Shown here: positions 1 to 64,000 of the stretch, one piece after another | How positions within the stretch are numbered: the first letter of the stretch is position 1 | How the letters are laid out: the number at the start of each line of letters is the position of its first letter | Origin: Bilabrum cf. latius | Lineage: Eukaryota | Length of the DNA: 64,000 nt | NCBI GenBank assembly: GCA_965178125.1 | Contig: OZ237773.1 | Coordinates: 372,001-436,000, forward strand | Direction of reading: 5' to 3' | Notes under the pieces: model-generated | Database searches by the model: none | What the model was told of the DNA's origin: nothing | What the model saw: only the letters and a program-made list of their open reading frames with translations | Translations under genes and position numbers: made by a program

Positions 1-321
1 GGGGGCCCTGTGGCCGCTGGCGTGGACGTGCTTGTGCTGGGCGTGGTGCTGGAGCAGGCCCCCGGTGCACCCGAGGAGAACCAGCCCGAGGTCGCAGCTG
101 GTCGCCAGGGCACTCGGGTGCTGCTCTTCAACGTGCTGCCGTCCCCCTCTCCCGTGCCCGTGCCGTCCGCTTCCCCAAGTCCCTCGTCAGCGGCTGGGGG
201 CTCCGGGGAAGATGACGACAGCGGTGCACAGACTGGTGCGCTGGCGGTTGGCGCGGCCATGGCATGTGCCGTGGGGGCTGTAGCTGCCCTGATGGCTGGT
301 GCACAGGCGGGTAGGGACTAA
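1..321 (+). CDS. 3' end of a partial gene; Pro/Ser-rich stalk plus hydrophobic C-terminus (possible surface or GPI-anchored protein)
   Basis: Frame 1 is open from the window edge to TAA at 319-321, followed by T-rich 3'UTR-like sequence. It encodes a PSPSPVPVPSASPSPSS stalk and an ALAVGAAMACAVGAVAALM tail. Confidence 0.55.
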   Translation, partial: GGPVAAGVDVLVLGVVLEQAPGAPEENQPEVAAGRQGTRVLLFNVLPSPSPVPVPSASPSPSSAAGGSGEDDDSGAQTGALAVGAAMACAVGAVAALMAGAQAGRD

Positions 322-634
322 GGATGCTAGGATTGGATTGAAGCTGGCTCGCTGGGGATGGAAGCTTGCAGTACCTTGAGCCGTTTTTTTGGTTTTCGGG
401 GTGTGGCTTTGTTCTCTATTGTAGTGATGTGTTCGACGTTTTGCCAGGCGTGTTGGGTGGTTTGATTGGCTGTGGGTGCGCAGGCTTGTGCTGTGCCCGT
501 TGCAGAGCAGTGCTCGAGCTCGAGCAGATTAGATCTATCCTATGGATTCATGTCACCCCGACTTGAAAAAAATGCAGTCAACCTATCGAGTGTGAAATTT
601 ACCGGATGATTGACTCCGTTGTGCAGTGCACATT

Positions 635-3058
635 TCAAGTAGAGCTCGACCCCGTGCGCCACCCTCCCAAGGCAGCCTGCAATGCGACCACCCTGCAGAC
701 ATCATGGTAGAGGCACATCCCACCCGTGGCATCATACACCACGCAGCACCCGCCGAGGGGAGGCGCTGCGAATCCTCCATGAACCTCTTGGTCTCCAGCC
801 ACCTCCTCACCCTTACCTCCATCTCCAGAAGCTTCACCAGCAGCGGCTGCTCCCGATGCAACTTTACCCTCAACACTAGTAACCCGAAGGTCATCACCAT
901 CGTCACTATCATCACCGTCGACCCCATCTCCCATCCACCCGATCGGTACCGCCCCCTGCAACCCCCTTGGAGCCACGAGTCCGTTGCACCCCTGCTGCCC
1001 GTGGTCAATGCGGAGCAGAGGCACACCGCAGTGCAATGCACCATCCGGGTCCGTGTCACGATACGCACCGAGCACTCCTCGCTGGCCAGCAACCCCCGCC
1101 GCCTGTTCGCCTTTAACTTTAACGCCAACAGGTGAGGCATCTTCGTGTTCTCCACTTTGGGCTGACGCATCGGCACCTCCACCTTGCTCGGTTCCATCCT
1201 TTGCAACAGCACCTCCACCTTGCTCGCTTCCATCCTTTGCACCGGCACCTGGCTCATCTCCCACCTGAACCTCCTCGCCACCTTCAAGCATTTCTTCTTC
1301 TACCGCCGCCTCGACTTCCCCCCTCACCACCAGCTTGCCGTCAATCCCGAGCGTGCACTGCGCCCGCACCACCTCCAACGGACTCTCCCGGCCGAGCGAT
1401 GCAAGGGCTTCCAGCGCCGAAACACCGCCGCCTGTGAGCTTAACTGCGTCGCTGCCTGGTTCGCCGCCTGTACCCTCCTCCGCCTCCTAGTCCTACAACG
1501 CAAGCTCCCCGGCACGTTCGCCCGCACCCACTGCACGCGCAGCAATCGCCCCAAAATCCACTGGGCCCAGGTACACCGCCCCGCAGCATGCTCCTGGGTG
1601 CCCCCCCGCGAGGCGACGGAGGGGCTCAACGGATACTTCCGGGCAGTAGGCCCCCACCTCCTCCTCTGCCCCCTCGCTTGTGCCCCCGCTGCCCCCTGCG
1701 CCCAGGGACACTGACAGTTCCGCGGCGGTGCCATCGCCGGCAGCCACGAGCACCGTGCACGCCTCCCTGCACTCGTCATCCTCCGCACCCCCTACGAGTG
1801 CCACCGAATGCGGAAGCGGCGGATTCAGCACGCTCGTGCCTGCGCACAGCTCCTCGGCGTGTCCAGTGGCTCGGCCGATGTCTGCACCCCCCAGCTTGCG
1901 AAGAGAACCCCCCGCCGCAGCAACTCGGAGCGGGTACTCGTGCGACGAGTGTTCCGCACCACCGTGCAGTGCAGCTCCCTTCAGACCCCAGCACTCGATC
2001 CTTCCGTCCATCGAGGCGCACACGCAGGCAGGGTGCAGCATTGGAGCACTCGTCATACCGATGTCGCCACCAGAGGCAGGACGGGTCTCTTCTCCCGTGC
2101 ACGCGCCAGAGGCACCAGGGGAGCCCCCGGCTATCCACATGGCCCGCACCCCGCTCACTATGTTTTCGTGTGCTTCGCGGCGACTGGCCACGACTCGGAG
2201 CCACAATCCACCGGTGGGAGCAACGCTACTGCCTTGAGTAGCAGGCGCATCCTGTGCACCGCCGTGCAGTGCAGTCCTACCTATCTCCAACAGAGCCAGC
2301 GAGCCATCGTCCGCTCCAGACCACACCAGCGCCGTGTCCATTAGCGGGAATCGATCCCGGGTAGTGCCCGGTATGGCGACCACGGGAGGCACCTAGCTCA
2401 AAGCGGAGACCTCATCAGAATGAGGAGTGACCGTCTCGGCCGATGCAGAGTCGCTGGCACCTTCTTTTGCGACCAGCTGTGCTGCGGGACACCGCTGCAT
2501 CAGCCGGGGGGCCGGAGTTGCTGCTCCACTGGCGGCACCGTGCTCGCCTTCTTGCAGGGGTACTAGCTCCCACTCTGTGCTGCCACCCGTACCACCATTG
2601 CCCTTGCAATGCACCTTCCATCCTGTTTCAAACAACCGGATGGTGCGACCTTGCCCGACAAGCACGAGGATCTCGAGAGCACATGGCGAGCCGTCTTCGC
2701 CACGGCTTGGGAGCAGCACCAGCTAGACAGCAGCGGGCGCACTGCCAGTCTCTGAATCGCGTGAAGCCGACCCTGCGCTGCTGGTTTCTTTCCTTGCGGG
2801 AGCTTGCCGAACTAGGCAGCAAGACACAACTTTTGCGGTAAGGCTAGCGTCTGGCGTACGGGGCGCGCGTGCGATGTGCCAAACACGCACTGTACCGTCT
2901 TCGGAGGAAGATGCAAGCAGGATCGACGTGCGGGAAACTGCTACGCAATCAGCACTATCGATCGTGGCGCGGTGCCCGGCGATTTCCAACATTCCAACTG
3001 ATGTCCCCTGCATGTGTTTTGCTGGGCACTTTGAACTCGGACAGCCCGAAAAAGTCAA
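635..3058 (-). CDS. WD40-repeat protein (TAG read-through; 5' end unresolved)
   Basis: ORFs 2723-3058, 2393-2719, 1493-2392 and 635-1378 share one frame, are separated only by TAG and end at TGA 635. WD-like motifs: GH...LLASSSEDGTVRVW, VWSGADDGSLALL, CASMDGRIECW. An in-frame TGA just upstream of 3058 suggests an upstream exon or a start at MQGTS (~3013). Confidence 0.65.
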
Positions 3059-3633
3059 GACGAAGCTTTCAAGCCCACTACCCAGGTATCACTGCCTCCA
3101 TATACAAGTACAACATGGAATATGGGGCTATGGATGAACGCAACCCCAGAATATAAAATAAAGCAGGAACACCAGCACGAGGTTGCAACCGGTCCCGCCA
3201 GCCAGGACATGGGCCGGAAGGCTCTTTGCCCCGGGAGAGATCCAGCTGCATACATTCCTGTAGGCGACTGTAACCTTGCAAGCAGTCTTGGTATACTATA
3301 TACTTACTTAGTGCCTGAAGCATAGTGAGCAGCTGAGTACGTGTGCGACTACAGTACCAGTGTAAGCTTATCGAGAATGCATTGGTTCTGTGGTTGATTC
3401 CGGGAAACCTACGATTATTCTTAGCCCAAACACTAGCATACTACATTCCAATGGACTTGAATTGTGTGATACAGCGAAGCCGGACTGTTATCGCATCTCG
3501 TTGTACAGCCATCCCGAATGTTGCAGGATCCTCTTGTGCATATTTGCTCTTTCCACATTACGCACAAAGCAGACACTACGAGTTGGCCTGTCGTGGCGTT
3601 AGACATCAACATTTGTGCGAACACTCAGGCGGA

Positions 3634-6600
3634 ATGAGTAGCGCTAGCGATGGTGAAATCGCGGGTGAAGTTAGGTTGGCACCTGGATCATTGGCAGGCA
3701 GCGAAGCTGGGCTCGCAGACCCTGGTGTGAGCAGCCCCAGCCCCTCGGATGGCGAAGGTGGGCAATTAGCATCGAGTAGCAGTGGAAATGATGGTCTGCA
3801 GGAAAGTGCGGGCGATTTGCCCTCTGCCTCCGCCAGCCAAGCAGCCGAGGGCGCATCGGGCGAGGGTGGAAGGGAGCAGATAAGCGAATTCGGAGAATCC
3901 AGCTAGCACATCAGCGCAGAATAGCCAAGTTTAGTCGCAGAGGTCATGTCAGCCGGAAAAAGAGAGAGCAAATAGGCAGGTGCTGGCCCCGATGACCCTC
4001 CCAGTGCCCAAGGAGGTGAAGATAAGGCTGACATTGTCAAGACAGACCAGAAGAAGGAGGTGGAGGAGACTGGTGACGAGGGCAATAGTGAAGATGAAGA
4101 TGAGAACGATAATCCAGGTACACGGGAGCAGGGCGGGGACAGGAATCCCAAGCATGGGGAGGGAGGAGGTAGGGCAGAGGTGGAGAAGGACGAGGACGAG
4201 GACGAGGAGAAGGGTGTTGCCACTCGTCACACCGAAATAAGCAATGACGGACCCAAGGCCCGCCCTGTTCCAAGCCAACGAGCGGTAAGCGCCCAGCTGG
4301 AGCTGGGGGCGTCCCAGTTCCCGGCACTGGTTGCAGCCCAGGGGCAGGGCCTGGGTCTTGGAATGCAAGAGGACGGCGGGGGCAAGCTGGAGCCCCTGGG
4401 GATGGTGCGAGCGTGCCTGGAGAAAGCGCATGCCGCCACGGTGGACTTGCTGCAGGCAGAGGGCCACCCGGTCCTGGCCCACAAATGGCTGGAGCGGGCT
4501 TGTATTGCTGCCTATGCCGTGCTTGCCGAAGTGCTGCAGGATGACCTGAAGGAACCTGCAGCAGCAGGGGGCATGCTTCGGGTCAGCACCGATGCACTGC
4601 CCCCCGCACTGGTGCAGCTGCTGCAGGGCCCATTCGTGACGATCGCACAGATGCTGTACATGCGGCGGTCCTCCGTGCAGGTGCAGACGCGCCTGCTACG
4701 GCTGTTTGGCGACGTGGCAGGCGTGGCTGGGGCCGGGGTACGGTATGGGGTGCCGGGGTGCTCACGTCTGCTAGCTGTGTTGGTGGGGATGCCGCTGCAT
4801 CCGGTGTACGGGAGACGCGCTCCCGATGGAAATGTGTTCTGCAATGTGAAGAAAGCAGCCGCGGACGGGGCAGGGCCCTCGGTGAGGAAGGAGGCCGCCG
4901 CGATGAGGAGGAGGCTGGGTCTGGAGCCCGTGGAAGACGAGCAGGAGGAGCGGAGACGGTGGTGGTGCGGCATGTGCGTGGACGGGATGGGCGTCGTGAG
5001 CAGGATGGTGTACGGCATGAAGACATCGGCGTGGGTGTCGGAGGGAACTGTCATGCAAAACCACGGCCACGAGAGGTATGTAGGCAGGCGGGTGGACGTG
5101 ACGGTGCGGGCCGGCAAGCGCGACGGCGGGCAGTTGCTGGACTTGGTGACCGGGCGAGTGGCTCGGTATCACGCCGCGTCCGGTGCGATCCTGGTGCTTT
5201 CCGAGGAAAGGGAGGTTGACAGGGCGGGGGATGATGTCTCCATCGTGGGGTCTGACGCTGGCTGGCGCTGGTTCGTGGTGGGGAGCGACGTGGATGTGGA
5301 GGCGGAGGACGGCAGCGTGTGGGAGGGCTGCAACGTGTCTGTGCGAGCCAACATGGAGGTGCCGTGCCAGATGACATTCTCTCGAGTTGATGCGGGCGTG
5401 CGACTAGCCGTTGAGCTGCAGTCTCCGCGCACCACCCGGTACGGTACTGTGCGCGCGGTTCGTCGCAGGGAGCAGCCTCGTGTGGGCGACGATGGTGAAC
5501 CGGAGCTTGATGACGACGGGAACGTGATCGTGCAGAAGCAATGCATGGTAGAGGTGCTGTACGATGCGCGGCCCATGGACGGTCTCAGAGAGGAGGTGGA
5601 CGTGCACTCCAGGGAACAGCTTGTCCGCTCCCAGGTGAGCTTCTTCCGGCACCTGCCTCTATTTGTTCCCGTGCTGAGTCGGCGCAGGCACCCGAGGTGC
5701 GATACAGGGAAAGAGAGCGCGCTGCAAGAGGGCGCCAACGGGACCAAGCCCAAGCAGGTCACGCGCGAAGACAAATAGTACCACAGATACGACGCCAGCG
5801 TGCCCGAGGGCGCCGATGCCGTGCCCAGCGATTGGAGCGCTTGGCAGGAGGCCAGTCTGTAGGTCGAGGGGTACAGACCCCCACCGCCCCCGCCTGCCGA
5901 TGGTGTGTTCTTGCCGTACGAGACACCAGAGAGCGACGAGGACCCTGGGACCCGCGTGGGGGACGCGCCTGACGACGAGGGAGTGATGCCAGACACGGAC
6001 TACAACCTGTTTCCCGAGCTCTTTTCCACTCTGCCGTCGGTGACCGACTTGCTGCAGATCAGGCAGCCAATGAGTGGGTACAAGCTGACGCGGTTCGACA
6101 TGATCAACAGAGCGGGAGCTATGGGCGCCTTCCACGCTGTCGCCGCGCGTCTGAAATCGTCCGCTGCAGCCACGGCCAAGCTGGCGTGCGGTGGCACGGA
6201 CGACCGTGAGGTGCCTGTGGTGGAAGGACCGCCCATCGGGCTGCGGTACGATGTGACGAGTGAGGTGGCCGCAGCATCGAGTGCGCCGGGGCCAGAACCA
6301 GTGCTTGTTCCGTCGGAGCAGCCCTTGACTCCACTGTCTCGGCTGCTAAGCAGCGAGTCAGCGGGCGCTGCCATCAACCTGCCTCTCGGCGTGCAGGAGC
6401 TGGAGCTGCTGGTGAGGCTGGTCAAGTATGCTGGGACCAACATGCAGGCCCACGCGGCCGCCTCGTTGTGTGGCACTGTGGCTGCCACCGTGCCATCCTC
6501 GGTGGCCTGGCACCCCCTTTCCATGATCAAACGGAGTGATTACGACGCTCTTACTGCTGCACTCAGGCTTTCAATGGCAGTAGGTAGTTCATATGGTAGA

Positions 6601-9600
6601 GAGCTGCCGGAGTTGCCACCCGAGGACTCGCTGGACACGACAAAGAGCGATCAAGCGAGCATGGCGGTCGAGGCATGGGCCGAGGATGGTGGGTCTGCGG
6701 GGCTGCAGGGGCTCTGGCGGTACGGACATGGCGGCAACCGCAGCAACCGGGGGAGCGCATCGGATCCGGAAGACAGTGGTGACCCGAAGGACTGGCCCGG
6801 GCCGCAGGAGAGACCAGCGGCGAGCGGAGCAGGAGCGGCCGGGGACGAGGGGAGCAGTCCAGGTGGCAGCACCCCGGACGAGCAGGGCGATGAAGCCACC
6901 CCCCTGCCCCCCGTCGTGTTTGTCCACCCCATGCGGTGCTGCTACGTGGCGTGGGTTGGATTACCGGCCGCTTTCGCCGCCGCCGGGTTCGAGCGGCTCG
7001 TCATGCACACGGAGCATGAGACTGACGAGGACATCCGTCAGGCGGCTCGGGAGGGACTGGAGGGCCCCTTGGAGGCTCTAGTGGACGCAAGGGAACGTCT
7101 CTCTGAGCTGATCAGCATCAACTGCGCCGCAGAGCGCGGGTACTTCAAGACTCGGGTGGAGGACACGCTAGGAGACGGCTATTGGCTGGAGCTTTACTGC
7201 CGGTGCCTATCAGTGAGCAAGGTGAGCTACAAGACCAAGGCCGTCCGTTGCCTGGTATCGATCGAGAACAAGCACAGGCGGACGGCGCCTCCCGCCAATG
7301 CCAGAGAGGACACGGAGAGACTGTGGGGGGCGGGGCTGGAGGGCGGGGGCGGGAGCGGGGGCAATGGTCAAGGCAGTGCGGGTGCAGGGCAGGGGCAAGA
7401 GGGGAACAGTCCCCCTGTACTTGAAGACCCGGGCGTCGACTACACCGGCGATGATGAGTACTGGTCTGGATTTCAGCTGGAGGACGGCGGCCCATTGGCC
7501 CCCAAGAGGAGGCCGCTTGTGGTGCTGCCGGGCATGGAGGCATGGAACCCCGCGGGCAGAGAGGCCTGCACCGTTAATTCCAGTGGTGTCAGCGGCGCCA
7601 GCAGCGCTGGCAGTGCAGCGGGCCCGTCCTCGGGCTCCTCTGCGATTCCCACCGAGGAGCGTCCGGATTCACCCGTGGCAGCCGGGGCAACCGCTGCCGG
7701 CATGCCGTTGGTGCCGCTGCCAGGCTGTCTCAAGGTCGACTGCAGGCAACAGATGCAGTACGCAGCCTTCCTGGTCGGGTCCAGGGTGCTGGAGAGGTGC
7801 TTTGGGGAGCCGGACAAGGACGGGAAGGGCGGCGGCGGCGACTTGCACCAGCAGCTGATTGGCCAGACCAGGGAGCTGTGGGTGTTCCTGGCCCGCGTGG
7901 GGCGGCTCCGGCCTGCACAGGTCACTCACCTGTTCTTGTGCTCTGCAGGGCAGCACCACACGGTGGCCCGTCCCCTGCTGCGGCTCCTCCTTGCCATCGT
8001 GCCCACTCTGCCTAGGAGCGCAAGGGAGGGCGTGGCTCAGCTCGTGGGTAAGATCCCATTCGACACATGGACGGACGTGACGATCCAGTTCTGCAGAGAC
8101 CTGACTTGCGTGTGCATGCAGGCAGATAGAAATGAGATGGCGAGACAGGCGGCCGAGAGAGCTGAGGCCGTTGCGGACGGGAAAGGGGCAGATAGTATCA
8201 AGGCCGCGCCGCTTGGGGTCAGGCTGTATGCGCTGCCACTCCTGTGGAGGTACCTGCACGATGGGAGCTGCCTTCGGGCGGGCTCCCATGATCGGAGCAA
8301 CGGGGGCGCCCCTCCGCTTGCGCAGGTCAGCACAGCACTGGCAGCGATCGCCGACATCGTGCAGTACACGGCCAGCGGGTGCGGGGAGCTGTGGCAGTGG
8401 CGTGGTGCAGACACGGGTGGTACTCACCAGCAGGACATGACAGGTCCCTTCAGCGAGGAGCACTAGCAGGAACAGGCCGGGAATGTGGACGCCTCGATTG
8501 GGGCAGGTGGTGGCGGGGCCGGAATCGACATCATGGAGCAGGTGCCCCTGACTGAGCAGCAGAAACAGACGAGACGGCGCACCTGCAGGGCAGCAGTCTT
8601 CCTCACTTCGGGCCTGCAGTGGCCGCACGAGGCAAGTGTGCACACGGGCATCACTAGTCCACCCATCGAAGAGCAGGAGATCGCTGCCATGTAGCAGCCC
8701 TCCAGCGGCGCGGGGACGCATGGCCCCGGTGCACTCACGATATGCCGCCCCAGCGTCGACGACGTGTTCCGATACCCCAAGCTGCCCTCGCTGCCCGTTG
8801 CCATCGACAACGATCAGGCCATCCCGGGGCTCAACGAGGACAGCCTGCCGCGGCGACTCCCCATTACCCTACAGCCTGTGAGGGGTAGCAGGGCCGAGCA
8901 GCAGCCGCCGCATTCAGAGCCTGTGCCACTGCACATGGGCGTGCTGGGTGATGTGATCCGACTGGTGCTAATGCGCCTGGCACTCTCCAATGTGTCGGAG
9001 AACAGGAGCGTGCCGCAGTCCCTGAGGCTGTTCGTGCTGCTGCTCCGCGGGGTCCAGGCCAGCGAGCCGGCGGCGGCGGGGCGAGGACTATCCGGATTCT
9101 TCCAGCGGGGCCAGTCCCCGGACCTTGGAACCAAGGGGGGCCTGGAGGGGGACCCTTCCCCGGCGCTGGTGACGGATGGCAGGTACGCAGGAACTTCCGC
9201 TGCCATCGTGCACCAGCTGTCGAGGCGTAGCTAGGAGGGCAGCGTTCTCAACGTGTTTTTCTTTGACATGCAGGCGTACGCACAAACGATGCAGTCGCTC
9301 ATTTTCATGAACGCTCAGCGGCACAGGGAGACGCTGGAGAGAGAGGCGGTGAAGCGCATCCTGGCACGGCAGAGGATTGCCTCGCCGCCTAGGGCGAGCG
9401 GAGCGGCTGGTCGGCTGTTGGGAGACGGCGGCGGCTTGGTCGAAGAAGAGGGTGGTATCGGTGCAATGAAGTCGGGCTGGAACGAGAGAAGTAACAGTGA
9501 CGAGTACAGCGGAGACGGCGGGGCCGCCGCTTCGTCGTCACACTCGGGAACCGTGGGCAGCGCTGCTGGTGGTGCCATGGGAGGGCCGGACACGGCTTCT

Positions 9601-12600
9601 TCCGTTCGGTCGCACGTCGAGGCTGCGTCAGTTGCGTCTGGCCTGGAGCTGGGCGGGGACGGCGCCGGGTATGACACGTCGCTGCCCCGCAACCCGGGCA
9701 CTGAGACGGTGATCCTGGGCGGCGAGTCGCAAGCGGCTGGGGGAGGCGCGGCTGCAGCGGCGGCGGGGGGGGCGGCAGCTGGGGCTGGTGCAAGCTCAGG
9801 TGGTGACTCCACCGGACCCGTGGTGGATACAGATGACGCCGATTTCGTGCCGATGGTGCAGCTGCCCGACAGCGTGACCCGGATGATGCGCGCCAAAGGA
9901 ATGGACCCGGAGGCCGAGTCGCAGCGGAAGATGGTCCAGCAGGAACTGGCTGACATGCACGCAAAGGGGGTGGCTGTAGGGGTGGGCAAAGGAGCAGGGG
10001 CCTTGCGCCTGCCGCCCGAGATGCTGACACCGCGAGGCAGCGCCTATTCCCACCTGGAGCAGGTTCGCTCTCGGCTGTACTTCCTCGAGCAGGTGCTCGT
10101 GTGCAGCAACCTTCGACTGCAGCTGAGTGAGATGCAGCACGGGCAGATCCTCTGGCGGTCGCTGATTGGGACTGCACTCACCCGGGAGTCGCTGCACCTC
10201 GGTCTCATGTGGATGGCTCGCATGGCCCGGCCGGCTCTGCTGGGAGCATCTGCCGGAGACTCGCTTACGTCACTGCCGGGCGACGAGCTGAGCGCGGGCA
10301 CGTACATGTCTGTCTCTCCGGCGGGTAAGCACCGCCGCTGCGTGCCCCTGAGGTTCCTGCCAAGCGACGAGCGTGCGAACGCGGAGCAGGCTCCCGCGGG
10401 GTCGGTGGGTGTCAAGAGCACATCCGCGAGGTGCTCCCCTTTGGCCACCCGACAGCTCTTCACTCCAAAGTTCACGCTGTGGATCTTCAAGCAGCTGTGC
10501 AAGTGGCTGAGGCGAGACACCGGCCCGCTCAGCACGGCCAGCTCTGCTGGCAGCGTGCAGTCAACTGACAGCGGCACTCCGCTGGGCATGAGCTCGCCCA
10601 GGTCCAGGGGAGGGGTGCGTATCGGTAGCCCGGCAGTGGGGCGCACAGGCTCCGGGCTCGGGGGCAGGGAGATCGACGGCGCGATGTTGCTTCCCTCGGA
10701 TGCCCTGGTGACCGCGGGCGAGGTGGAGGCAAGGGTATTCTTCCAGTTCTTCGTGGACTACAACGTCAATCACGCGTCTCTCGCGGTGGAGTCCATGCAG
10801 GCCACAGGGAACAAGGCTCCGGCGCAGTTCCTGCCTAGGCTACCAGCCACCCGTGACCTGGGTCACATCGCGGCGGCAGGCGAGGTAGTCGGGTTGCAGC
10901 CTGAGACCGCGGGCGGGGCTCCACCGACCACCGGCGGCGCGCTGGCCGTCCGCAGCACCGGGCGACTCAACCGATACCAGAAGCACCTGCCCGGGCTCAA
11001 GATCCTGTGGCTGTTTGCACTCTACTGCAGGAACGAAGCAGTTGCTAAGGCGGCAGGGGGGCTACTGGTGCTACTGCACACGCAGACCGGCAACGATCTG
11101 GGCCCGAGCCCCGCGCACCGCCACGCCGTGGCCGGCTCCATGCTTCAAACTGCGCTCATGCAGGTAAGACGGTCTCTGGACGGGAGGGACCGGCTTCTCA
11201 CTCGGCTGGTGCAGAGCCCCTCTGTGTCGCTGGCCCTGCAGGGTGCCTCCTCCGGTGGTGCAGATGCGGAGGGTGAAGATCAAGGGACAGAGCCGTCGCC
11301 GCGGGATGGATCGGTAAGTGGTGGTCATGCCGGTGCTTCTGGTAGCGCGCTCGTGGCATCGGGGGCTGCTGGCAGGCTCGGGCTATCCCAAGCAGCTGTG
11401 GATCGTATCCTGGCTGTCCCTGCCGTGTCCGAGGCAAGACAGCGGCTCAAAGGGTACGACAGGAGCGAGATGCCTGCGGTGCAGCGGGCACTGGAGCTGG
11501 CCGCAAGGCTATTGCACGAGGCAGAGTCTACGGGGGCGGGCAGCGGGAGCGGGGCCGCCGCTGGAGGTGCAGGAGGGTCGGTGGCCAAAGGGCAGCACGG
11601 GATCCTCCCCCCTGAAACCATCTTGGCAGCCGCTGCTATCGATGAGGCGGATGATTCCACGGCCATCGGCGCAGCGGGCGGCGGAGCTGGGAGGGGATTG
11701 CGGGCTAGAACAGTGCGGATTGACATCGAGGCGCCCACGGTGACGCATTCCATGATGACGAGCGTGAAACCCAGCACGACGGTGGCGCAGCTGTGTCATC
11801 GCGTGGCCGCTGTCACTGGCTGGCCCCCCCAGGAGGTGGGCTTCCGATTCAGGGAGAAGCTCCTGCCCCTGCCGCTTCGAGACGATCGGACCAAGGCCAT
11901 CGGGCCAGAGGCAGCCAGGCTGGTCCCCGAGACCGACGTACTGCACACGGTCAGGAGGAGTGCCCCGAGGGGGTACCCCAATCTCGAGCTCAGCATGAAG
12001 CCCGCCACATCGACGGCCGGGCTCTCTGGGGGACCTCACCAGCTGGGTCACGACCCTGACTGGCAGCAGCTCGAGACCACCACTCTGTACCAGGCCGGGC
12101 TTTGGGACCAGTCCGTGATGCAGGCACAGCTCGTGCTCGTGGCGTACCCGAGGTGCGGGCCAGAGAGGGTGCGGGAGGCGCTGCGTGAGCTTATCGGCTC
12201 GAGGCTTCCCAGGGAGCTCGAGCGGAGGATGCTGTCGGCTGGTCGCACCCATGTCGCCACCACCAGGGTGCAGGGAATGGGGGTGCAGGCACTGCCCACG
12301 GACGCGCAGCTGCTGGCCCAGCTCAGCGGAGAGATTCCAGAGACGCACGATGCCGCTTCCTTGGGCTGGTACAGGCAGACGGACTCCTGCTTCCCGCAGC
12401 TGAGGGCTTCCGTGCTGGCCCTCAGCGAACACGAGGGAACCTTCGATTTCGATGCCACCGCTAGCCTGGAGCCGTTTGAGGAGCCCGTGCCATCCACACA
12501 TGTTGCCACGGCTAGCGGTGGAAGCGGGTCATCACCTGGGCCGGTCAGTGGAGCAGGCGGGTCATCCTCGCCTGGTCACCGCGCAGCACAGCAGGCGCGA

Positions 12601-15600
12601 GCAGGTGCCACCTCGGCTGGAACGTCTGTGTACAGGGTGATGCTGGGTGCAGTCGCTTGCAGCGCGCCAGAGACCGGGACAGCCCATTCCGTTCTTACTG
12701 CTGGCACGGCAGAGCGCGCGGCAGATCTGGCCATGGGCCGTCTGGCGGGCGGGGATTGCCCCCAAGGGCCGCTGCCTGCTGCCGTTGCCCGTCTGCTGGC
12801 CAGCCCAGGGAGCGCACTGGGCCCCGCTGCCGCCAGTCTTGCCGAGGTGCTCGCAGAGGAGGTGCGTCTGGAGAGCGCCGGGGTGGGCGGTAGACAGGAG
12901 AGCGGAGGGTCAGGGGGGGCTAGTGGCGCTGGAGCATCCTCTTCCTCCTCCTCGTCCATGGGAGGAAGCGGGAGTCCTCTGCTGATGGGCGGGACTCGGA
13001 CCAGGGAGAGGCGGAGGAGGCCGCTCTGGTGGCTGCCAGCGCGGTGACGCAATGGTCAGCGAGGGGCGCACTCCCGGCCATCGTGGCAGGGCTGAGACAC
13101 AGCTCCACGCTGAGGCAGGCACTCTTCCGCTTTATGCTCCTGTGGCTGCCCGTGGGTGCGGCCCTGCTCCCTGGGCCGATCCGATGCCGCCAACGAAGTG
13201 ACCGGAGGGTCCTTTTCTCCTCCTCCTTGTCATCCTCCTCCTCGTCGTCGACTCGCGTGCCCGAAGGGTTCTCCCCCCTGCTGGCCCACGCATCGTCAGG
13301 GGCCGCGGCTACGCGGGCGGCACAGACGATCGGAGCAGTGGGTGTGTCCCGGCTCTGTGAGGCATCCTCACCCCTCGTGGCCCCGCCCCCACCCGAGGCT
13401 GCCGTCCTGTCAGGGCTTGCACACGCGAGACATGCATCTGTGGGTCGCGGCGCCACAGGGGGAAGGCAAGCTGCCAGGCAGTCACCTCCCGGCCGTGGAA
13501 GGGATGACAGTGAGACGATCTATAGGATGCTAACGGCTCTGCTGGGCTTCGGTGGCAGGCTGGGAAGCTCTGCGTGGCGGCTGCTGCTGCAGCTGCCCAC
13601 TCGGGAGGAAGCTGTTCGCGCCGTGGTGTCCATGGGAGGGGCCTCGGATGGAACAGCCGACGGCGTGCTGCGCTGGAGCGGGGTACTGGGAGGCGGCGGT
13701 GGTGTGTTCCTCAGGCTGTACCGCATGCTGGTGCTGGACTCGGCCATCCACGGGGCTTGGCCACCTCCCGTGCCTCTGCTGGCGCAAGCGGCGGCAGCAG
13801 GATCTGGCTCGGCAGCTGCGCGGCAGCGCCGATCTGCAGGGGGACAGGGACAGGGACAGGCCGGTCTGCGACCGCCCGCCACCGAGCAAGAGAGTCAGCG
13901 CGCGGTATGGGTGGCTCGATTTGCCAGGTCGGGAGGCGTGGCGCACTGCACCCGAGCCCTTGGGTCAGCTGTTGAGCCACTGAGGTATCGGTTCGCCTCC
14001 GAGCCTGCTGCATCCAGGCTGGCCCTTTGGTCCGAATCTGCCCACCTGTGCCGGTGCCTGCTGACTGCGCTATCCATGGACCCTGCCTTCGTGCCAGTGG
14101 GCTTTGACGGTGTGGGTAGCGCGGCGGTGGGACCAGCGGCCCGTGCTGCGGCTGTGCTCACCTATGGGCTGGATGCAGCCGCGGCAGCGATCGAAGTGAA
14201 GGATGGCAGGCAGGGGCAGGACGCTGCTCCTTGGGGCATGCGGGCCGAATCCATGGCCGGTGGGGCGGGGGCCGCGAGCGGGCTGCTCGGCCTAGGCGGG
14301 GTGGAGGGCGCGGTCAGGGCGCTCACCAGGGGCATGGTGGCTGCCAGGCTGCGAGCCGTGGCGCCCGTGGTGGCCCCTCGCTCCCTGCTGGCTGAGGCAG
14401 GTGACCTGTCTCTAGTGGCACAGCACTCGCTGAGGCTGCTTCTTGCCGCCGCTGCCGAATCTAGGCCAAGCAGCCGTGCGCCTGCCGAGGCAGTAGCCGC
14501 CGCGGGCAGTGCTGCCGCTGTAGCCGCGCATCTGCTCACCGCTTGCTGCCTCAGTGACGGGGCCGCAGCTCGTTGGCTGCTCGGCCGGACGGACCTCGGG
14601 AAAGTGCTGGCAAAGCTGCTTCTAGTGGCCGGCCCCGCCGTGCGACTGCACTCGTCACAGGCACTCCTGCGGCTCTGTAGGAGCGGGCTGCTTTTGTCCG
14701 CCGAGGGCGAGGCAGAGGCAGGTGAGGGCAGCGAGGGTAGGGCCTCTCCAAGTGGAGTCGATGGATCGGGGGCAGGGGCAGGGGCAGGAGCGGGGAGGGG
14801 TGCGCGTACAGCGGCCGAAACCATCCTGAGGCACCTGCTCATGCTGCTGCCGCGGTGCAGAAGCAAGCGCGCGGCTGGAAGGTGCGGGCATTTCTATGCT
14901 CTGCTGTCGGCCGTGTTCGCCCACTGCCTGAGGGGCGGTGGGCCCGATGCCACTGGCCCGCGGCCCGCGTCGGCTGTGGCCCATGGGCTCGCTGCTCATA
15001 TGCGATCCGACGTGGAGGCTGCTGCCGCTCGGGGAACACAGGCCGCCGAGAAGGTGGCCAATGCTGCGGCTGCATAGCGGGGTCAGGTGCTTCGGCAGCA
15101 GATCGCGCGGGCCTGGCAGTCGGCGGCGCGGGGCAGGGCAGAGTCGATGCACCTGGCCCTCGACCCCACCGTGGGGGCAGGCGCAGGGGGTGCCTCCCCG
15201 TGCATGCAGCGCACTCAGACTGACGTCACCGAAGACGATGCCACTGGGATCATGAGCCGCACCTATTCTGATGGTGTGACGAGTGTGGTGGATGGAGCAG
15301 ATAGCGGAGGACTGCCAGGCTCTGACGCAGCCCCTGGACTCACGCCCGCCCAGTGGCGGATGCAGCGGTCACCTTCGCTAGTAGCCATGGGATTCGATCC
15401 CCCGGTCACCCCCTAGAGACCGGGAGCATCGGGAATGCCTAGTGCTCTGGAGCTGACCCCGGTGCTGGGCGTGCCGGGGTCCAGCGTAAGCTAGCAAGGC
15501 ACCCCCAGGCTGGGGGCAGTGGGCGCCGCAGTAGCAGATGCAGCTGGAGGACCTGAGGTGGCCGCTCTGCGGAACCGGCGGGATCTTGACGTGCCGGTGT

Positions 15601-17039
15601 CGGCGGGCGTGTGGTACTGCCGGCTCGCTTTATCTCTCATGGTGATGCGGTCAAACGAGCAGCACGGATCGATGGGGGGCGGGGCGATGAGGAATGCGGC
15701 TGCCAGCGCGGCTGTCTCCAGCGGGCAAGGGAGTGCGGGCGGCGCGGATGAGTTCGAGGACAGTGGAGGTTGCGACCACCGGGTGCGGGGTACACTCGTC
15801 ACACTTCGTGCTCTGCTGCGCAGCGCACCTGCTTTGAAGCAAGCCCCCGTGAACCGCCCACTGATCGCCTTCATTCTGTGCGCTGGCCTGTTCCCGCCCG
15901 CTAGCCCCGGCAACTCGCCTCTGGGAGAGTTGGCTGCGACGGGCAGCTTGGCTGCCAATAGGCGGCGCGCCACACAGGTTGGTGCTTTATTCAAGAGCGC
16001 AGGCACCCGGCGGGTGGCATACGGTCTGCTGCTGGACCTGGTGCGTGTGGAGGTGGAAGAGGGGGACGATTCTGGGGTGCTGGAGGCGGGGCAGGAGGTG
16101 GAAGAATCAGCCGGTTAGGGAGAGGGCGAGGGTGAGAGCAAGTTGGAAGAAGGGGCTGAACCCGTCACAGAGGCGGGAACAGGTGCGACCGTGGAGCCTG
16201 AGGCAGAGGCAGAGGCAGATGAAGAAGCGGATGATCCACCACTCGTGGTCAAGCCCGCCAGCGCCGTGTCCCTGTCTCCCTCCGCCCTTGCCCTGCGCAT
16301 GGCACTCACGCCCAGCAAACCCCCCAGGTTCCAAGACGGCGCCCTGGCCCTGCGGTATGCCGATGAGGGGCTCCCGCCCATCCGAGGCACAGACAGGGCG
16401 CGACTCGTCCTAGTGGCAGAGACCGTTTGCAGGGAGTGCGGGGCCTATGGGGGAGAGGACTGGGTCAAGGATGGTCGCAAACTAGCAGTTGAGCTGGGGT
16501 TGTTGTCGGCAGATGACACGCAGGGACAGGGTGTCAGGAGCGGGGCTGGTTCTGCAAACAGTGAGGGGAAGGGCACTGTGGCCCGCGTGCGGCAGGAATG
16601 GCCGCTATTCCGTCGCTGGACATATGCACCACGCCTGCTGCTGCTTCCCTCTGCAGTGCCCTACATTGGCCTCAAGAACCAGTCGTGCACGTGCTACATG
16701 AACGCCCTGCTGCAGCTGCTCTTCCTCATCCCTCGGTTCAGGCAGGCAGTGCTGCACGCGCTGCCTGAGGGAAGGAAGGACGGTGACGTGGTTAAGAGAG
16801 AGGGCGAAGACAGCAGCGTGGGCGTGCTGCGAGAGCTCCGGCGACTCTACGGGCAGCTGGCGCTGAGCCCCCGCAGGTGGGTGGACACCATCGATTTCTG
16901 CCGCGCGTTCCCCGGAGACGGCGGTGCCCCTCTGAACCTGAGAGAGCAGAAGGACGCGCAGGAATTCGGACAGAAGCTCTTCGAGCTGCTAGAGAAAGCA
17001 GACGTGCCATCAGAGCCTGGGCATTCTGTTGTTGGCAGC

Positions 17040-17080
<41 letters not shown>

Positions 17081-20000
17081 GAAGAAAGGCTGGTTAAAGA
17101 GGCACCTGCAGCGGACAATCGGTGGCAGTGTGGTGAACCAGATCATTAGCAAAGGGGGCAAGCCCTTCGTGAGCGAGCGGGAGGAGGAATTCAACATGCT
17201 TTCCGTTGGTCTCACGGAGAAGGAATCGCTGCAGGACAGCCTAAGGGCGCTGATCTAGCCCGATCTGCTGTCTGGTGACAACCAGTACCAGCTACCAGAT
17301 GGCTCCAAGACAGATGCCACCAAGCGACAGCTAGTTCGCCGGCTGCCCCCGCACCTGATCATGCACCTCAAGCGGCTCGAGTTCGACCTGACTGCCCTGC
17401 GCAAGGTCAAGAGCAACAAGCGGCTGGCTTTTCCTGACGTCATCGATATGCGACCCTTCTGTGACGTTGGCCCAGGCGGAGACGACGCGAGACAGGCCAA
17501 GCGTGCCATGGAAGAGGCAGAAGCGGAGGCAGAAGCAGAGGCAGAAGCATAGGCCGATGCTGGGGAAGCGTTGCACAAACAAGCGGGTCCCGCCTCGGGA
17601 GCTGGGGCCAGTAGTGACGTGGATGCCCAACCATCTGAAGAACCGCCCGCACCCGTTTCAGAGCCCTCCGACGAACCGGTGCCGCGCCAGGAAAATGCCC
17701 AAGGCAAGCGGACGGGCAAGGGCAAGAGGAAACCGAAAGCCAAAGCCAAGCCTTCCTGGTACTACCGCTACCGTCTGCAGGGGGTGCTGGTGCACATGGG
17801 CACGGCGGACAGCGGACACTACTACTATTTTGCGAGGGAGAGGATCGCAGACGCTGGCATCGCGCAGCCGCAGCAGGCAGCCGGGCACAGGTCCAGCGAT
17901 GCGGCTAGCACGGTCACCGGCGGGCAGGCTGTGCATCCCGACGACCACTCATCACAGCAAGCTCTGGACGACGTGCCTGCCTCCGCGGCCCAGTGGTGGG
18001 AGCTCAATGACAGGGCGGTGCGTCCCTTTGACACGGACCGCATGGCCGACACATGGTTCGGAGGCGACTACGAGGCCGACTCTGGAGCGGGCAAACGCAA
18101 GTTTACTCGCCACCTGAACGCCTACATGCTGGTGTACGACCGTATGGTGCCTCCCGGCGAGAGCTGGGAGGACGCGGAGGAGGTGGAGGAGAAAGAAGAA
18201 GAGCACGAGAAAGAGGGTGGAGCTGATCGTGAGCACTCCGCAGCTGCTCGGGCTCTCGGAGTAGCGACTGGAATCCTGTCACCTGGCGGCGGGAGCGGCA
18301 ATCGCAAGGATAGGGACAGGGACAGACCGATCGACGAGGCTTCGCCCCCTGCTGCTAGGCTGTCTGCGAGTTTTGCAGCGGCCGTGCAGGTCGCCACAGT
18401 CGGAAGGCGTGCCCGTCGGATGGCCGGCAGCACGCGAACCAAGCTGCCGGGTGGGCTGCCGCTGACAGTGCCACCGGACATTCGGAAGCACGTGTGGCTG
18501 CAGCAGAGAGAGCTTCTGACGTCCCTCTTCGTGTACAGCAGGGAACACGCTGCATTCAGCTGGGGGTTGGCAACTGAGGTGCTGCGGGAGATCACCCGGG
18601 GCAGGAACAGGACGGGCGACTCCAGCGGGGGAGGGCGAGCCGATCTGCTGCCTCCCTGCAGCATCGGCGGACCATCGCACCTGCAGCTCGCCCGGGCTGG
18701 GACGCACGACCTGGCCATTGACCTTGTGCGATTCGTCTGGAGGTATGCCGCGGAGGTGGTGCTGCGCTCGCCTCGGCTCAGGAGGACGGGAGCCGCGCCC
18801 TGGCGCGCCGCCATCGGCGCCATTTGCGACGCATCCCCTCCAGCAGCGGCCTGGCTCGTGGGCGCGCTGGGCCGGCCCCCCTCCTACCAGTACACCCTGT
18901 CCCATCTTGTTCCCCGAGTGGACCTCTCCCCTGATGGGACCCCCATCGTGGGGGCAGACCCCTCCGTGGAAATGGGGGCAACAACCCGCCCTGTGCTCGT
19001 GCCCGAGCCGCCTGCCACTGCGGGGGCATTAGTCCGAAGCGCAAGGGCGGCCGGGGTATCTGCTGCTGCAGCAGGTGCACTGCATGGATGTGAGAACAAT
19101 GGGACGAGTGCGGCAACTATCGAGGTGTCGCAGCAGCTTGCATCGGAGCCGGCGGCCGAGGGCAAAGAGACGGAGATCGATGAGGAGGGTGGTACCGATG
19201 GAGATGGGCTGGAGGCGAAGATGGCAGAAGAAGCAGCAGCGAAAGCCAAGCAGGACGCCGAGGACGCCGAGATGGCCCGGGTGATGGGCATGACTGTGGA
19301 GGAGCTGAGGCGACAGCGGATCGTGGAGCAGGCGTTCTAGAAGGGCGGCGAGCAGGCGGCAGCAGACGCGCGGAAGGCCTTCAACGAGGCGGCGGCCAAG
19401 GACAAGAGCGACCAGGCGGCTGCCATGAAAGGGAGCCGGGAGGGCAGCAGTGCCCGCGGTGCGGGCGAGGCAATCGGGGCGGGTGCTCCTCGCGGACGCC
19501 AGTCCCTGCCCCTGCTTGCCGTGGGATTCGGCGGGTTTGTGGCTCCCAGGTGGGGGGGTCTAGAGTCTGCGGCTAGGGTGGCCATGGGGGCCGGGCAGGG
19601 GAACAAGGGCAAGGGCAAGGGGTCCTCCCCGCGGGATGCCGCATGGGATGAGGTGCAGCTGCTGATTCCCCAGCGGCCAGGCACCCTACTCGGCGAGCTG
19701 GCCGTGGCGTGCCCCGACCTAGGGATCCGGGCATGGGCGGCCGCTGTGGCGCTGCGGGCGTCGAGGGCGGCAGAGGTTGGGGCTGCGTTGGTGGAGTCGC
19801 AAGGGGTGGGTCCTTTGCTGCAGGGCGTGACGAGTGAGGACGATTCCGTGACGGATCTCGAGTCGGGCGCGAGCCCGCAGCTCAAGGCGGCACTGTCCAT
19901 GGCTCGGCAGGCCAGCACGGCAGGCTGCGGTCCTCTGCTTCTTCGGCGCGGGGCCGCATCTGAGCTGCTGGTGCTGGTGGCGCTAGATGCGGCCAACCGA

Positions 20001-21314
20001 CTGACGAGTGCGGGTGCCGACGTGTACCGCGCCGAGGTTGTGCTTGAAGTGGCTCGCGGGGCGGTGCAGTCCGGGGAAGCGGTACGGCGGCGTCTTCTGC
20101 TGGGCGCGAGGGGCGCGGCGGCGCAAGACCGTGTCGGGATGGGCCTGGGCGTGTCCCGGTAGGCGGACGAGGGGCGTGCCCAAGAGGAGGCAGAGGCGCT
20201 GAGGGATGCGCTGGCGCCCGTGGTGGGCGACGATCTTCAGGTGAACGCAGCGGATGGGATCTGCGAGGCTGTCGTGGCTCTGTGCGGCACTAGCAGCGAC
20301 GGGGTGACGACTCACGCGGCGCACCAGAGGGCCGTGGTGCTGCAGGAAGTGAACGGATACATGGCAGCCCTGAGCGCCAAGCGAGCGGCCTCCCTTGCCG
20401 CTGCTGGGGAGGGAGGGGACACGACAGGGGGAGGGGGCGTGGTGCAGGCCCTGGAAGCCAGCGAAGGCAGCCTGCGATGGCTGCCGTTTGGCGTGGCGGC
20501 CTACGCGGGCGAGGGAACAAGGATGTTCAGCCAGGTGGTGGCTCCCAGGGAGGAGGATGGGCCGGGGGCGAGGGGTGGGATGGGGCATGCAGTGCCTCCT
20601 GAGATGCACCCGCTGGTTGACGCCCTGCAGGTGCTGGCCAGGTCGGTGGGATCCAGGCAGGCGGTGAGGCAGTTGAGAGCAGCTGCTACTTCCGGCGGTG
20701 CCAGTGGCAGTGCACCTGCGGGATAGCCTCTGCTGCTGCGCGAGTCGTCATCCCCCGAGCGGCTCGGAGCGAGCCGCCTGCTCGTCCCCAGGGAGATCTC
20801 GAGTAAGCTGGTGGATCCAGCGGTGGTGAATCGGTGGAGAAGCCTGAACGCCTCGGGCATGATCACTGCACTGCGGCACATCTCAAGAGACGACCAGGGC
20901 AGGACCGTGGAGCTAATGCAGGAGGCCGCCCGATCACTCAACTCTGCGCTGACGGCCTCTCGGCTGGACCACTACAGGGCCAACGCGGCCATGCGGGCCA
21001 TCGACATGCTGGCCGAGCTGTGCTCCGTGAACGACGGGATCGGTGCTCGGCGGCTGACCGACCCTGCCATGCTGGACGGGTGTGTCCCCTCGGTGGCCTC
21101 TCCCATGAACCTCCTCATCCTCAGCGGGAACTACGTCATGGAGAGCGGGCCGGCCAAGTCCACGCACGCGGTCTATCCCAGGATGGTGCTGGTGGCGCTG
21201 ACGAGAGCCTTGGCCACGATCGCAGCCAGGTGTCCGGATGAGAGGAGGCAGGTGACGATGACGGACCAGAACAGGCTGGCGTGGATCGAATGGGCCAGGT
21301 CCTACATGGCGTGA
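3634..21314 (+). CDS. Giant ubiquitin carboxyl-terminal hydrolase (peptidase C19, USP9X/24/34-like), ~5900 aa
   Basis: ATG 3634 to TGA 21312-21314, with 17 in-frame TAGs (3904, 3922, 3973, 5776, 5860, 8464, 8692, 9232, 15075, 15414, 15492, 16116, 17256, 17550, 19338, 20160, 20724) and one frame change near 12970. Motifs: Cys box GLKNQSCTCYMNALLQ, QKDAQEF, LHLKRLEFD-like MHLKRLEFD, His box GVLVHMGTADSGHYY, WWELND, NAYMLVY. Possible ubiquitin-like segment at ~11700-11870. Confidence 0.88.
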
Positions 21315-21441
21315 TGACTGAATAATGCGATGAATCGAATGTGACTAGAATCTATTGGGAGTCGATGGTCACGTAAGGTCATATGATGCTGTTCTTGGTG
21401 CTTCAAGTTGCCTGATTGCAACGTACCCCTTTTCAAGACCA

Positions 21442-22458
21442 TCAGCCTGTCCGTGGCTTGTGCCCGATAAACACATACAGCTGCTGCTCACCGAGCACTG
21501 CCTCATCGAGCGTCTGCTCGCCGTCGGCAATCTTTGGGATGTCGCTAGCTGAGCTTGCCTCGTGATCCCCAGTCGAAAGTTCGCCGCCGCGGCTGCTTGC
21601 ACGCTTCCTGCCCTTGCCTCTCCATCTATCCATGTTTCCATTGCCCTGCTTGCGCAGTCCTTTGCTCGCTGGCTGCTCAGGAGAGAGCACGCTCTCACCG
21701 TTCTTGATCGTTGACTTGCGGAGTGTGATGCGAGAGAATCCAGCGGCCCGCATTGCCTCAAGCACCTGCTCTTGATCGGTGTTGCGAAAAAGATCGGGCG
21801 AATCTTTGTGAAGGCTTGCCAGGTGCTCCGGCTGGGCCATCTCAAAGACGTGGCGGCCACCCTTGCGCAGCACTCTGAACACGTCTTGCATGCCCAGGTC
21901 AAGGTTCTTCCAAAAATACACGCAGTTCGTGTGAATCACAAGATCTGCAGATTCATCCGCGAGCGGAAGCTGCTGCGGTGCATCCTCGCCAACGCCTCCG
22001 TCCAAGACTGAAACTGAAGCTCTTCCCACCATGCGGGCGCGGGCCGCATCCACACTCGACTTCGCCGGGTCTACCCCAAAGACTCTATAACTTATTTCCG
22101 AGCCGTGGATCTCGTTTAGCGCTCTGTCCAGCTCATCGAGCATGAGGCCGTTCGCACAACCCAGCTCAACAATAGACGTGTCCTTCTCGGAGAGATTGGC
22201 GCTCTTGAGCGCCATTTGCCGCGGCCTGACATTAATATTCTGCATAAATGAGAAGATAGTACTCGCTAAGAAACCCTCCGGGTGGCTGAGCTATCGGTGA
22301 AACGTCCGCTTACAGCAAGACCCCAAGATTTTGCGAAGCATCTGCACTCCGCTTGACCGTACTACAGCTGCAACAGCCCCGCAAGCCACAATTGTGCACG
22401 CTAGGGTCACTGCTACAGCTGGCGTCACAGCAAAACCGGCAATGCTCAACGAGGACAT
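21442..22458 (-). CDS. Class I SAM-dependent methyltransferase with N-terminal hydrophobic anchor
   Basis: Motif I IVELGCANG, motif GVDP, LPLADESADLV, VYFW and RVLRKGG. The N-terminus reads through TAG 22291 to give R(Q)LSHPEG, resembling the QL..P.G motif of this family. Ends at TGA 21442. Confidence 0.85.
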
Positions 22459-22655
22459 GTACCTTCGAAATGTGAGGGCAGCCAATGACGCAGAACCGGA
22501 ACCCGCGAACGAACCAAAAGACGAACTTTGATTGCGCTTAGAAAGGGCGGGCGGGAGAGGCGCAAAGGTCTATATCCGAGGGTTTGATAAGAAGATATAA
22601 TGTTTGATAGCAAAGCACGGCACTCCGCCAGCATCCAACACACCACTTGTGCCTC

Positions 22656-24875
22656 TCACATGACCTCGCCTCCCCTGCTGCTCTTGGCCCCCTTGGGGTT
22701 CTCCGACAGGGGGCGGGCCAGGTTGGGCTGCCTCGTCATGGAGATGACCCGCTCCCAGGTGCGGCCGGTGGGGCGCATCACCCGGGGGGACGTCTCGGTC
22801 ACCGCAGTGATGGGGAGCAGCACCATGCGGTTGTTGACCAGCCCAACCGTGGCTCCAGTGAACCCAGCCATGGCCGCATGCACCGCGTTCTGTCCCAGGA
22901 GCATGCCGTACGTGCTATCCGATGCATTGGCAGGGACAGACCTCACGATGTAGGAGGGGTCAATGAACTTGACGTTGCACTCCGTCTTGATCTTCTTGAA
23001 GTGGGCCTTGATCTAACCCACGATGAATTCCCCGATGGGCGGCAGCTTGTGGTGCCCGCCCGCATCCACCTCGTCCGAGCTCGGCTTGAGCAGCTCCTCC
23101 CCCGCCCCCTCGGCAACAACGAGCACGGCGTGACCTTGTTCCTCGATGCACTGCTCCAGGTGGCACAGCACGCCCTCCTTACCATCCATCTTCACGGGTA
23201 CCTCGGGCACCAGGCAGCAGTCGACCTCGCCTGCCGCCAGGGTGGCGTGGGCGGCGATGAACCCCGCGTGCCGGCCCATGACTTTGACCACCCCGATCCC
23301 GTTGGGGGCGCACTTTGCCTCGGTAGTGGCGCAGTGAATGGCGTTCACGGCGGCCTCCACGGCCGTTTGGAACCCGAAGGTTCGGTCGATAAAGTCGATG
23401 TCGTTGTCGATGGACTTGGGTACTCCGATGATGGACATGGGCTGGGAGGAGCGCTCCTCGGCTGCCTTGAGAAGGGCAGTGGCACCTCGGTGGGTCCCGT
23501 CCCCACCGATGATGTAGAGCTGGTTGATGCCGCGCTTCTCGCACCACCCGAAGATCGCATCGTGGTCGTACCCCCCGCGAGCACAGGCCAGGATGCTGCC
23601 CCCGTACTGGTGGATGTTGAGCGTGGACTCGATGGTCAGATCCAGCGGCTCGCTGCAGAGACACAGGGAAGGACGAGGAGAAGGGCAACGTGAGTCTTAG
23701 GGTGTGGCGGGATGGGCGTGAGATGGCTGGGTGCGAGTAGATATATCTACCATGCGAGTGTAGCCGTGGCATGGCATCGCACTACCGTGGCATGGCATCG
23801 CACTGCCGTGGCATGACATCGCACTACCGCGCGCTACTGCCATAAGTGCAGAATGGACATGGACTCACCGTCCGATCGGGGTGTCATCGTGGAACCCGTT
23901 GAAGCCGTTCCGCACGCCGAACACCTTCTCAGCTCCATACAGTACAATCAAGCTGCAGCAATGGAAGTAAATGACAAGCAGAGCGAAGCAAGCAAAAAAC
24001 ATACTAGAGGGTGCAAGAGGACGCTCCAGTGCGAGCAAGTGCTCAGAAGCGCGTGCTCACCTCCTCGTGATCTCGCGGATGACGTCATTGAGACCGGGGC
24101 ACAAACCCCCGCAGGTAACAACCGCAGCGCGCACCTTTGTAGGCTTGAAGTAGAGCTCGGACCTGGGGCCCGCTCTCACGAACCCGCGGCTGATGCGCTC
24201 GTGGGACGAGTTGCGCACGATGTCGCCGAGGATGCAGTGCTGCCCCCCAATTATGTTCCGGTACTTGATTGGACTGCCAGTGACGTCACTCATTGCGCGG
24301 CGGCAGTTCTCCACGGCCTGGTCCTGGTCCGGGTACTTGTCGCGTAGGTCGGGCACGCGGAAGAGGAGCACGCGGTCCACGGCGAACTGGTTGGCTTCCA
24401 CGGTGTGCTCCGCGATCTTGTCGCCTCCATCGAAGTGCTGCTTGGACCAAGAGAGCCTGTGCTGGGTGTTGGCTCGCTTGAGGGTGCGGCCCACTTCTGG
24501 GGAGAGGCCCTGCTCGGCTCCTGCGGGCATTTCCTCTTCATGACCAGCGGCCCCTTCATCGGCGCTACCGCTGCTGTTACCGCTGCCTTTGTCGAACTAA
24601 AAAGGAGCAAGCATAGAAGGACTCAGCAAGTCTCCGCTCGTGACCTTTTTTATCTCGTCCTCGCCGGCACCGCTCGCAGGTGCTTTGCCTTTCGAACCTG
24701 GCGGGGATGCGCACGGAGCAGGCTAGATGTTGGGCCGAGAGTGCGATGATGATTTAGATGCTCTCGATAGCACCGCTGTGGTTGCTGCCCCAATCGCTAC
24801 TCCGAACCCAAGCGCCGCAAGCAGCTTCACTGTCTCCGCAGAAAGTGCACCATGCGACTCTGCCTTTCCCGACAT
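22656..24875 (-). CDS. PFK: ATP-dependent 6-phosphofructokinase (plant/trypanosome clade X-like); 3 exons: 24061-24875, 23869-23952, 22656-23652
   Basis: Motifs [49 protein letters not shown] introns 23953-24060 and 23653-23868 join the exons in frame (632 codons). In-frame TAGs at 24723, 24597 and 23013; stop is TGA. Confidence 0.93.
23764..23829. repeat. 21-bp tandem repeat x3 in PFK intron 2
   Basis: The unit CCGTGGCATGGCATCGCACTA starts at 23764, 23785 and 23806. Confidence 0.9.
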
Positions 24876-25384
24876 CCTGCAAGAGTGGGTACGGGTCAAG
24901 TATAATTTCTTAATCAATTTAATGCGGACATACAATTTCAAACGCTTGGGTGCGCTAAAGACAGCATGACTGGCTAAGTGCACCGCCGCGACGCGCACCT
25001 GATGGGCACCGAAGCTCATCCCGGAACGGCATACATGGTCCTCATTATTTAAAACTACCGCCCACATTCCAGTGTTTCGTTCATACACTATATATTCATA
25101 CAGTCAAGCCGCCCTAATACACAGGAGAAGCACGTATCTTGCGGCCTGTACGTAGATCCATTTCTTGGCAGCACGATTCGACTGCACATCAGCGTCAGGC
25201 CTTATCAATCACTCAAACACAAAATCCACGCAGTATTCCAGGTCCATTCCATGCACAGCGATATACTCTCACCGATTCGGCTGCCAATGGCCGTCGGACA
25301 AGCAGTGGTGAGAACCATCGCCAGCAAGTGCGAACAGTTGATGTCCCGTGACGAGTGCTCACCAACGGCATCCAACATGGCAGC

Positions 25385-25577
25385 GCGGTGACCGAGACGT
25401 CCCCCCGGGTGATGCGCCCCACCGGCCGCACCTGGGAGCGGGTCATCTCCATGACGAGGCAGCCCAACCTGGCCCGCCCCCTGTCGGAGAACCCCAAGGG
25501 GGCCAAGAGCAGCAGGGGAGGCGAGGTCATGTGAGAGGCACAAGTGGTGTGTTGGATACTGGCGGAGTGCCGTGCTT
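25385..25577 (+). repeat. Inverted duplicate of the PFK 3' end (last ~50 codons, stop and 3'UTR)
   Basis: Reverse complement of 22613-22805 (~193 bp); I saw one mismatch (ggatactggc vs ggatgctggc). Confidence 0.92.
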
Positions 25578-25743
25578 AATTAATATGCATGGATACAAAG
25601 CCACTATTCGTGCAAGTCTGTGCACTTCGTGTGCTGCGATGCCATTGAGGGGCTGGGCAGGACCCAGGCCGGCTCTCGCAATCCGCTGACATCCCCTCAT
25701 TCCTCCGACATCTCGCGCGCCTACTCGTTCCCGCAGAGCGCTA

Positions 25744-25920
25744 CATCACACGGCCCTCGATCCATCACACGGCCCTCGATCCATCACACGGCCCTCGATC
25801 CATCACACGGCCCTCGATCCATCACACGGCCCTCGATCCATCACACGGCCCTCGATCCATCACACGGCCCCAGTCCCCATCACACGGCCCTCGATCCATC
25901 ACACGGCCCCAGTCCCCATC
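25744..25920. repeat. 19/20-bp minisatellite (~9 units) overlapping the stop of the FabI-like gene
   Basis: CATCACACGGCCCTCGATC x7 plus two CATCACACGGCCCCAGTCCC variants; no spacers. Confidence 0.92.
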
Positions 25921-27110
25921 GCGCTCAGCCCGCAGTCCACGCGCAGCACCTGCCCTGTCACAGCGCCCATCCCCGGAAACGCCAGACTCGCGACCATCTG
26001 CCCCGCCTCCGCCTGCGTGAGCGCTTGCTGGGGCCGCATGGAGGACTGCTGCGCCCGCTCCCTCAGCTCCGTGAAACCGGGGATCCCACGGGCTGCCAGC
26101 GTGTTGACGGGGCCAGGGGACACGCAGTTGCTGGTGATGCCCAGCGGGCCCAGCTCATGGGCCAATGCCCTGGAGGCGGCCTCGAGGGCGGCCTTGCTGG
26201 GTCCCATGACCCCATAGGGGGGACACACCCTGGAGGACCCCTCGAATGTCAGAGCCACCACGCTGGCGTGGGAGGGGAGCAGCCGGGACTCGGCGGCGGA
26301 TCCGGGGGTCGGAAGGGGGCCCTCGCTGGTGTGACGAGTGCTCACTGCCTCGTCGCTCGCGCCTTGCGGGCCCCGGTGGAACCTTTCCCACTCCGGATCC
26401 GGCATTTCGGGCCGCTCCGGTGCCACGCCCGCGGCGAGCATGGGAGCGAGGGCCCTGGTGGTTGCAACCAGCGAGTAGGCGGACAGGCTGGAAGCACTTG
26501 CCCAGTCGGTTTCGGACAGAGCGAGCATGGGCGAGCACCTTGACAGCCGCTGGGCCTCGCGCCAGCGCTCCTGCCCGTACTCGCCCAATTCTGGTGGTGG
26601 GGGCATGCATTCATGGCTACTATCCCCGGCGAGGTCTTCGTCCGGCTAGTCTTCACCGGGCCGCATAGCGGCTCGTGTGGCAAATGCAATGCTGTGGCAA
26701 AAGGCGTGCAGCTTGCCACCAAATTGGCCAGTGGCGAGGTGGTCTGCCAATTTCTAGACATCAGACTCCTATGAAGCGTCGAATAAAATGTGTGACAGAG
26801 GTGCAACGCCATCGTCAGAGTCCCTTGGGCTCCATATCCTCTGCCATGATGACTGATCCGATGCTACACATTTCTGCAACCTGTCCAGGAACCGCTCGCT
26901 CTGCATGCCAACGCAAACTCGAGCCCCAGCTGCTCTCCAAGATCTCGCTACGTGCCATGCTATGGACCGTTCGGATGAAAAACCAAGCACCAAGCAGTTT
27001 CGGCCCATGAGCAAGTTCGACATTGGAGGTGTATGGTGGTACAGACGCATACCACGCTGGGGCCTGTGCCAGATCCGGCACATGTGCACAACTTGATGTG
27101 TTCTATGCAT
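25899..27110 (-). CDS. fabI: FabI-type enoyl-ACP reductase (SDR family), possible mitochondrial presequence
   Basis: Motifs LVLGFSSERSIAW, HSIAFA, SAYSL, YGVMGPSKAALE (Y-x6-K), LGPLGITSNCVSPGPVNTLAARGIPGF, VTGQVLRVDCG. One frame reads through TAG 26769, 26754 and 26646 to TGA 25899. Alternative start at 27023. Confidence 0.85.
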
Positions 27111-27247
27111 AATTTTCGAAATTGGTCTTCAGTAATGAGTGCAATACGGATAGCAGTGGAGTATGCCGTGATGCTCCGAATCTATCATGATGGCAACTCA
27201 ATTTGCGGCGACATTCATACCACCATTTCGAAGATTCCCACGCTATC

Positions 27248-30200
27248 ATGCGTGGAGTTATAGCAATGCTGGCACTTGCCGCAACATCGGCTTTGGGGTA
27301 CCTGAGTCGTCCGAACATCCTCTTCATGTAAGTCTTCGACTCGAGCGGTTCGTGTCGTACGGCCCAATTGGCAAAAATCAGGACCGTGTGCCCAGCCGTT
27401 CGCGAATTGTGTCGCAGGATGGCGGATCAAATGCGGTATGAAGCATTTGGGGCGGCAGGAAACACTGGTATTCACACTCCCAACCTAGATCGATTGGCGA
27501 AGCAAGGCGCAGTATTCGCGTCGCAATACTCGAGCACTCCTAGTGAGACAGGCTTCCGAACCGCGCGATACTATTCATTCGTGGTATTTTTATGTATCTT
27601 AGAGCTCGTGTATTGGCACGCTTGCATGCACCGCTCCCGCAGCTTGCACTCCTGCAAGGTCCAACCTCCTGACCGGCAGGAATCCTTGGGACGCTGGCAT
27701 GATCGGCTACGGCTCGATCGCACCTCGCTATGCGTACGAAATGCCACGCGCCGTCCGGGATTCTGGCTATGGCCGCGTGAGCAGCATCGCCATGAGAAAC
27801 CGCACGGCACGCTCAACCGCAGCACTCCCGCTCGCCCCAGCATGAAATGAAATGGATGCTCCTATTCGCAGGTAGCCAGCCTCGGGAAGAATCACATGAA
27901 CTGGAGGTAAGAAAACATACGGCTTTTTGGATTCGGAAGTCGGGGCATGCGGCTCCCCAGCCCCTCCCTCCGTGCTGACTCCTGCTCCCTTTCCCCCTTC
28001 ACCCACCGCCCACTGCAGTGAGCCAACAAGCAAGGAGCAAGAAGCAGGAATCGCACATGTACGATCATCCATGAACAACCGGCCTTGTGGCGATTCCCGA
28101 CTCATGCGATGATTGACCCCTTCTATTTCTCCTGAAAACCTCCTTCACCACCTCCTGCTGCTTGCTTCCCTCCATAATCCAAAACCCCAACCCTCTCCCA
28201 TCCCCCCCAACCCCCTCTCGCAGACGCCTCCTCCAACGAGGGCATCGGTCACGGATGGGAAACTAAGGGCAACCTATACGACGGGCTTGGCAACGGACTG
28301 CCTCCGAGTGACAAGGGTCAGGGGGAGTATGACGACTACGACCAGTGGTTCCAGACTTAGATGCCGGGCAAGGACCCCATGGCCACTGGGCTCGACTGGA
28401 ACACCTGGCACGGGAAGGCATACGTCTACCCGGAGTACTACCACCCGACCGCCTGGCTGGGCCGGCAAGGTGTGCAGCACCTGGAGGCCTACGCCAGGGA
28501 ACAAGCGATGGCTCACGAGGCGGGGCAGGAAGCGAGCCCTTTCTTCCTCAAGTGGTCCGCACACAGGCCGCACTCCCCCTACGACCCCCCCGCAAGGCTG
28601 CTCAACGCCTCCTACCAGCGGGACACGCTGCACCCGATCCGGCTGTGTGCCCCAGACGGGAAGACCACGGACCCCACGTGCTGGGACCCCCAGTTCTACG
28701 GAGGGGAGGGACACCCCGAGGGGTGCGGACCCACCACGGACGCGTGGTGCGGGCACATGCCCGAAGCTGAAGTGGACGTCTCGAGGCATGCGTACTACGC
28801 TTCGGTCGAGTTCGTGGACGAGCAGGTGGGAAGCATCCTGGACACCCTCGAGAGCACCGGCCTCATCAACAACACCTTCATCTTCTGGACCTCGGACCAC
28901 GGGGACGGACAGGGAACACACAACCACTGGAGGAAGGGGTACCCCTACGAGTTCTCCGCCCACGTTCCCCTCATCGTGCGCTGGCCAGATGACGAGTCGC
29001 TCGTCGCGGGCGAAGGTGCCGCCGCGCGGGCCGCCGAGGCCGCCCAGAGGGCCCTGCGGAACCTCGAGTCCCACCGCGCGCGCGGCGCCGCGGACCCCTC
29101 CAAGATCACCCACCCCCTAAGTTCCGCAGAACTGGGCGCCGCGCGCTCTGCCGCCTCGTTGGAGCGCGAGGCCGCCTCCCTGCCCCAGGACGTGCCTCCG
29201 GGCGACGCCCTCGCCGAGAACCTGCCTCGGGCAGCGGACCCCGAGGGTGCCGACACTCGCGCATTCACCGTGAAAAGGGGCAGCACCATCACGGGCGTGG
29301 TCACGGAGCTGAGGGACGTCTTCGGGACGGTGCAGGAGCTCGCGGGCATCCAGGCGCCCCAGGGCGTCAAGCCGATCGACGGGAAGCCGCTGACCTGCCT
29401 CCTGAGAGACCCCACCGGCAAATCCTGCCAGTGGAGGGAGTACATTGACCTGGAGCACGCCATGTGAGACGGTGTGACGAGTGGAAGGGGTGTGACGAAT
29501 GAATAGCGCGCTCCCAGTCACCAACGGTTTTTTCCATCTTTCCCCTCGTCTTGTTTGTCCTATTTCGCTCTTGTACTCTTCGCAGCTGCTACAACGAGAC
29601 GAACCATTGGAACGCGCTCACCGATGGCAGGATCAAGTACGTGTTCCGGGCCTTCTTCGCGGATGAGCAGCTGTTCAACCTGACGAGCGACCCCTGGGAG
29701 ATGCGGAACCTGGCACCCCTCGCGGACCAAGACCCGGGCATCAAGGCGGCCCTGGCCCTGTGGCGGGGCCGCATGGTCAAGCAGTTCCAGGAGCAGGGCA
29801 GGGGGCCCGACTGGGTCAAAGACGGGGTGCTGCAGCGCCGCACCCAGCAGCAGACCTACAGCCCCAACTACCCGCACCCGCCGGCACCCGCCTCTGGAGA
29901 CGGGGTGTTCGCCTTCCCCTGCAACAGGAACGGCGACGACGGGTACGTGCAGCCTGGCAACCAGGTCATGAACGCGACAGCGGTTGCAACCACTTAGGCG
30001 GGGGATCCGATCATCAAGTTGACCCTCAGCTCCGATCCAACCCTGTGCCTCACCGTATCGGAGGGGCAGCCGCTCCCCGGCGACACCACCGAGCTGCGGT
30101 TCGACACCTGCGGCGGAGCCAGCGGCGCCGCGCAATCTGGGAGCAGCGACCCCTTGCCCACGCAGCGCTTCGTGCACGCCTCCAACGGGGGGCAGACGGG

Positions 30201-30480
30201 ACCCCTGCAGACGGCCGTCAGCGGAACCACCGGCGCGGCGCCGCAGTGCGTGCAGCCGCTGCAGGCCATCTCGGGCGAAGACGTGCGTGTGGTGGCGGGC
30301 GCCTGCGGTGCAGCTGGGAGCGACGCGGCCGCGTGGCAGGAGTGGGTGTTCGGCCAGAGCGGGTATTTCTTTTTGAAGAAGGACGGGGACTGCATGAGCT
30401 CGATCCACCCCACGTGGGGGGCGCTGGGGCACGGGGCGGGGAGGCCCTGGCAGGAGGGGGACCCACTGCCTGCCCCCTGA
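27248..30480 (+). CDS. Secreted formylglycine-type sulfatase with C-terminal ricin-B-like lectin domain (multi-exon)
   Basis: Signal peptide, then RPNILFMMADQMR, TPNLDRLA, CTPARSNLLTG, GKNH, RPHSPY, TSDHG. Introns 27328-27417, 27543-27642, 27777-27871, ~27907-28223 (phase unresolved) and 29464-29585. TAGs at 28358 and 29995. C-terminal LCL/QRF/QCV/QEW pattern; stop is TGA. Confidence 0.88.
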
Positions 30481-30755
30481 AACCAACGTCCACCTGCCAG
30501 TGGCATGGATGGACACAAGCAGCTGGTAGTACCGGTACTAGGGATGGGGGGATAGAGAGGCATGGGGTGGTTGCTTCGGTTGCATGGACTGCGTCGATGT
30601 TTTAAATGCGCGTTGCTTTGATATATGAGCTTGAGAGAGTTGGTGTGGCACGTTGCAAGCTGGTCTGGTGGAGACCATCGGCGCCGCGCACGCGGAGTAT
30701 CTCTGGTTCCGCAACAAGTGTTTGCTCGACCACAAGCTACCAATTACAGAAGTAG

Positions 30756-32519
30756 ATGATGAATGTGTTGTAGTACGCTTTAGAACTCGATCCGTGGATA
30801 CAATACTCTGCTGCTGCTGCTGCCATTCTGACTATCGCGGCCTCGGTAGCGTATTTTCGACTCTGCCACCGTCCCCGGATCAATGGGCCGCCTCGCATGG
30901 AATTCGTAAATAAATTCAAGGAATAGCGCCAAGATGTATTCGTGAATATTATGAAGGACTATGATTGGACAGCAGAGATCGAGGGCTTCGTAATGACCGC
31001 TGACCCTGCACTCTGCCAAGCTCTCATGTGCAAGGAGGAGCACGCCGCAACCAGGAGCAGGGTATACTATTACTCTGCCATGTTCATGCCAGCAAATGCA
31101 GGCGTGCTGACTTCGAATGGCGAGCCCTGGACAAAGCGACGGCAGGCCCTGCACTCCGTTTTCCAAGGCTCGCACATATCCAAGTTTGGTGACGACTGCT
31201 ACAGAGAAGCCTGCCGGCACGCAGATGCGTGGATGGAGGGCCGCACGTCGAGCCTCGGCGTCTTGCAGGACGCCAAACCCACCCAGGTCGTGGCTGCCCC
31301 ATCCAAGACCGTGGACGGCGAGGGCACGGACAAGGTCGCTCTGGTCCCCCGGTGGTCCAGCGGTGGACCGGACCTCCTGGAGGCATGCAGGGGAGTGAGC
31401 ATGGGCGCCCTGCTGCGGTTCGGATACGGGCAGGACCCAGCGAGTGATCGGAGCAAGGAGCTGTCTCGGTCCCTGGCCATGTACGGGAAGGGTGTGGCCA
31501 TGCAGGCGGACGGCGTGTGCGGCGTGCTGGGGCTCTGCTTCCAGATGCATAAAGAAGCAGGCACCATCAGGAGACTCACCGACGAGATGGTGGCGGAGAG
31601 AAAGGCACTGATGGAGAAGGTCGGAGACAGGCGCAGGGGCGGCGCGCTGCCTCTTGACTTCATCTCGCAGCTGATCGGGACCGACCTGACCCCATTTGAG
31701 GTGGCTGCAGAAGTGAACCACATATATGGGGCGCACAAAGCTGCGGCGTTCGTCATGGTGGGGATGTTCTTCCAGTTATCGAGGCCAGGGAACAAGGTGT
31801 GGCTGGAGCGGCTGCGTGACGAGTGGAGGCAGGTGCTCGCTCCCCGGAGGAAAGAGGGGGAGCCGGCCTGGCCCACGCCCGCGCCCAGGCTAGAGGACGT
31901 GTTCCAGGGAAACAAGAAGAAAACGAACCTGCCCGTGCAGACCGCCATCTTCAACGAGTGCGCCCGCATGCACAACGTGACTCTCGTGTGCCCCAGGCTC
32001 AACGGAGAGCCCATTGAGATTCAGGGCAAGACCATGCCCCCGGGCACTGAGATCATGATCATGATGCACGCGGTGCATCACAGGCCTGACATCTGGCCAG
32101 ACCCGCACTCCTTCGATCCAGGCCGCTTCCTTCCAAAGTCCCACCCATTCTACAACCCAGAGAGGGCACCAGCCAGGAACGACGCGTACTTCCCGTTCAT
32201 CGAAGGCAAGCGCAAGTGCGCGGGGCACATCCTGGCCCGGCTGGAGATCCATTCGATCATGCACGCGGCCCTGAGCAGGTGTGACCTGGTGGTGGACAGG
32301 GAGGACCTGCGGCTGGAGCCGCAATTCTACAGCACGTACGATGGGCCGGTGCCCTTCCACTGTGAGCCGCTTGGGCCCGATGGAAGGAGCCTTAGGGCAA
32401 CTGCGAGTGCGGGTGCGGGGGCGATGAGCTCGGGGGCTGTGGGGGAGGGCAAGGAGGTGGAGCACGGCGAGGAGGAGGAGGAGGAGGAGGAGGAGGAGGA
32501 GGAGTCGAAGCGGGACTGA
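30756..32519 (+). CDS. Cytochrome P450 (microsomal type)
   Basis: Reading through TAG 30771 and 30924 restores the N-terminal TM anchor and Pro-rich hinge (AAAAILTIAASVAYF...RPRINGPP). Motifs WTKRR, ECAR (ExxR), FDPGRF and heme-binding FIEGKRKCAG. Confidence 0.92.
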
Positions 32520-32782
32520 GCGCGGGCTGGATCCACGGGTGGCTCTACCGTGTGACGAGTGCGCGAGCGACGCTTTGCCCCTTGCTGGGTGACGCGCCTA
32601 CCTCGTGCGAACTCGCCATGGGGTGCTACCTGGATCCACCCGCGGGAGCCTGTGTCAGTCCATGGAGGCTGAACGGCAGGAGACACTTGTTTGCTACTGT
32701 GTGTCTGCGATCGCGTTGGGGATAATATCATAGCTTTTGAGGCATTCGGCACGAGCCAAAATTGTCGGTTTTCCTCAGTCAT

Positions 32783-34399
32783 TTACACTCCGGGTCGTCC
32801 CACGCCCGCGCCTGCCCCCGGCCCCTATCCACGCACCGCCCCGGCACCCGCCCCCGCCCCCGCGGTGGCGCCCTTGCCCTGGCTCGTGGTCCTGCTCAAT
32901 GCAGCGGCCTGCTGCTGGGATGCCATGCCTGACCTGACGCCACCGCTGAGAACCTCATCCGTCGTCTGAGGCCCCACGGGCGTCTTCGAGTCGTACGTCA
33001 TCCCCGGGCCCTCCACTAATGGCTCCGGGTCCAGAAGCCTGGCCCGCAGGTCGGCGGCCGCCTTGCCGCCGTCCACCTCTCTGAGCGCGCCAGCCACTCT
33101 GCCCAGGGACTCAAGGGCACTGCAGTGGAACGCCATCTGGGAGTGCACCCACTCCTCCAGCAGCACCGCAGTGTCCTGCACCCTCTGGCTCTCGTACACC
33201 TGCAGCTGCTTCCGGAAGAGCGTGTCCGTGTTGGCCGCGAATCCCTGTGCGGCGAGCATGTCTGCCCTTGCCGGGTTTAGCCTGGCCGGGGTGGTGCCGG
33301 CCGTCTTGGCGAGGGTGTTGTGGGAGCCAGTGAGTGCCACCGCTGCCTTGAGCTTCGCCTCCCTGTCAGCAAGGAGAGCCCTAAGGGGCTCCACCGCCAC
33401 GCGGGAGTAGTGGGCCAGGGGGGTCATCACAGTGGACTTGAGCCGGGCCGACTGCGGTGGTGTGACGAGTATGTTGGGGATGTGACGAGTATGTTGGTGG
33501 TAAAGGGAGCAGCACGGGGGAGGGGATGGGGAATAGGGGCGGGCATGTATCACCAGACTGGCGGCATGTGGCACGGCCTGCCACGCTGGGGCGGGGCTGG
33601 GCTGGGCTGGGCTACTGCACTGCGAGCGCGGTGCACTGTACGTCGTCCATCACAACTGAGTCATGCACTAGCTCACCAGCAATTTTCTCCTCGCGTCCTG
33701 AATGTCCACCAGTTCCTTTGCGAATGTGTCCAGCGCTGCCCGGAGCCGCGGGCAGCTCTCATCCCCCGTGGAGCCCCGGAGGTCCCGTGCCAGCTTCTCT
33801 CCTGCACTTGCGGCCTGGGTCTCGCTAGACTCGGCGGCGCGCGCTCCCGCGAGCAGCGTGCTGACGAGTGCGGCGTTCGCTGCGAGGTGGGCCGTGCACT
33901 TGTCCGCGGTTCGCGCGACGTTGCCTGCTCGCTCCTATCCGGCTGGGATCGGTGGGACGACTGCCATGTCTGTTCGGTTCCCATGATTCTGGCGCTGTTG
34001 TTGTTGCTGCTAGCGCATCATTCCTTGTTGCTATTGATGCTGTGGTTGGGAGTGCATTCCTCCGGCCATGCTCCCCCGCTGCGCCTCTACCCGAGCTCCT
34101 CGGCTGTCCATCCCACCTGCACCCGTTGCGCCGAGCGCGGCGGTTCTAAAATCGTGCCTTGTCGCTGCAGCTCCAATCCCTGAGTGCGCAGATACAACTT
34201 CATCTTCGCCTGAGCTTGCGGGGACGGCGGAGCCGGCAGGAACAGCCATGCTGGCCTGTGGTGAGGACACATTCGACTCGGAACTGGTAGCGACTGAGGG
34301 CGCAGCAGCGGCCTACCCCTGCCCCTATCTAGCTGGCTATCTTGATGTGGTCGATGGTTCTCCACTGGGAGCTTCTCTTGGTCGCTCCATGGTTGCCAT
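32783..34399 (-). CDS. BAR-domain protein, FAM92/CIBAR-like; 2 exons
   Basis: ATG 34399, intron 33452-33676, TAGs at 34337, 34325, 34313, 34031, 34010, 33935 and 32825; ends at TAA 32783. Helical segment QLQVYESQRVQD...EWVHSQMAFHCSALE resembles the FAM92 BAR C-terminus. Confidence 0.65.
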
Positions 34400-34556
34400 G
34401 TTGGTCGATTGAATTGTTTTTGTCAAACGGCAACCGCACCTGGCGCCGCGCAATGCTGCTATTTGGTTCCGCTTATCGAGGCTGTCTCGCAGTAAGCTTC
34501 CACTCGCATGCACAGGAGACGTTAGAACGATGAATGAAAAACATGTTACGAAAGCA

Positions 34557-37500
34557 TCATTGTCTTCCACCATTGCGCTCATCCTCAACTAGATCCGTCC
34601 CGCTGGCATGAGCGTGAGCATGGGCAGGCCCACCAGCCCCCACCACTCTAAGCACAACCACCGTCACATCGTCAGGCATGCCCCCACTCCACAGGATGTC
34701 GTGTTCCTTGGCCACCAGCGCAAACGGCGAGTCGGTACGCTTGTCCACGGCCCGCTCCCGCGCCACATCTGCAAGCATCGCGGCCAGCCGAGCCGCCGCA
34801 CCGTCCGACCCGCCCACAGTGCCCTCCCCTATTCCAGCTCCCCCTCCGGAGCTAGACTGATCAGGCGAATGCGACGATATCGATGGCAATGAAGAGGAAG
34901 AGGAAGAGGAAGAGGAAGAGTCGTCCCCGTCCTCACCACTCGTCACACTGCCATCGCCAGACAAGCTCCGCAGCAGGTCAATCGCCCGCCGACTGCCCCT
35001 TCCACCCCCCTCTCCACTCGTCACACCACTACCGTCCTCACTCGTCGCACCCAGCGGCCTGGCCTCCCAGGCCCCGTCCCTCCCCTCCGCCGCCGCCGCC
35101 ATCAGATCCCCTTCCTCTCTGGTCCACCGGTGGACGCACCTGAGTATCTCCTCCTCGTGCACGTTGTCGAACAGCCCGTCCGTCGCCAGCACGACGAGGT
35201 CTCCATGCCGCACGGGGACTCGGATCACGTCTGCGTCCTCGGGTGTCTCAAACCAACGCCGAGGGGGGGAGGGCGAGGGCGAGGGTGCATCGCCCCCTGA
35301 GCTGCCCTTGCCGCCGCCCTTGCCGCCGCCCTTGCTGCCTTGCTGCGTACTCCCCTCACTACCCTAGGCCCCCCCGTGCTCCTCGTCATCCTCCGGGGGG
35401 GCGGGGCAGTGACCCAGCTGGTACGGAAAATTGAAGCCGCGCAGCTGCTAGGGTGAGCGGAACACAACCGACAGAGCGCGTCGGGCTGCAGCCGCCCGGC
35501 GCCGCGCAATCTCCCGGTTCCGCTCGAACTCGGCCCGCTTCGGGTCGTACTGAGCCTGCTGCGACAGCTCAAACCCGGGCAACTCCCCGTCGGAATCCGG
35601 CTCGAGCTGAGCCTCGTCATCCGAAGCAGAGCCCAGTGTGGCACCCCCAGGCCCGGAGCCGTCCGCCCCCAGGCCAAGGGACCCCTGGGGGGCATCGGCG
35701 GTGCCCAGTGACCCCATGTTGGAGACGCGCCGGGGCCTCACCACGATGAACCCGGAGTCGCCCAGGTTAGCGGCGACCAGCTGAGACCGAAGCGGGTCCA
35801 CGGTAAGCACGCATGCTGTGGCAGACCCAACCGTGGCCTGCTCGGCGGCGTACTGCCACGCGTAGCGCAGCACCTCGATGGGACCCGGAATCGATGGCGC
35901 CGCGCGCTGCGGAACCTGTGCCAGCGCGGCGGCCCTCGCCGCCGCCTCCTCCTCCTCCTTTTCCCTGGCTTTCTCCAACTTGCTGGGGCGCCCCCTCTTC
36001 CTCCTCTTCTTCTTCTTCTGCTGCTCAGCGGGCTGGGCGTGCCCAGATGCGGCGCCCCCGGTACCCTCCCCCCCTTGCCCTGCTTGCAGGAGCATGGCAG
36101 GACCCGCCAAAGTGGCCGCTTCCCGCACCGCCCGCTCTGCCCCTCTCATGAGCGCGGTGCTGTAGTCGCTGGGATTCACCCCCATGCGATGCCAGTCCCC
36201 CACGCCGTCGCTCACGCCGAAGAACGACACCGCGGGCCCCTCCAGGGGCGCACTCGTCACACCGCCGGTCCCCGCCGCCGCTGCTGCAGCCGCCATTGGC
36301 ATGCCCGGCCACCTGAGCGACACCGCCAGCACGGCGTCCTCGGATGGTTTCTCTTCCCTCTGGGGTCGCGGGAGCGCGGCCCAGCCCGCCTGCACCCCAA
36401 CTAGCTTGCGAGCGCCGGCAGCAGCAGTGGCGGCCTGCTGCCCCGAATAGGAGCCGCTGCCCGCCAGCACCCGCGCCATGGCCGCCGCGCCTCGCACCCG
36501 CCTACCCAGAGCGCCGATCCCCTCGCCCTCGGCCACAGCCCCACCCACGCCCCCCCCCACTGACGTGTACGGGCCCAGGCCACCCGTCTGAATCGATTCC
36601 GGGTCCCCTTCCTGGGTCTCCGACCCGGCTCCGGATCCAGTCCCTCCCCCCGCCGTCTCCCTCGCAGGCCCGATGTCGCTCTGCGTGTCTGCCACGAAAT
36701 CCACGAGGTCCTTCAGGGTCACCACCCCGTGGAGTACCCCCCCGCCCCCGCTGGCGCCCAGGCCCCCGTGGCTGCCGTGCCCCCCGCCGTGCACCATTCC
36801 CGCGGGGGGTTCCCTCCCCGGGTCTATGACGGGCAAGGACCTCACCTTGAGCCTGGACATGACACGCAGGGCCTCGCGGAGCGGAGTGTCCGGGCGGATG
36901 CTCACGATGCGGGCCGCTGGCGTGGCGAACTGTTTAGCCGGCTGCAGGAGCGCAGTCGCGAGGGCTCGGTTGGTGACGTTTGATCTGGTTGCGGCGAGCG
37001 TGGTGGACTCTTCGTGGCTGGGCGGCAGCGGGGGCAGCGAGGAGGCGATGGCGCGGAGCAGGTCCCTCGCGGTGAGCATCGCGGTCACGTGCTCGCCTTG
37101 GCCTGCCGACTCCGTCTGCTTCGGTTCATTGCTTGAGGCTGAACCGCTTGGTTTGTCCTCTCCTGGATCGTTTGGCGTAGTGACGAGAATCACAGATCCC
37201 AGTCGCTGCTCCGTCAGGTGCCGGACCGCCTCGGCCACCGAGGCATGCTCCCCAATCGTGAAAAGCCCGGCTGTTAGCTGTTTCAGGGCAAGAACATCGG
37301 CTGCAGTACTTGATAGGGCAGCAGCACGCGCCTCTGCGGCCTACACAAGGGCCGCTTCTTCCTCGGCTGATTCGCCCCACTGATCCTCGCGTCCAGCACT
37401 CACTATCGTATCAATTAGCGGGTCCGGGCCGTAGCGCGGCGTCTTCTACGAGGCACCAGGGGCAGGCGCGCCTATTCCTTTCGATGGTAGTGTGGGGCTG

Positions 37501-37673
37501 CCGCCATGCAGCGGCGCGTCACTGCTGATGAGACGGATCCCGAAAAAAGTGAGCGCTGGGCGCTTTCGTAGCTTAGCCCGGGGCTGGGACGCAATGTCTC
37601 CTGCGCTCTAGGCATAATGATAGATAGATTTGCACAAACGAGCGGACTTGCGCACAATTCCGGAGCGTTTCAT
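34557..37673 (-). CDS. CBS-pair plus PTC7-type PP2C phosphatase fusion, Arg-rich mitochondrial-like N-terminus
   Basis: CBS repeats (SVAEAVRHL...GSVILV...MLTARDL; PDTPLREALRVM...RSLPVID...GVVTLKDL). PP2C motifs GVSDGVGDW, GSATAC, ANLGDSGF, FNFPYQL, LATDGLFDN, GGMPDDVTV. TAGs at 37608, 37446, 37341, 35448 and 35364; TGA at 34557. Confidence 0.85.
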
Positions 37674-37826
37674 CGTTCTCGAGCTTGATGTGCAACCACC
37701 CGCAGTTGCAGCGGGACCGGTCACATGAAATGCGCGGCGCAGCGAAAGCGCTCTGTGCCCAACGATGCCAGAATAAACGATAGTGTCCATGATTCCAGCG
37801 CAAAAAATGCCCCAGTATAATCACCA

Positions 37827-40217
37827 TCATCGCCGCTGCCCTTCCCCTTGCCCCCTCCTCCCGTACAGGTCAGTCGGCGCGGGCACCACCCCCTGCCGCA
37901 GGGCCAGCTGAGACTCGACGGACTAAAGCAAGCTGCTGGCGCGGCTCGCAAGGGAACCGTGACCACCCGCACCCGTGCCTAGAACGGGACTGCCCGCCCC
38001 CGCCCCCTGCCCCGCCGCGTCTCTCCCGCTCCCAGGCACCGCCTGTGCCGCCGCCGCCTCCCCCGCGCGCCTGGCCTGCTCCGATCGACCGCCCTCTGCC
38101 TCACTCTCCGTCCCCGTGCCATCCGCCTCGAGCGCCGCCGCGGCCCGCGAGGAGGCACCTGCCAGTGAGTGGTCGCTCATGAGATCGTTCGGATATCCCC
38201 CCGTGCCCGTGCCCGTGCCCGTGCCTGTGCCGGCCCCCTCCCTCTCTCCTGCGTGTTCCCTGAGTCCCCGCAAGCCCCCTTGTTCCCCACGTGCACCCGC
38301 CATCTCACCCGCAGAAGATTCAAGCTCCGACACAGACACGTCCCCCCCCCGGATCAGGCGGGCCACCGACTCGTCCACGGCATAGTCCGATGTGGCGCTC
38401 CCGCTGCCATACCCGCTGAACGAGCCCCCCCTTTGCTCCTCTGTTCCCCGCCTCCAGCTGGCCCCCCTCCTGGGGGCAGGCCCCCTCCCGCCAGCCCCCC
38501 CCTCGTCCTCCGATGTGAGCATGGACCCCTCGCTGGAGGCAGACGCGCGCCGGGCCGCTTCCAGAGAATCCAGGATCGTGCCCTTGCCCCTTGTTCCCTG
38601 GCCAGAGGGGCCGTCGTCCAACGCAGACGGCACGGACCGCCCCTGCCTTGATCTGCGGCCTCCCCTGCGGCCCCCACTGCCGCGCCCCCTCTGACCCCCA
38701 CCGGTGGTGGGGACATCCCCGCCCCGCATGGGGGCATACATACCCGCCCGCCCCTCGCTTCTGCCGGTGGACGAGGCAGTACCGCTGTCCTCTGCACCAC
38801 CGTGCACTGCGCCCCCGCGCCCAGTCTCAGGATCCACACCCACACCCGCACCCGCACCTGCACCCGCACCCGCCCCGCCAGCCGAGTCCAGCCGCCGAGC
38901 AGCACCCCCAGCGGTTGGGGTACCCATGCTCCCCAGGCCGCCGCTCCTCCTGCCACCAATCCGCTGGCCCCCGACCCCGACCGGACCCGAAGCCCCCATC
39001 ATCTGCGGAGTCTGCATGCTTCCCCTTTCGTCCTCGCTCACGGACATGAGGCTCCCCACGGTGGAGTCGAGCGCAACACGGCCCAGACGGGACACGCCCG
39101 CGCCCCCCGCCCTGGCCCCGGGCTCAAGGTAGTGGTCATCCATGCTGATCACCTCCCGGGCGTTGACCAGCTCACGAGTCACCGTCGCCAGTTGTTCCCT
39201 GGCGACCGCCAGCTCCCTCTCCACCAGCTTCAGCCGCTGCCTGAGGCTGTTTGCCTCCTGCCGCGCGGCCTCCCTCTGCTTGTGGGCGTGCTCCAGCTTC
39301 TCCTGCAGCCTCTGAGACTGCTTCTTCTCCAATCTGTAGCGCTGCTTCTCCCGGTCTAGCTGCTGTTTGAGCGAGCGCACCGCCGTGGCGTCCTCGTCGC
39401 GCATGTAGCTCGCCTGCGATGCGCTCTAGTCGTCACCCTCGGCACCTCCCAAGCTGCTCACGTCCATGGACAGAGGGACAGAGGCGCGGTCGTTGCCGCT
39501 CATGTACGTGGCTCCGTAGGGGCCTATTCTTGAAGATGAAGAAGTGGCATCCATCGGGTGGAGTGACCGGCCCTGGATGCTCCCGCCGCCCCCGTTGAGC
39601 GTGCCGCCCCGGAGGCCGAGCACGACCGGGCTGCCGCCGCCGCCCGGTCGCGGGAGCAGTGCGGATTGGCTGCTCCCAGAATCGGCCCTAGCGGATCGCG
39701 ATGGACTGTGGCGAAGTACCTAGTCGATTTCATCTCTATTGTAGAGGCAGTAGCTGACGCTGGCGAGGACGGCGAGCATTTCGAGCCACGCCACGGTGCA
39801 AACAATGTTGTCAGTCACTAGCGTTGACTGTGCGGAATCGGCCAAAAATCCATCCACGGCCACTAGAATGAGGAAAATAGCGTTTCCGAGGGACAGCACC
39901 ACGGTAGGTACTTGAGCAGCAACCTGGACTTTGGCTGCTCCCTCGGTCAGGACAGTGGTCGTCGTGTCCGGCAAAGATGCCCGCACAAACGAGGCGCATA
40001 GGGCAACCGCAACCCAACATGCTGCATGTAGCACAGTTACACGAGCTGGTCGGGCAAAGAACTCGTCATGCACGCGGGGTAGCACCAAGGTCAACACAGC
40101 GAACGCAAACATCGTGAACGCTTGGATGACCAGAGGCCACCATGAAAGCCGTTGCTGCCGCTGAGACCTATTGGCAGACTTTTTCTACGCTACATTATCA
40201 GGAAACTAGCTCCGCAT
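37827..40217 (-). CDS. Multi-pass membrane protein with coiled coil (possibly TMEM192/FIP1-like)
   Basis: ORFs 39720-40112, 39426-39623 and 37923-39404 are in one frame joined by TAG and end at TGA 37827. About 4 hydrophobic segments are followed by a coiled coil. Start uncertain; family call weak. Confidence 0.6.
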
Positions 40218-40454
40218 CAGGCCGCGGGCGATCCCTGTATGCCAGCAGGCAATTGGGAAAGGCCAACGAACCAATGGAACCTCTTGAAGCATCGGTGCGA
40301 ACGTTCATCATCCCCGGGTGGCTTGACCTTTGCAGGGCATCAAAACTGTAGAGATTTTGGCAGCACAAGTATAGTGGGCACAGTATCTGAAACAGCGACT
40401 TATCCCTCGTAGCAGTGGGCTTGCGAGGACAGGCCACGCCACACGCACATCCGA

Positions 40455-41805
40455 TCATCCCAAGCCGCTCAGGCCATTGCCAACCGATGCCTCCAGGGCC
40501 TGGCGAACGTTCCTCGCACCCTGTTCTTTGGCATGCTCCCGCGTGGCATTCGTCACCTGCATCTGAGCCTTCAGCTTCGCCAAGCCGTCGTCACCCGTCT
40601 GCCCCGCCCCACCGAAGCCCTAGACCTGCCCTAGACCCATATGACCCCCGTCCACGTACGCACCGTCGCGCAATGCACGTGCCAAAGGGGTCCGAGCCTC
40701 AGAGGATGGGCTCAGGCCCATCCCAAAGCCCATGCCCGCACCACCACCGCTCCACATCTGTCCGCCCGCCCCTCCCCCTCCCCCTCCCCCTCCTAAAGTG
40801 CCGGCACCGGTGCCGAACGAGTCAACCGAAGCAGCCGTGGCAGTGCCGTTGGCAGCCAGCGCGCCACCAGCCCCCTCCGGTCCTACAGCGGCTCCGAGTC
40901 CATACCCGGCGTGCTTCACTGACAGCGGAGCAAGCCCCAAATGGCCTTGCCCCTACCCCTGGTTCTAGGTCGGTATCGCACCTGCACCTGCACCTGCACC
41001 TGCGCCTGCACCCGCACCCGCACCCGCACCCGCACCTGCACTGCTGCCCAGGGTTCCTGGGTGACCATGCGGTAGGGGGGGCTGGGGGTGGCCGATCATG
41101 CCACCGTGCACTGCACCTGCACTCTGCCCCCATCCTGGGGTCGGGGTGCCCATGCCCCCCATGGTGCCCATGCCCCCCATCGCGCCCATCGCGCCGAAGC
41201 CTCCCACAGTTCCAATGCCACCCATCGTGGCAAGAGGAGGCAGACCACCGCCTGCACCCACGCCCGGACCCATCCCCATTGCCACTGGCATTGCCATGGG
41301 CATCACCGACGGCATCCCATAGCCCACTTGCATGCCCGGGTTCATGCCACCCTGCATGCCCGGGTTCATGCCACCCTGCATGCCCGGATTCATGCCGCCC
41401 TGCATCCCGCTGTGCCTCATCTATTTCTGCTGCTGAAGGTCCTCCCCCATCGCCTCCAGCTGAGCCATACCGCCGTTGGCGCGCGTGGCACCCTGCCCGG
41501 ATGAAATCACCGGCACACTCGTCACACCTCCTAGCACGGGATCAGTGGACTCGTCGAACGTAAACCCTCGAGGTGCGGCCCCGGTCCCGCGGTGGGTCGC
41601 GGCTCCCTGACCCAGACCCATGGGCCCAGGGCGACCCCCCCGCGCGCCACCTCCCATCGGCCCCCCTGTCATGGATCCACCGGGCATAGGCCCCGCGCCC
41701 CGCATCGGACCCCCTGTGGCAGTCATGGGCCCATTCCCGACAGGTGCCCCCCCTGCTGAGACGGTGGACAGGCCAGACGGGCGCTGCTAGCGAGAAAGAG
41801 GCGCC

Positions 41806-41838
<33 letters not shown>

Positions 41839-44800
41839 GTTTGGCTGGACGTAGTCGCAGCCGCGGAAGAGTACGACGCGCTGCCTGCACCTGCGTGCGA
41901 TGCACCCGCAGCCGTGCCATCCACCAGGCTTCTCAGCGAATTCGTGGACCCTGCCCTGGACCTTGTGCCCATGCTGCGATCTGTCACCAGCGCGCTTGCA
42001 CTGCCGGCCCCGCCGACGCCGCGTGGTGAGGGCAACGGGTGCCGGTTCGATGCGACAGAGGCATTGCCGGTCACGTATCCCGCTGACACTGAAGCGACGG
42101 ACCCTGCCCTGGAGGCATCCGAGCCGGCCCTTCCCCTAAAGCTGCCGCTGTTCCTCCCCGCGGCAGTGCCCCGCGGGCTCGCGCTCGCACTCGCACTCGC
42201 CGCCCCTGCCCGGATGGCCTGGTGCAGGGACAGCCCTGGGACGAGACTAGAGGAGGCGCGACCGGTGCTTCCCACACGCGCCTGCCCCTGTCCCGCAGCC
42301 ACTTCTTTCCCCCCTTTCCCTCCCCCACTAGCGCCCAGCCCCAGATCCAGGTCGTCATCCAGTATCCCAAGCTGCCCAAGGGCCTTCCCGAGAGTTTCCT
42401 CGCCCGCGCCGGCGCCCGATCCCTCGCTTTTTCTCGGAACGGACCCCCTGCTACCCCTGGCGGACCTCCCCCCCTATGACCCCATACCGGGGCCGCCGCC
42501 TGGCCAGCCATACTCTGTCCTTGTTCCCCGGCTGCCCCCCGTGCTCGAAGACACCCGTTTCATGACGCGGGTCTGGGGCTAGGGCTGGGGCTGGGGCTGG
42601 GGCTGGGATTGCCCTGCACCCGAGTTGCTGCGCTGCTGCGGCTGCTGAAATCGGCGGCGGCTTTCACCACCGCCTCCCACAGAACGCCTGCCAGAGTAAA
42701 TTGGGCTGGTCGTGCCGTCGCCGCGCACGTCTTGACCTGGGGCACCTCCCGACGCTGACCCCGTACGGACGGCATGCGGGGATTCGGTCTTGGCGCGTGG
42801 CCTGCCAATGCCCCCGGTCCTGCGCCCGCCAGCGCTCTGTGGTCTTGAGCGAGACTGCTGGGCGATGGGGCCGGGCAAGCCCAAGGGACCCACGGGACTA
42901 GGCTCCGGCTCGTTCTCGACGTGCACCTTGTCCTGGTCCTGGTCCTCATCGCGATCCTGGTCCTGGCCCTGGTCCTGGCCCTGGTCCTGGTCCTGGTCCT
43001 GGTCCTGGTCTAAATCCGCCGATCCCGAGGCCAAGACGGGCGCACCGGTGCCCCCTTCTTGCATGGCTTGCTGAGCACCCCTATGGAGGCTGTCCTCAGA
43101 ACCACGCCCCTGGCCGCCACTCGACCCGGAGTTCAACTATGCAGACAACCCTGCCTGTTGCTCTGGCGTACTACGGATCACCTGCGGCGGTGCCACAGCA
43201 GGCATGGCCAGTGACTCGGCAGAAGCAGACAGAGACACGCATGCAGGAGGCTGGGGCGCGCCGGCGCTGGCCAGTCGACCGGGGGCCCCGCTCTCCGCGA
43301 GAGGTTGCTGGGCGCCGCTCACCAACCGACCCAGACGGCCGCCCAGACGAGCAGCAGAGGGCAGCGTCGATGAAGGGGAGTCTGAGGAGGCCACTGGCTG
43401 CGTGTCTGGTTCGGCTGGCGTAGCCTGGGCTTGCGCAGCAGGACCGGTGGATCCAGTGGTGCCACTCTCAACGAGACCAACACCCGTGCTGGCGCGCGCC
43501 TGTCCATTTTCCCCCGCGCGCTCATGCACAGGGAAGCCATCCATGGCACCATCTCGATCAGGAGCCGGTGCAGTGCCAGCAACTGCAGTCCTGGAGTCGC
43601 CTCCACGCATGCTGGGTGCATCTATCCCTCCAACACCATGACCATTATCCCCGTTCCCGTTCCCGTTCCCTACCACCCCGTGTATGCCCGGTTGTCCAGC
43701 CTCATGGGCCTGTGTCTGGGCCAGCAAGGAATCAGCAGCGCACGAGACGGGCACCAGCTCTCCCATGCTGCTGCCCCTTGATGCACCCGGGATGAAACCA
43801 GGCCCGTCTGCACCAGCACCAGCACCAGCACCAGCACCAGCACCAGCACCAGCATCAGCACCAGCACCAGCACCAGCACCAGCATCAGCACCAGCACCAG
43901 CACCAGCACCAGCACCAGCACCGGCCTGTCCCTGGGGCGAGATGGAGACCGCGGGAGGCCTCGCCCTGCCCCCAACACCAGGAGAACCTATGTCATCAGG
44001 AAGAAAGCTGGGCCGGCGGGCAGCACCGTCAGGCGACATGAACTGCATCAGCGGAGGCATGTCGCCGGATGCACCGCCGCGCGATGGGCCCCCCGGCATC
44101 GGTGAGACAGCCACGGCGTACGACAACAGTGCTGTGCCCTGGCCCTGGCCCTGGTCCGCTGCGGGCCCAAGCGATAGGGCAGGAGCAGCGGATCCAGCGG
44201 ACTGCTACCGCTGCCCCTGCCCCTGCCCCTGCCCCTGCGTCCCGTCGCTCTGGTCGTGCTCCTGTGGCGTGTCCAGCGGTGAGGGCTAAGGAACGTGCGA
44301 CGAGTGTTCATCGTTGTGTGGCGAGTAAACTCCGCCAGGGAGCAGATCACCCCCGGAGGCACCTGTCCGCAGGGGCGAGCTCATGGGCATGGACGGGCGG
44401 GGTGCCGCAGCTCCACCCGCGGTGTGGGCGTGACCCCCACCTGCAGCATGATTGTCCTCACTGGGATCTGATGCTTCCACACCCGGCGAAAAGCTCGCGC
44501 CTGTCTCATCGTGTTCCTCCGAGTCGCCGTGGGGGCGGGCCATCGGGTGCACGCCTGCGGGCGACACGGGTGGCAGTGCCCCACTGACCTGCCCCTGCCC
44601 ATGCCCCTGTCCTTGTCCTTGTCCTTGTTCTGAACCGCGCCTGACAGGTGTTCCCGGTGATGCATCCCGCTGCTGCCCGCTCCTAACGTGTGCGACGTGC
44701 CCTAGCTGCGACTGCGACCGGCCCTGGTAGTCACCGCTCTCCCTGTCGCTCTCCCCCTAGCCCTAGCCCTCCCCCTAGCCCTAGCCCTCTCCAGGCACCC

Positions 44801-46674
44801 CCAGCCCCTCCCCCTCCCCCTAGCCCTCTCCAGGCACCCCCAGCCCTGTCTGTGGACCGGAGCCCGGGCCGGTCACGCCGTCGTCGTCGTCGTCCACGTG
44901 TCCAGGAGCGCCTACGGGATGGTGCGCCTGCTCCAGGTGAGGCATCAGATCGGAGCCGGCGGTGGACCCCACAGGCCGGGCCGCCAGCGGTACTCCCACC
45001 CCCCCCACAGAGGACGAGGACGAGGCGTCCCCCCGGGTGGACCCACCAGTGGATCCGTCGCGGCCCCCCGCCGCCCCTGAATACGAGTGGGTCGCGTCAT
45101 GGAACAGCACGGGGATCACGTCCAGCCCGCCGCCCGACTGACGGAGATACCCCTGCTCCAGCCCACCGAGCTCATGGTGGCCCCCTTCCCCACCGTCGGT
45201 GGACGAGTCCTCGGGGATGCCAGGCAGACTGCCCGTCCTGCCCCTGCCCCTGCCCCTGCCGCTCTGCCTGGAACCCCCGTCCCCTTCACCGCTTCCGTTC
45301 CCGTTCTCCTCCAAACCACCGGTAGAGTGACGCTCTGCGTGGGCGCCATCCACGTCCACGCTGGGACGGTGGGCGGGCGAGGCTAGACCAGCCAGTATGC
45401 CGCTGCCGGCAGCTGTGCCGTCCAGCCCACCGCTCCCGCTGCTGATGCTCGAGCCCATGCCACCTGGCACTAGGGCTGGGCTCTCAAGACCGGCGGAGGG
45501 CTGCCGGGAGCGCACAGACACCGGACTCTGTGGGGATGGCTAAGCGTTGCCTGGCTACCCGCCGTTGTTCCCTGCATCCTGAGGATGTCTGCTAGCATCC
45601 TCCACGTCAGCACTGCTCGCCTGGCTGTGGTGGCCCGGCTGTGCCCTCGGGACTATCATGGGGGAGGGGGGCACGCTATGGGAGGACACGCCCCCGCTGC
45701 CGATTCCGTGCACCAGCGGAGGCAGCATGCCCTGTCCCGCCGCGGGGCCCGGCGCGCCCTCCTTGTCGAGGGCTGAGGCGCCTCCCTCGCTCATGGCACC
45801 GTCCCTGTGTGAATGCACCGAGGGGTGCGGCACGTGGTGGTGGTGCTGCAAGAGCGGGTCCTAGTACCCGGGGGAATCCCCCTCCCCCCGCAGCGGGGAC
45901 ACCAAGGGGCCGGTCCCAAAAGCGGGTTCACTTGCGGGCAGCGATACCGCATCGTCCGACCGTGGCCCCACGATGCTCGGGCCGTCAATTCCCCTGTGCC
46001 CGTGCTCGTGCTCGGGCCCGTGCCCCATCTCCATCGAGTGTTCCCTGGTCAAAGCCGGCATCCCACCACCACCTCCCTACCCGTGCACCCCCTCGCCCTC
46101 GTCACCTTCGCTACCAGGCACGCCCATCGAGCCCGCGTGAACCTCCATGCCCGCATCACCACCCGCAGACACCCCAGCCACGGACCCCGCCTGGCTTACC
46201 GAGCTGGTGTCCATCGCTGCCGGGAGTGCGAATGGCTGGGAGCCGTGCGAGGACGTGTCCAAGTCCCCTTCAGGAGCCAGGGGCTGGTGCAGCTCCAGGT
46301 CATGTCCCTCGGGGTGGGTCGCGGGGGACACGTGCACGGAGGGAGACTCGTTGGCGCTGGGCGAGGAGTCGGGGGCGGGGGCTGGAGCGGCAGATGGGGC
46401 AGGCCCATCGGTCGACGCACCGTGCTCTGCTAGAGACCGGTCGACGGAGCTCGCCCCTTGGTCTGGTGCCGACTGCTGGTGCTCCTGTGTCTGCTGCTGC
46501 TGCTGCTGCTTCTGCTTCTGCTTCATCTGCAACACGTGATCTTCGGAATCAGCCAGTAGGTCCCCCTGGGCTGGGTCCGAGGCAGGCAGGCTCGAGCCAC
46601 TATCGTGCGCTGCACCAGCACCTTCCCGGCCTCTCCCGCTGCTGGCTGCCTCAAGTCCAGACCCAGGTGTACCG

Positions 46675-46717
<43 letters not shown>

Positions 46718-49700
46718 ACTCCTGCTCCTACTCCTGCTCCTGCTCCTGCTCCTGCTCCTACTCCTACTCCTACTCCTAGATCCGCCCGCTCAACACGCTG
46801 GGCCTCGCTGCCTCCTGCTCGAACTCCCTCGTGGACTGCCCGCGGAGCAGGGCAGGAGGCAGCGCGGTCTGCATGGAGATCGAGGAGGTGGAGGACCTCC
46901 GCAGCTGGGACTCGCTGGACATGTCACCATAGTCCTGCTCTCCCTCTCCCTCTCCCTCTCCCTCTACATCACCCCTACCATCGGTACCCTGCTGGGCCAT
47001 GCCTGGGGGCACCTCAGGGTTGTCGTTCGCGCCCTAGATTGAATCGGCATGCAACACGGGGGAGGACTAGGCAGTGGCACTCGGCCCATTCCCTGTGCCT
47101 GTGCATGTGCCTGTGCCCGGCCTGGGTGGCCTGCCCTGACGAACGGCGCGGCGATCCATTGATTTTCGTCTACTACCAGCAGCAGCAACGCCGCGCCAGT
47201 CTTTCCTCGTCGCCTCTCCACCAGAGGAGGTGGCTGCACCGCCTGCGCGTGTGCCGCCGCTCTGCAGCGGATTGCGCTGCTGATCTGCGTTGGTACCCTC
47301 AGGCAGGCGAGGTGTCAGCGGGCTATCCGGTCTCTCGTCCTACCGGCGGTCCCTTCCCTTCTCCCCAGCGGAGGTGCTGGTGCTGGCACCATCCAGGTTG
47401 ACCTCGCCGTCGGCTAGTGGTACAGCGTCGAGGCCGGAGAGAACAGAGTCGCGGCCAGCGGAGGCTCCCCCAGGAGGCAGCTTACCGACAGCTGCGTCCA
47501 TCTGATCCAGAGGACCCGCGCATGACTGCACCAGGACAGCGCGTTGTTCTCCATCCCCTTGTTCTCCGGCCCCTTGTTCCCCAAGAGGGACGCGCACAGT
47601 CGCCCCAGGGGCCAGGGCAGCAAGCCTGGCCCCCAGGCACACAGCCTGCAATACGTCCTTGGACAACTGCTCGCCTTCCCTTCCTTCTGTTCCGAGCCCG
47701 GCGCCCGCAGCTTCCACCGCCCCCCTCACCTTCTCTTCCCACTCCTCCACGGGACACACCAGCGTCTGGGTCTGCTGCTCTGCCGTTGCTGTTGCAGCGG
47801 ATGATGATGAGGAGGAGGCCGAGGCGCGCGACTGGGCGGACCAACACACCACCATGCCGTGGTCCTTCACAGCATCGCCAGTGCCCTCCAAAGATACGCG
47901 GATGCTTATGCACGGCATGTCCTGGGACCGGTGGCCCGATCCCAGCTGGCCTGAGGAGTCCCCCGTGGCCTGCCTGCCGGTTTCCGACCGTGCATCACCG
48001 CCGTTGTCACCGTCCTCCTCTTCCTCCACGAGGTCCTCGGGGGCCCCTTTGCTTGCCCCCCTATTCGGGGACGCGTTGGCTGACTCCACCTTCCGCTCCC
48101 ACCCCATGTCGAAATCGTCGTCATCCGGCCCGGGGCCCAGCCCGCTCCCGCTGCCCTCAGACTCTCCGCCCGCTGACCCGACAGAGTCTTTGCGCGGCCC
48201 GCGGTCCGCCGCCTCGCCCTATCGAGCGGTAGCTCCATCTGGGCCGCTCGCCCCGCCTTGTTCCCCACTTGTCGTCACACCACTACCTCCGGGATCTTTT
48301 GGGTTGCCTGGCCTATTCCCATTGGCTAACACAGACGATGCATGCACCTCACCCGTCCCACCCGAGTCTCTGCAGCCGCTGCTGCTGCCGCTGCTGCTGC
48401 TGCTGCTGCTGCTGCTCTATGTTGCCGTGCCTGCGCCCCCTTCGTTCTCGTCCCCCGCACGTGATCGCACGGCCCCCTCGGGCACGATCACCAAGTTAAA
48501 CGACTCGTCCTCGTCCTCTTCCTCTACACCGCCCACACCACCAGAGGGACTGCTGGCTCTGCCACCCGCAGGATTCGCGGGCGAACCAGTCCTCGAGCAC
48601 GATGCGCCGTCGTGCTCCAGATCCGACCCGGCCCCCGCCCCAGTCCGAGAGGCCCGCCCCCACGCCGTTGGGGTGGATGGCGGCGTTGTGGGGGACGCGC
48701 CATCCTGACCCTCTAGGCGACCCGCGCCCGACCCCGCCCCTGCAACAGAGGACTAGCCGGCAACTGAGGTAGACCCCGCCAGCCTGAGGAACTCGTCCTG
48801 CAGCAACTCCGTGGCGGAGGGTCTGTTCCCCGCCGCGTCCGTGTTCAGGCACCTCACTATGAATCGTCTCACGGATCGGTGCCTGACCTTGGAGAAGCAG
48901 GCCGGGAGTCTCTTGCGCTGCACCTGCTGGAAGATGAGTCCAATGTTCTCGCACTCGTGGTAGGGCAGCTGGCCTGTCACCATCTCCAGTACCGTGAGCC
49001 CAAAGGCGTATATGTCCGTTGAGCGGGTGTAGGTGCCGTAGTACGCCTCCTGCGGCATGAAGTTGGGCGTCCCGTCGATGACTGGAGCTTCCTGGGCGCT
49101 GGGCTCGCGGGAGGGGCTGCCGGGGATGAGTGTTGGCAGGGGCTTGCCATTGCCCTTGACTTTGGACGGTGACTCTGCTGGTTGGGCCGAAGGGCTGCTT
49201 CCTGTGCCCCTGTCCTCTTCATCCCCACCGGCGCCCTCCTCCCCCTCCCCCTCCTCTTCTTCTTCCTCATCCGTGGTGTCCCCATCAGGGTCCTCCTCCT
49301 CCTCACCGCCACTGCCCCTGCCCCTGCCCCTGCCGCCGCTGGCACCGGCACTGTCACCCCTCGGGGAGGACACCCCCTCGCTACTCTCCTTCCTCTCCTC
49401 CTCGCCCTTGTTCCCTGGGCCCCCCTCACCTGGATCCTCCTTCCCGTCCTCTCGCGGAGACTTGCCTTCGGCCTCGCATGCAGGACCCCTTCCATCGGGG
49501 GAGGGCTCCACCCCCCCCTCGATGGGGGCGGTTTCCTTGGACTCGGAAGGGGAGGCTGCGCCGCCGGGGGGTGCCACCGCCGGTGCACTCGTCACACGCT
49601 TCGACTCCACCACCTCCCCGATGCAGCTCGACCCGAAATCGCATATCTTGACCGACCCGTCTCTGGCGTTGTATAGCACGTTGCTGCACTTGATGTCCCG

Positions 49701-50571
49701 GTGAATGATGGGCTCCGGCTCGCGCGTGTGCAGGTGCTCCAGCCCCTCGAGGATCTGCCTGCACCACCGCTTGATGGCCTTGAGCTTCACACGGTGGCCC
49801 GGCCCCGCCCCAGGGGCGGTAGATCCCCCGGATGAAGAGAGTGTCTTTGTGGGAGCCACCCTGGAGACCGAGGCCCCTGCCCCGAGCACCCCTCCGGCCC
49901 CCTAGGCAGAGGCAGAGGCTCCGTGCACGAAGCTGAGGAGGTCACCGGACCTAACGAACTCCGTAATCATGTGCACCTTGCCTGTCTTTTCGTCCTCCCA
50001 GCTGTCGTAAATCTGCATGACGTGCTTGTGCTTGAGCATGCCCGCCACCTTTGCTTCCCGCCTCACTCTGTCCCTGTCTTTGTCGTCCATCGCGCGAGTG
50101 TCGATGATGGACCATGCTACTGTGCGACCGGAACCAGTGTCGATGGCTTCATAGCTGCGGTAGGTAGGCACGTTTGGACTCCAAAGAGGGAGTTTGGGCT
50201 CCAAAGAGGTCGCGAGCAGGGGCCAGAGCAACGTGTGCGCGAATAGCGAGCGAGGCAGTGAGCCTCAAATCCAAGCAAAAATACACCAACTCTCACACTT
50301 TCTTCTGTGCTCCTTCTCCAATCAGTTTGTCCCACTGCGGTACACATTTATAGAAGGTACTACTACGCGCAGTTCGCGTCGACGACAACAGCAACTGGTG
50401 CGAAGCGACCTCAGCACACACTACCATCCGTTCCTATCACCGGGAGCATCACGAAAGGATAGCATGACGTAGTTCGAATATTTGAAAGCTACTCACCCTC
50501 TTGTACTACTTCCCTCTCATCTCGACGAATGCATCAGTGGTGCTCGCCCTCAGTCCCGACCCTTCCGCCAT
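40455..50571 (-). CDS. WNK: WNK-family Ser/Thr kinase with very long low-complexity C-terminus (~3270 aa); exons 50497-50571, 50297-50334, 40455-50154
   Basis: IGEGAQKKVYEAID (Lys in the Gly loop), VAWS in place of VAIK, WCRQILEGLEHLH, PIIHRDIKCSN, KICDFG, GTPNFM, DIYAFGL.VLEMVT..PY.EC. A single frame runs through many TAGs to TGA 40455. Confidence 0.85.
43810..43922 (-). repeat. (GGTGCT)n coding microsatellite encoding (GA)n in the WNK tail
   Basis: GCACCA repeats on the + strand, interrupted twice by GCATCA. Confidence 0.85.
46677..46778 (-). repeat. (GAG-YAG)n coding hexamer repeat encoding (EQ)n
   Basis: 17 Gln positions: 11 CAG and 6 TAG (46716, 46728, 46758, 46764, 46770, 46776). Confidence 0.9.
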
Positions 50572-51518
50572 GGCTCTAGACACCAAACCACCTTCTTACT
50601 TGATTCACCGGACTCAATGCCTTTGGGGCAAGCCTTGAAGTATGTATGAGACCAAACCGTCTGAATTTGGAGTCCTATTCCAGCAGGAAAAAGCAAAGAA
50701 TAAAAATACTAATGGAACTGAGCAAAACGCGCCGTGTGAATGACTTGATTGAGAAATCCCTGTGCTCAGCACCTGCCCATGGCACTTGAGTTTGAATTCC
50801 TAGCCTACTGCACTGCTCCTGTGCTGCTTTGCTCGTCTCCTGGCGGTTGCTCGTACGGTTCGTTGCTGCAATAACGGAACCGATCCAGCTTCCTTGCGCG
50901 GCGACAAGGAGCCGCGGTGTGCTTCGTCCAATCGGCTGCACAGTTTGCACAAGTCCATGCGGCAACAGAACAAGACCAAGGGGGGCCTGCCAGTCTAGAG
51001 AATTTCCGCTGCATCCAGATCTGCGCTGTGTGTCGCTCGTTGCTGAGTCGCTGAAGACGCGTATAGCGCGGTTCAACGAAAAGTAAACCACACTGCTTTA
51101 ATACAATCTGATTTATTTCCCCATTCCCGTAGTCTCCCGCCTATCAGCTCGATTTAGTGCGTAAGGATTCTATCACTGTCATTGTTATTGCAAATCTATG
51201 GTACTTGGATGTTATTTCCAACGAATGACTGGGTATTCGATCCAGTTCTCGCTTGCTGTTGAATCGAATAGTGGTCCTCTAGCTTCAGCGTCTTCAGTTT
51301 GCCCGTGCACGACCTTGTCTGAGTGGTACAGCGCTACTGGCGAGCAGCATAGTGCATTGAACATATGGCATATGTGCTGGTGTTGTATGCGCGCGGGTTT
51401 ATGGACCTTTTGATTTGCATGGCGACATTCTATCAGCGCCGCTAATTGCCGCTTTTCGTAAGAGCCAATGCATCCCTATGCTGCGACACACTCTGTCTTT
51501 GTCCCACAGGTGAATACA

Positions 51519-51941
51519 ATGGCAGCAACACAGCAGGCATCCGCCCAGTTCAAGCAGCATTTCCTGAAGGCGTTCACCGCCATGAGCCAGCGCGCTCGGG
51601 AAGCCAAGGCGCACGAGACCGTCTGGAAGCTCGCCCAGGACGCAGCCAAGGCGGCCGGCGTGCAGGGTGACAAGAAGCAGCTCATGGAATGGGGGTACTC
51701 CACCCGCGCCGAGTACTACAAGCAGAGCTACGACAAGAAGATTTACCACGGAGAGGCCCTGACTGCGCTTGCCCCCGGGCTGTACCGCACTCTTGCCATT
51801 GGAAGCGCCATCGGCGCCGTGCTGGGCGCCGGGTGGATGCTCTACGCTCAGAATGACAAGGCTTTGATCAAGGCAGCCAACGACGAGTGGAAGGCCAAGA
51901 AGGCCGCCATGGCCCAGGCGAGGGAGGGAGGCCGCCAGTGA
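51519..51941 (+). CDS. Small single-TM protein with strong codon bias (possible mitochondrial membrane subunit)
   Basis: ATG follows a likely 5'UTR intron acceptor (cccacag at 51509). GC3-biased codons, TM LAIGSAIGAVLGAGWMLY, stop TGA, no TAG codons. Confidence 0.7.
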   Translation: MAATQQASAQFKQHFLKAFTAMSQRAREAKAHETVWKLAQDAAKAAGVQGDKKQLMEWGYSTRAEYYKQSYDKKIYHGEALTALAPGLYRTLAIGSAIGAVLGAGWMLYAQNDKALIKAANDEWKAKKAAMAQAREGGRQ

Positions 51942-52235
51942 TAGAAAGGAGGGTAGAGTGGGGAAGGAGGGAGACTTCAAGTTGCTGCGATCCAAGCGGG
52001 CAATGAAGCGGTTTTGAGAGGGAGTGGAAAGGGCATGCGCCAGGGCGTAAGCACAGTTAGAAGGTACATGAATGAGATTTGAATTCATGGCAATTGTCTC
52101 CGACCCTTCGGCCCCTGTGCTTGCAAAGCACTAGATAGTCTCCATCCGTCCAATTCCGTGCGGGAGCCGCATACATGCTCAAACGAGATTGCACGTTATG
52201 GTATAGATGAGTCGCCTCTAGTCCGTACGATACGT

Positions 52236-53418
52236 TCACACCGCCCCTGCTCCCTGGAACTCCTCGCTGTCGTTCGCGAACGCGCCGTCAGCCACGGGGG
52301 CAGCCCCCGTTTCTCTCAAAGCGCTCTCTGGCAGTGCCCCCTTCCCCGCCCGCTACCTGCTCCCAGACCCGCTCGCACTCATCACACCGCCCCCCTTGGA
52401 ACCGTCCCCCGCCACGGCTTGCTCGAAGGCAGCGCCCTCCCAGTCGGTATCCCCGCCCTGCCCCTGCGCCTGCCCCTGCCCCTGCCCCTCACCCCTCCCC
52501 TGCGCAGCACCGCTGCCATTCTGGCTCCGAGTCGATCCCTCCCGCTCCCCAGCTGGCAGTGCGCTTCCGAATCGCGCCGAAGCCGCCCCTGCCCCAGGCC
52601 GGCCTCCCCCGGACACGAACCCCGCCCGCCTGGCGATCTCTGCCCTGCGGAGGACCTCGTTCAGGTACCCCGCGGCCCCACCCACCAGCAGCCCCACCGG
52701 ATAGCAGAAATAAAGCTCGTCCTCCCACAGTATCCTCCGCATGGCCGCCCCCCTGTAGTCCTCGATGTCCACCACCCCGAACACGAAGCCGAAGAGGAAG
52801 CCCAGCAGACTGCACGAAAACAGGATCACGTTGATCTGGCTCGCACTGCCGATCAGACCCACGCGGAGCTCCGCGGCTCGGCGGCGGTCGTCACCGGACG
52901 ATGACGACGCGAGCTACTCGGCATGTGGGTCTCGTCTGGCGCACATGACGCCACCAATGTCCGTGACAGAGAAGGCGAACGCGAAGCAGATGGACGTCCC
53001 AAGTGTCGCGTACATGGGGACTTTCACCACGGGGCTCAGCTGGAACAGGTTCTCGTCGAGGAGGAAGCACACTAGGCCTGAAACGACGACGAGGCCAGAA
53101 AACGCGTAGAGCTGGACAAAACTTCGGCCCTCGTGCTGCCGGGTGAGCATCTGGACTCGGAGGGCAAGCAACCCACCAATGAGGGCAAGCAATATACCAA
53201 AGTCTGCGATTGTGTGAATGGGTGTACTAAATTCTTCTATAGCAAGCGCACAGATACGAAAATGGAGACATGATTGCAATAAACTCACAGAATGAAAAGA
53301 AGTTGGACACGGAAATCTCGAGCAGCGTTGAGTTCGCAATCCAAGACACTCCCATGCCCAGGAGGCCCCCAATCACTATTGAGACAAAATGTCTGCATTC
53401 GCACGCACTACCCGACAT
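52236..53418 (-). CDS. Multi-pass membrane protein of unknown function; 2 exons
   Basis: ATG 53418, intron 53204-53288, about 6 hydrophobic segments (LLEIS, PMYATLGTSICFA, FGFVFGVVDIED). TAGs at 52914 and 52353; TGA at 52236. Confidence 0.75.
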
Positions 53419-54139
53419 GAAAACTAAGTTGTACGCGTCTGATTGGGCCCGAAGTGAGGAAGGTCGTGTGATGAGTGACGCTGGCTCTGGGCTCCACTGC
53501 ACACGCACACCCCCTTCCCAGTACACTGCCACCCGGTACGATGACCACAAATATGTGCTGCTTTCTGCGCACCTCTGCGCGTATCTATGGGCACCCCTTG
53601 ATCAAGCTTGCGCACCCGTGCACACGCCCCTTGCTGCACCCGGCTGGCACACAACATTGCCACTGCCAGCCGTGCCCGTCTGCAAGCTTGCCATTGGCCT
53701 TGGCCTCAGGCTGGCCAGTTGCAAGCGGTGGGTCACTGCGGCATGCCCCGCCCAGCATCGTGCGGCATCCACTCCGCAGTCCATCTACTCCTCTACCCGC
53801 ACCCGCCATTGTGCCAACCCAATCCCCGCAGCAAGCCCCCGGGCCGGGCCCAGCGAGCTAGATCTACTCACCGACGGGGCAGGTCGGGAGCGGGGCAAGC
53901 CTCCGCTGGCAGGCGCACTGCCTGGGCCACTGCTAGTGGAGGAGGAAACCATACCATACTGAAGGCAGAGTCTCACTGTATCGGCACAAAGCCGCTGCTA
54001 CGCACCAACTTAGCTCTCACTCGCACGAACGCCCCGTCGATGCGGGTCATTCGCTGCAATTTCTGAAACGATGAAGACAAATACTGGCTCCGCCAAAGTG
54101 CAACACCGCAAGCTCACGACTGGGCCACCGGTCCTCGCA

Positions 54140-56692
54140 ATGGGAGCCGGTGTGATTGTTGTAGTGGTATTACTTATCCTTGCTGCGATAGCGGCTGGGG
54201 TGTACTACTGGATGTATCTTCGGCAGAAGCGCCAGGAAGACAAAGTGCTCAACCGCGTCGGCGAGGATCCGTTCGCTCCCGGGGCGGGAGGGCCCGGCAC
54301 GGTATGGGGAGGCGGAGCAGGAGATTATGTTCTTATTGAGGACGGTGCGATTGAGTCAAGAGGGGGCGACGGCTCGCATGCTTCCGGCCAAAATCGCGGA
54401 TCGGCTGCCGAACGCCGCACGAGGGAAGAAGCCCAGCTCGTGGCCGCTGCGCTCGACCCTGCGGTAATGGAACTGCGTCTATACAAAAATGAGGTGCACA
54501 AAATTGATTTATTGTTCCCGAACGGCTGGGCCAAAGAGGAGGCCGAGTCGACGGAAGCGGTGTGCGTCCAGTTCAGCCACGAGCTCGATTTGGGCCAAGG
54601 GAGCACTCCGAAGTACTTGAGGTTCTCTGTCAGCTGGGACGACGTGTCCTTCGTGTCCATGTCCTCGATGAAGTTCGCCACGAACATGGCCGACCGCCTG
54701 CCCCGCATGGTGGCCGGAGCTCGCATCCTGGACGTGTCCCCGTACAGGGGCACCCCCAGCGCGGCTGCCTCCTTCGGGGGAACAGGGACTGTTGGCGGCG
54801 GAGGACCAGGGGAGGGGCTGGGCGGTGGTGGCTAGGACTGGTCGCACGGCGTGACCGTGGGGGGCAGGGGTACCAGCCACAGAGACGCCTACCAGGTGAC
54901 CTACCGGGTGCCGGTGGGGGCCCCGCAGGAGGGGGGAGGGGACGGGAGTGGCGGGAGGGGGAATACCCCTGGGGGTAGCGGGGGTCACGAGGACCCCTCG
55001 ATGGACCTGCAGGTGTGGAACGTGATTTTGCTCAGCGGGGTGGGGCGCAGGGGGCGCAGGTCCGATTCCCACTGGAAGGCATTCACGCTCAGCTTCGGGT
55101 GTCCCGCTTCGGTCGCCCCGGGGGCGATGCCCCTGGCGCAGGCACTGGTGGAGGCATTCACCATCCGGCCAGAGGCTAGGCGCGCACAGGCCCCCGTCCG
55201 GGCACCCCGCGGCATGGGCCGGCACAGGCGGCACAGCAGCAGCGGGGGCTCGGAGACCTCCTTCTCCAGCCTGGGCACGGGTGTGACGAGTGCGGGGGGG
55301 CTCGGGGGGTCGTCCACGGCGACCTCCTCCTCTTCGGATCCCGAGAGCGACAGGGGCTCCGCGGCGGGTGACAGTGTGACGAGTGCGGACACGGGGGGTC
55401 TGGAGGGCGAGGGCGGCGTGTCTGTGCCAACTGGAAGGAGCCACAGGGTGTCCAGCGTGGGCAGCGCGGGCTCGTCTGCCTCGAGGCGGGGCAGGGGCGG
55501 GGGTCGCGGGGGCAGGGGCGGGGGCAGCAGTGGTCGGCGCGGTGGTGGTGTGACGAGTGGTGGTGGCCCCGGGTGGGTGCAGGACGCGCTGCGGGGGAGG
55601 AGCTTCGCCTCCGAGAGCGAGTTCTCGCAGTCCTTCTCGGACAGGGAGGGACTCGGAGTCTCGATGCACTCGTCACACATGGGGTCCCCCGCGGTGCCGC
55701 GTGGCATCGCCGGGCTGTCTGCGGCAAGGGCCAGGGCGGCAGCAGCTGCGGGCAAGGGGGGGGCTCCATCCGGTGGGGGGGGGCTGTCGCCGGGAGGTGA
55801 CGCAGGGGGGGTGGCGGGGATCCAGCTAGGGAGTCCCCTGCCCCCGGGCCTCAGGGGACGGACCCCCGGGGTGGGGACACGGGGGGGGCAATCCAGCGGT
55901 ACCCCTGTCGCGGGCTCCAACGGGGCGGCCAAGCAGGACGGGGGAAGTTTCGGCTCCGGATCCATGGAGCGCATGTACGCCGCGGGGGTGCCTGCCTCTG
56001 CCTCCGCCATCGCCTCGAGCAAGCGGCAGAGGCGGGGGTAGCGCGGTGTGACGAGTGGTGCGCGTCGGAGCCTGGCCTCGGGCGCACCGGCCTCGTCCGC
56101 GACCCCTGATGTGACGAGTGACCTGTCGGAGCGAACCGTCCGCGCCGCCGGCCTCGCCCTCCTTGTTCCCTCCTCCTGGGCCGCGGGCCGCCCCGAGGCG
56201 GTGCAGGCCAGGGGGGGGGGCAGGCCGAGCACGGTGCGGGCCAGCTGGCAGTCGGGTCCGCTGGCTGGGGGAGAAGGTGTGACGAGTGGTGGTGCGGTGC
56301 GCGACTTGTGGGGCGAGGTGAACGTGATGTGTCTGGTACAGGGGGGTGGCGGTGTGACGAGCGAGGGGGGTGTGGTCAAGCAGCTGCGCGCCTTTTTCCA
56401 GTCGCAGATGCAGAAGTCGGGAGCCCAACCTGCCGGCGCCGGCAGCGGCGTTGTTCCCTCGCCGCTGCCCGAGGGCGCAGAGGCGTACCGGCTGGAGAGG
56501 CAAGGTGTGCCTGTGGTGGCGGTGTCGGCGGTGGGCGGTTTCGCCAGGGCAGGCGCGCATGCAGGGGTGGTCGGGTACGTCGTGACGGTCTCGTTCGCGG
56601 CAAAGGATCCGGAGTCGGAAAGCAGCGCAGACCGGTGGGGGTGGGAGCTGTCTCGGCAGGTGCTCGGGTCGCTGCGGGGAAGCGACGAGTGA
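54140..56692 (+). CDS. N-terminally anchored protein of unknown function
   Basis: N-terminal TM, one frame through TAG 54833 and 56039 to TGA 56690. Confidence 0.7.
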
Positions 56693-57004
56693 TTTGAGCG
56701 GGTGGGGCGGATGGGGGGATAGACCTGCATGGAGGGGCAAGCACCGCAGCTCCGCTGCAGCTTTGCACGGTTTGCGATCTAGTGCTTGCCCTTGCCTTCG
56801 CACTGCTTCACCTGCATGCACAGCACCGCGGCAGGGCTGAAATGCTGGCAGTCGTCACAGCTCGTTCCGGTTCGAGGAGCTGCCGGCGGTTTTGAAGTCG
56901 GAGTGCCAGGAAAGAACGTTATTGTTCGTCTGTGGTATCCGGTCGTGTCACAGGGACATTTTCTATCAGCGCTGCATTTGACCCGATACCGTCCAACACA
57001 TTCA

Positions 57005-60000
57005 ATGTCCGGGCGGGCGTCGGACTCAGCGGCGTCCGGCAGCTGGGCGGCGAGAACACCAAACCCCCGGGGACGTAGCCCCCCGAGGCCTCACACTGGC
57101 ACATTAGGTACTCCAAACAGTCAAGCCGGCGAGATTTACGGCGATGAAATCCAAGATCGTGCGCCGGACGATCCTGGCTCGAAGCTGTCACGAGTGCTGC
57201 GCGCAGCTAGAGCTCTAGCGTCCTCGTCACAACACAAAGGCGGACACGTGCAACTTATCTCAAGAGGGATGCTCCTCGTTGCATCACAGCTACGGGACGC
57301 ACAGGCCGCCAAGGCCCGGGCCGAAGCTGCTTTGGATCTGTCGCAGAGGCAGCTGCAGCACGCGCTCGCTCTCGGCCTCTCGACCGAGCGGCAGCCCGGC
57401 GTAGACCGCTCTCGAATAATACAGTCTAGAAGTCGGGCCAGGTCCATCCGGAGTAGCACACGAGGCAGTGCGCCGAGCAGCGGGCACCCGTCCCCGACGG
57501 CCCGCCGCTCCCGCGCATCCTGCCCTGAGGCTGCCCCCAGCTCAGCAGGGCATGCTGGTGCTGGCGCTAGCGGGGGCGACCAGGACGTCTTGGGGTCCGC
57601 CGCGTCTGCCATCCGCTCCTCCGAATTGGAGCGAGCACGAGCACTTGCTCGGCAGGCCATCGAGGCGGCCGCGCGCGCGGATGCAGACGCGAGCACTCGC
57701 CGGGAGGAGGTCGCGGGTGCGGTCGAGGCCCAGGACGCGCTGGCTGGGAGGGTCCGAGAGCTGGAGGCGCAGCTGGTGGACGCGAGGGCGGACGCACAAG
57801 GGGCCATCGAGGAGGCCAGGGAACAAGCGAGCGATGCCAGGGAACAAGCGGGCCGGATGGCGGAGGCCTGCGACAGGCTAAGGAGGGAGGGGGCGGCGCG
57901 GGAGCGGGTGGCGGGGGAGGCCGCGGGGGCGCTGGAGGCGCGGGCCAGTCGGGCGGAGGAGGAAATGAGGGCGGAGCGGGCGATGAGGGAACAAGCGGAG
58001 GAGGGGCGGGAGGCGGCGCTGCAGGAGGCGAGGCAGGCCGCGAGTCAGGCGGCCAAGGCGCTTAGGAGAGCGGCGGCTGCGCGCGCGAAAGCAGATGCCG
58101 TGCGCAAGGAACTAGCCGTTGAGCGGGAGAAGAAGGCCGGGGATGTGGCCCGCATGAGTGCACTGAGGAGGAGGGTGAGGCAGCTGGAAAAGGAGCTGGA
58201 GAGGGCCCGGCTCCAGGGAACAATGAGGAGGAGGGACGCGGCTCGGCTGGCGGCGCTGGAGGACATGCAGGACCGGATGAAGACGAGGAGTGGGGGTGGG
58301 GCGAGTACGGGGGTCTAGGCCAAGGGAGGGGGGAGCCAGGGGGCGCAGGAGGGTGTGATGAGTGCGTCCATGTCCCGGTGGCCAGGGAACGTTCCTCCCG
58401 GTTCCCTGCCGGAGGACGAGGACGCCAGAAGCGAAGTGGGCGGGTGCAGAGGGGGGCAGCAGTCCCTGGATTCAGATGCGGGCGCGTCGGTGTTGAGGTG
58501 GAGGCGGCGGTGTGACGAGTTAGAGGAGGCAGCAGAGGGCCTGCGGTGGGACCTGACGGCAGCCATGGAGGTGGCGGGGGAGGCGCGAGCGGGGCTTGCG
58601 AGGGCGAGGGGCAGGGAGGAGGCGGCGCTGGGGGCGCTGCAGCGGGTGGGGGAGGGGCTTGCGGCGGTGGCTGGCAGGGCCAGGGCGGTGTGTGACGAGT
58701 GCGGGCGGGCGGGTGTTGGAGTGTCTGCGAGTCGGCTTCTGCTGGAGGAGGTGTTGAGGCTTCGGGCTCTGATGTCTGGTGGCGGGGGCCGAGGCGGTGA
58801 GGGTGGGGGAACTGTGAGCAGAGCAGCTGGCGAAAAAGAAGGCGAAGGGGGTAGGGTGCATGTGCGAGGGGGCGGTGGGAGCAGCGCGGCGGCTGCATCG
58901 CTGTCCCCTGACCAAGAAGCCATGCTGGCGAGGACGGGCGAGCTGCTGCGGGAGGCGCACGAGAGGCAGGCTGAGGCGGTGAGGAGACAGGCTTGGCTTG
59001 AGGAGGAGAACGAGAGGCTGAGGAGAGAGGTGGAGGGATGGAATGGGCAGGGGCTTGCATAGGACGGCGGCATTGGCGCATAGGACATGCAGGGGGCGAC
59101 AATAGTCTCAGGCTCAGGCGCTGCTTCCAAGGAGGGGACAGCCACGAATGCTGCGGAGGCAGGGGCAGGGACAGTGCCGGTGATACCAGCACCAGAAGTA
59201 GTGGCCATGCCAAAGCCAATGGGTGGCAGCAGCAAGGAATCGGGAGTGGTCAGACCTGAAGAGGAGGAGGATACAGGAACTGCGGTAGGGGCCGGAACGG
59301 GGTCACAGGGGCGCGAAAATAGTGAGAATGATGGACAGGAGCAAGAGCACGAGCAGATCCGAGAAGAGGACCATGACCATGACCGGGACCGGGACCGGGA
59401 CCAGAATCAGGATCAGGATCAGGAGGGTGAGCTGGACGACGCCTCCCAGCAGCTGCTGCAGCACATGGCAGCGCAGATGGAGAGGCCGGGCGGGGGTGTA
59501 TCCAGCGCGCTAGAGGTATTCCTCGCCCATGAGGGGGAGGGAGAGGGGGAGAGTGGTCAGGGTGGTGACTCCTCTGACGTCACTGGTGGCGCTGACGTGG
59601 CGCAGATGCTCGCACAGGCACCCCCTGTCCTGGACGCATACGGTGCCTCAGGGGATCACGAGGAGCAAGAGCAAGAACAGGAACAAGAAGAGGGCCATGG
59701 TCATGGACATGGACAGGGACAGGATCATGGATAGGGACAGTCAGAGGGGGCAGATCCAAGCCCGGTATCTGCCCAGACCGCATCCACGTACGTTGCGGGT
59801 CAGCCACCAGCGGTTGCAACCTCGCCTTCTCTTGTGGTTGCAACCACGCAGCCTGGTGCAGCCACGGCCAGCGGGCCATCCTCGTCGTCCTCCAATGCCA
59901 CTATCAATGCCACTGCCAATGCCCCGGCCCAGGCACAGGCCCGGGCCCGGGCCCGGGCACAGGGGCAGGGACAGCCAGCGACCCCGCCGAGGAGTCGAAG

Positions 60001-60406
60001 CACGCACCGCGCGCCCGCTGGATCTGGATCTGGATCTGTCGGTGTGACGAGTGCATCGTCACCCTCCGTGCCCCCGCAGCTGGCGCAGGGAGCCCACGAG
60101 GGGGTGTCCGGTCCCCCAGGCGGGGGGGGTTCACCCCGGGGGGGTGCTCCCGGGCGGGCTGCACCCCTGCCCAGGGCACGGGGAGCGGGGGCGGGCGCTG
60201 GGCTAGGCCGGGGTCCGGCCGCGGGCATCGGTGCATCTGGGAGTGCTGGGGGGCAGCAGTAGCAGCAGCAGCAGGTCTAGAGCAGGCAGGAGCCCCCGGC
60301 TGGCGGTGGCGATGACTCGGAGCCAGAAACCAGGGCTGCGCCCCGGGGACAAGGGGACGAGGAGGACCCGGCGGAGGACCAGGATGGCGCCGAGGGCGGG
60401 GTGTGA
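57005..60406 (+). CDS. Long coiled-coil protein
   Basis: One frame through TAG 58316, 59060, 59081, 59732, 60260 and 60278 to TGA 60404. Ala/Glu/Arg-rich heptads. Confidence 0.7.
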
Positions 60407-60508
60407 TGGTCGTTATCACCGTGCATGATATTTGTATTGCGTGTGTGCAAGCGCTGTGATGGGCCGATGGATGTCGGCGACAGGTCCACATGTACCTACA
60501 GATTCGAT

Positions 60509-60922
60509 TCAATCTATTCTTGGCTTCTTGCCGGCTGGGCTTGCACCTACGCTGCTACTATCATCCTTGGATCCAACTGCTGTGGATGCTTCATCGCTGG
60601 TCTTGCCTGGCAAAACCTTGGTGCTATCGTCCGCATCGACTGCAGCACTTGGTGCGCTCGATGGATACCCTTTATCCTTCACGAAGGCATCCGCCTGCAA
60701 CTTCGCCTCTTTAATAGCATCTAGCAAATGACCATATTGATGCTTTCGAGGCTTCGGCAGCTCGCCGCCGTCGTGCCTTCCAGTGTATTTGGTGGAGTAC
60801 GGCTCTGCATCGCATTCCTCGTCCGGTGGCAGCTTGCTCACGTCGCGGCAAATCGAAACCGTCGTTTCGTGACCAGGTACATTGATTTTGACTTCAACAA
60901 GCTAAGTTGTGGCAGAAGACAT
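60509..60922 (-). CDS. Small protein (137 aa) with C-terminal NLS-like KKPR; weak resemblance to KEOPS Gon7 layout
   Basis: ATG 60922 (MSSATT), TAG at 60902, TGA at 60509. Confidence 0.55.
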
Positions 60923-61050
60923 GCCTCCACCGGGTATATAAACTGTATTTTATCATCTGCATGCTCTCGTGCTAGATTCGGAGCATGCACGGCCACAAGA
61001 GTTGAACAGCGCCAGTCATATTTACACACAATCCGCGGAATAACCTCATA

Positions 61051-62694
61051 ATGATACGTTTGTTCTGTGTGTATGCGAGCATTTTGGTTGCTGGCGTGCT
61101 GCTTTCGGTGTCTCCGGTGGTTGCAGTTCGAAGGATCCCGGCGATTGGCAGGGAAAGCGCAGGGAAACGCAAGGAGACGCCTTTCAAGGTCGGCCATGCA
61201 ATTCATGAAAGGTCTGCAAGTAATGCTGGCTACATCCTGCATGCGACGGACTTTGGGGCGGATCCAAATGCAACGACGGACTCGACAAGGCAGCTGCAAG
61301 CCGCGCTGGATGCGCTCGATTCTCGCAGCGTTCCGCAAGAGGCTGGACACATCGGCGCCGCAGGAGCAGCTTTGAGCCTGGATGGTGGGGCGTACCTGGT
61401 CGGCTCCCCGCTGTGGATGCATGCCGCCAACACTCGCCTGTGCTGCGGGATGCTCATCGCCTCTCCCTCGTTCAACGCCAGCGAATTCATGCTGCACGTG
61501 CAAGGCGGTGAGCTGGTCACGATCGAGGACGTATCATTCGACATGAATCACACCGGTGGCGGCCTGGACCTGAACGGCGTGCTCCGCGCGAGCATAGAGC
61601 GCACGTACTTCGTGCACTACTCCACCATCGGCGTCCGGGTGCGCGAGGGACACGAGGTGCACGTGGGGTCTTCTTTCTTCGGGGAGTACTGGTGGACTGA
61701 CCCCGCCCGCACCGCAGGGAACATGACCGGCACCGCGATCGAGATCGATGGGCAAGACCACTGGATCTCGGACGTTACCATATTTGCGGGATATGAGGGC
61801 ATCCGAATGAAGGGAGGTGCCGCCCTGATCGAAGGAGTGCACGCCTACCCGGGGGGCAAGGGGGCAGCTCTTCACCTCGAGGGGTACGGTGCACGCTCGA
61901 TCAGGGCCGTGGGGAACTACTGGGACGGGAGAGGAGTGGTGCTGGAGGCCCCCTTTCAGCACGTAGAGATTGCCTAGTCGCTGTTCCTGCAGGGTACTGG
62001 GGTAGAGGTGCGGGCCACGAAAGGGTCCTTGCAAGGAAGCGCTCGTAGAACGGATCCGAGCCGCGCGCAGGGCGGCGCATTGCCGGACGCCTACGGTCTG
62101 CTGGTGCAGGGTAATCAGTACCAGCTGTGCGGTCACTCCAGCGACGCGCCCGGGCAGCAGCCCAACGTGACTGTTTGGGTCAATGCGAGCAGTGCAGAAG
62201 GTCGGGTGCTCGCGGGGGCGCAGCAGGTCGTTGTCAGAGACAATACCGTGGACGGCAGCTGCTTCCAGCAAGCCGTGACTCGAATGGAACTGAGCGGCGT
62301 GCTGACCCCGAGCGACGCCGTCAACGGGACAGGGGGTTCTCTCCGGACTGTATGGCTGCCCATGTCTGTGGGGGGTGGTCCGCGCCCGGACGGAAGCGGG
62401 CGCAGCACGCGACTGCTGTTGGACGCTGCAGTGGCTCCACCGCGCCCGGTGGCAGCGCAGGCCTGGTTCCAAAGCGCTCAAGTAGGGGCAGGCGGAGAGG
62501 GACTGAGGGGGGAGGGTGCTGCGGCGAATTTCGGCAGCATCGCATGCCTGGGTGCTCGTGCCTCCGCTGGTCCGTATTCGGCTCCCGACGGCGGCATGCG
62601 GGTCATTGTGGAAGGGATTCCTGCTGGGTGTGACTTGGTGGAGGCTGGCAATGTCACCGTCTCGGTCACAGTAACGCAAGAGAGCGCGGCGTGA
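61051..62694 (+). CDS. Secreted pectin-lyase-fold protein, polygalacturonase QRT3-like
   Basis: Signal peptide, ATDFGADPNATTDST, LSLDGGAYLVGSPL, GHEVHV, GTAIEIDGQDHWISDVTIF. TAG at 61975, TGA at 62692. Confidence 0.75.
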
Positions 62695-62897
62695 AGTGTA
62701 GGAGGGCTAGACAGGTGCTGCCAAGTAATTTGCTGAAATCAAGACCTGATCCAGGGTCGGATCTCAGACAACATGATAAGGCAGGCTTGTGTAGCTTGGA
62801 CACCAAATCATGAGGACCAGTCTGATGAGGACTAGCTATCCCGGATTGAAAGTCCACATAAAATTTATTGCACTGAAGCTGAATCGATGTGGTTTCA

Positions 62898-64000
62898 TCA
62901 GCGTGCCCGGCTGCCCGAACGAGACCGAGAGCGCCGCCTCGTTCGACGCGACCTCTCCTAGCTAGTAGCATGTCCACCCACCGATGGGCCACCCTGCTGC
63001 ACCTGGCGCTCAGCGGGCACAGGCGCTTGCGCAGCAGCTGCAGAGCTGCTGGCAGCTCCTGATGCACTCGCCGCTCTAGGGACGTCGCCCCTCGGGGGCG
63101 ATTCCCACCGCTTGCGGGGCGGCGCCTCATCCTCCCCCCCTCGATCGCCCCTGCGCTGCCATCTCGGCTGCTTGTCACCCCCCCTCCAGTCTCGGCCCCT
63201 GTCATCACCATCTCTGCGCCAGTCCCTCCCTCGTTCATCTCCACGCGACCAACGCCCCCGATCCGCTCTGTCTCCGCCCCACCGATCTTGCCCCCGGCCT
63301 CGCCCATCCCCTCCCCACCTGTCCCTTCTTTCCCCACCCCTACCCCCCCGCCGCTCCTCCCCCCTGGGAGCGTCCCCCCCGCCCTCTCCCGCCCCCCGCC
63401 GCCTCACCATGAGCGCCTCCTCCCTAGCAGCCTCGATCTCACGCTGCGAACGGCCCTCCTCCCGCCTGCGCTTCGCCTCCAGCGCGGCCCGTCTCGCCCC
63501 GCCGATCTCCTCCCGCACCTCCTTCGCCTCCAGCGCGGCTCGTCTCGCCGCCTCTAGCTCCCTGTCTTCCTCCTCGCCCGCACCCCTCGCCCCATTCGGA
63601 GACGCACTCCTGCTGCGGCCTCTCCTGCCCTCCCTCTCGATCTAGGCGCGCCCCCGCCTCTTGTCCGCGAACAAGTCATCGCCCTGCCCCTCGCCCTTGC
63701 CCTCACCCTCGGCCTCGGCTCGATCATTCTTACCACCCCGAGCCCCATCCTGGCCGTCGGTCACTATGCCACCTCTCTCGGTCCTACCCCGCTTCTTGGG
63801 AGGTGCGCCATCCTACCCTCGCCACGGCCTGCCTCCGGACCTGCCCTTCGACCTCGACCTCGAACTCGACCTCGACCTAGATCTAGATCTAGACCTAGAC
63901 TCTGACGATGACGGAGACCTGCTTCTGCCCCTTCTTCTGCTACCTCCACCATCCCGTGGTGGACTCCTCCTACGCTTGGAACCTGCCACCGGCCTGCCCC
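62898..64000 (-). CDS. 3' part of an RS/RD-rich protein (splicing-factor-like), partial
   Basis: SRSRSRSRSRSSSRSRSK and RDRWGGD repeats. The frame reads through TAGs (including 63642 and 62958) to TGA 62898. Confidence 0.6.

Follow-up and report, generated by a model that had tools for sequence, protein, structure and literature searches.

The locus raises the question of which of the three standard stop codons its host still reads as stops. By the window we mean the whole 64-kb stretch of DNA that was analysed, which with its approximately 18 genes constitutes the sample. A sequence-only reading had described its host as GC-rich and intron-bearing, and this description agrees with a GC content of 64% and with spliced GT..AG joints in what is nuclear DNA with introns. 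Our answer, which we hold with high confidence, is that in this GC-rich, intron-bearing eukaryote UAG stands for glutamine (Gln, Q), with UGA as the main stop and UAA as a minor one. This combination, UAG as Gln with UAA and UGA as stops, is NCBI table 15. The features of the window are listed in Table 1.

Table 1. Genes and reading frames of the 64-kb window, with their ends and in-frame TAG codons
Feature	Position	Strand	End, support and introns	In-frame TAG
3' end of gene entering from the left	1..321	+	ends TAA 319-321; six-frame reading	
WD40-repeat protein ORF	635..3088	-	stop TGA 635-637; weak Pfam WD40 match, below curated cut-off	4 (first bases 2725, 2395, 1495, 1489)
Giant USP-type gene, N-terminal part, 3236 codons	3337..13044	+	ORF reading	8 (3904, 3922, 3973, 5776, 5860, 8464, 8692, 9232)
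One-base frame break, giant ORF to USP ORF	12981..12990	+	near relative P0125 reads straight through	
USP/UCH deubiquitinase part	13050..21314	+	Pfam UCH E 5.6e-33; stop TGA 21312-21314, then second TGA	9 (15075, 15414, 15492, 16116, 17256, 17550, 19338, 20160, 20724)
Methyltransferase gene	21442..22400	-	stop TGA 21442-21444	22293, upstream of domain
Phosphofructokinase (PFK) gene	22656..25272	-	Pfam PFK E 8e-46; stop TGA 22656-22658; introns 23653-23868, 23953-24060, 24876-25271	3 (23015, 24599, 24725)
FabI-type enoyl-ACP reductase	25899..27128	-	stop TGA 25899-25901	3 (26771, 26756, 26648)
Sulfatase gene, several exons	27418..30480	+	stop TGA 30478-30480; introns 27543-27642, 27777-27871, 27906-28223, 29464-29585	28358
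Cytochrome P450	30756..32519	+	Pfam p450 E 1.2e-36; stop TGA 32517-32519	30771, 30924; third TAG 30753 just 5' of likely ATG
Two-part ORF	32783..34663	-	stop TAA 32783-32785; in-frame TGA 33650-33652 probably within a presumed intron, outside transcript-contig coverage	8 + 1
CBS + PP2C/SpoIIE-type phosphatase	34557..37820	-	stop TGA 34557-34559	5 (37610, 37448, 37343, 35450, 35366)
Membrane + coiled-coil protein	37827..40304	-	stop TGA	5
WNK-like protein kinase, 3269 codons	40455..50264	-	Pfam Pkinase E 4.5e-34; stop TGA 40455-40457	32, many at Q positions of EQ, GQ, PQ and polyQ repeats
Membrane protein ORF	52236..53372	-	stop TGA	2
909-codon ORF, no known family	53963..56692	+	stop TGA	3
Coiled-coil ORF, 1237 codons	56693..60406	+	stop TGA	8 (2 in polyQ run)
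Pectate-lyase-like secreted protein	61006..62694	+	stop TGA; weak Pfam match	61975

Across 13 well-framed ORF segments (16,308 codons, hand-summed), TAG occurs 85 times in frame, and TAA and TGA do not occur at all. In the identical segments the +1 frame holds 97 TAG, 27 TAA and 287 TGA, and the +2 frame 93, 29 and 268, respectively; four segments (MT, PFK_e4, sulf_e and sulf_last), put out of frame by their exon offsets, were left out of the sum. The in-frame absence of TAA and TGA is partly circular, because the ORFs are defined by these two codons. What is not circular is that frames of 3000 codons free of both exist. Under the standard code the longest ORF has 1270 codons. If TAG is treated as sense, fragments join up and the longest ORFs reach 3269, 3236 and 2944 codons; the same treatment of TAA has almost no effect (1270 codons), and that of TGA yields 1432 codons. 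TAG is present in about 15 of the 18 genes, on both strands and up to 32 times per gene; PFK, FabI, UCH, P450, PP2C and the kinase are TAG-bearing genes with Pfam support. These counts bear out the earlier observations that nearly every gene is one frame interrupted by TAG alone, and that no TAA lies in frame within a gene. The 17 TAG codons formerly assigned to the USP gene are recovered as 8 + 9 only when both frames are counted as a single gene; P0125 of the near relative spans the junction. The break between these frames may be an assembly indel or a real frameshift.

Contigs of the runs X5, X6 and X7 display 8 canonical GT..AG or CT..AC joints, which are absent from the DNA run X1. The three runs come from two studies, neither of which produced the DNA run (public runs of 2025, three studies altogether); their RNA type was only guessed by the tool, which flagged X5 as 'probably DNA', and it is because of the spliced joints that we take the contigs as transcripts. 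The introns are ordinary GT..AG introns of 90-400 bases. The spliced contigs (contigs, not raw reads) span 10 coding TAGs, namely 22293, 23015, 24599, 24725, 26648, 26756, 26771, 28358, 30771 and 30924, with 0 differing letters. Record 9 of X5 covers 21000-22343 (methyltransferase), record 11 covers 26315-27125 (FabI), and the P450 transcript contigs cover 30741-32408, each with 0 differences. No splice joint takes out a TAG. Editing or splicing-out of the TAGs, either of which the sequence-only reading had accepted as a refutation, is contradicted by spliced contigs that keep TAG unchanged. The data support the conclusion that UAG is a sense codon within expressed, spliced, conserved genes, as had been claimed.

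Fourteen of 16 gene ends are TGA and 2 are TAA, in a count from which a terminating TAG would escape since the ORFs were read through TAG. None of the 16 ends needs TAG, by a method to which TAG as a terminator is invisible because the ORFs read through it and the mRNA 3' ends are not in the data. For PFK and FabI, the stop of the ORF lies only a few residues away from where homologous proteins end. In the genes of this one window UAA is a stop and not a sense codon, and the same is true of UGA: both are absent in frame and both are seen as terminators, in agreement with the initial reading, whose two TAA sites (319 and 32783) were both matched.

The metagenomic relative L001, aligned by codon to the USP part, has 64.5% identity to the window, and its homologous frame contains 5 TAG, 0 TAA and 0 TGA in 1726 codons. 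Two of its own TAGs face window CAG in a fully conserved context, and one faces window GAG (16833) in a conserved context. This more distant relative shares the use of UAG as a sense codon. A nearer relative (fragments 90-97% identical) is represented by standard-code fragments, which end at window CAG (4), TAG (1), TAC (1) and GAT (1); six such fragments make up the database entries for its giant protein, and its protein P0136 ends exactly at window TAG 35366. P0122, which is 50% identical, has 1257 codons with zero standard stops and may still use the standard code. The best matches of the window are stramenopiles. In a PFK tree (FastTree, 41 rows of 121, comprising all named and the best unnamed ones) the window and P0002 occupy their own long branch outside oomycetes, ochrophytes and a single haptophyte, and the tree therefore names no phylum. 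The best matches of the WNK-like kinase are oomycete WNK kinases; a homologue search returned distant WNK kinases only and no close relatives.

As to the encoded residue, the near relative has Q at all four TAGs that it covers (5860, 8464, 8692 and 9232), at an overall identity of 91% and with Q facing 102 of 112 window CAG/CAA codons. PP2C TAG 35450 falls in a strongly conserved column: of 99 aligned homologues, 80 have Q and 10 have E, the remaining 9 having other residues. The column of PFK TAG 23015 contains Q in 30 of 120 homologues vs a background of 2.7%, next to K (31), E (18) and A (18), and the closest homologue (82% identity) also has Q. The claim that TAGs fall within conserved cores holds for PP2C 35450; USP TAG 17256 and PFK TAG 23015, however, lie inside domains in variable columns, the three FabI TAGs are flanked by conserved blocks, and sulfatase TAG 28358 precedes the stretch that matches Pfam best. 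In PFK, the alignment to a PDB chain extends to either side of residue 228, a TAG position. For 10 TAG pairs in the L001 alignment, maximum likelihood selects Q (lnL -22.1), followed by A (-26.6) and the rest at -30 or lower. Non-Q residues facing window TAGs in L001 are A (4), T (1) and E (1), and P0122 has R (2), E (1) and Q (1) at such positions. In EQ, GQ, PQ and polyQ repeats TAG alternates with CAG; all 6 TAGs of the EQ repeat are at Q positions and 0 at E positions, and USP TAG 17550 occupies an E position within an EA repeat. The near relative, the PP2C column, the L001 likelihood and the CAG-alternating repeats support the earlier assignment, by which UAG stands for Gln. CAA and CAG are used in a ratio of 137/620, and TAG makes up about 11% of Gln codons. 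If TAA were a Gln codon mirroring CAA, approximately 20 in-frame TAA would be expected, and 0 were observed.

Nuclear code changes outside the ciliates are few, and those parting UAG from UAA are fewer. The code with UAR as Gln (table 6) is found in many ciliates, hexamitids, oxymonads, ulvophytes and an aphelid. It turns stop into Gln via an anticodon change of tRNA-Gln, such as the host of the window would also have; UAA is sense there and not in the window, where 0 in-frame TAA in 16,308 codons and two genes ending in TAA rule table 6 out. Ambiguous or all-stops-sense codes (Condylostoma, Blastocrithidia and Amoebophrya type) are rejected by 0 TGA and 0 TAA in frame, and pyrrolysine or programmed UAG readthrough by the spread of TAG over about 15 of the 18 genes, with as many as 32 in one of them, at Gln positions. 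The crAss-like and Lak phages use code 15, with TAG as Gln, a phage-borne suppressor tRNA and a bacterial translation context; TAG is Gln here too, whereas the window is spliced eukaryotic nuclear DNA.

Closest in type is Iotanema spirale (Fornicata), for which the accessible part of Panek et al. 2017 (PMC5304391) gives nuclear UAG as Gln and tRNA-Gln(CUA) as the predicted decoder. Common to Iotanema and the window is that only UAG is reassigned, to Gln, with UAA and UGA as stops; the dominant stop is UAA in Iotanema, according to the same excerpt (PMC5304391), vs UGA (14 of 16 genes) in the window. Furthermore, Iotanema, an anaerobic metamonad, is represented by a transcriptome, whereas the window is GC-rich, carries P450, FabI and sulfatase, and has stramenopile best matches. 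UAG also means Gln in Hartmannula sinica, Trochilia petrani and Protocruzia tuzeti (McGowan et al. 2024, PMC11687900, in the sections available). As far as this source extends (PMC11687900), UAG is a widespread minority Gln codon both in these table-15 ciliates and in the window (18.5-31.8% vs about 11%), and the ciliates prefer UAA as stop (about 90%), whereas the window mostly uses UGA. Unlike them, the window combines 64% GC and giant genes with GT..AG introns of the ordinary kind, 90-400 bases long. UAG and UAA are uncoupled as here, with a different residue, in the rhizarian exLh and TARA phyllopharyngean MAGs (UAG as Leu) and in Scotinosphaera (UAG as Ser, in the available text of PMC11687900); for the window, Leu and Ser are ruled out by the near-relative, conserved-column and likelihood tests.

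Alternative explanations differ in how far the data allow them. That the TAGs are untranslated, whether in pseudogenes, through removal by RNA editing or splicing, or as sequencing errors, would be the default under the standard code; no support for it was found, and we regard it as extremely improbable in view of 0 in-frame TGA or TAA vs roughly 300 per off-frame in 16,308 codons, of TAGs that read identically in the DNA run X1 and in the spliced contigs of X5, X6 and X7, and of two relatives that hold their frames open with TAGs of their own. Sense decoding as another residue (Glu, Ala, Lys, Leu, Tyr), or ambiguously, could explain why an L001 TAG faces GAG at 16833, why Ala in L001 faces window TAGs four times, why USP TAG 17550 falls at the E position of the EA repeat, and why K, E and A accompany Q in the PFK column. 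It appears very unlikely, however, given Q at 4 of 4 positions in a relative of 91% overall identity, Q in 80 of 99 PP2C homologues, a likelihood for Q that exceeds those for A and E by 4.6 and 9.5 lnL units, respectively, and EQ-repeat TAGs at Q in 6 of 6 cases and at E in none. Somewhat less remote, and still improbable, is that UAG is in dual use, or that no dedicated suppressor tRNA exists and near-cognate tRNA-Gln(CUG) does the reading. The window, in which neither a tRNA nor eRF1 lies, is compatible with this, and the terminator analysis is blind to TAG; however, TGA or TAA explains 16 of 16 gene ends, and the PFK and FabI ORFs stop close to where their homologues do. A gene that carries 32 TAGs calls for efficient decoding, and no efficient near-cognate readthrough is known. 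Dual use was not observed in the other UAG-only codes, as far as the accessible parts of PMC5304391 and PMC11687900 cover them.

The type of code, UAG as Gln alone (table 15), is already known, and its GC-rich, UGA-terminating instance was not found in print, that is, in the full-text literature searched, most subscription journals being outside it. The list of UAG-only cases of December 2024, in the portion of PMC11687900 available, names Iotanema, Protocruzia, Hartmannula and Trochilia as having Gln, besides cases with Leu and Ser, and none of those listed is a GC-rich non-ciliate. The change may be real and yet not new, a description for this organism having appeared beyond the literature searched, a possibility that we consider doubtful without dismissing it: DNA and RNA are in public runs of 2025 from three studies, the assemblers probably noticed, and most subscription journals were not covered, whereas neither the full texts searched nor the portion of the December 2024 list (PMC11687900) contains such a case. 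We judge the chances to be about evenly balanced that the window represents an independent, undescribed UAG-to-Gln change in a GC-rich non-ciliate, non-metamonad lineage, the first with UGA as main stop and with at least three distinct members (the window, the 90-97% relative and the roughly 64% metagenomic relative).

Established knowledge suggests a possible mechanism. A tRNA-Gln with anticodon CUA, one base from the CAG-reading CUG, would decode UAG but not UAA, and eRF1 termination at UAG would be lost or outcompeted. No tRNA was found in the window by ARAGORN and Rfam, the latter giving zero matches within it. The eRF1 of the rhizarian exLh is without obvious change, so eRF1 may not be diagnostic (PMC5304391, available part). 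The code is likely to have moved by codon capture, UAG stops being few in a GC-rich genome in which most genes end at UGA; UAG could then have been taken by a tRNA-Gln copy that had mutated, and CAG-to-TAG transitions would afterwards be silent and accumulate.

Since standard-code gene callers cut at every TAG, public databases hold mis-annotated genomes, MAGs and transcriptomes for this clade unless table 15 is used. Use of the standard code by P0122, if true, would bracket the timing of the code change. Every independent case that separates UAG from UAA is a test of hypotheses about genetic-code change; here GC is high and genes usually stop at UGA, a composition opposite to that of the other cases and in keeping with codon capture of a UAG stop that was seldom used.

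Under the standard code, the longest open reading frame (ORF) of the window comprises 1270 codons, and conserved enzymes are fragmented. Reading TAG as sense yields ORFs of 3269, 3236 and 2944 codons; reading TAA as sense leaves the longest ORFs unaltered, and reading TGA as sense gives a maximum of 1432 codons. The coding frame contains 85 TAG, 0 TAA and 0 TGA in 16,308 codons, and the off-frames of the same rows contain 97/27/287 (+1) and 93/29/268 (+2) TAG/TAA/TGA (hand sum over 13 well-framed rows, with four rows out of frame through exon offsets left out). TAG is thus not avoided in frame, while TAA and TGA are absent, and the claim of the sequence-only reading that no TAA interrupts a gene is borne out. 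Glutamine-type codons number 848 (TAG 91, CAG 620, CAA 137); from the CAA/CAG ratio, about 20 in-frame TAA would be expected if TAA encoded Gln, compared with 0 observed.

Several lines of comparison bear on the amino acid. A 12,376-base contig of a near relative supplies six ORF fragments that match the giant protein at 90-97% identity; they carry Q at 4/4 covered TAGs, and at 102/112 Gln codons of the CAG/CAA type. Where these fragments and a phosphatase fragment (P0136) stop, the window has CAG (4), TAG (1), TAC (1) or GAT (1), as would be expected if the near relative's own genes contain in-frame TAGs. At TAG 35450 of the PP2C phosphatase (motif FRSPqQLRGFNFP), the residue in 99 aligned homologues is Q in 80, E in 10 and another one in 9. 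The column of phosphofructokinase (PFK) TAG 23015 is mixed among 120 homologues (K 31, Q 30, E 18, A 18, R 13, V 5, S 5), with a Q background of 2.7%; the closest homologue (82%) has Q. TAGs of the kinase gene occupy Q positions of an EQ (six TAGs), a GQ/GE (five) and a PQ repeat (one), and two TAGs of a coiled-coil gene lie within a polyQ run. CAG becomes TAG by one transition. In the alignment with L001, a metagenome contig of a more distant relative, 10 TAG pairs have the partners A, Q, A, Q, T, Q, E, Q, A and A; using substitution counts from the same alignment, Q is the best assignment (lnL -22.1), followed by A (-26.6) and the rest (-30 or lower). The non-Q cases, namely A, T and E in L001, R (twice) and E in P0122, a relative at 50% identity, and TAG 17550 in an EA repeat, all fall in variable or poorly aligned places. 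The proposed assignment of UAG to Gln is supported by the near relative, the PP2C column, the L001 likelihood and the repeats, and UAG is very probably a sense codon decoded as glutamine.

RNA editing, splicing-out or sequencing error might also account for TAGs within genes. Ten TAGs lie in spliced contigs of X5, X6 and X7, runs from two studies distinct from that of the DNA run X1, and show zero differing letters and zero joints removing them; this is contig-level evidence, the RNA status of the runs being a guess, and the contigs are called transcripts because of their spliced joints. The unchanged TAGs speak against all three explanations and, at this level, agree with the presence of TAG in mRNA. 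PDB homologues of PFK align on either side of its TAG, and three TAGs of FabI are flanked by conserved blocks, all in one frame. Introns in the window are real and canonical: eight GT..AG intervals (CT..AC on the minus strand) of 90-396 bases are spliced across by contigs of three runs and retained in the DNA run. Together with a GC content of 64%, they confirm the description of the DNA as GC-rich and intron-containing.

Fourteen of 16 genes end at TGA and two at TAA, the latter at the two sites named in the sequence-only reading; this count rests on ORFs alone and is blind to any terminating TAG. The ORFs of PFK and FabI end within a few residues of the ends of their homologues. The data show that within genes UAG stands for Gln and that UGA and UAA act as terminators. 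The base after TGA is a T at many gene ends, frequently in the form TGATGA or TGATGG (about 9/14), and the USP gene ends in tandem TGAs with a third close by; this may point to a favoured context for termination or to back-up stops in tandem.

The 17 TAGs ascribed to the USP gene are correct in total (8 + 9), but they fall in two ORFs with a one-base break of frame between them, not in a single one. Protein fragment P0125 of the near relative runs through this site in one continuous frame (...SPLL, then DGRDSD), so the window seems one G short there; the break reflects an indel of the assembly or else a genuine frameshift in a gene of about 6000 codons.

Coordinates of features in the window
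Feature	Position	Strand	Observation
Giant gene, first ORF	3337-13044	+	
Giant gene, USP ORF	13050-21314	+	
One-base offset between these ORFs	near 12981-12990 (within 12975-12995)		
Match to P0122	5482-8862		giant ORF residues 716-1842
TAGs covered by near relative	5860, 8464, 8692, 9232		Q
TAGs in spliced contigs	22293, 23015, 24599, 24725, 26648, 26756, 26771, 28358, 30771, 30924		unchanged
TAA gene end	319-321	+	
TAA gene end	32783-32785	-	
TGA + T ends, examples	21312-21320, 25899-25904, 34554-34559, 37824-37829		
FabI-type enoyl-ACP reductase	25899-27128	-	large insertions; short basic N-terminal extension, not a signal peptide; mitochondrion or plastid as candidate compartments
Skip in sulfatase exon	28535-28708		172 bases, non-canonical ends (GC..GA), in X1, X6 and X7, short side just 21 letters in each; probably a repeat-driven assembly artefact or length variant, not an intron
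Gene in two same-frame, coding-looking parts	32783-34663	-	9 TAGs, TAA end; Pfam search of upstream part: no family
TGA between these parts	33650-33652	-	presumably within a short intron
Giant repeat-rich ORF	40455-50264	-	very long codon repeats resembling microsatellites (EQ, GQ, GA, DQ, PQ, polyS, polyQ); TAG occurs as a variant of CAG
Giant repeat-rich ORF	56693-60406	+	as preceding
Arg/Ser-rich ORF	62898-63998	-	RS-domain-like; 3 in-frame TAG; leaves window at right end

Pfam families on both strands are of eukaryote type (UCH/USP deubiquitinase, methyltransferase, phosphofructokinase, FabI, sulfatase, cytochrome P450, CBS-PP2C phosphatase, WNK-like kinase), and several further proteins are rich in low complexity; searches of the 64-kb window for tRNAs and Rfam families returned zero of either. 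Among named PFK matches, the best (54-62% identity) come from stramenopiles, namely oomycetes, diatoms, Nannochloropsis, Heterosigma and Tribonema, with one haptophyte further down, and the best kinase matches are oomycete WNK kinases. In a quick PFK tree (41 of 121 rows), the window and protein P0002 form a separate long branch outside these groups. The organism differs from ciliates in GC content, introns and gene size, and, in its gene content with P450 and FabI, from Iotanema, an anaerobic fornicate.

According to the portions of PMC11687900 consulted, UAG alone is reassigned to Gln in Iotanema spirale, Protocruzia tuzeti and Hartmannula sinica as well as Trochilia petrani, to Leu in a rhizarian and TARA ciliate MAGs, and to Ser in Scotinosphaera, and UAA is the preferred stop of the UAG = Gln ciliates; a portion of PMC5304391 likewise gives UAA as the stop that remained dominant in Iotanema and the rhizarian. 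In contrast to these cases, as far as the two sources cover them, UGA is the main stop in the window. A full-text literature search, covering few subscription journals and leaving supplements aside, returned no such code in a stramenopile or a GC-rich non-ciliate, so absence from print is likely, not certain. The type of code appears to be already known and the lineage new, and we lean towards the code change being so far undescribed. Mechanistically, a tRNA-Gln(CUA) derived from tRNA-Gln(CUG) would decode UAG and not UAA, for which an argument is made in part of PMC5304391. Competition by eRF1 at UAG would have been lost, and high GC together with UGA-dominated termination may have made UAG stops scarce enough for capture.

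L001 (5182 bases, 63% GC) shows 64.5% identity across 1613 aligned residues. The homologous frame, 1726 codons long, holds 5 TAG, 0 TAA and 0 TGA, its other plus-strand frames hold 28-34 TGA, and in fully conserved stretches two of its TAGs stand opposite window CAG, one adjoining the catalytic Cys box. The use of UAG is a clade trait, common to L001 and the window. P0122, 50% identical to the window, is a predicted protein running for 1257 residues without a standard stop opposite 4 window TAGs. It may come from a standard-code lineage, a candidate outgroup by which the code change could be dated.

Follow-up and report, generated by a model that had tools for sequence, protein, structure and literature searches.

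The window, by which we mean the whole 64-kb stretch of DNA that was analysed, belongs to a eukaryote: GT-AG introns are seen in RNA contigs and have homology support as well. The lineage reads TAG as glutamine (as in NCBI table 15), and TGA and TAA stay stops. This reassignment shows in several ways. TAG alone occupies 28 of 30 same-frame ORF junctions; opposite in-frame TAG, the PTC7 homologues, the sulfatase 7oz8, and orthologue P0087 have Q; and the UCH domain becomes complete once TAG is translated as Gln. About 87 in-frame TAG codons and not a single TAA occur inside the ORFs, the P450 gene ends in TGA, and with TAG as Gln the window contains giant ORFs. Because TAG encodes glutamine, standard-code annotation of this lineage is wrong, with ORFs broken at each TAG and false introns. 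The same holds for the gene models of an earlier, sequence-only reading of this DNA, which stopped at TAG. A minus-strand gene at 4.0–4.6 kb, weakly indicated by standard-code scans of codon usage and GC phase, was likewise replaced by TAG = Gln ORFs. No tRNA genes were found in the window, and the literature searched on UAG reassignment contained no report of the present lineage.

Scattered through the genes of the window is the 12-mer GTGTGACGAGTG, its most frequent non-microsatellite 12-mer. All 19 exact copies listed in the sequence-only reading were found at their coordinates and strands (11 plus, 8 minus), a density of about 1 per 3.4 kb. The chance expectation of about 0.01 copy per window given there also holds: dinucleotide shuffling yields 0.01, with 0 of 100 shuffles reaching 19, and a third-order Markov model yields 0.01 as well. 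Within ORFs, 17 exact copies compare with a mean of 0.006 after shuffling codon order within ORFs and with 0.15 after shuffling synonymous codons while leaving the proteins unchanged (500 shuffles each). The enrichment therefore survives codon- and dinucleotide-matched nulls, and all four models expect 0.15 copies or fewer. By mismatch class, the window holds 19 copies with none, 16 with one, and 12 with two, i.e., 47 at up to two mismatches vs 6.24 expected. The ten near-copies noted earlier all exist, at positions off by 0–2 bases: eight have one mismatch (6251, 14649, 19825, 29490, 33460, 56109, 56352, and 58510) and two have two (25346 and 33480). Conservation ends sharply at the edges of the 12-mer, the only exception to unrelated flanks being a weak preference for G at position −1. 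With its copies dispersed rather than head to tail, and with such flanks, the word is not a microsatellite or tandem repeat. The repeats found in the window are microsatellites and one 19-nt minisatellite, with no transposon family. Ectopic conversion between (GGN)n tracts was considered and set aside, since by inspection such flanks accompany only about 6 of the 19 copies.

In the first half of the window, one-mismatch copies lie in antisense at 1940..1951(+), within ORF 635–3088(−), and in sense at 2047..2058(−), in the frame that encodes Val-Thr-Ser (VTS). ORF 3337–13047(+) contains the exact antisense copy 4221..4232(−), read TRH; a one-mismatch copy at 6251..6262(+) is sense in the VTS frame. 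The giant UCH-domain ORF 12480–21314(+) carries an exact sense copy in the VTS frame at 15274..15285(+) (SDGVTSVV) and an exact antisense copy at 15793..15804(−), read LVT. Further one-mismatch copies are found at 14649..14660(−; antisense) and 19825..19836(+; sense, VTS frame). An insert of the enoyl-ACP-reductase-like (FabI-like) gene 25899–27128(−) contains the exact copy 26329..26340(+) in antisense orientation, where it is read TRH. In the sulfatase gene, bases 8–19 of the spliceosomal intron 29465–29585 form an exact copy running in the direction of the gene (29472..29483, +), with a one-mismatch copy (G10A) beside it at 29490..29501(+). The intron is supported by homology: along chain 7oz8, exon 1 reaches as far as residue 407, and exon 2 resumes at residue 409. 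The consensus 5′ splice site here is GTGAG(T/A), which the word does not match, and a role as a 5′ splice site or U1 site was rejected. The exact copy 32550..32561(+) lies in the 3′UTR of the single-exon P450 gene 30951–32519, 31 nt past its TGA stop. The one-mismatch copy 31814..31825(+) falls within conserved P450 sequence (LRDEW, identical in the sister species) and may be a chance near-match. Introns and a 3′UTR had been claimed as locations of the word; one intron and one 3′UTR are verified, but the other supposed introns are probably coding sequence read through TAG. A one-mismatch copy at 33460..33471(+; G12A) is antisense to a putative ORF and has a two-mismatch twin with the same change at 33480.

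Farther along, the low-complexity insert of a PTC7-type PP2C domain holds the exact copy 34937..34948(−) (sense VTS, GSVTSGE), the VTS of which is retained in the sister species. At 35015..35026(−), another exact copy (sense VTS, SGVTSGE) corresponds to GGASGE in the sister species, and the one-mismatch copy 35039..35050(−) (T4C; GATSE) to GVTSE. The CBS-PP2C gene 34557–37820(−) contains the exact copy 36251..36262(−) (sense VTS, GGVTSAP). The giant kinase ORF 40455–50264(−) has an exact copy at 41516..41527(−) (sense VTS, GGVTSVP) and a one-mismatch antisense copy at 44295..44306(+). Near the start of the 177-residue activation-loop insert of the WNK-like kinase lies the exact copy 49586..49597(−) (sense VTS, KRVTSAP), which is present in spliced RNA contigs. 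The word remains in the RNA contig, and the idea of a 12-nt micro-intron was dropped. Three one-mismatch copies differ by a CpG-to-TpG change: 52376..52387(−; sense, VTS frame, reading VMS), 53466..53477(+; outside ORFs), and 58353..58364(+; sense, VTS frame). ORF 53963–56692(+) includes the exact sense VTS copies 55281..55292(+) and 55374..55385(+), both retained in the sister species. The exact copies that follow are 55548..55559(+; sense VTS), 55667..55678(−; antisense, read HSSH, with HSSH retained in the sister species), 56046..56057(+; sense VTS, 4 nt past an in-frame TAG, for which the sister species has Q), and 56277..56288(+; sense VTS, retained there). The one-mismatch copy 56109..56120(+) (G1A; DVTSD) is GVTSD in the sister species, and 56352..56363(+) (T11C, VTS intact) is retained. 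In ORF 56693–60406(+), the exact copy 58690..58701(+) is sense in the CDE frame (AVCDECG), the sole exact copy in that frame; a one-mismatch copy at 58510..58521(+) is also sense in the CDE frame, and the exact copy 60042..60053(+) is sense VTS (VGVTSAS).

That the word might be an adapter, a contaminant, an assembly artefact, or an accident of composition is refuted, and the chance of it is practically nil. The four null models exclude composition. RNA-derived contigs from other studies also carry the word; the copy at 49586 recurs unchanged in a spliced RNA contig from two other runs. It is seen, as VTS, at the same places in orthologous proteins of the sister species, and it occurs in unrelated metagenome contigs from other projects, which also bears out the presence in relatives that was sought. 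Moreover, its positions respect reading frames, as the VTS bias testifies.

This bias is strong. Among the 31 ORF copies with at most one mismatch, 20 are sense in the VTS frame, 3 are sense in the CDE frame, and 8 are antisense. The favoured frame, xGT-GTG-ACG-AGT-G, encodes (G/S)VTS(G/A). The VTS share compares with 24% of background near-matches (p=2e-6), and encoded-peptide selection therefore strongly shapes where copies survive. The sequence-only reading had described the word as lying in either orientation and in several frames. This is true as far as it goes, but the distribution is heavily skewed, with 12 of 17 exact ORF copies in one frame, and the premise of indifference to frame and orientation finds no support once ORFs are read with TAG as Gln. 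An off-frame stop ("ambush") function was rejected, as by a rough hand estimate from codon-position base frequencies TGA in the +1 frame would far outnumber the motif.

One might then suppose that the word is a by-product of coding, through a selected peptide motif (GVTSG) or through recent duplication of low-complexity coding repeats. The 20 of 31 ORF copies that encode xVTSx, the Gly/Ser/Ala-rich regions in which copies occur, and the tandem GVTSD or GVTSA arrays of relatives agree with this. The codon spelling does not. Of 18 in-frame VTS tripeptides in ORFs, 15 are spelt GTGACGAGT (GTG-ACG-AGT) vs 2% predicted by codon usage, leaving 3 synonymous spellings, at or below the 3–8 occurrences of permuted tripeptides. 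The synonymous shuffle gives 0.15 copies against the 17 seen, 11 of the 31 ORF copies are antisense or in another frame, and 4 copies are non-coding. In addition, flanking residues and bases are unconserved, and the window copies are not tandem. Spelling and shuffle largely refute the coding explanation, which we regard as highly improbable. The earlier contention that peptide selection is insufficient is thus upheld, and the evidence supports a constraint on the word at the nucleotide level, not the peptide level.

Of the 10 sense sites with an orthologue in the sister species, 7 retain VTS there, a level of conservation that does not surpass that of the flanks (87–92% identical). The motif differs in presence or absence at two sites, 55548 and 35015, and at neither (0 of 2) by a clean 9- or 12-base indel: VTS faces GGG at equal length at the former, and at the latter the sister species, which lacks the motif, has 4 residues more. 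Copies turn over between closely related species. Where the domains of a gene are known, its copies sit in inserts that homologues lack, namely in the activation loop of the kinase, in the PP2C domain, and in the FabI-like enzyme.

Strand and location bear on whether the word is read on DNA or RNA. Relative to the gene, 15 of 19 exact copies run with it and 4 against. The non-ORF DNA (10 kb) holds 2 exact and 2 one-mismatch copies, including those in the homology-verified intron and the 3′UTR, and 4 of 4 run in the direction of the adjacent gene. A possible, if rather unlikely, explanation is that the word is a sense-strand RNA element, read by an RNA-binding protein or guide RNA in very long, intron-poor pre-mRNAs, the antisense copies being by-products. 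Such an element might tag transcripts, e.g., for processing, export, stability, or translation, with peptide tolerance setting the frame. The orientation of both the exact and the non-ORF copies is in keeping with it, as are the presence of the word in exon, intron, and 3′UTR alike and the persistence of copy 49586 in spliced RNA contigs. So is the clustering in gene 53963–56692, which has 8 copies vs 1.7 expected (P ~4e-4), and so is the density per available near-match, about 5-fold higher in the VTS frame (12/384) than in non-coding DNA (2/311). A second word over-represented in the same genomes, CAGGGAACA, has all 16 of its copies in sense, spread over the three frames, and its strict orientation implies that sense-strand RNA signals exist in this lineage.

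The antisense copies of GTGTGACGAGTG nevertheless weigh against an RNA element. The enrichment is not restricted to one strand of the genes: antisense copies number 4 exact and 4 with one mismatch, where about 0.005 exact copies are expected (inferred as half of 0.01), an excess of roughly a thousandfold by our own estimate. The ratio of exact to one-mismatch copies is 4:4 in antisense and 15:12 among all same-direction copies, coding and non-coding. Antisense copies are thus no more decayed than sense copies, an argument for a factor that reads double-stranded DNA. The 23 of 31 ORF copies in sense show no excess over the sense share among background near-matches (64%, p=0.35). Folding around the 19 exact copies revealed no distinctive structure (pairing probability 0.69 vs 0.62, sd 0.21, at random places), and the window has no Rfam matches at gathering thresholds. 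A likeness to a hammerhead core or C-box was considered but is imperfect and has no Rfam match.

The decay of the word speaks to a third explanation, in which a mobile element or a templated-insertion enzyme would have written each copy in one piece, leaving a scar (an excision footprint, the tag of an abortive reverse transcript, or filler DNA) that decays neutrally thereafter. In-frame length, either 12 or 9 with a duplicated GTG, would permit survival in ORFs. The sharp edges with unrelated flanks accord with this, as do a length that is a multiple of three, GTG at both ends, and the block difference VTS/GGG between sister species at 55548. One decay parameter, about 6.6% per base by a hand fit, suffices for the 0-, 1-, and 2-mismatch counts, and 8-mer pieces anchored at the 3′ end are kept more often than those anchored at the 5′ end (35 vs 25 occurrences). 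Decay is not uniform, however: none of the mismatches in the 16 one-mismatch copies falls at positions 5, 6, 8, or 9, for which an even spread gives (8/12)^16 = 0.0015 (hand calculation). Such an invariant core indicates graded specificity, as is typical for a site that is read. Neither of the two sister differences is a clean indel of 9 or 12 bases, the 64-kb window contains no dispersed repeat family or parent element, and the 20:3 bias of VTS over CDE would require extra selection regardless. Scars are, in our opinion, a distinctly unlikely origin.

The word is not confined to the window. A metagenome scan for motif pairs returned 120 loci, mostly unrelated short tandem repeats (36–73% GC), of which 18 were used as clade members; the data base of the analysis is the 64-kb window plus about 103 kb of contigs selected for carrying the motif. 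Two loci with a motif pair were on viral contigs. The 18 clade contigs (55–62% GC) have giant ORFs with TAG in sense, the word, and the same frame bias, with 33 of 61 copies in sense VTS. Apart from the pair used for selection, our own count gives 14 more motif clusters in these 103 kb. Both small arrays and dispersed copies are present, including tandem arrays of GVTSD or GVTSA units; 12-nt tandems are absent from the clade contigs, and a telomere-like repeat was discarded. None of the metagenome loci showed nucleotide or translated similarity to the window, nor did the clade loci show any to one another. The word is common to species that differ by 3–10 points in GC content.

Several known systems invite comparison. 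The uptake sequences of bacteria, i.e., the USS of Pasteurellaceae and the 12-mer DUS of Neisseriaceae, are likewise short exact words in excess by orders of magnitude, on both strands and common to relatives. PMC2817400 describes uptake sequences as biased in frame within ORFs and located at poorly conserved protein positions, with encoded residues not additionally conserved, as here, where 20 of 31 copies are in the VTS frame, copies in genes with known domains lie in inserts, and the encoded residues are no better kept. The host here, in contrast, is a eukaryote with spliceosomal introns, not a naturally competent bacterium. Chi sites (RecBCD/AddAB), KOPS, and HIP1 are G-rich words over-represented in gene bodies at one per few kb and read on DNA; Chi-type words lie mostly on the coding strand, partly through codon compatibility. 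These are 8-mers that serve bacterial enzymes and are oriented by replication, whereas the present word is a 12-mer without a candidate enzyme. Mmi1-bound DSR hexamers of fission yeast and exonic enhancers are degenerate, strand-specific 6–8-mers. They resemble the present word in occurring as several copies per particular transcript, coding or not, mostly in sense, but differ in that here the 12-mer is exact and antisense copies are enriched too. Transposon excision footprints and introner-type insertions interrupt genes with short, constant sequences, sharply bounded and of in-frame length. In all of these respects the word is similar, but clean sister indels and a parent element in the window are absent, and decay is uneven.

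Taken together, the observations lead us to prefer, tentatively, the interpretation of GTGTGACGAGTG as a clade-specific recognition word of double-stranded DNA, akin to the uptake and Chi sequences of bacteria. Selection on the encoded peptide would decide which of its copies survive. A sequence-specific factor conserved in the UAG = Gln protist clade would read it on duplex DNA; 12 bp is the size of site read by an array of four zinc fingers. We infer that this reader acts on DNA, not RNA. Copies would be gained and lost continually, persisting where harm is small, so that inside ORFs almost the only frame to survive would be that for the small polar peptide (G/S)-V-T-S-(G/A). Most copies lie in low-complexity, fast-evolving inserts of very long proteins. 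Their number would presumably be upheld by selection on site number or else by biased transmission, for which biased gene conversion is one possible route. The DNA-level signal superimposed on coding sequence that the sequence-only reading proposed is retained here insofar as nucleotide-level constraint and the verified intron and 3′UTR copies are concerned, but is amended by the peptide filter.

It should be noted that some features sit uneasily with a DNA recognition word. A frame-blind process with purifying selection does not predict the roughly 5-fold excess of the VTS frame over non-coding DNA, unless non-coding copies are also selected against. The eight-copy gene 53963–56692 looks more like a case of transcript-specific tagging, and the common orientation of all four non-ORF copies and the strictly sense CAGGGAACA also point away from it. 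We know of no eukaryotic mechanism that favours a short DNA word in such a manner.

The literature searched on over-represented oligomers does not report the word; in the texts searched, the exact 12-mer appears in primer lists only. No known eukaryotic element accounts for GTGTGACGAGTG, scattered as it is through the genes of a high-GC protist and its relatives, and to our knowledge, in agreement with the literature search, there is no eukaryotic case of an exact genome-wide signature word. Bacteria do have exact genome-wide words laid over coding sequence, and every one of them brought a mechanism to light, be it DNA uptake, the control of RecBCD, or chromosome segregation. The present material is directly testable, offering a defined 12-bp probe, a sister species in which copies have been gained and lost, and a single gene that carries eight of them. 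More speculatively, and with considerable doubt, the word may be a eukaryotic counterpart of the bacterial uptake and Chi "self" words, spread and renewed across the nuclear genomes of the UAG = Gln clade, whether as a mark of genome identity or through a molecular drive, in which gene conversion would favour the motif or an enzyme would write it. The proteins would then have to accommodate GVTSG insertions. Protein sequences are visibly marked by the word as GVTSG tracts.

The commonest non-microsatellite 12-mer of the window, GTGTGACGAGTG, occurs in 19 exact copies, 11 on the plus and 8 on the minus strand, against an expectation of 0.01 from dinucleotide shuffles. All 19 lie where the sequence-only reading had listed them, and the near-copies it named are all present among the 16 one-mismatch and 12 two-mismatch copies counted; at up to two mismatches the total is 47 versus 6.24 expected. 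The word has sharp edges: information content drops from about 2 bits inside to about 0.3 on both sides, the flanks are unrelated, and a weak G at position -1 is the sole trace of preference outside. Single changes in the one-mismatch copies are transitions in 14 of 16 cases, three of them central CpG to TpG, and positions 5, 6, 8 and 9 are changed in none of the 16, a sparing with a chance of (8/12)^16 = 0.0015 (hand calculation) if mismatches were evenly spread. Two decayed copies at 33460-33491, 20 nt apart, both carry a G12-to-A change, which suggests local duplication after that change.

The window is eukaryotic DNA of 65% GC, with minus-strand GT-AG introns of 85-162 nt visible in RNA-derived contigs. 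ORFs with the most favourable codon usage line up in a single frame over long stretches (30 of 33 adjacent pairs share a frame), and at 28 of these 30 junctions TAG is the only intervening stop. With TAG read as sense, the three longest ORFs together grow from 2,854 to 9,449 codons, while almost no lengthening in the window follows from reading TGA or TAA as sense. In-frame TAGs (for example at 35448-35450 on the minus strand, 28358-28360 and 56039-56041) align to an invariant Gln of PTC7 phosphatases, to a Gln of the sulfatase 7oz8, and to a Gln of an orthologue from a sister species; with TAG as sense, the UCH domain is complete (profile positions 1-254). TAG accounts for 10% of Gln codons, no TAA occurs in frame inside ORFs, which are unchanged under table 6, and the P450 gene stops at TGA. 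The TAG-only junctions, the ORF gain, the three independent Gln alignments, and the complete UCH domain together indicate that the organism decodes UAG as Gln, with UGA as its usual stop.

Pfam and PDB searches identified a UCH protease, a sulfatase, a P450, a CBS-PP2C (PTC7-type) phosphatase, a WNK-like kinase, a methyltransferase and a FabI-like reductase, the gene models being ORF-based and built within the analysis. Those best hits of the phosphatase that carry a name come from stramenopiles, a weak taxonomic hint. With TAG as Gln, three giant ORFs rich in Gly, Ala and Ser appear at 3337-13047 (+, 3,236 codons), 12480-21314 (+, 2,944 codons) and 40455-50264 (-, 3,269 codons); single conserved domains are embedded in the latter two, UCH and the WNK-like kinase, respectively. 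The first two share 567 nt, read in different frames, and could be one gene with an intron or frameshift. A lone in-frame TGA (56690-56692) between the same-frame ORFs 53963-56692 and 56693-60406 could mark two genes, an intron, or UGA read-through or recoding. The kinase ORF contains long coding hexa- and dodecanucleotide microsatellites (43786-43949, 46663-46790 and 40966-41057; e.g., (GCACCA)n and (TGCTCC)n), some of which contain TAG in frame on the minus strand, the coding one here (CTA on the plus strand). At 25720-25929, a 19-nt minisatellite of about 10 copies (unit CGATCCATCACACGGCCCT) lies directly upstream of, and extends into, the FabI-like gene region.

Placement of the 12-mer was counted over TAG=Gln ORFs at no more than one mismatch. 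Its two open sense frames are named here by the tripeptide encoded: 20 of the 31 ORF copies are sense in the VTS frame (xGT-GTG-ACG-AGT-G, peptide (G/S/R)VTS(G/A)), 3 are sense in the CDE frame, 8 are antisense, and none is in the TGA-giving frame. Exact ORF copies number 12, 1 and 4 in these classes, and two exact copies are non-coding, in line with the intron and 3'UTR placement proposed earlier. One occupies bases 8-19 of the sulfatase intron 29465-29585, verified by homology, since against a homologous sulfatase exon 1 runs up to residue 407 and exon 2 picks up at residue 409; the other lies 31 nt beyond the stop of the single-exon P450. Near-matches with 4-5 mismatches, taken as background, are 64% sense and 24% VTS-frame; thus, the sense bias of the word (p=0.35) is within composition and its frame bias (p=2e-6) is beyond it. 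The density of copies per available near-match is about 5 times higher in the VTS frame than in other frames or in non-ORF DNA.

The earlier contention that peptide selection cannot explain the word is borne out. In-frame VTS is spelt GTGACGAGT in 15 of 18 cases (codon usage predicts 2%), and the 3 cases with other spellings are no more frequent than permuted tripeptides, which number 3-8. The codon-preserving shuffle that had been proposed, run on the window, leaves the enrichment intact: 17 copies are seen in ORFs versus 0.15 when synonymous codons are shuffled with proteins kept, and 0.006 when codon order is shuffled. No conservation was found in the residues flanking the copies. Peptide selection is thus essentially excluded, as is an artefact. 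Conserved domains are interrupted by long low-complexity inserts: the kinase by one of 177 residues, the sulfatase by one of about 96, and PP2C by one of about 100. In genes with homologue-defined domains, copies lie within such lineage-specific inserts: in the kinase activation loop, the PP2C domain and the FabI-like enzyme. The copy-bearing inserts are translated, since the frame is maintained over four indels in two species and a spliced RNA contig spans the kinase copy.

The sister species (P450 90% identical) was compared through three or four proteins only. Of 10 orthologous sense sites, 7 encode VTS there, and the sole antisense site compared encodes HSSH in both species. At 35039 and 56109 the window copy bears a transition where the sister species apparently has the exact word; the latter has GAS at 35015 and, at 55548, GGG for VTS with identical flanks and equal length. 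As sequence flanking the compared copies is 87-92% identical, the motif residues are no better conserved than their surroundings, and copies turn over. Origin of the copies as insertion scars is improbable: no clean indels occur at the sites compared, decay is non-uniform, and no parent element was found within the 64-kb window.

When metagenome contigs were scanned for pairs of 12-mer copies within 30 nt, at least 120 loci matched, most of those listed being unrelated tandem repeats. At four loci unrelated to the window (L050, L107, L111 and L114), the longest ORFs grow severalfold with TGA, not TAG, as sense (704 to 3,594 codons in L050), reflecting either another variant code or a shadow-frame effect of high-GC DNA. 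TAG-only extension (e.g., 526 to 2,708 codons) occurs in 18 contigs at 55-62% GC, 16 from one sample and 2 from a second. These clade contigs (103 kb), selected through the 12-mer itself, hold 14 motif clusters besides the selecting pair (counted from listed positions); of 61 copies, 33 are sense VTS, 2 are CDE, 13 lie antisense and another 13 fall outside large ORFs. Their sequence has no detectable similarity to the window.

In contrast to the 12-mer, a second word, CAGGGAACA, appears to act as a strand-specific signal. Its 16 exact copies in the window (0.53 expected; among them 5610, 28495, 31786, 38592(-), 49409(-), 57817, 57838 and 58214), often lengthened to CCAGGGAACAAGG, are all sense and use all three frames; in the clade contigs, where it is also enriched, 22 are sense, 7 antisense and 5 outside ORFs. 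Three 10-mers are over-represented in both sets (clade contigs L002-L119): the palindrome GGTTGCAACC, with 4 dispersed sites in the window and 12 in the clade contigs, CGCCGCGCAA (5 and 10) and GATCGGAGCA (4 and 7). In L023 the palindrome immediately adjoins CAGGGAACA.

Sharp bounds, an invariant core, and conservation among species differing in base composition favour some sequence-specific reader of the 12-mer. This reader may, tentatively, act on double-stranded DNA, since antisense copies exceed chance about a thousandfold (estimated from the shuffle expectation) and are kept as well as sense copies, the strand bias lies within composition, and copies occur in non-coding DNA. An RNA-level reader is a serious, though less likely, rival. 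In its favour are the second word, wholly sense in the window, the surplus of VTS-frame copies relative to non-coding ones, the orientation of every non-ORF copy along its gene, and the uneven spread over ORFs: ORF 53963-56692, whose translation, inspected by eye, predicts a single-pass membrane protein, has 8 copies versus 1.7 expected (P ~4e-4). For the DNA-level reading, behaviour in coding regions resembles that of bacterial uptake sequences as described in PMC2817400; the organism here is a eukaryote, so the likeness is one of behaviour, not of membership. A search of the literature, supplementary files aside, found no paper on the 12-mer or on the lineage's code.

The evidence further shows that copies keep arising and disappearing, the survivors sitting where the encoded peptide does no harm. 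Because the word, its VTS bias and TAG-sense ORFs recur in contigs dissimilar to the window, the 12-mer is the property of a clade with a common variant code. Standard-code annotation of such a genome would split its genes at every TAG.

What the first reader, a model, noticed from the sequence alone, without database searches (positions are those of the whole stretch)
46677..46778. TAG and CAG interchange inside an (EQ)n repeat
In this minus-strand coding repeat, 6 of 17 Gln positions are TAG and 11 are CAG. Free exchange within one repeat is what synonymous codons do. It is the most direct internal evidence that TAG encodes Gln.
Basis: seen in the sequence. Interest (0 to 1): 0.75.

Follow-up and report, generated by a model that had tools for sequence, protein, structure and literature searches.

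The report
In-frame TAG codons in kinase repeat
A Glu-Gln repeat inside a giant kinase gene carries six TAG "stop" codons that are evidently translated, showing that this GC-rich eukaryote reads TAG as an amino acid, probably but not provably glutamine.

Summary
Minus strand 46778..46677 is 17 x (YAG GAG), with 6 TAG and 11 CAG and no other change.

The repeat lies in the reading frame of the 9.7-kb last exon of a WNK-family kinase gene. That frame runs 3269 codons with 0 TGA, 0 TAA and 32 TAG.

Across 14 coding frames (16,972 codons), in-frame TAG is about as common as out of frame (87 against about 99). TGA (0 against about 289) and TAA (0 against about 29) are absent in frame. All 13 ORFs checked end in TGA. 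TAG codons precede essential parts of four enzymes: FabI, a USP9X-like protease, phosphofructokinase and the kinase itself. Contigs from runs that carry spliced joints flank the repeat collinearly. So TAG is a sense codon, TGA is the terminator, and TAA is not sense.

The step from the repeat to "TAG = Gln" is weaker. TAG also sits in Glu-phase positions of other arrays. Arrays tolerate non-synonymous changes. At five alignable sites homologs show K, R, E or A, never mainly Q. I put Gln at about 0.65-0.7; Lys/Arg and Glu remain open.

The parts
46677..46778 (-). Hexanucleotide coding microsatellite (YAG GAG)x17: 6 TAG and 11 CAG alternating with 17 GAG. It covers codons 1163-1196 of the open frame counted from 50264.
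40458..50154 (-). Giant last coding exon of the WNK-family kinase gene. It holds the kinase domain from the end of the Gly loop onward, plus about 2,800 codons of low-complexity tail. There are 32 in-frame TAG and no TAA or TGA in the open frame 40458-50264.
   Evidence: (joint at 50154)
40455..40457 (-). TGA terminator of the kinase reading frame.
50155..50296 (-). Intron (142 nt, GTGAGA...CCGCAG on the minus strand). It is skipped in contigs of runs X5, X6 and X7 but not in X4.
50297..50334 (-). 38-nt exon encoding the Gly loop (motif GEGAQKK), including the Lys that WNK kinases use in place of the beta-3 Lys.
50335..50496 (-). Intron (162 nt, GTGAGT...CCGCAG on the minus strand). It is skipped in contigs of X5, X6 and X7.
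50497..50571 (-). Coding part of the first exon seen. ATG is at 50571-50569, and in-frame TGA, TGA and TAA lie a few codons upstream.
50506..50508 (-). In-frame TAG at codon 22. It lies between the only possible start codons (Met1, Met18) and the Gly loop, so it must be translated for a working kinase to be made.
44751..44847 (-). Second TAG-bearing array in the same exon: GGC-TAG units (7 TAG) mixed with GGG-GAG units, inside a 39-nt duplication. Here TAG alternates with Glu codons.

Best explanation
The repeat is an in-frame hexanucleotide microsatellite, (CAG GAG)17. It lies in the long disordered tail of a WNK-family protein kinase, encoded by a nuclear gene of a GC-rich (about 65%), intron-containing eukaryote. 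In this genome TAG is an ordinary sense codon, TGA is the terminator and TAA is not sense. Replication slippage built the array. C>T transitions then turned some CAG units into TAG units, which spread further by slippage. They persist because the ribosome reads TAG through, most probably as glutamine via a tRNA with anticodon CUA, so the peptide stays (Q-E)17.

Shown: the frame, the sense status of TAG, transcription of the flanks, TGA termination, and the WNK identity.
Inferred: the mutational history, the tRNA, and the residue (Gln about 0.65-0.7).
For: FRAME AND CODON USE
- The frame holding the repeat is open for 3269 codons with 32 TAG, 0 TAA and 0 TGA. The other two frames of the same stretch hold 45 and 53 TGA.
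- Over 14 ORFs (16,972 codons) the in-frame counts are TAG 87, TAA 0 and TGA 0. Out-of-frame density predicts about 99, 29 and 289.
- 13 of 13 ORFs checked end in TGA.
- Both alternative frames of the repeat are closed by TGA: at 46792 and 46525 (RS frame), and at 46926 and 46653 (GA/GV frame).
- GC by codon position on both flanks (0.70/0.60/0.67 and 0.75/0.55/0.74) matches the coding pattern of the ORF set (0.69/0.57/0.71).

TAG UPSTREAM OF ESSENTIAL DOMAIN PARTS
- FabI: three TAG before the catalytic half.
- USP9X/USP34-like protease: a TAG inside the catalytic domain, before the His box.
- Phosphofructokinase: E 4e-67 to the T. brucei enzyme, with the TAG inside the alignment.
- The kinase itself: TAG at codon 22, before the Gly loop.

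TRANSCRIPTION AND CONTEXT
- Contigs of X5, X6 and X7 carry GT..AG-spliced joints that are absent from X4. They run collinear with the genome at 45015-46479 and 46786-48367, with 0 differences.
- The base after TAG (G 0.44, C 0.29, A 0.16, T 0.10) matches that after CAG (0.44, 0.32, 0.14, 0.10). There is no special read-through context.

FOR GLN
- TAG sits in the Q phase of five separate arrays or runs: EQ, PQ, two GQ and poly-Q.
- TAG/(TAG+CAG) = 0.128, close to TTG/(TTG+CTG) = 0.184.
- Q is the most enriched of the 20 residues within 8 codons of 62 TAG loci: 0.063 against 0.043, z 2.6, uncorrected p 0.009. With this repeat dropped, z is 2.3.
- Genuine Q residues of this organism align to K/R-majority columns in 6 of 18 cases, so the K/R seen opposite TAG is compatible with Q.
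Against: - No TAG site aligns to a Q-majority column. FabI site 1: R46, K46, D10, S6, Q5, N4 (top six residues of 120 homologs). FabI site 2: A74, D14, E9, R7, T6, G3 (top six of 120). USP site: K in USP9X, I in USP34. PFK site: K in T. brucei, and R, R, K, E, K in five bacterial homologs. WNK codon 22 falls where I recall an Arg in animal and plant WNKs (recall, not a call).
- In the only relative found (Logan-derived protein P0137, 147/191 identical), our TAG at 47342-47340 faces E and our TAG at 47069-47067 faces R.
- TAG also occupies Glu-phase positions at three array loci.
- In-frame arrays are weakly constrained, so interchange within a repeat does not prove synonymy.
- With one TAG per locus, a local-composition classifier did not pick Q: G, T and S ranked ahead of Q (tied with P), all with scores near zero.
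- The window has no tRNA gene, and no whole genome was available.
- No listed contig bridges the repeat itself.
Confidence: 0.65

Rival explanations
1. TAG is a sense codon but specifies a basic residue (Lys, less likely Arg). The repeat would then read (K/R-E)4(Q-E)4..., a mixed charged repeat, and the C>T changes are tolerated replacements in a disordered tail.
For: - Homologs carry mostly K/R opposite TAG at 4 of 5 alignable sites: FabI site 1 (92 of 120 K/R); PFK (5 of 6 K/R); USP9X (K); and WNK codon 22 (Arg, from recall).
- The relative P0137 has R at one of our TAG sites.
- Calibration on the same alignments: K/R-majority columns face 10 of 18 of our K and 16 of 30 of our R, but only 6 of 18 of our Q. 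That gives roughly a 5-fold likelihood ratio over Gln.
- Arrays tolerate replacements.
Against: - TAG never appears in the K or R phase of an array: 0 AAG and 1 AGG among 89 flank-matched partners.
- K is not enriched and R is depleted around TAG loci, whereas Q is the most enriched residue.
- The papers I read give no nuclear UAG=Lys or UAG=Arg. UAA=Lys in one ciliate is my recall.
- A tRNA-Arg would need two anticodon changes (inference).
- There are only five sites, all at variable surface positions.
Confidence: 0.15
2. TAG is a sense codon for glutamate, as UAR is in peritrich ciliates and Blastocrithidia. The first eight residues of the repeat would then be poly-Glu.
For: - TAG occupies Glu-phase positions in three arrays: the edge of an (EA)n array, the edge of a (GE)n array, and the mixed GE/G-TAG array at 44751-44847.
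- The relative has E opposite our TAG at 47342-47340.
- One of five bacterial PFK homologs has E at the TAG site.
- UAR=Glu is reported for Blastocrithidia nonstop (abstract start of PMC12153298, seen in the listing).
Against: - In this repeat TAG replaces only CAG units: 6 of 17, against 0 of 17 GAG units. Across arrays, GAG>TAG is 0 per 38 opportunities against CAG>TAG 4 runs per 55.
- The G-TAG units are GGC-TAG while the G-Glu units are GGG-GAG or GGA-GAG, so they are not one mutation apart.
- Only 7 of 30 of our E residues face K/R-majority columns, against 2 of 3 TAG sites.
- E is not enriched near TAG loci.
Confidence: 0.08
3. TAG keeps a stop function and is passed only by inefficient or context-dependent read-through (an ambiguous code). 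Many of the long tails would then be made only in part.
For: - TAG loci lie preferentially in Q/G/S-rich low-complexity sequence and are depleted near W, T, V and R. A somewhat costly codon would be expected to show this pattern.
- TAG/(TAG+CAG) at 0.128 is a little below TTG/(TTG+CTG) at 0.184.
Against: - In-frame TAG density equals out-of-frame density: 87 observed against about 99 expected.
- TAG lies upstream of indispensable catalytic parts of four enzymes.
- None of the 13 ORFs ends in TAG.
- The 3' neighbour of TAG is the same as for CAG.
Confidence: 0.06
4. The repeat is not translated as E-Q. Either it is read as (Arg-Ser)n, where AGT/AGC are ordinary synonymous Ser codons, or as Gly-Ala/Val, or it is intronic or non-coding microsatellite DNA, or its TAG/CAG pattern is an assembly error.
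For: - The T/C change is synonymous in the AGG-AGY frame.
- No listed contig bridges 46480-46785.
Against: - The RS frame has TGA at 46792, 14 nt before the array, and at 46525. The GA/GV frame has TGA at 46926 and 46653.
- The E-Q frame is continuous for 3269 codons without TGA or TAA.
- Contigs from runs that carry spliced joints abut the array on both sides, collinear with the genome. No listed joint removes it (41 further joints were not shown).
- Codon-position GC has the coding pattern in the same frame on both flanks.
Confidence: 0.03

Closest known systems
UAG-only reassignment to Gln with UAA kept as a stop: Iotanema spirale (PMC5304391, abstract read); Hartmannula sinica and Trochilia petrani (PMC11687900, abstract and introduction read); NCBI table 15 as the formal code
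   Same: TAG is used as a sense codon in many genes while TAA is not. Here TAA is 0 in frame against about 29 expected, even though CAA is used 133 times. That pattern implies a CUA-anticodon tRNA rather than a UUA one, by the reasoning in the introduction of PMC11687900.
   Different: - Those organisms terminate mainly at UAA. Here 13 of 13 ORFs end in TGA and the DNA is about 65% GC.
- The organism is unidentified. It has GT-AG introns of 85-162 nt and giant low-complexity genes, unlike what I recall of ciliate or fornicate genomes.
- Gln is not demonstrated here.
UAG-only reassignment to Leu: the rhizarian exLh (PMC5304391, abstract) and three TARA phyllopharyngean ciliates (PMC11687900, abstract)
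   Same: UAG alone is a sense codon, and UAA and UGA remain stops.
   Different: Leu fits poorly here. Only 2 of 47 of our Leu residues face K/R-majority columns, against 2 of 3 TAG sites. TAG loci also lie in polar low-complexity sequence.
UAR = Gln codes of ciliates, in which reassigned stops expand Q-rich motifs (PMC10942620, title and abstract start seen in the listing)
   Same: A reassigned stop codon lies one transition from CAG, inside Q-rich low-complexity and repeat sequence.
   Different: Here only TAG is reassigned, not TAA, and the genome is GC-rich.
WNK (with-no-lysine) protein kinases
   Same: - The 15 best of 32 PDB matches are WNK1 and WNK3 (E 2e-42 to 4e-40). The next family scores 1e-16.
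- The beta-3 strand reads VAWS where WNK1 has VAWC, so it has no Lys.
- A Lys sits in the Gly loop, GEGAQKK.
   Different: - About 170 residues are inserted before the activation segment.
- A low-complexity tail of about 2,800 codons is full of hexanucleotide arrays.
- A TAG codon lies in the N-terminal lead-in.

Membership tests
Nuclear code with UAG reassigned to sense (UAG-only type) | In-frame TAG inside conserved genes, upstream of indispensable domain parts | tested here: met
   FabI, USP9X/34-like catalytic domain, phosphofructokinase, WNK codon 22 before the Gly loop.
Nuclear code with UAG reassigned to sense (UAG-only type) | TAG is not depleted in coding frames, while the true stops are absent in frame | tested here: met
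   in-frame TAG 87, TAA 0 and TGA 0 in 16,972 codons, against about 99, 29 and 289 expected from the other two frames. The ORFs were chosen as TAA/TGA-free stretches, but they reach 3,269 codons where out-of-frame TGA recurs about every 58 codons.
Nuclear code with UAG reassigned to sense (UAG-only type) | Genes terminate at the remaining stop codon(s); TAA is not sense | tested here: met
   13 of 13 ORFs end in TGA. TAA is 0 in frame. About 19 would be expected if TAA were used like TAG relative to CAA (133 CAA x 0.146).
UAG = Gln specifically (table 15-like) | TAG positions align with conserved Gln in homologs | tested here: inconclusive
   0 of 5 alignable sites have a Q majority; homologs show K/R, A, K/I, K/R/E and R (the last from recall). 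All are variable surface columns, and genuine Q here faces K/R-majority columns in 6 of 18 cases.
UAG = Gln specifically (table 15-like) | A tRNA with anticodon CUA and a Gln-type body | not testable with these tools
   ARAGORN found 0 tRNA genes and Rfam 0 hits in the window. No whole genome is held.
UAG = Gln specifically (table 15-like) | TAG interchanges with CAG/CAA at equivalent positions more than with other codons | tested here: inconclusive
   Flank-matched partners of TAG number 89 in all: CAG 29, CAA 1, GAG 16, GAA 2 and TAG 22, plus CTG 5, GGT 3 and 11 others. By locus there are 5 Q-phase and 3 E-phase arrays.
WNK protein kinase | Kinase domain closest to WNKs; no Lys in beta-3; catalytic Lys in the Gly loop | tested here: met
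   One search gives the top 15 PDB hits as WNK1/WNK3 and aligns VAWS to VAWC. Searches give GEGAQKK in the spliced 38-nt exon. That this Lys corresponds to WNK1's catalytic Lys is by spacing and recall.
Coding microsatellite (slippage-generated low-complexity repeat) | Perfect short-period tandem array in frame, one of many in the same gene | tested here: met
   Period 6, 17.2 copies, 94% matches. TRF reported 29 rows within 40400-50300. 23 clean in-frame arrays lie in the ORF set, 17 of them in this gene.

The most novel reading that the evidence does not exclude
UAG is decoded in this GC-rich eukaryote as a basic residue (Lys or Arg), not as Gln. None of the papers I read reports that meaning for nuclear UAG. 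It would sit in a code where TGA is the only terminator in use. The 'Q' phase of this repeat would then be a recent charge-changing drift rather than silent variation.
Probability: 0.15. Interest if true: 0.85.

Novelty: new member of a known kind. Interest (0 to 1): 0.58.

Why it matters
Nuclear codes in which UAG alone has become a sense codon are known from only a handful of lineages (PMC5304391; PMC11687900), and those terminate mainly at UAA. Here TGA does all the terminating seen, in a GC-rich, intron-bearing eukaryote with giant repeat-rich genes. That fits a route by which GC pressure empties a stop codon before it is captured.

Practically, standard-code gene callers will shred this genome's genes. 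The relative's P450 in the public protein collection starts just after our TAG, and its kinase fragment is only 189 residues long.

I could not identify the organism. Five full-text searches turned up no report of such a code in a GC-rich eukaryote, but that does not prove it is unpublished.

This repeat adds one illustration of TAG being tolerated in a CAG position. It does not settle the meaning of the codon.

Tried and rejected
- WHOLE GENOME AND EARLIER NOTES: neither was available.
They showed no base differences, so there is no CAG/TAG polymorphism to read. No listed contig bridges 46480-46785.
- RNA STATUS OF THE RUNS: no listed holder is on record as RNA. I treat X5-X7 as carrying RNA only because they hold spliced joints that are absent from X4.
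- RELATIVES: one homolog search timed out. The representative search with codons 880-2079 of the kinase frame found a single protein, P0137. A metagenome scan with the P450 found nothing. The clusters of P0122 and P0137 have one member each.
- PDB SEARCHES WITHOUT USE: the PP2C match did not cover the TAG site. The USP-like N-terminal 1,600 residues had no match.
- CONTEXT CLASSIFIERS: a plus/minus 2-residue naive Bayes ranked Q first over all TAG contexts (2.6 against -4.1 for the next) but S and R for non-repeat contexts. A plus/minus 8-residue profile with one TAG per locus was uninformative. The homopolymer-run count was confounded by the focal repeat.
- NEIGHBOURING-BASE AND GLY-CODON CONTEXTS: TAG matched neither CAG nor GAG clearly.
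- BOUNDARIES OF THE RELATIVE'S FRAGMENT: they would put a stop opposite our CAG at one end and our TTG at the other. Without its DNA this is speculation.
- SPLICE COORDINATES: my first splice reconstruction was off by one base and was corrected.
- LEU, TYR, TRP FOR TAG: rejected as unlikely on column calibration.
Full report
**1. The observation**

Read on the minus strand, 46778..46677 is 34 codons: TAG-GAG x4, CAG-GAG x4, TAG-GAG, CAG-GAG, TAG-GAG, CAG-GAG x6. That is 6 TAG and 11 CAG alternating with 17 unchanged GAG. TRF reports period 6, 17.2 copies, 94% matches and no indels.

The only variation in the 102 nt is C>T at the first base of the CAG codon. Contiguous TAG units can spread by slippage, so this amounts to perhaps 2-4 independent events.

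**2. Which frame?**

The same DNA reads (Arg-Ser)n in the +1 frame, where AGT/AGC are ordinary synonymous Ser codons. It reads Gly-Ala/Val in the +2 frame. The repeat alone therefore cannot tell a recoded TAG from a plain Ser wobble. The surroundings decide it.

- The E-Q frame is open from 50264 to 40458, 3269 codons, with 32 TAG and no TAA or TGA. The two other frames of that stretch hold 45 and 53 TGA.
- The RS frame has TGA at 46792, 14 nt before the array, and at 46525. The GA/GV frame has TGA at 46926 and 46653.
- GC by codon position in the E-Q frame is 0.70/0.60/0.67 upstream and 0.75/0.55/0.74 downstream. This is the pattern of the whole ORF set, 0.69/0.57/0.71.

**3. The gene**

The frame starts with a protein kinase domain (Pfam 4.5e-34). 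Its 15 best of 32 PDB matches are WNK1 and WNK3 (E 2e-42 to 4e-40); the next family scores 1e-16. The beta-3 strand reads VAWS where WNK1 has VAWC, so there is no Lys.

Contigs of runs X5, X6 and X7, but not X4, skip 50155-50296 and 50335-50496. Both are GT..AG on the minus strand. They also skip 53204-53288 in the next gene. These runs therefore carry spliced RNA.

Joining the exons gives:
- an ATG at 50571, with TGA, TGA and TAA just upstream in frame;
- an in-frame TAG at codon 22 (50508-50506);
- then the Gly loop GEGAQKK on a 38-nt exon.

The only start codons lie before that TAG, so it must be translated for the kinase to have its Gly loop. The repeat lies about 1,130 codons into a protein of about 3,270 residues, in a low-complexity tail that contains 17 of the 23 clean in-frame arrays I scored.

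**4. TAG is a sense codon in this genome**

Over 14 ORFs (16,972 codons) the in-frame counts are TAG 87, TAA 0 and TGA 0. The other two frames predict about 99, 29 and 289. The ORFs were picked as TAA/TGA-free stretches. Even so, lengths of 2,900-3,300 codons, where out-of-frame TGA recurs about every 58 codons, cannot be chance.

- 13 of 13 ORFs examined end in TGA.
- TAA is not sense. CAA is used 133 times and TAG at 0.146 of CAG, so about 19 TAA would be expected; none is seen.

TAG lies inside or upstream of indispensable parts of four conserved enzymes:
- FabI, with three TAG before the catalytic half;
- a USP9X/USP34-like protease, with TAG inside the catalytic domain before the His box;
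- phosphofructokinase, E 4e-67 to the T. brucei enzyme;
- the WNK kinase itself.

The base following TAG is distributed as after CAG, so there is no read-through context.

**5. Transcription**

Contigs from the runs that carry spliced joints cover 45015-46479 and 46786-48367 collinearly with 0 differences. Further pieces cover much of the exon. They stop at the CTG array (46473-46522) and at the E-Q array, as k-mer contigs do at repeats. No listed contig bridges 46480-46785, and 41 joints were not shown. The flanks are thus shown to be in RNA, and the array itself only by continuity.

**6. Which amino acid? Evidence for Gln**

- TAG sits in the Q phase of five separate arrays or runs: this E-Q array, a P-Q array, two G-Q arrays and a poly-Q run.
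- TAG/(TAG+CAG) = 0.128, near the only comparable first-position pair, TTG/(TTG+CTG) = 0.184.
- Q is the most enriched of the 20 residues within 8 codons of 62 TAG loci: 0.063 against 0.043, z 2.6, uncorrected p 0.009. Without this repeat, z is 2.3. K and E are not among the five most enriched residues, and R is depleted.
- UAG-only Gln codes exist (PMC5304391, abstract; PMC11687900, abstract and introduction).

**7. Which amino acid? Evidence against a firm Gln call**

(a) Of 89 flank-matched repeat partners of TAG, 30 are CAG/CAA but 18 are GAG/GAA. One vote per site gives Q 9 and E 7 among 27 voting sites, and five of the Q votes are this repeat. In the array at 44751-44847 TAG alternates with GAG. 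However, the units are GGC-TAG against GGG-GAG, two changes apart, and all TAG there may descend from one unit.

(b) Arrays are weakly constrained. Synonymous transitions are 9 per 305 opportunities, non-synonymous 9 per 582, and transversions 3 per 320 against 13 per 1513. Interchange inside a repeat is therefore not what only synonymous codons do.

(c) The alignable TAG sites face:
- R46, K46, D10, S6, Q5, N4 (top six of 120) at FabI site 1, and A74, D14, E9, R7, T6, G3 (top six of 120) at FabI site 2;
- K in USP9X and I in USP34;
- K in T. brucei PFK and R, R, K, E, K in five bacterial PFKs;
- by my recall, an Arg of the GR[FY] lead-in of WNKs.

(d) The only relative found is a Logan-derived 189-residue fragment, 147/191 identical. 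It has E and R opposite two of our TAG codons.

**8. Calibration on the same FabI and PFK alignments**

K/R-majority columns face:
- 2 of 3 TAG sites;
- 6 of 18 genuine Q;
- 10 of 18 K;
- 16 of 30 R;
- 7 of 30 E;
- 2 of 47 L.

Leu and the aromatics are unlikely. Glu is somewhat disfavoured. Lys/Arg are favoured over Gln by only about five-fold when the two further sites are added, and Gln is fully compatible. In this GC-rich organism Q often stands where others have K.

Weighing this against precedent, array phase and the Q enrichment, I put:
- Gln at about 0.65-0.7;
- Lys/Arg at about 0.15;
- Glu at about 0.08;
- an ambiguous or leaky code at about 0.06.

**9. Mechanism**

Shown: an in-frame coding microsatellite in a transcribed WNK gene, TAG tolerated in frame genome-wide, and TGA termination.

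Inferred:
- slippage built (CAG GAG)n;
- C>T transitions produced TAG units that slippage copied;
- a tRNA with anticodon CUA, which reads UAG but not UAA (the reasoning set out in the introduction of PMC11687900), decodes them;
- GC pressure that favours TGA as terminator may have freed TAG for capture.

No tRNA or Rfam hit is in the window, and no genome was available.

**10. Comparison and novelty**

The kind is known: UAG-only stop-to-sense reassignment. It is reported as Gln in Iotanema, Hartmannula and Trochilia, and as Leu in the rhizarian exLh and in TARA phyllopharyngeans. What differs here is exclusive TGA termination, about 65% GC, GT-AG introns, and giant repeat-rich genes.

I could not name the organism. 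FabI has no relative above 33% identity among the 120 best hits. The P450 has one 90% relative that is known only from a Logan assembly and is truncated just after our TAG. Five literature searches showed no GC-rich eukaryote with this code. Supplements were not consulted.

I file it as a new member of a known kind, with the residue still to be determined.

**11. Verdict**

It is not "the most direct evidence that TAG encodes Gln". The strongest evidence in the window for sense status is the stop-codon census and the TAG codons inside enzymes. The residue needs genome-wide inference, the tRNA, or mass spectrometry.

Noticed in passing
window 3337-21311 (+): Two giant open frames overlap at 12480-13044 in different phases: 3337-13044 (3236 codons) and 12480-21311 (2944 codons). 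The second carries a USP9X/USP34-like catalytic domain. They are probably one gene of about 6,000 codons joined by an intron or a frame change. The first 1,600 residues tested have no PDB match.
   Followed up: partly
window 25902-27128 (-): An enoyl-ACP reductase (FabI) gene with a ~120-residue insertion and no obvious targeting extension in this exon. Its best relatives among 1,635 hits are only 28-33% identical (full-length matches among the 120 listed) and are mostly Verrucomicrobia-type. It may be a transferred or a very divergent gene.
   Followed up: partly
window 37821-37829 (-): The TMEM192-like ORF (37830-40304) and the CBS + PP2C phosphatase ORF (34560-37820) lie in the same frame, separated only by TGA-NNN-TGA. 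Either two genes are packed extremely tightly or they form one transcript with tandem stops.
   Followed up: no
window 22659-25103 (-): A phosphofructokinase gene split into at least two exons (an N-terminal part within 24060-25103 and a C-terminal part at 22659-23696). It is closest in the PDB to the Trypanosoma brucei enzyme and 43-46% identical to PFKs of Spirochaetota, Victivallales and Cyclobacteriaceae MAGs.
   Followed up: partly
window 27332-29464 (+): A sulfatase gene in at least two pieces (27332-27847 and 28178-29464), with one in-frame TAG at 28358 outside the Pfam-matched part.
   Followed up: no
window 51850-52514: Summed contig depth in the DNA-like run X4 is 6807 in this bin, against about 50 elsewhere. 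Many loose ends of GC-rich simple sequence (GCCCCT-like) sit at 52456-52489. This looks like a dispersed simple repeat. The same region is the most deeply covered in X5-X7.
   Followed up: no
window 53204-53288 (-): An 85-nt GT..AG intron near the 5' end of the membrane-protein-like ORF 52239-53372. It is spliced out in contigs of X5, X6 and X7 with 126-151 nt on the shorter side.
   Followed up: partly
all TAG loci in the window's ORFs: TAG codons concentrate in Q/G/S-rich low-complexity sequence and are scarce near W, T, V and R. The P450 has none in its 522 conserved codons. TAG may be mildly disfavoured in structured domains.
   Followed up: partly
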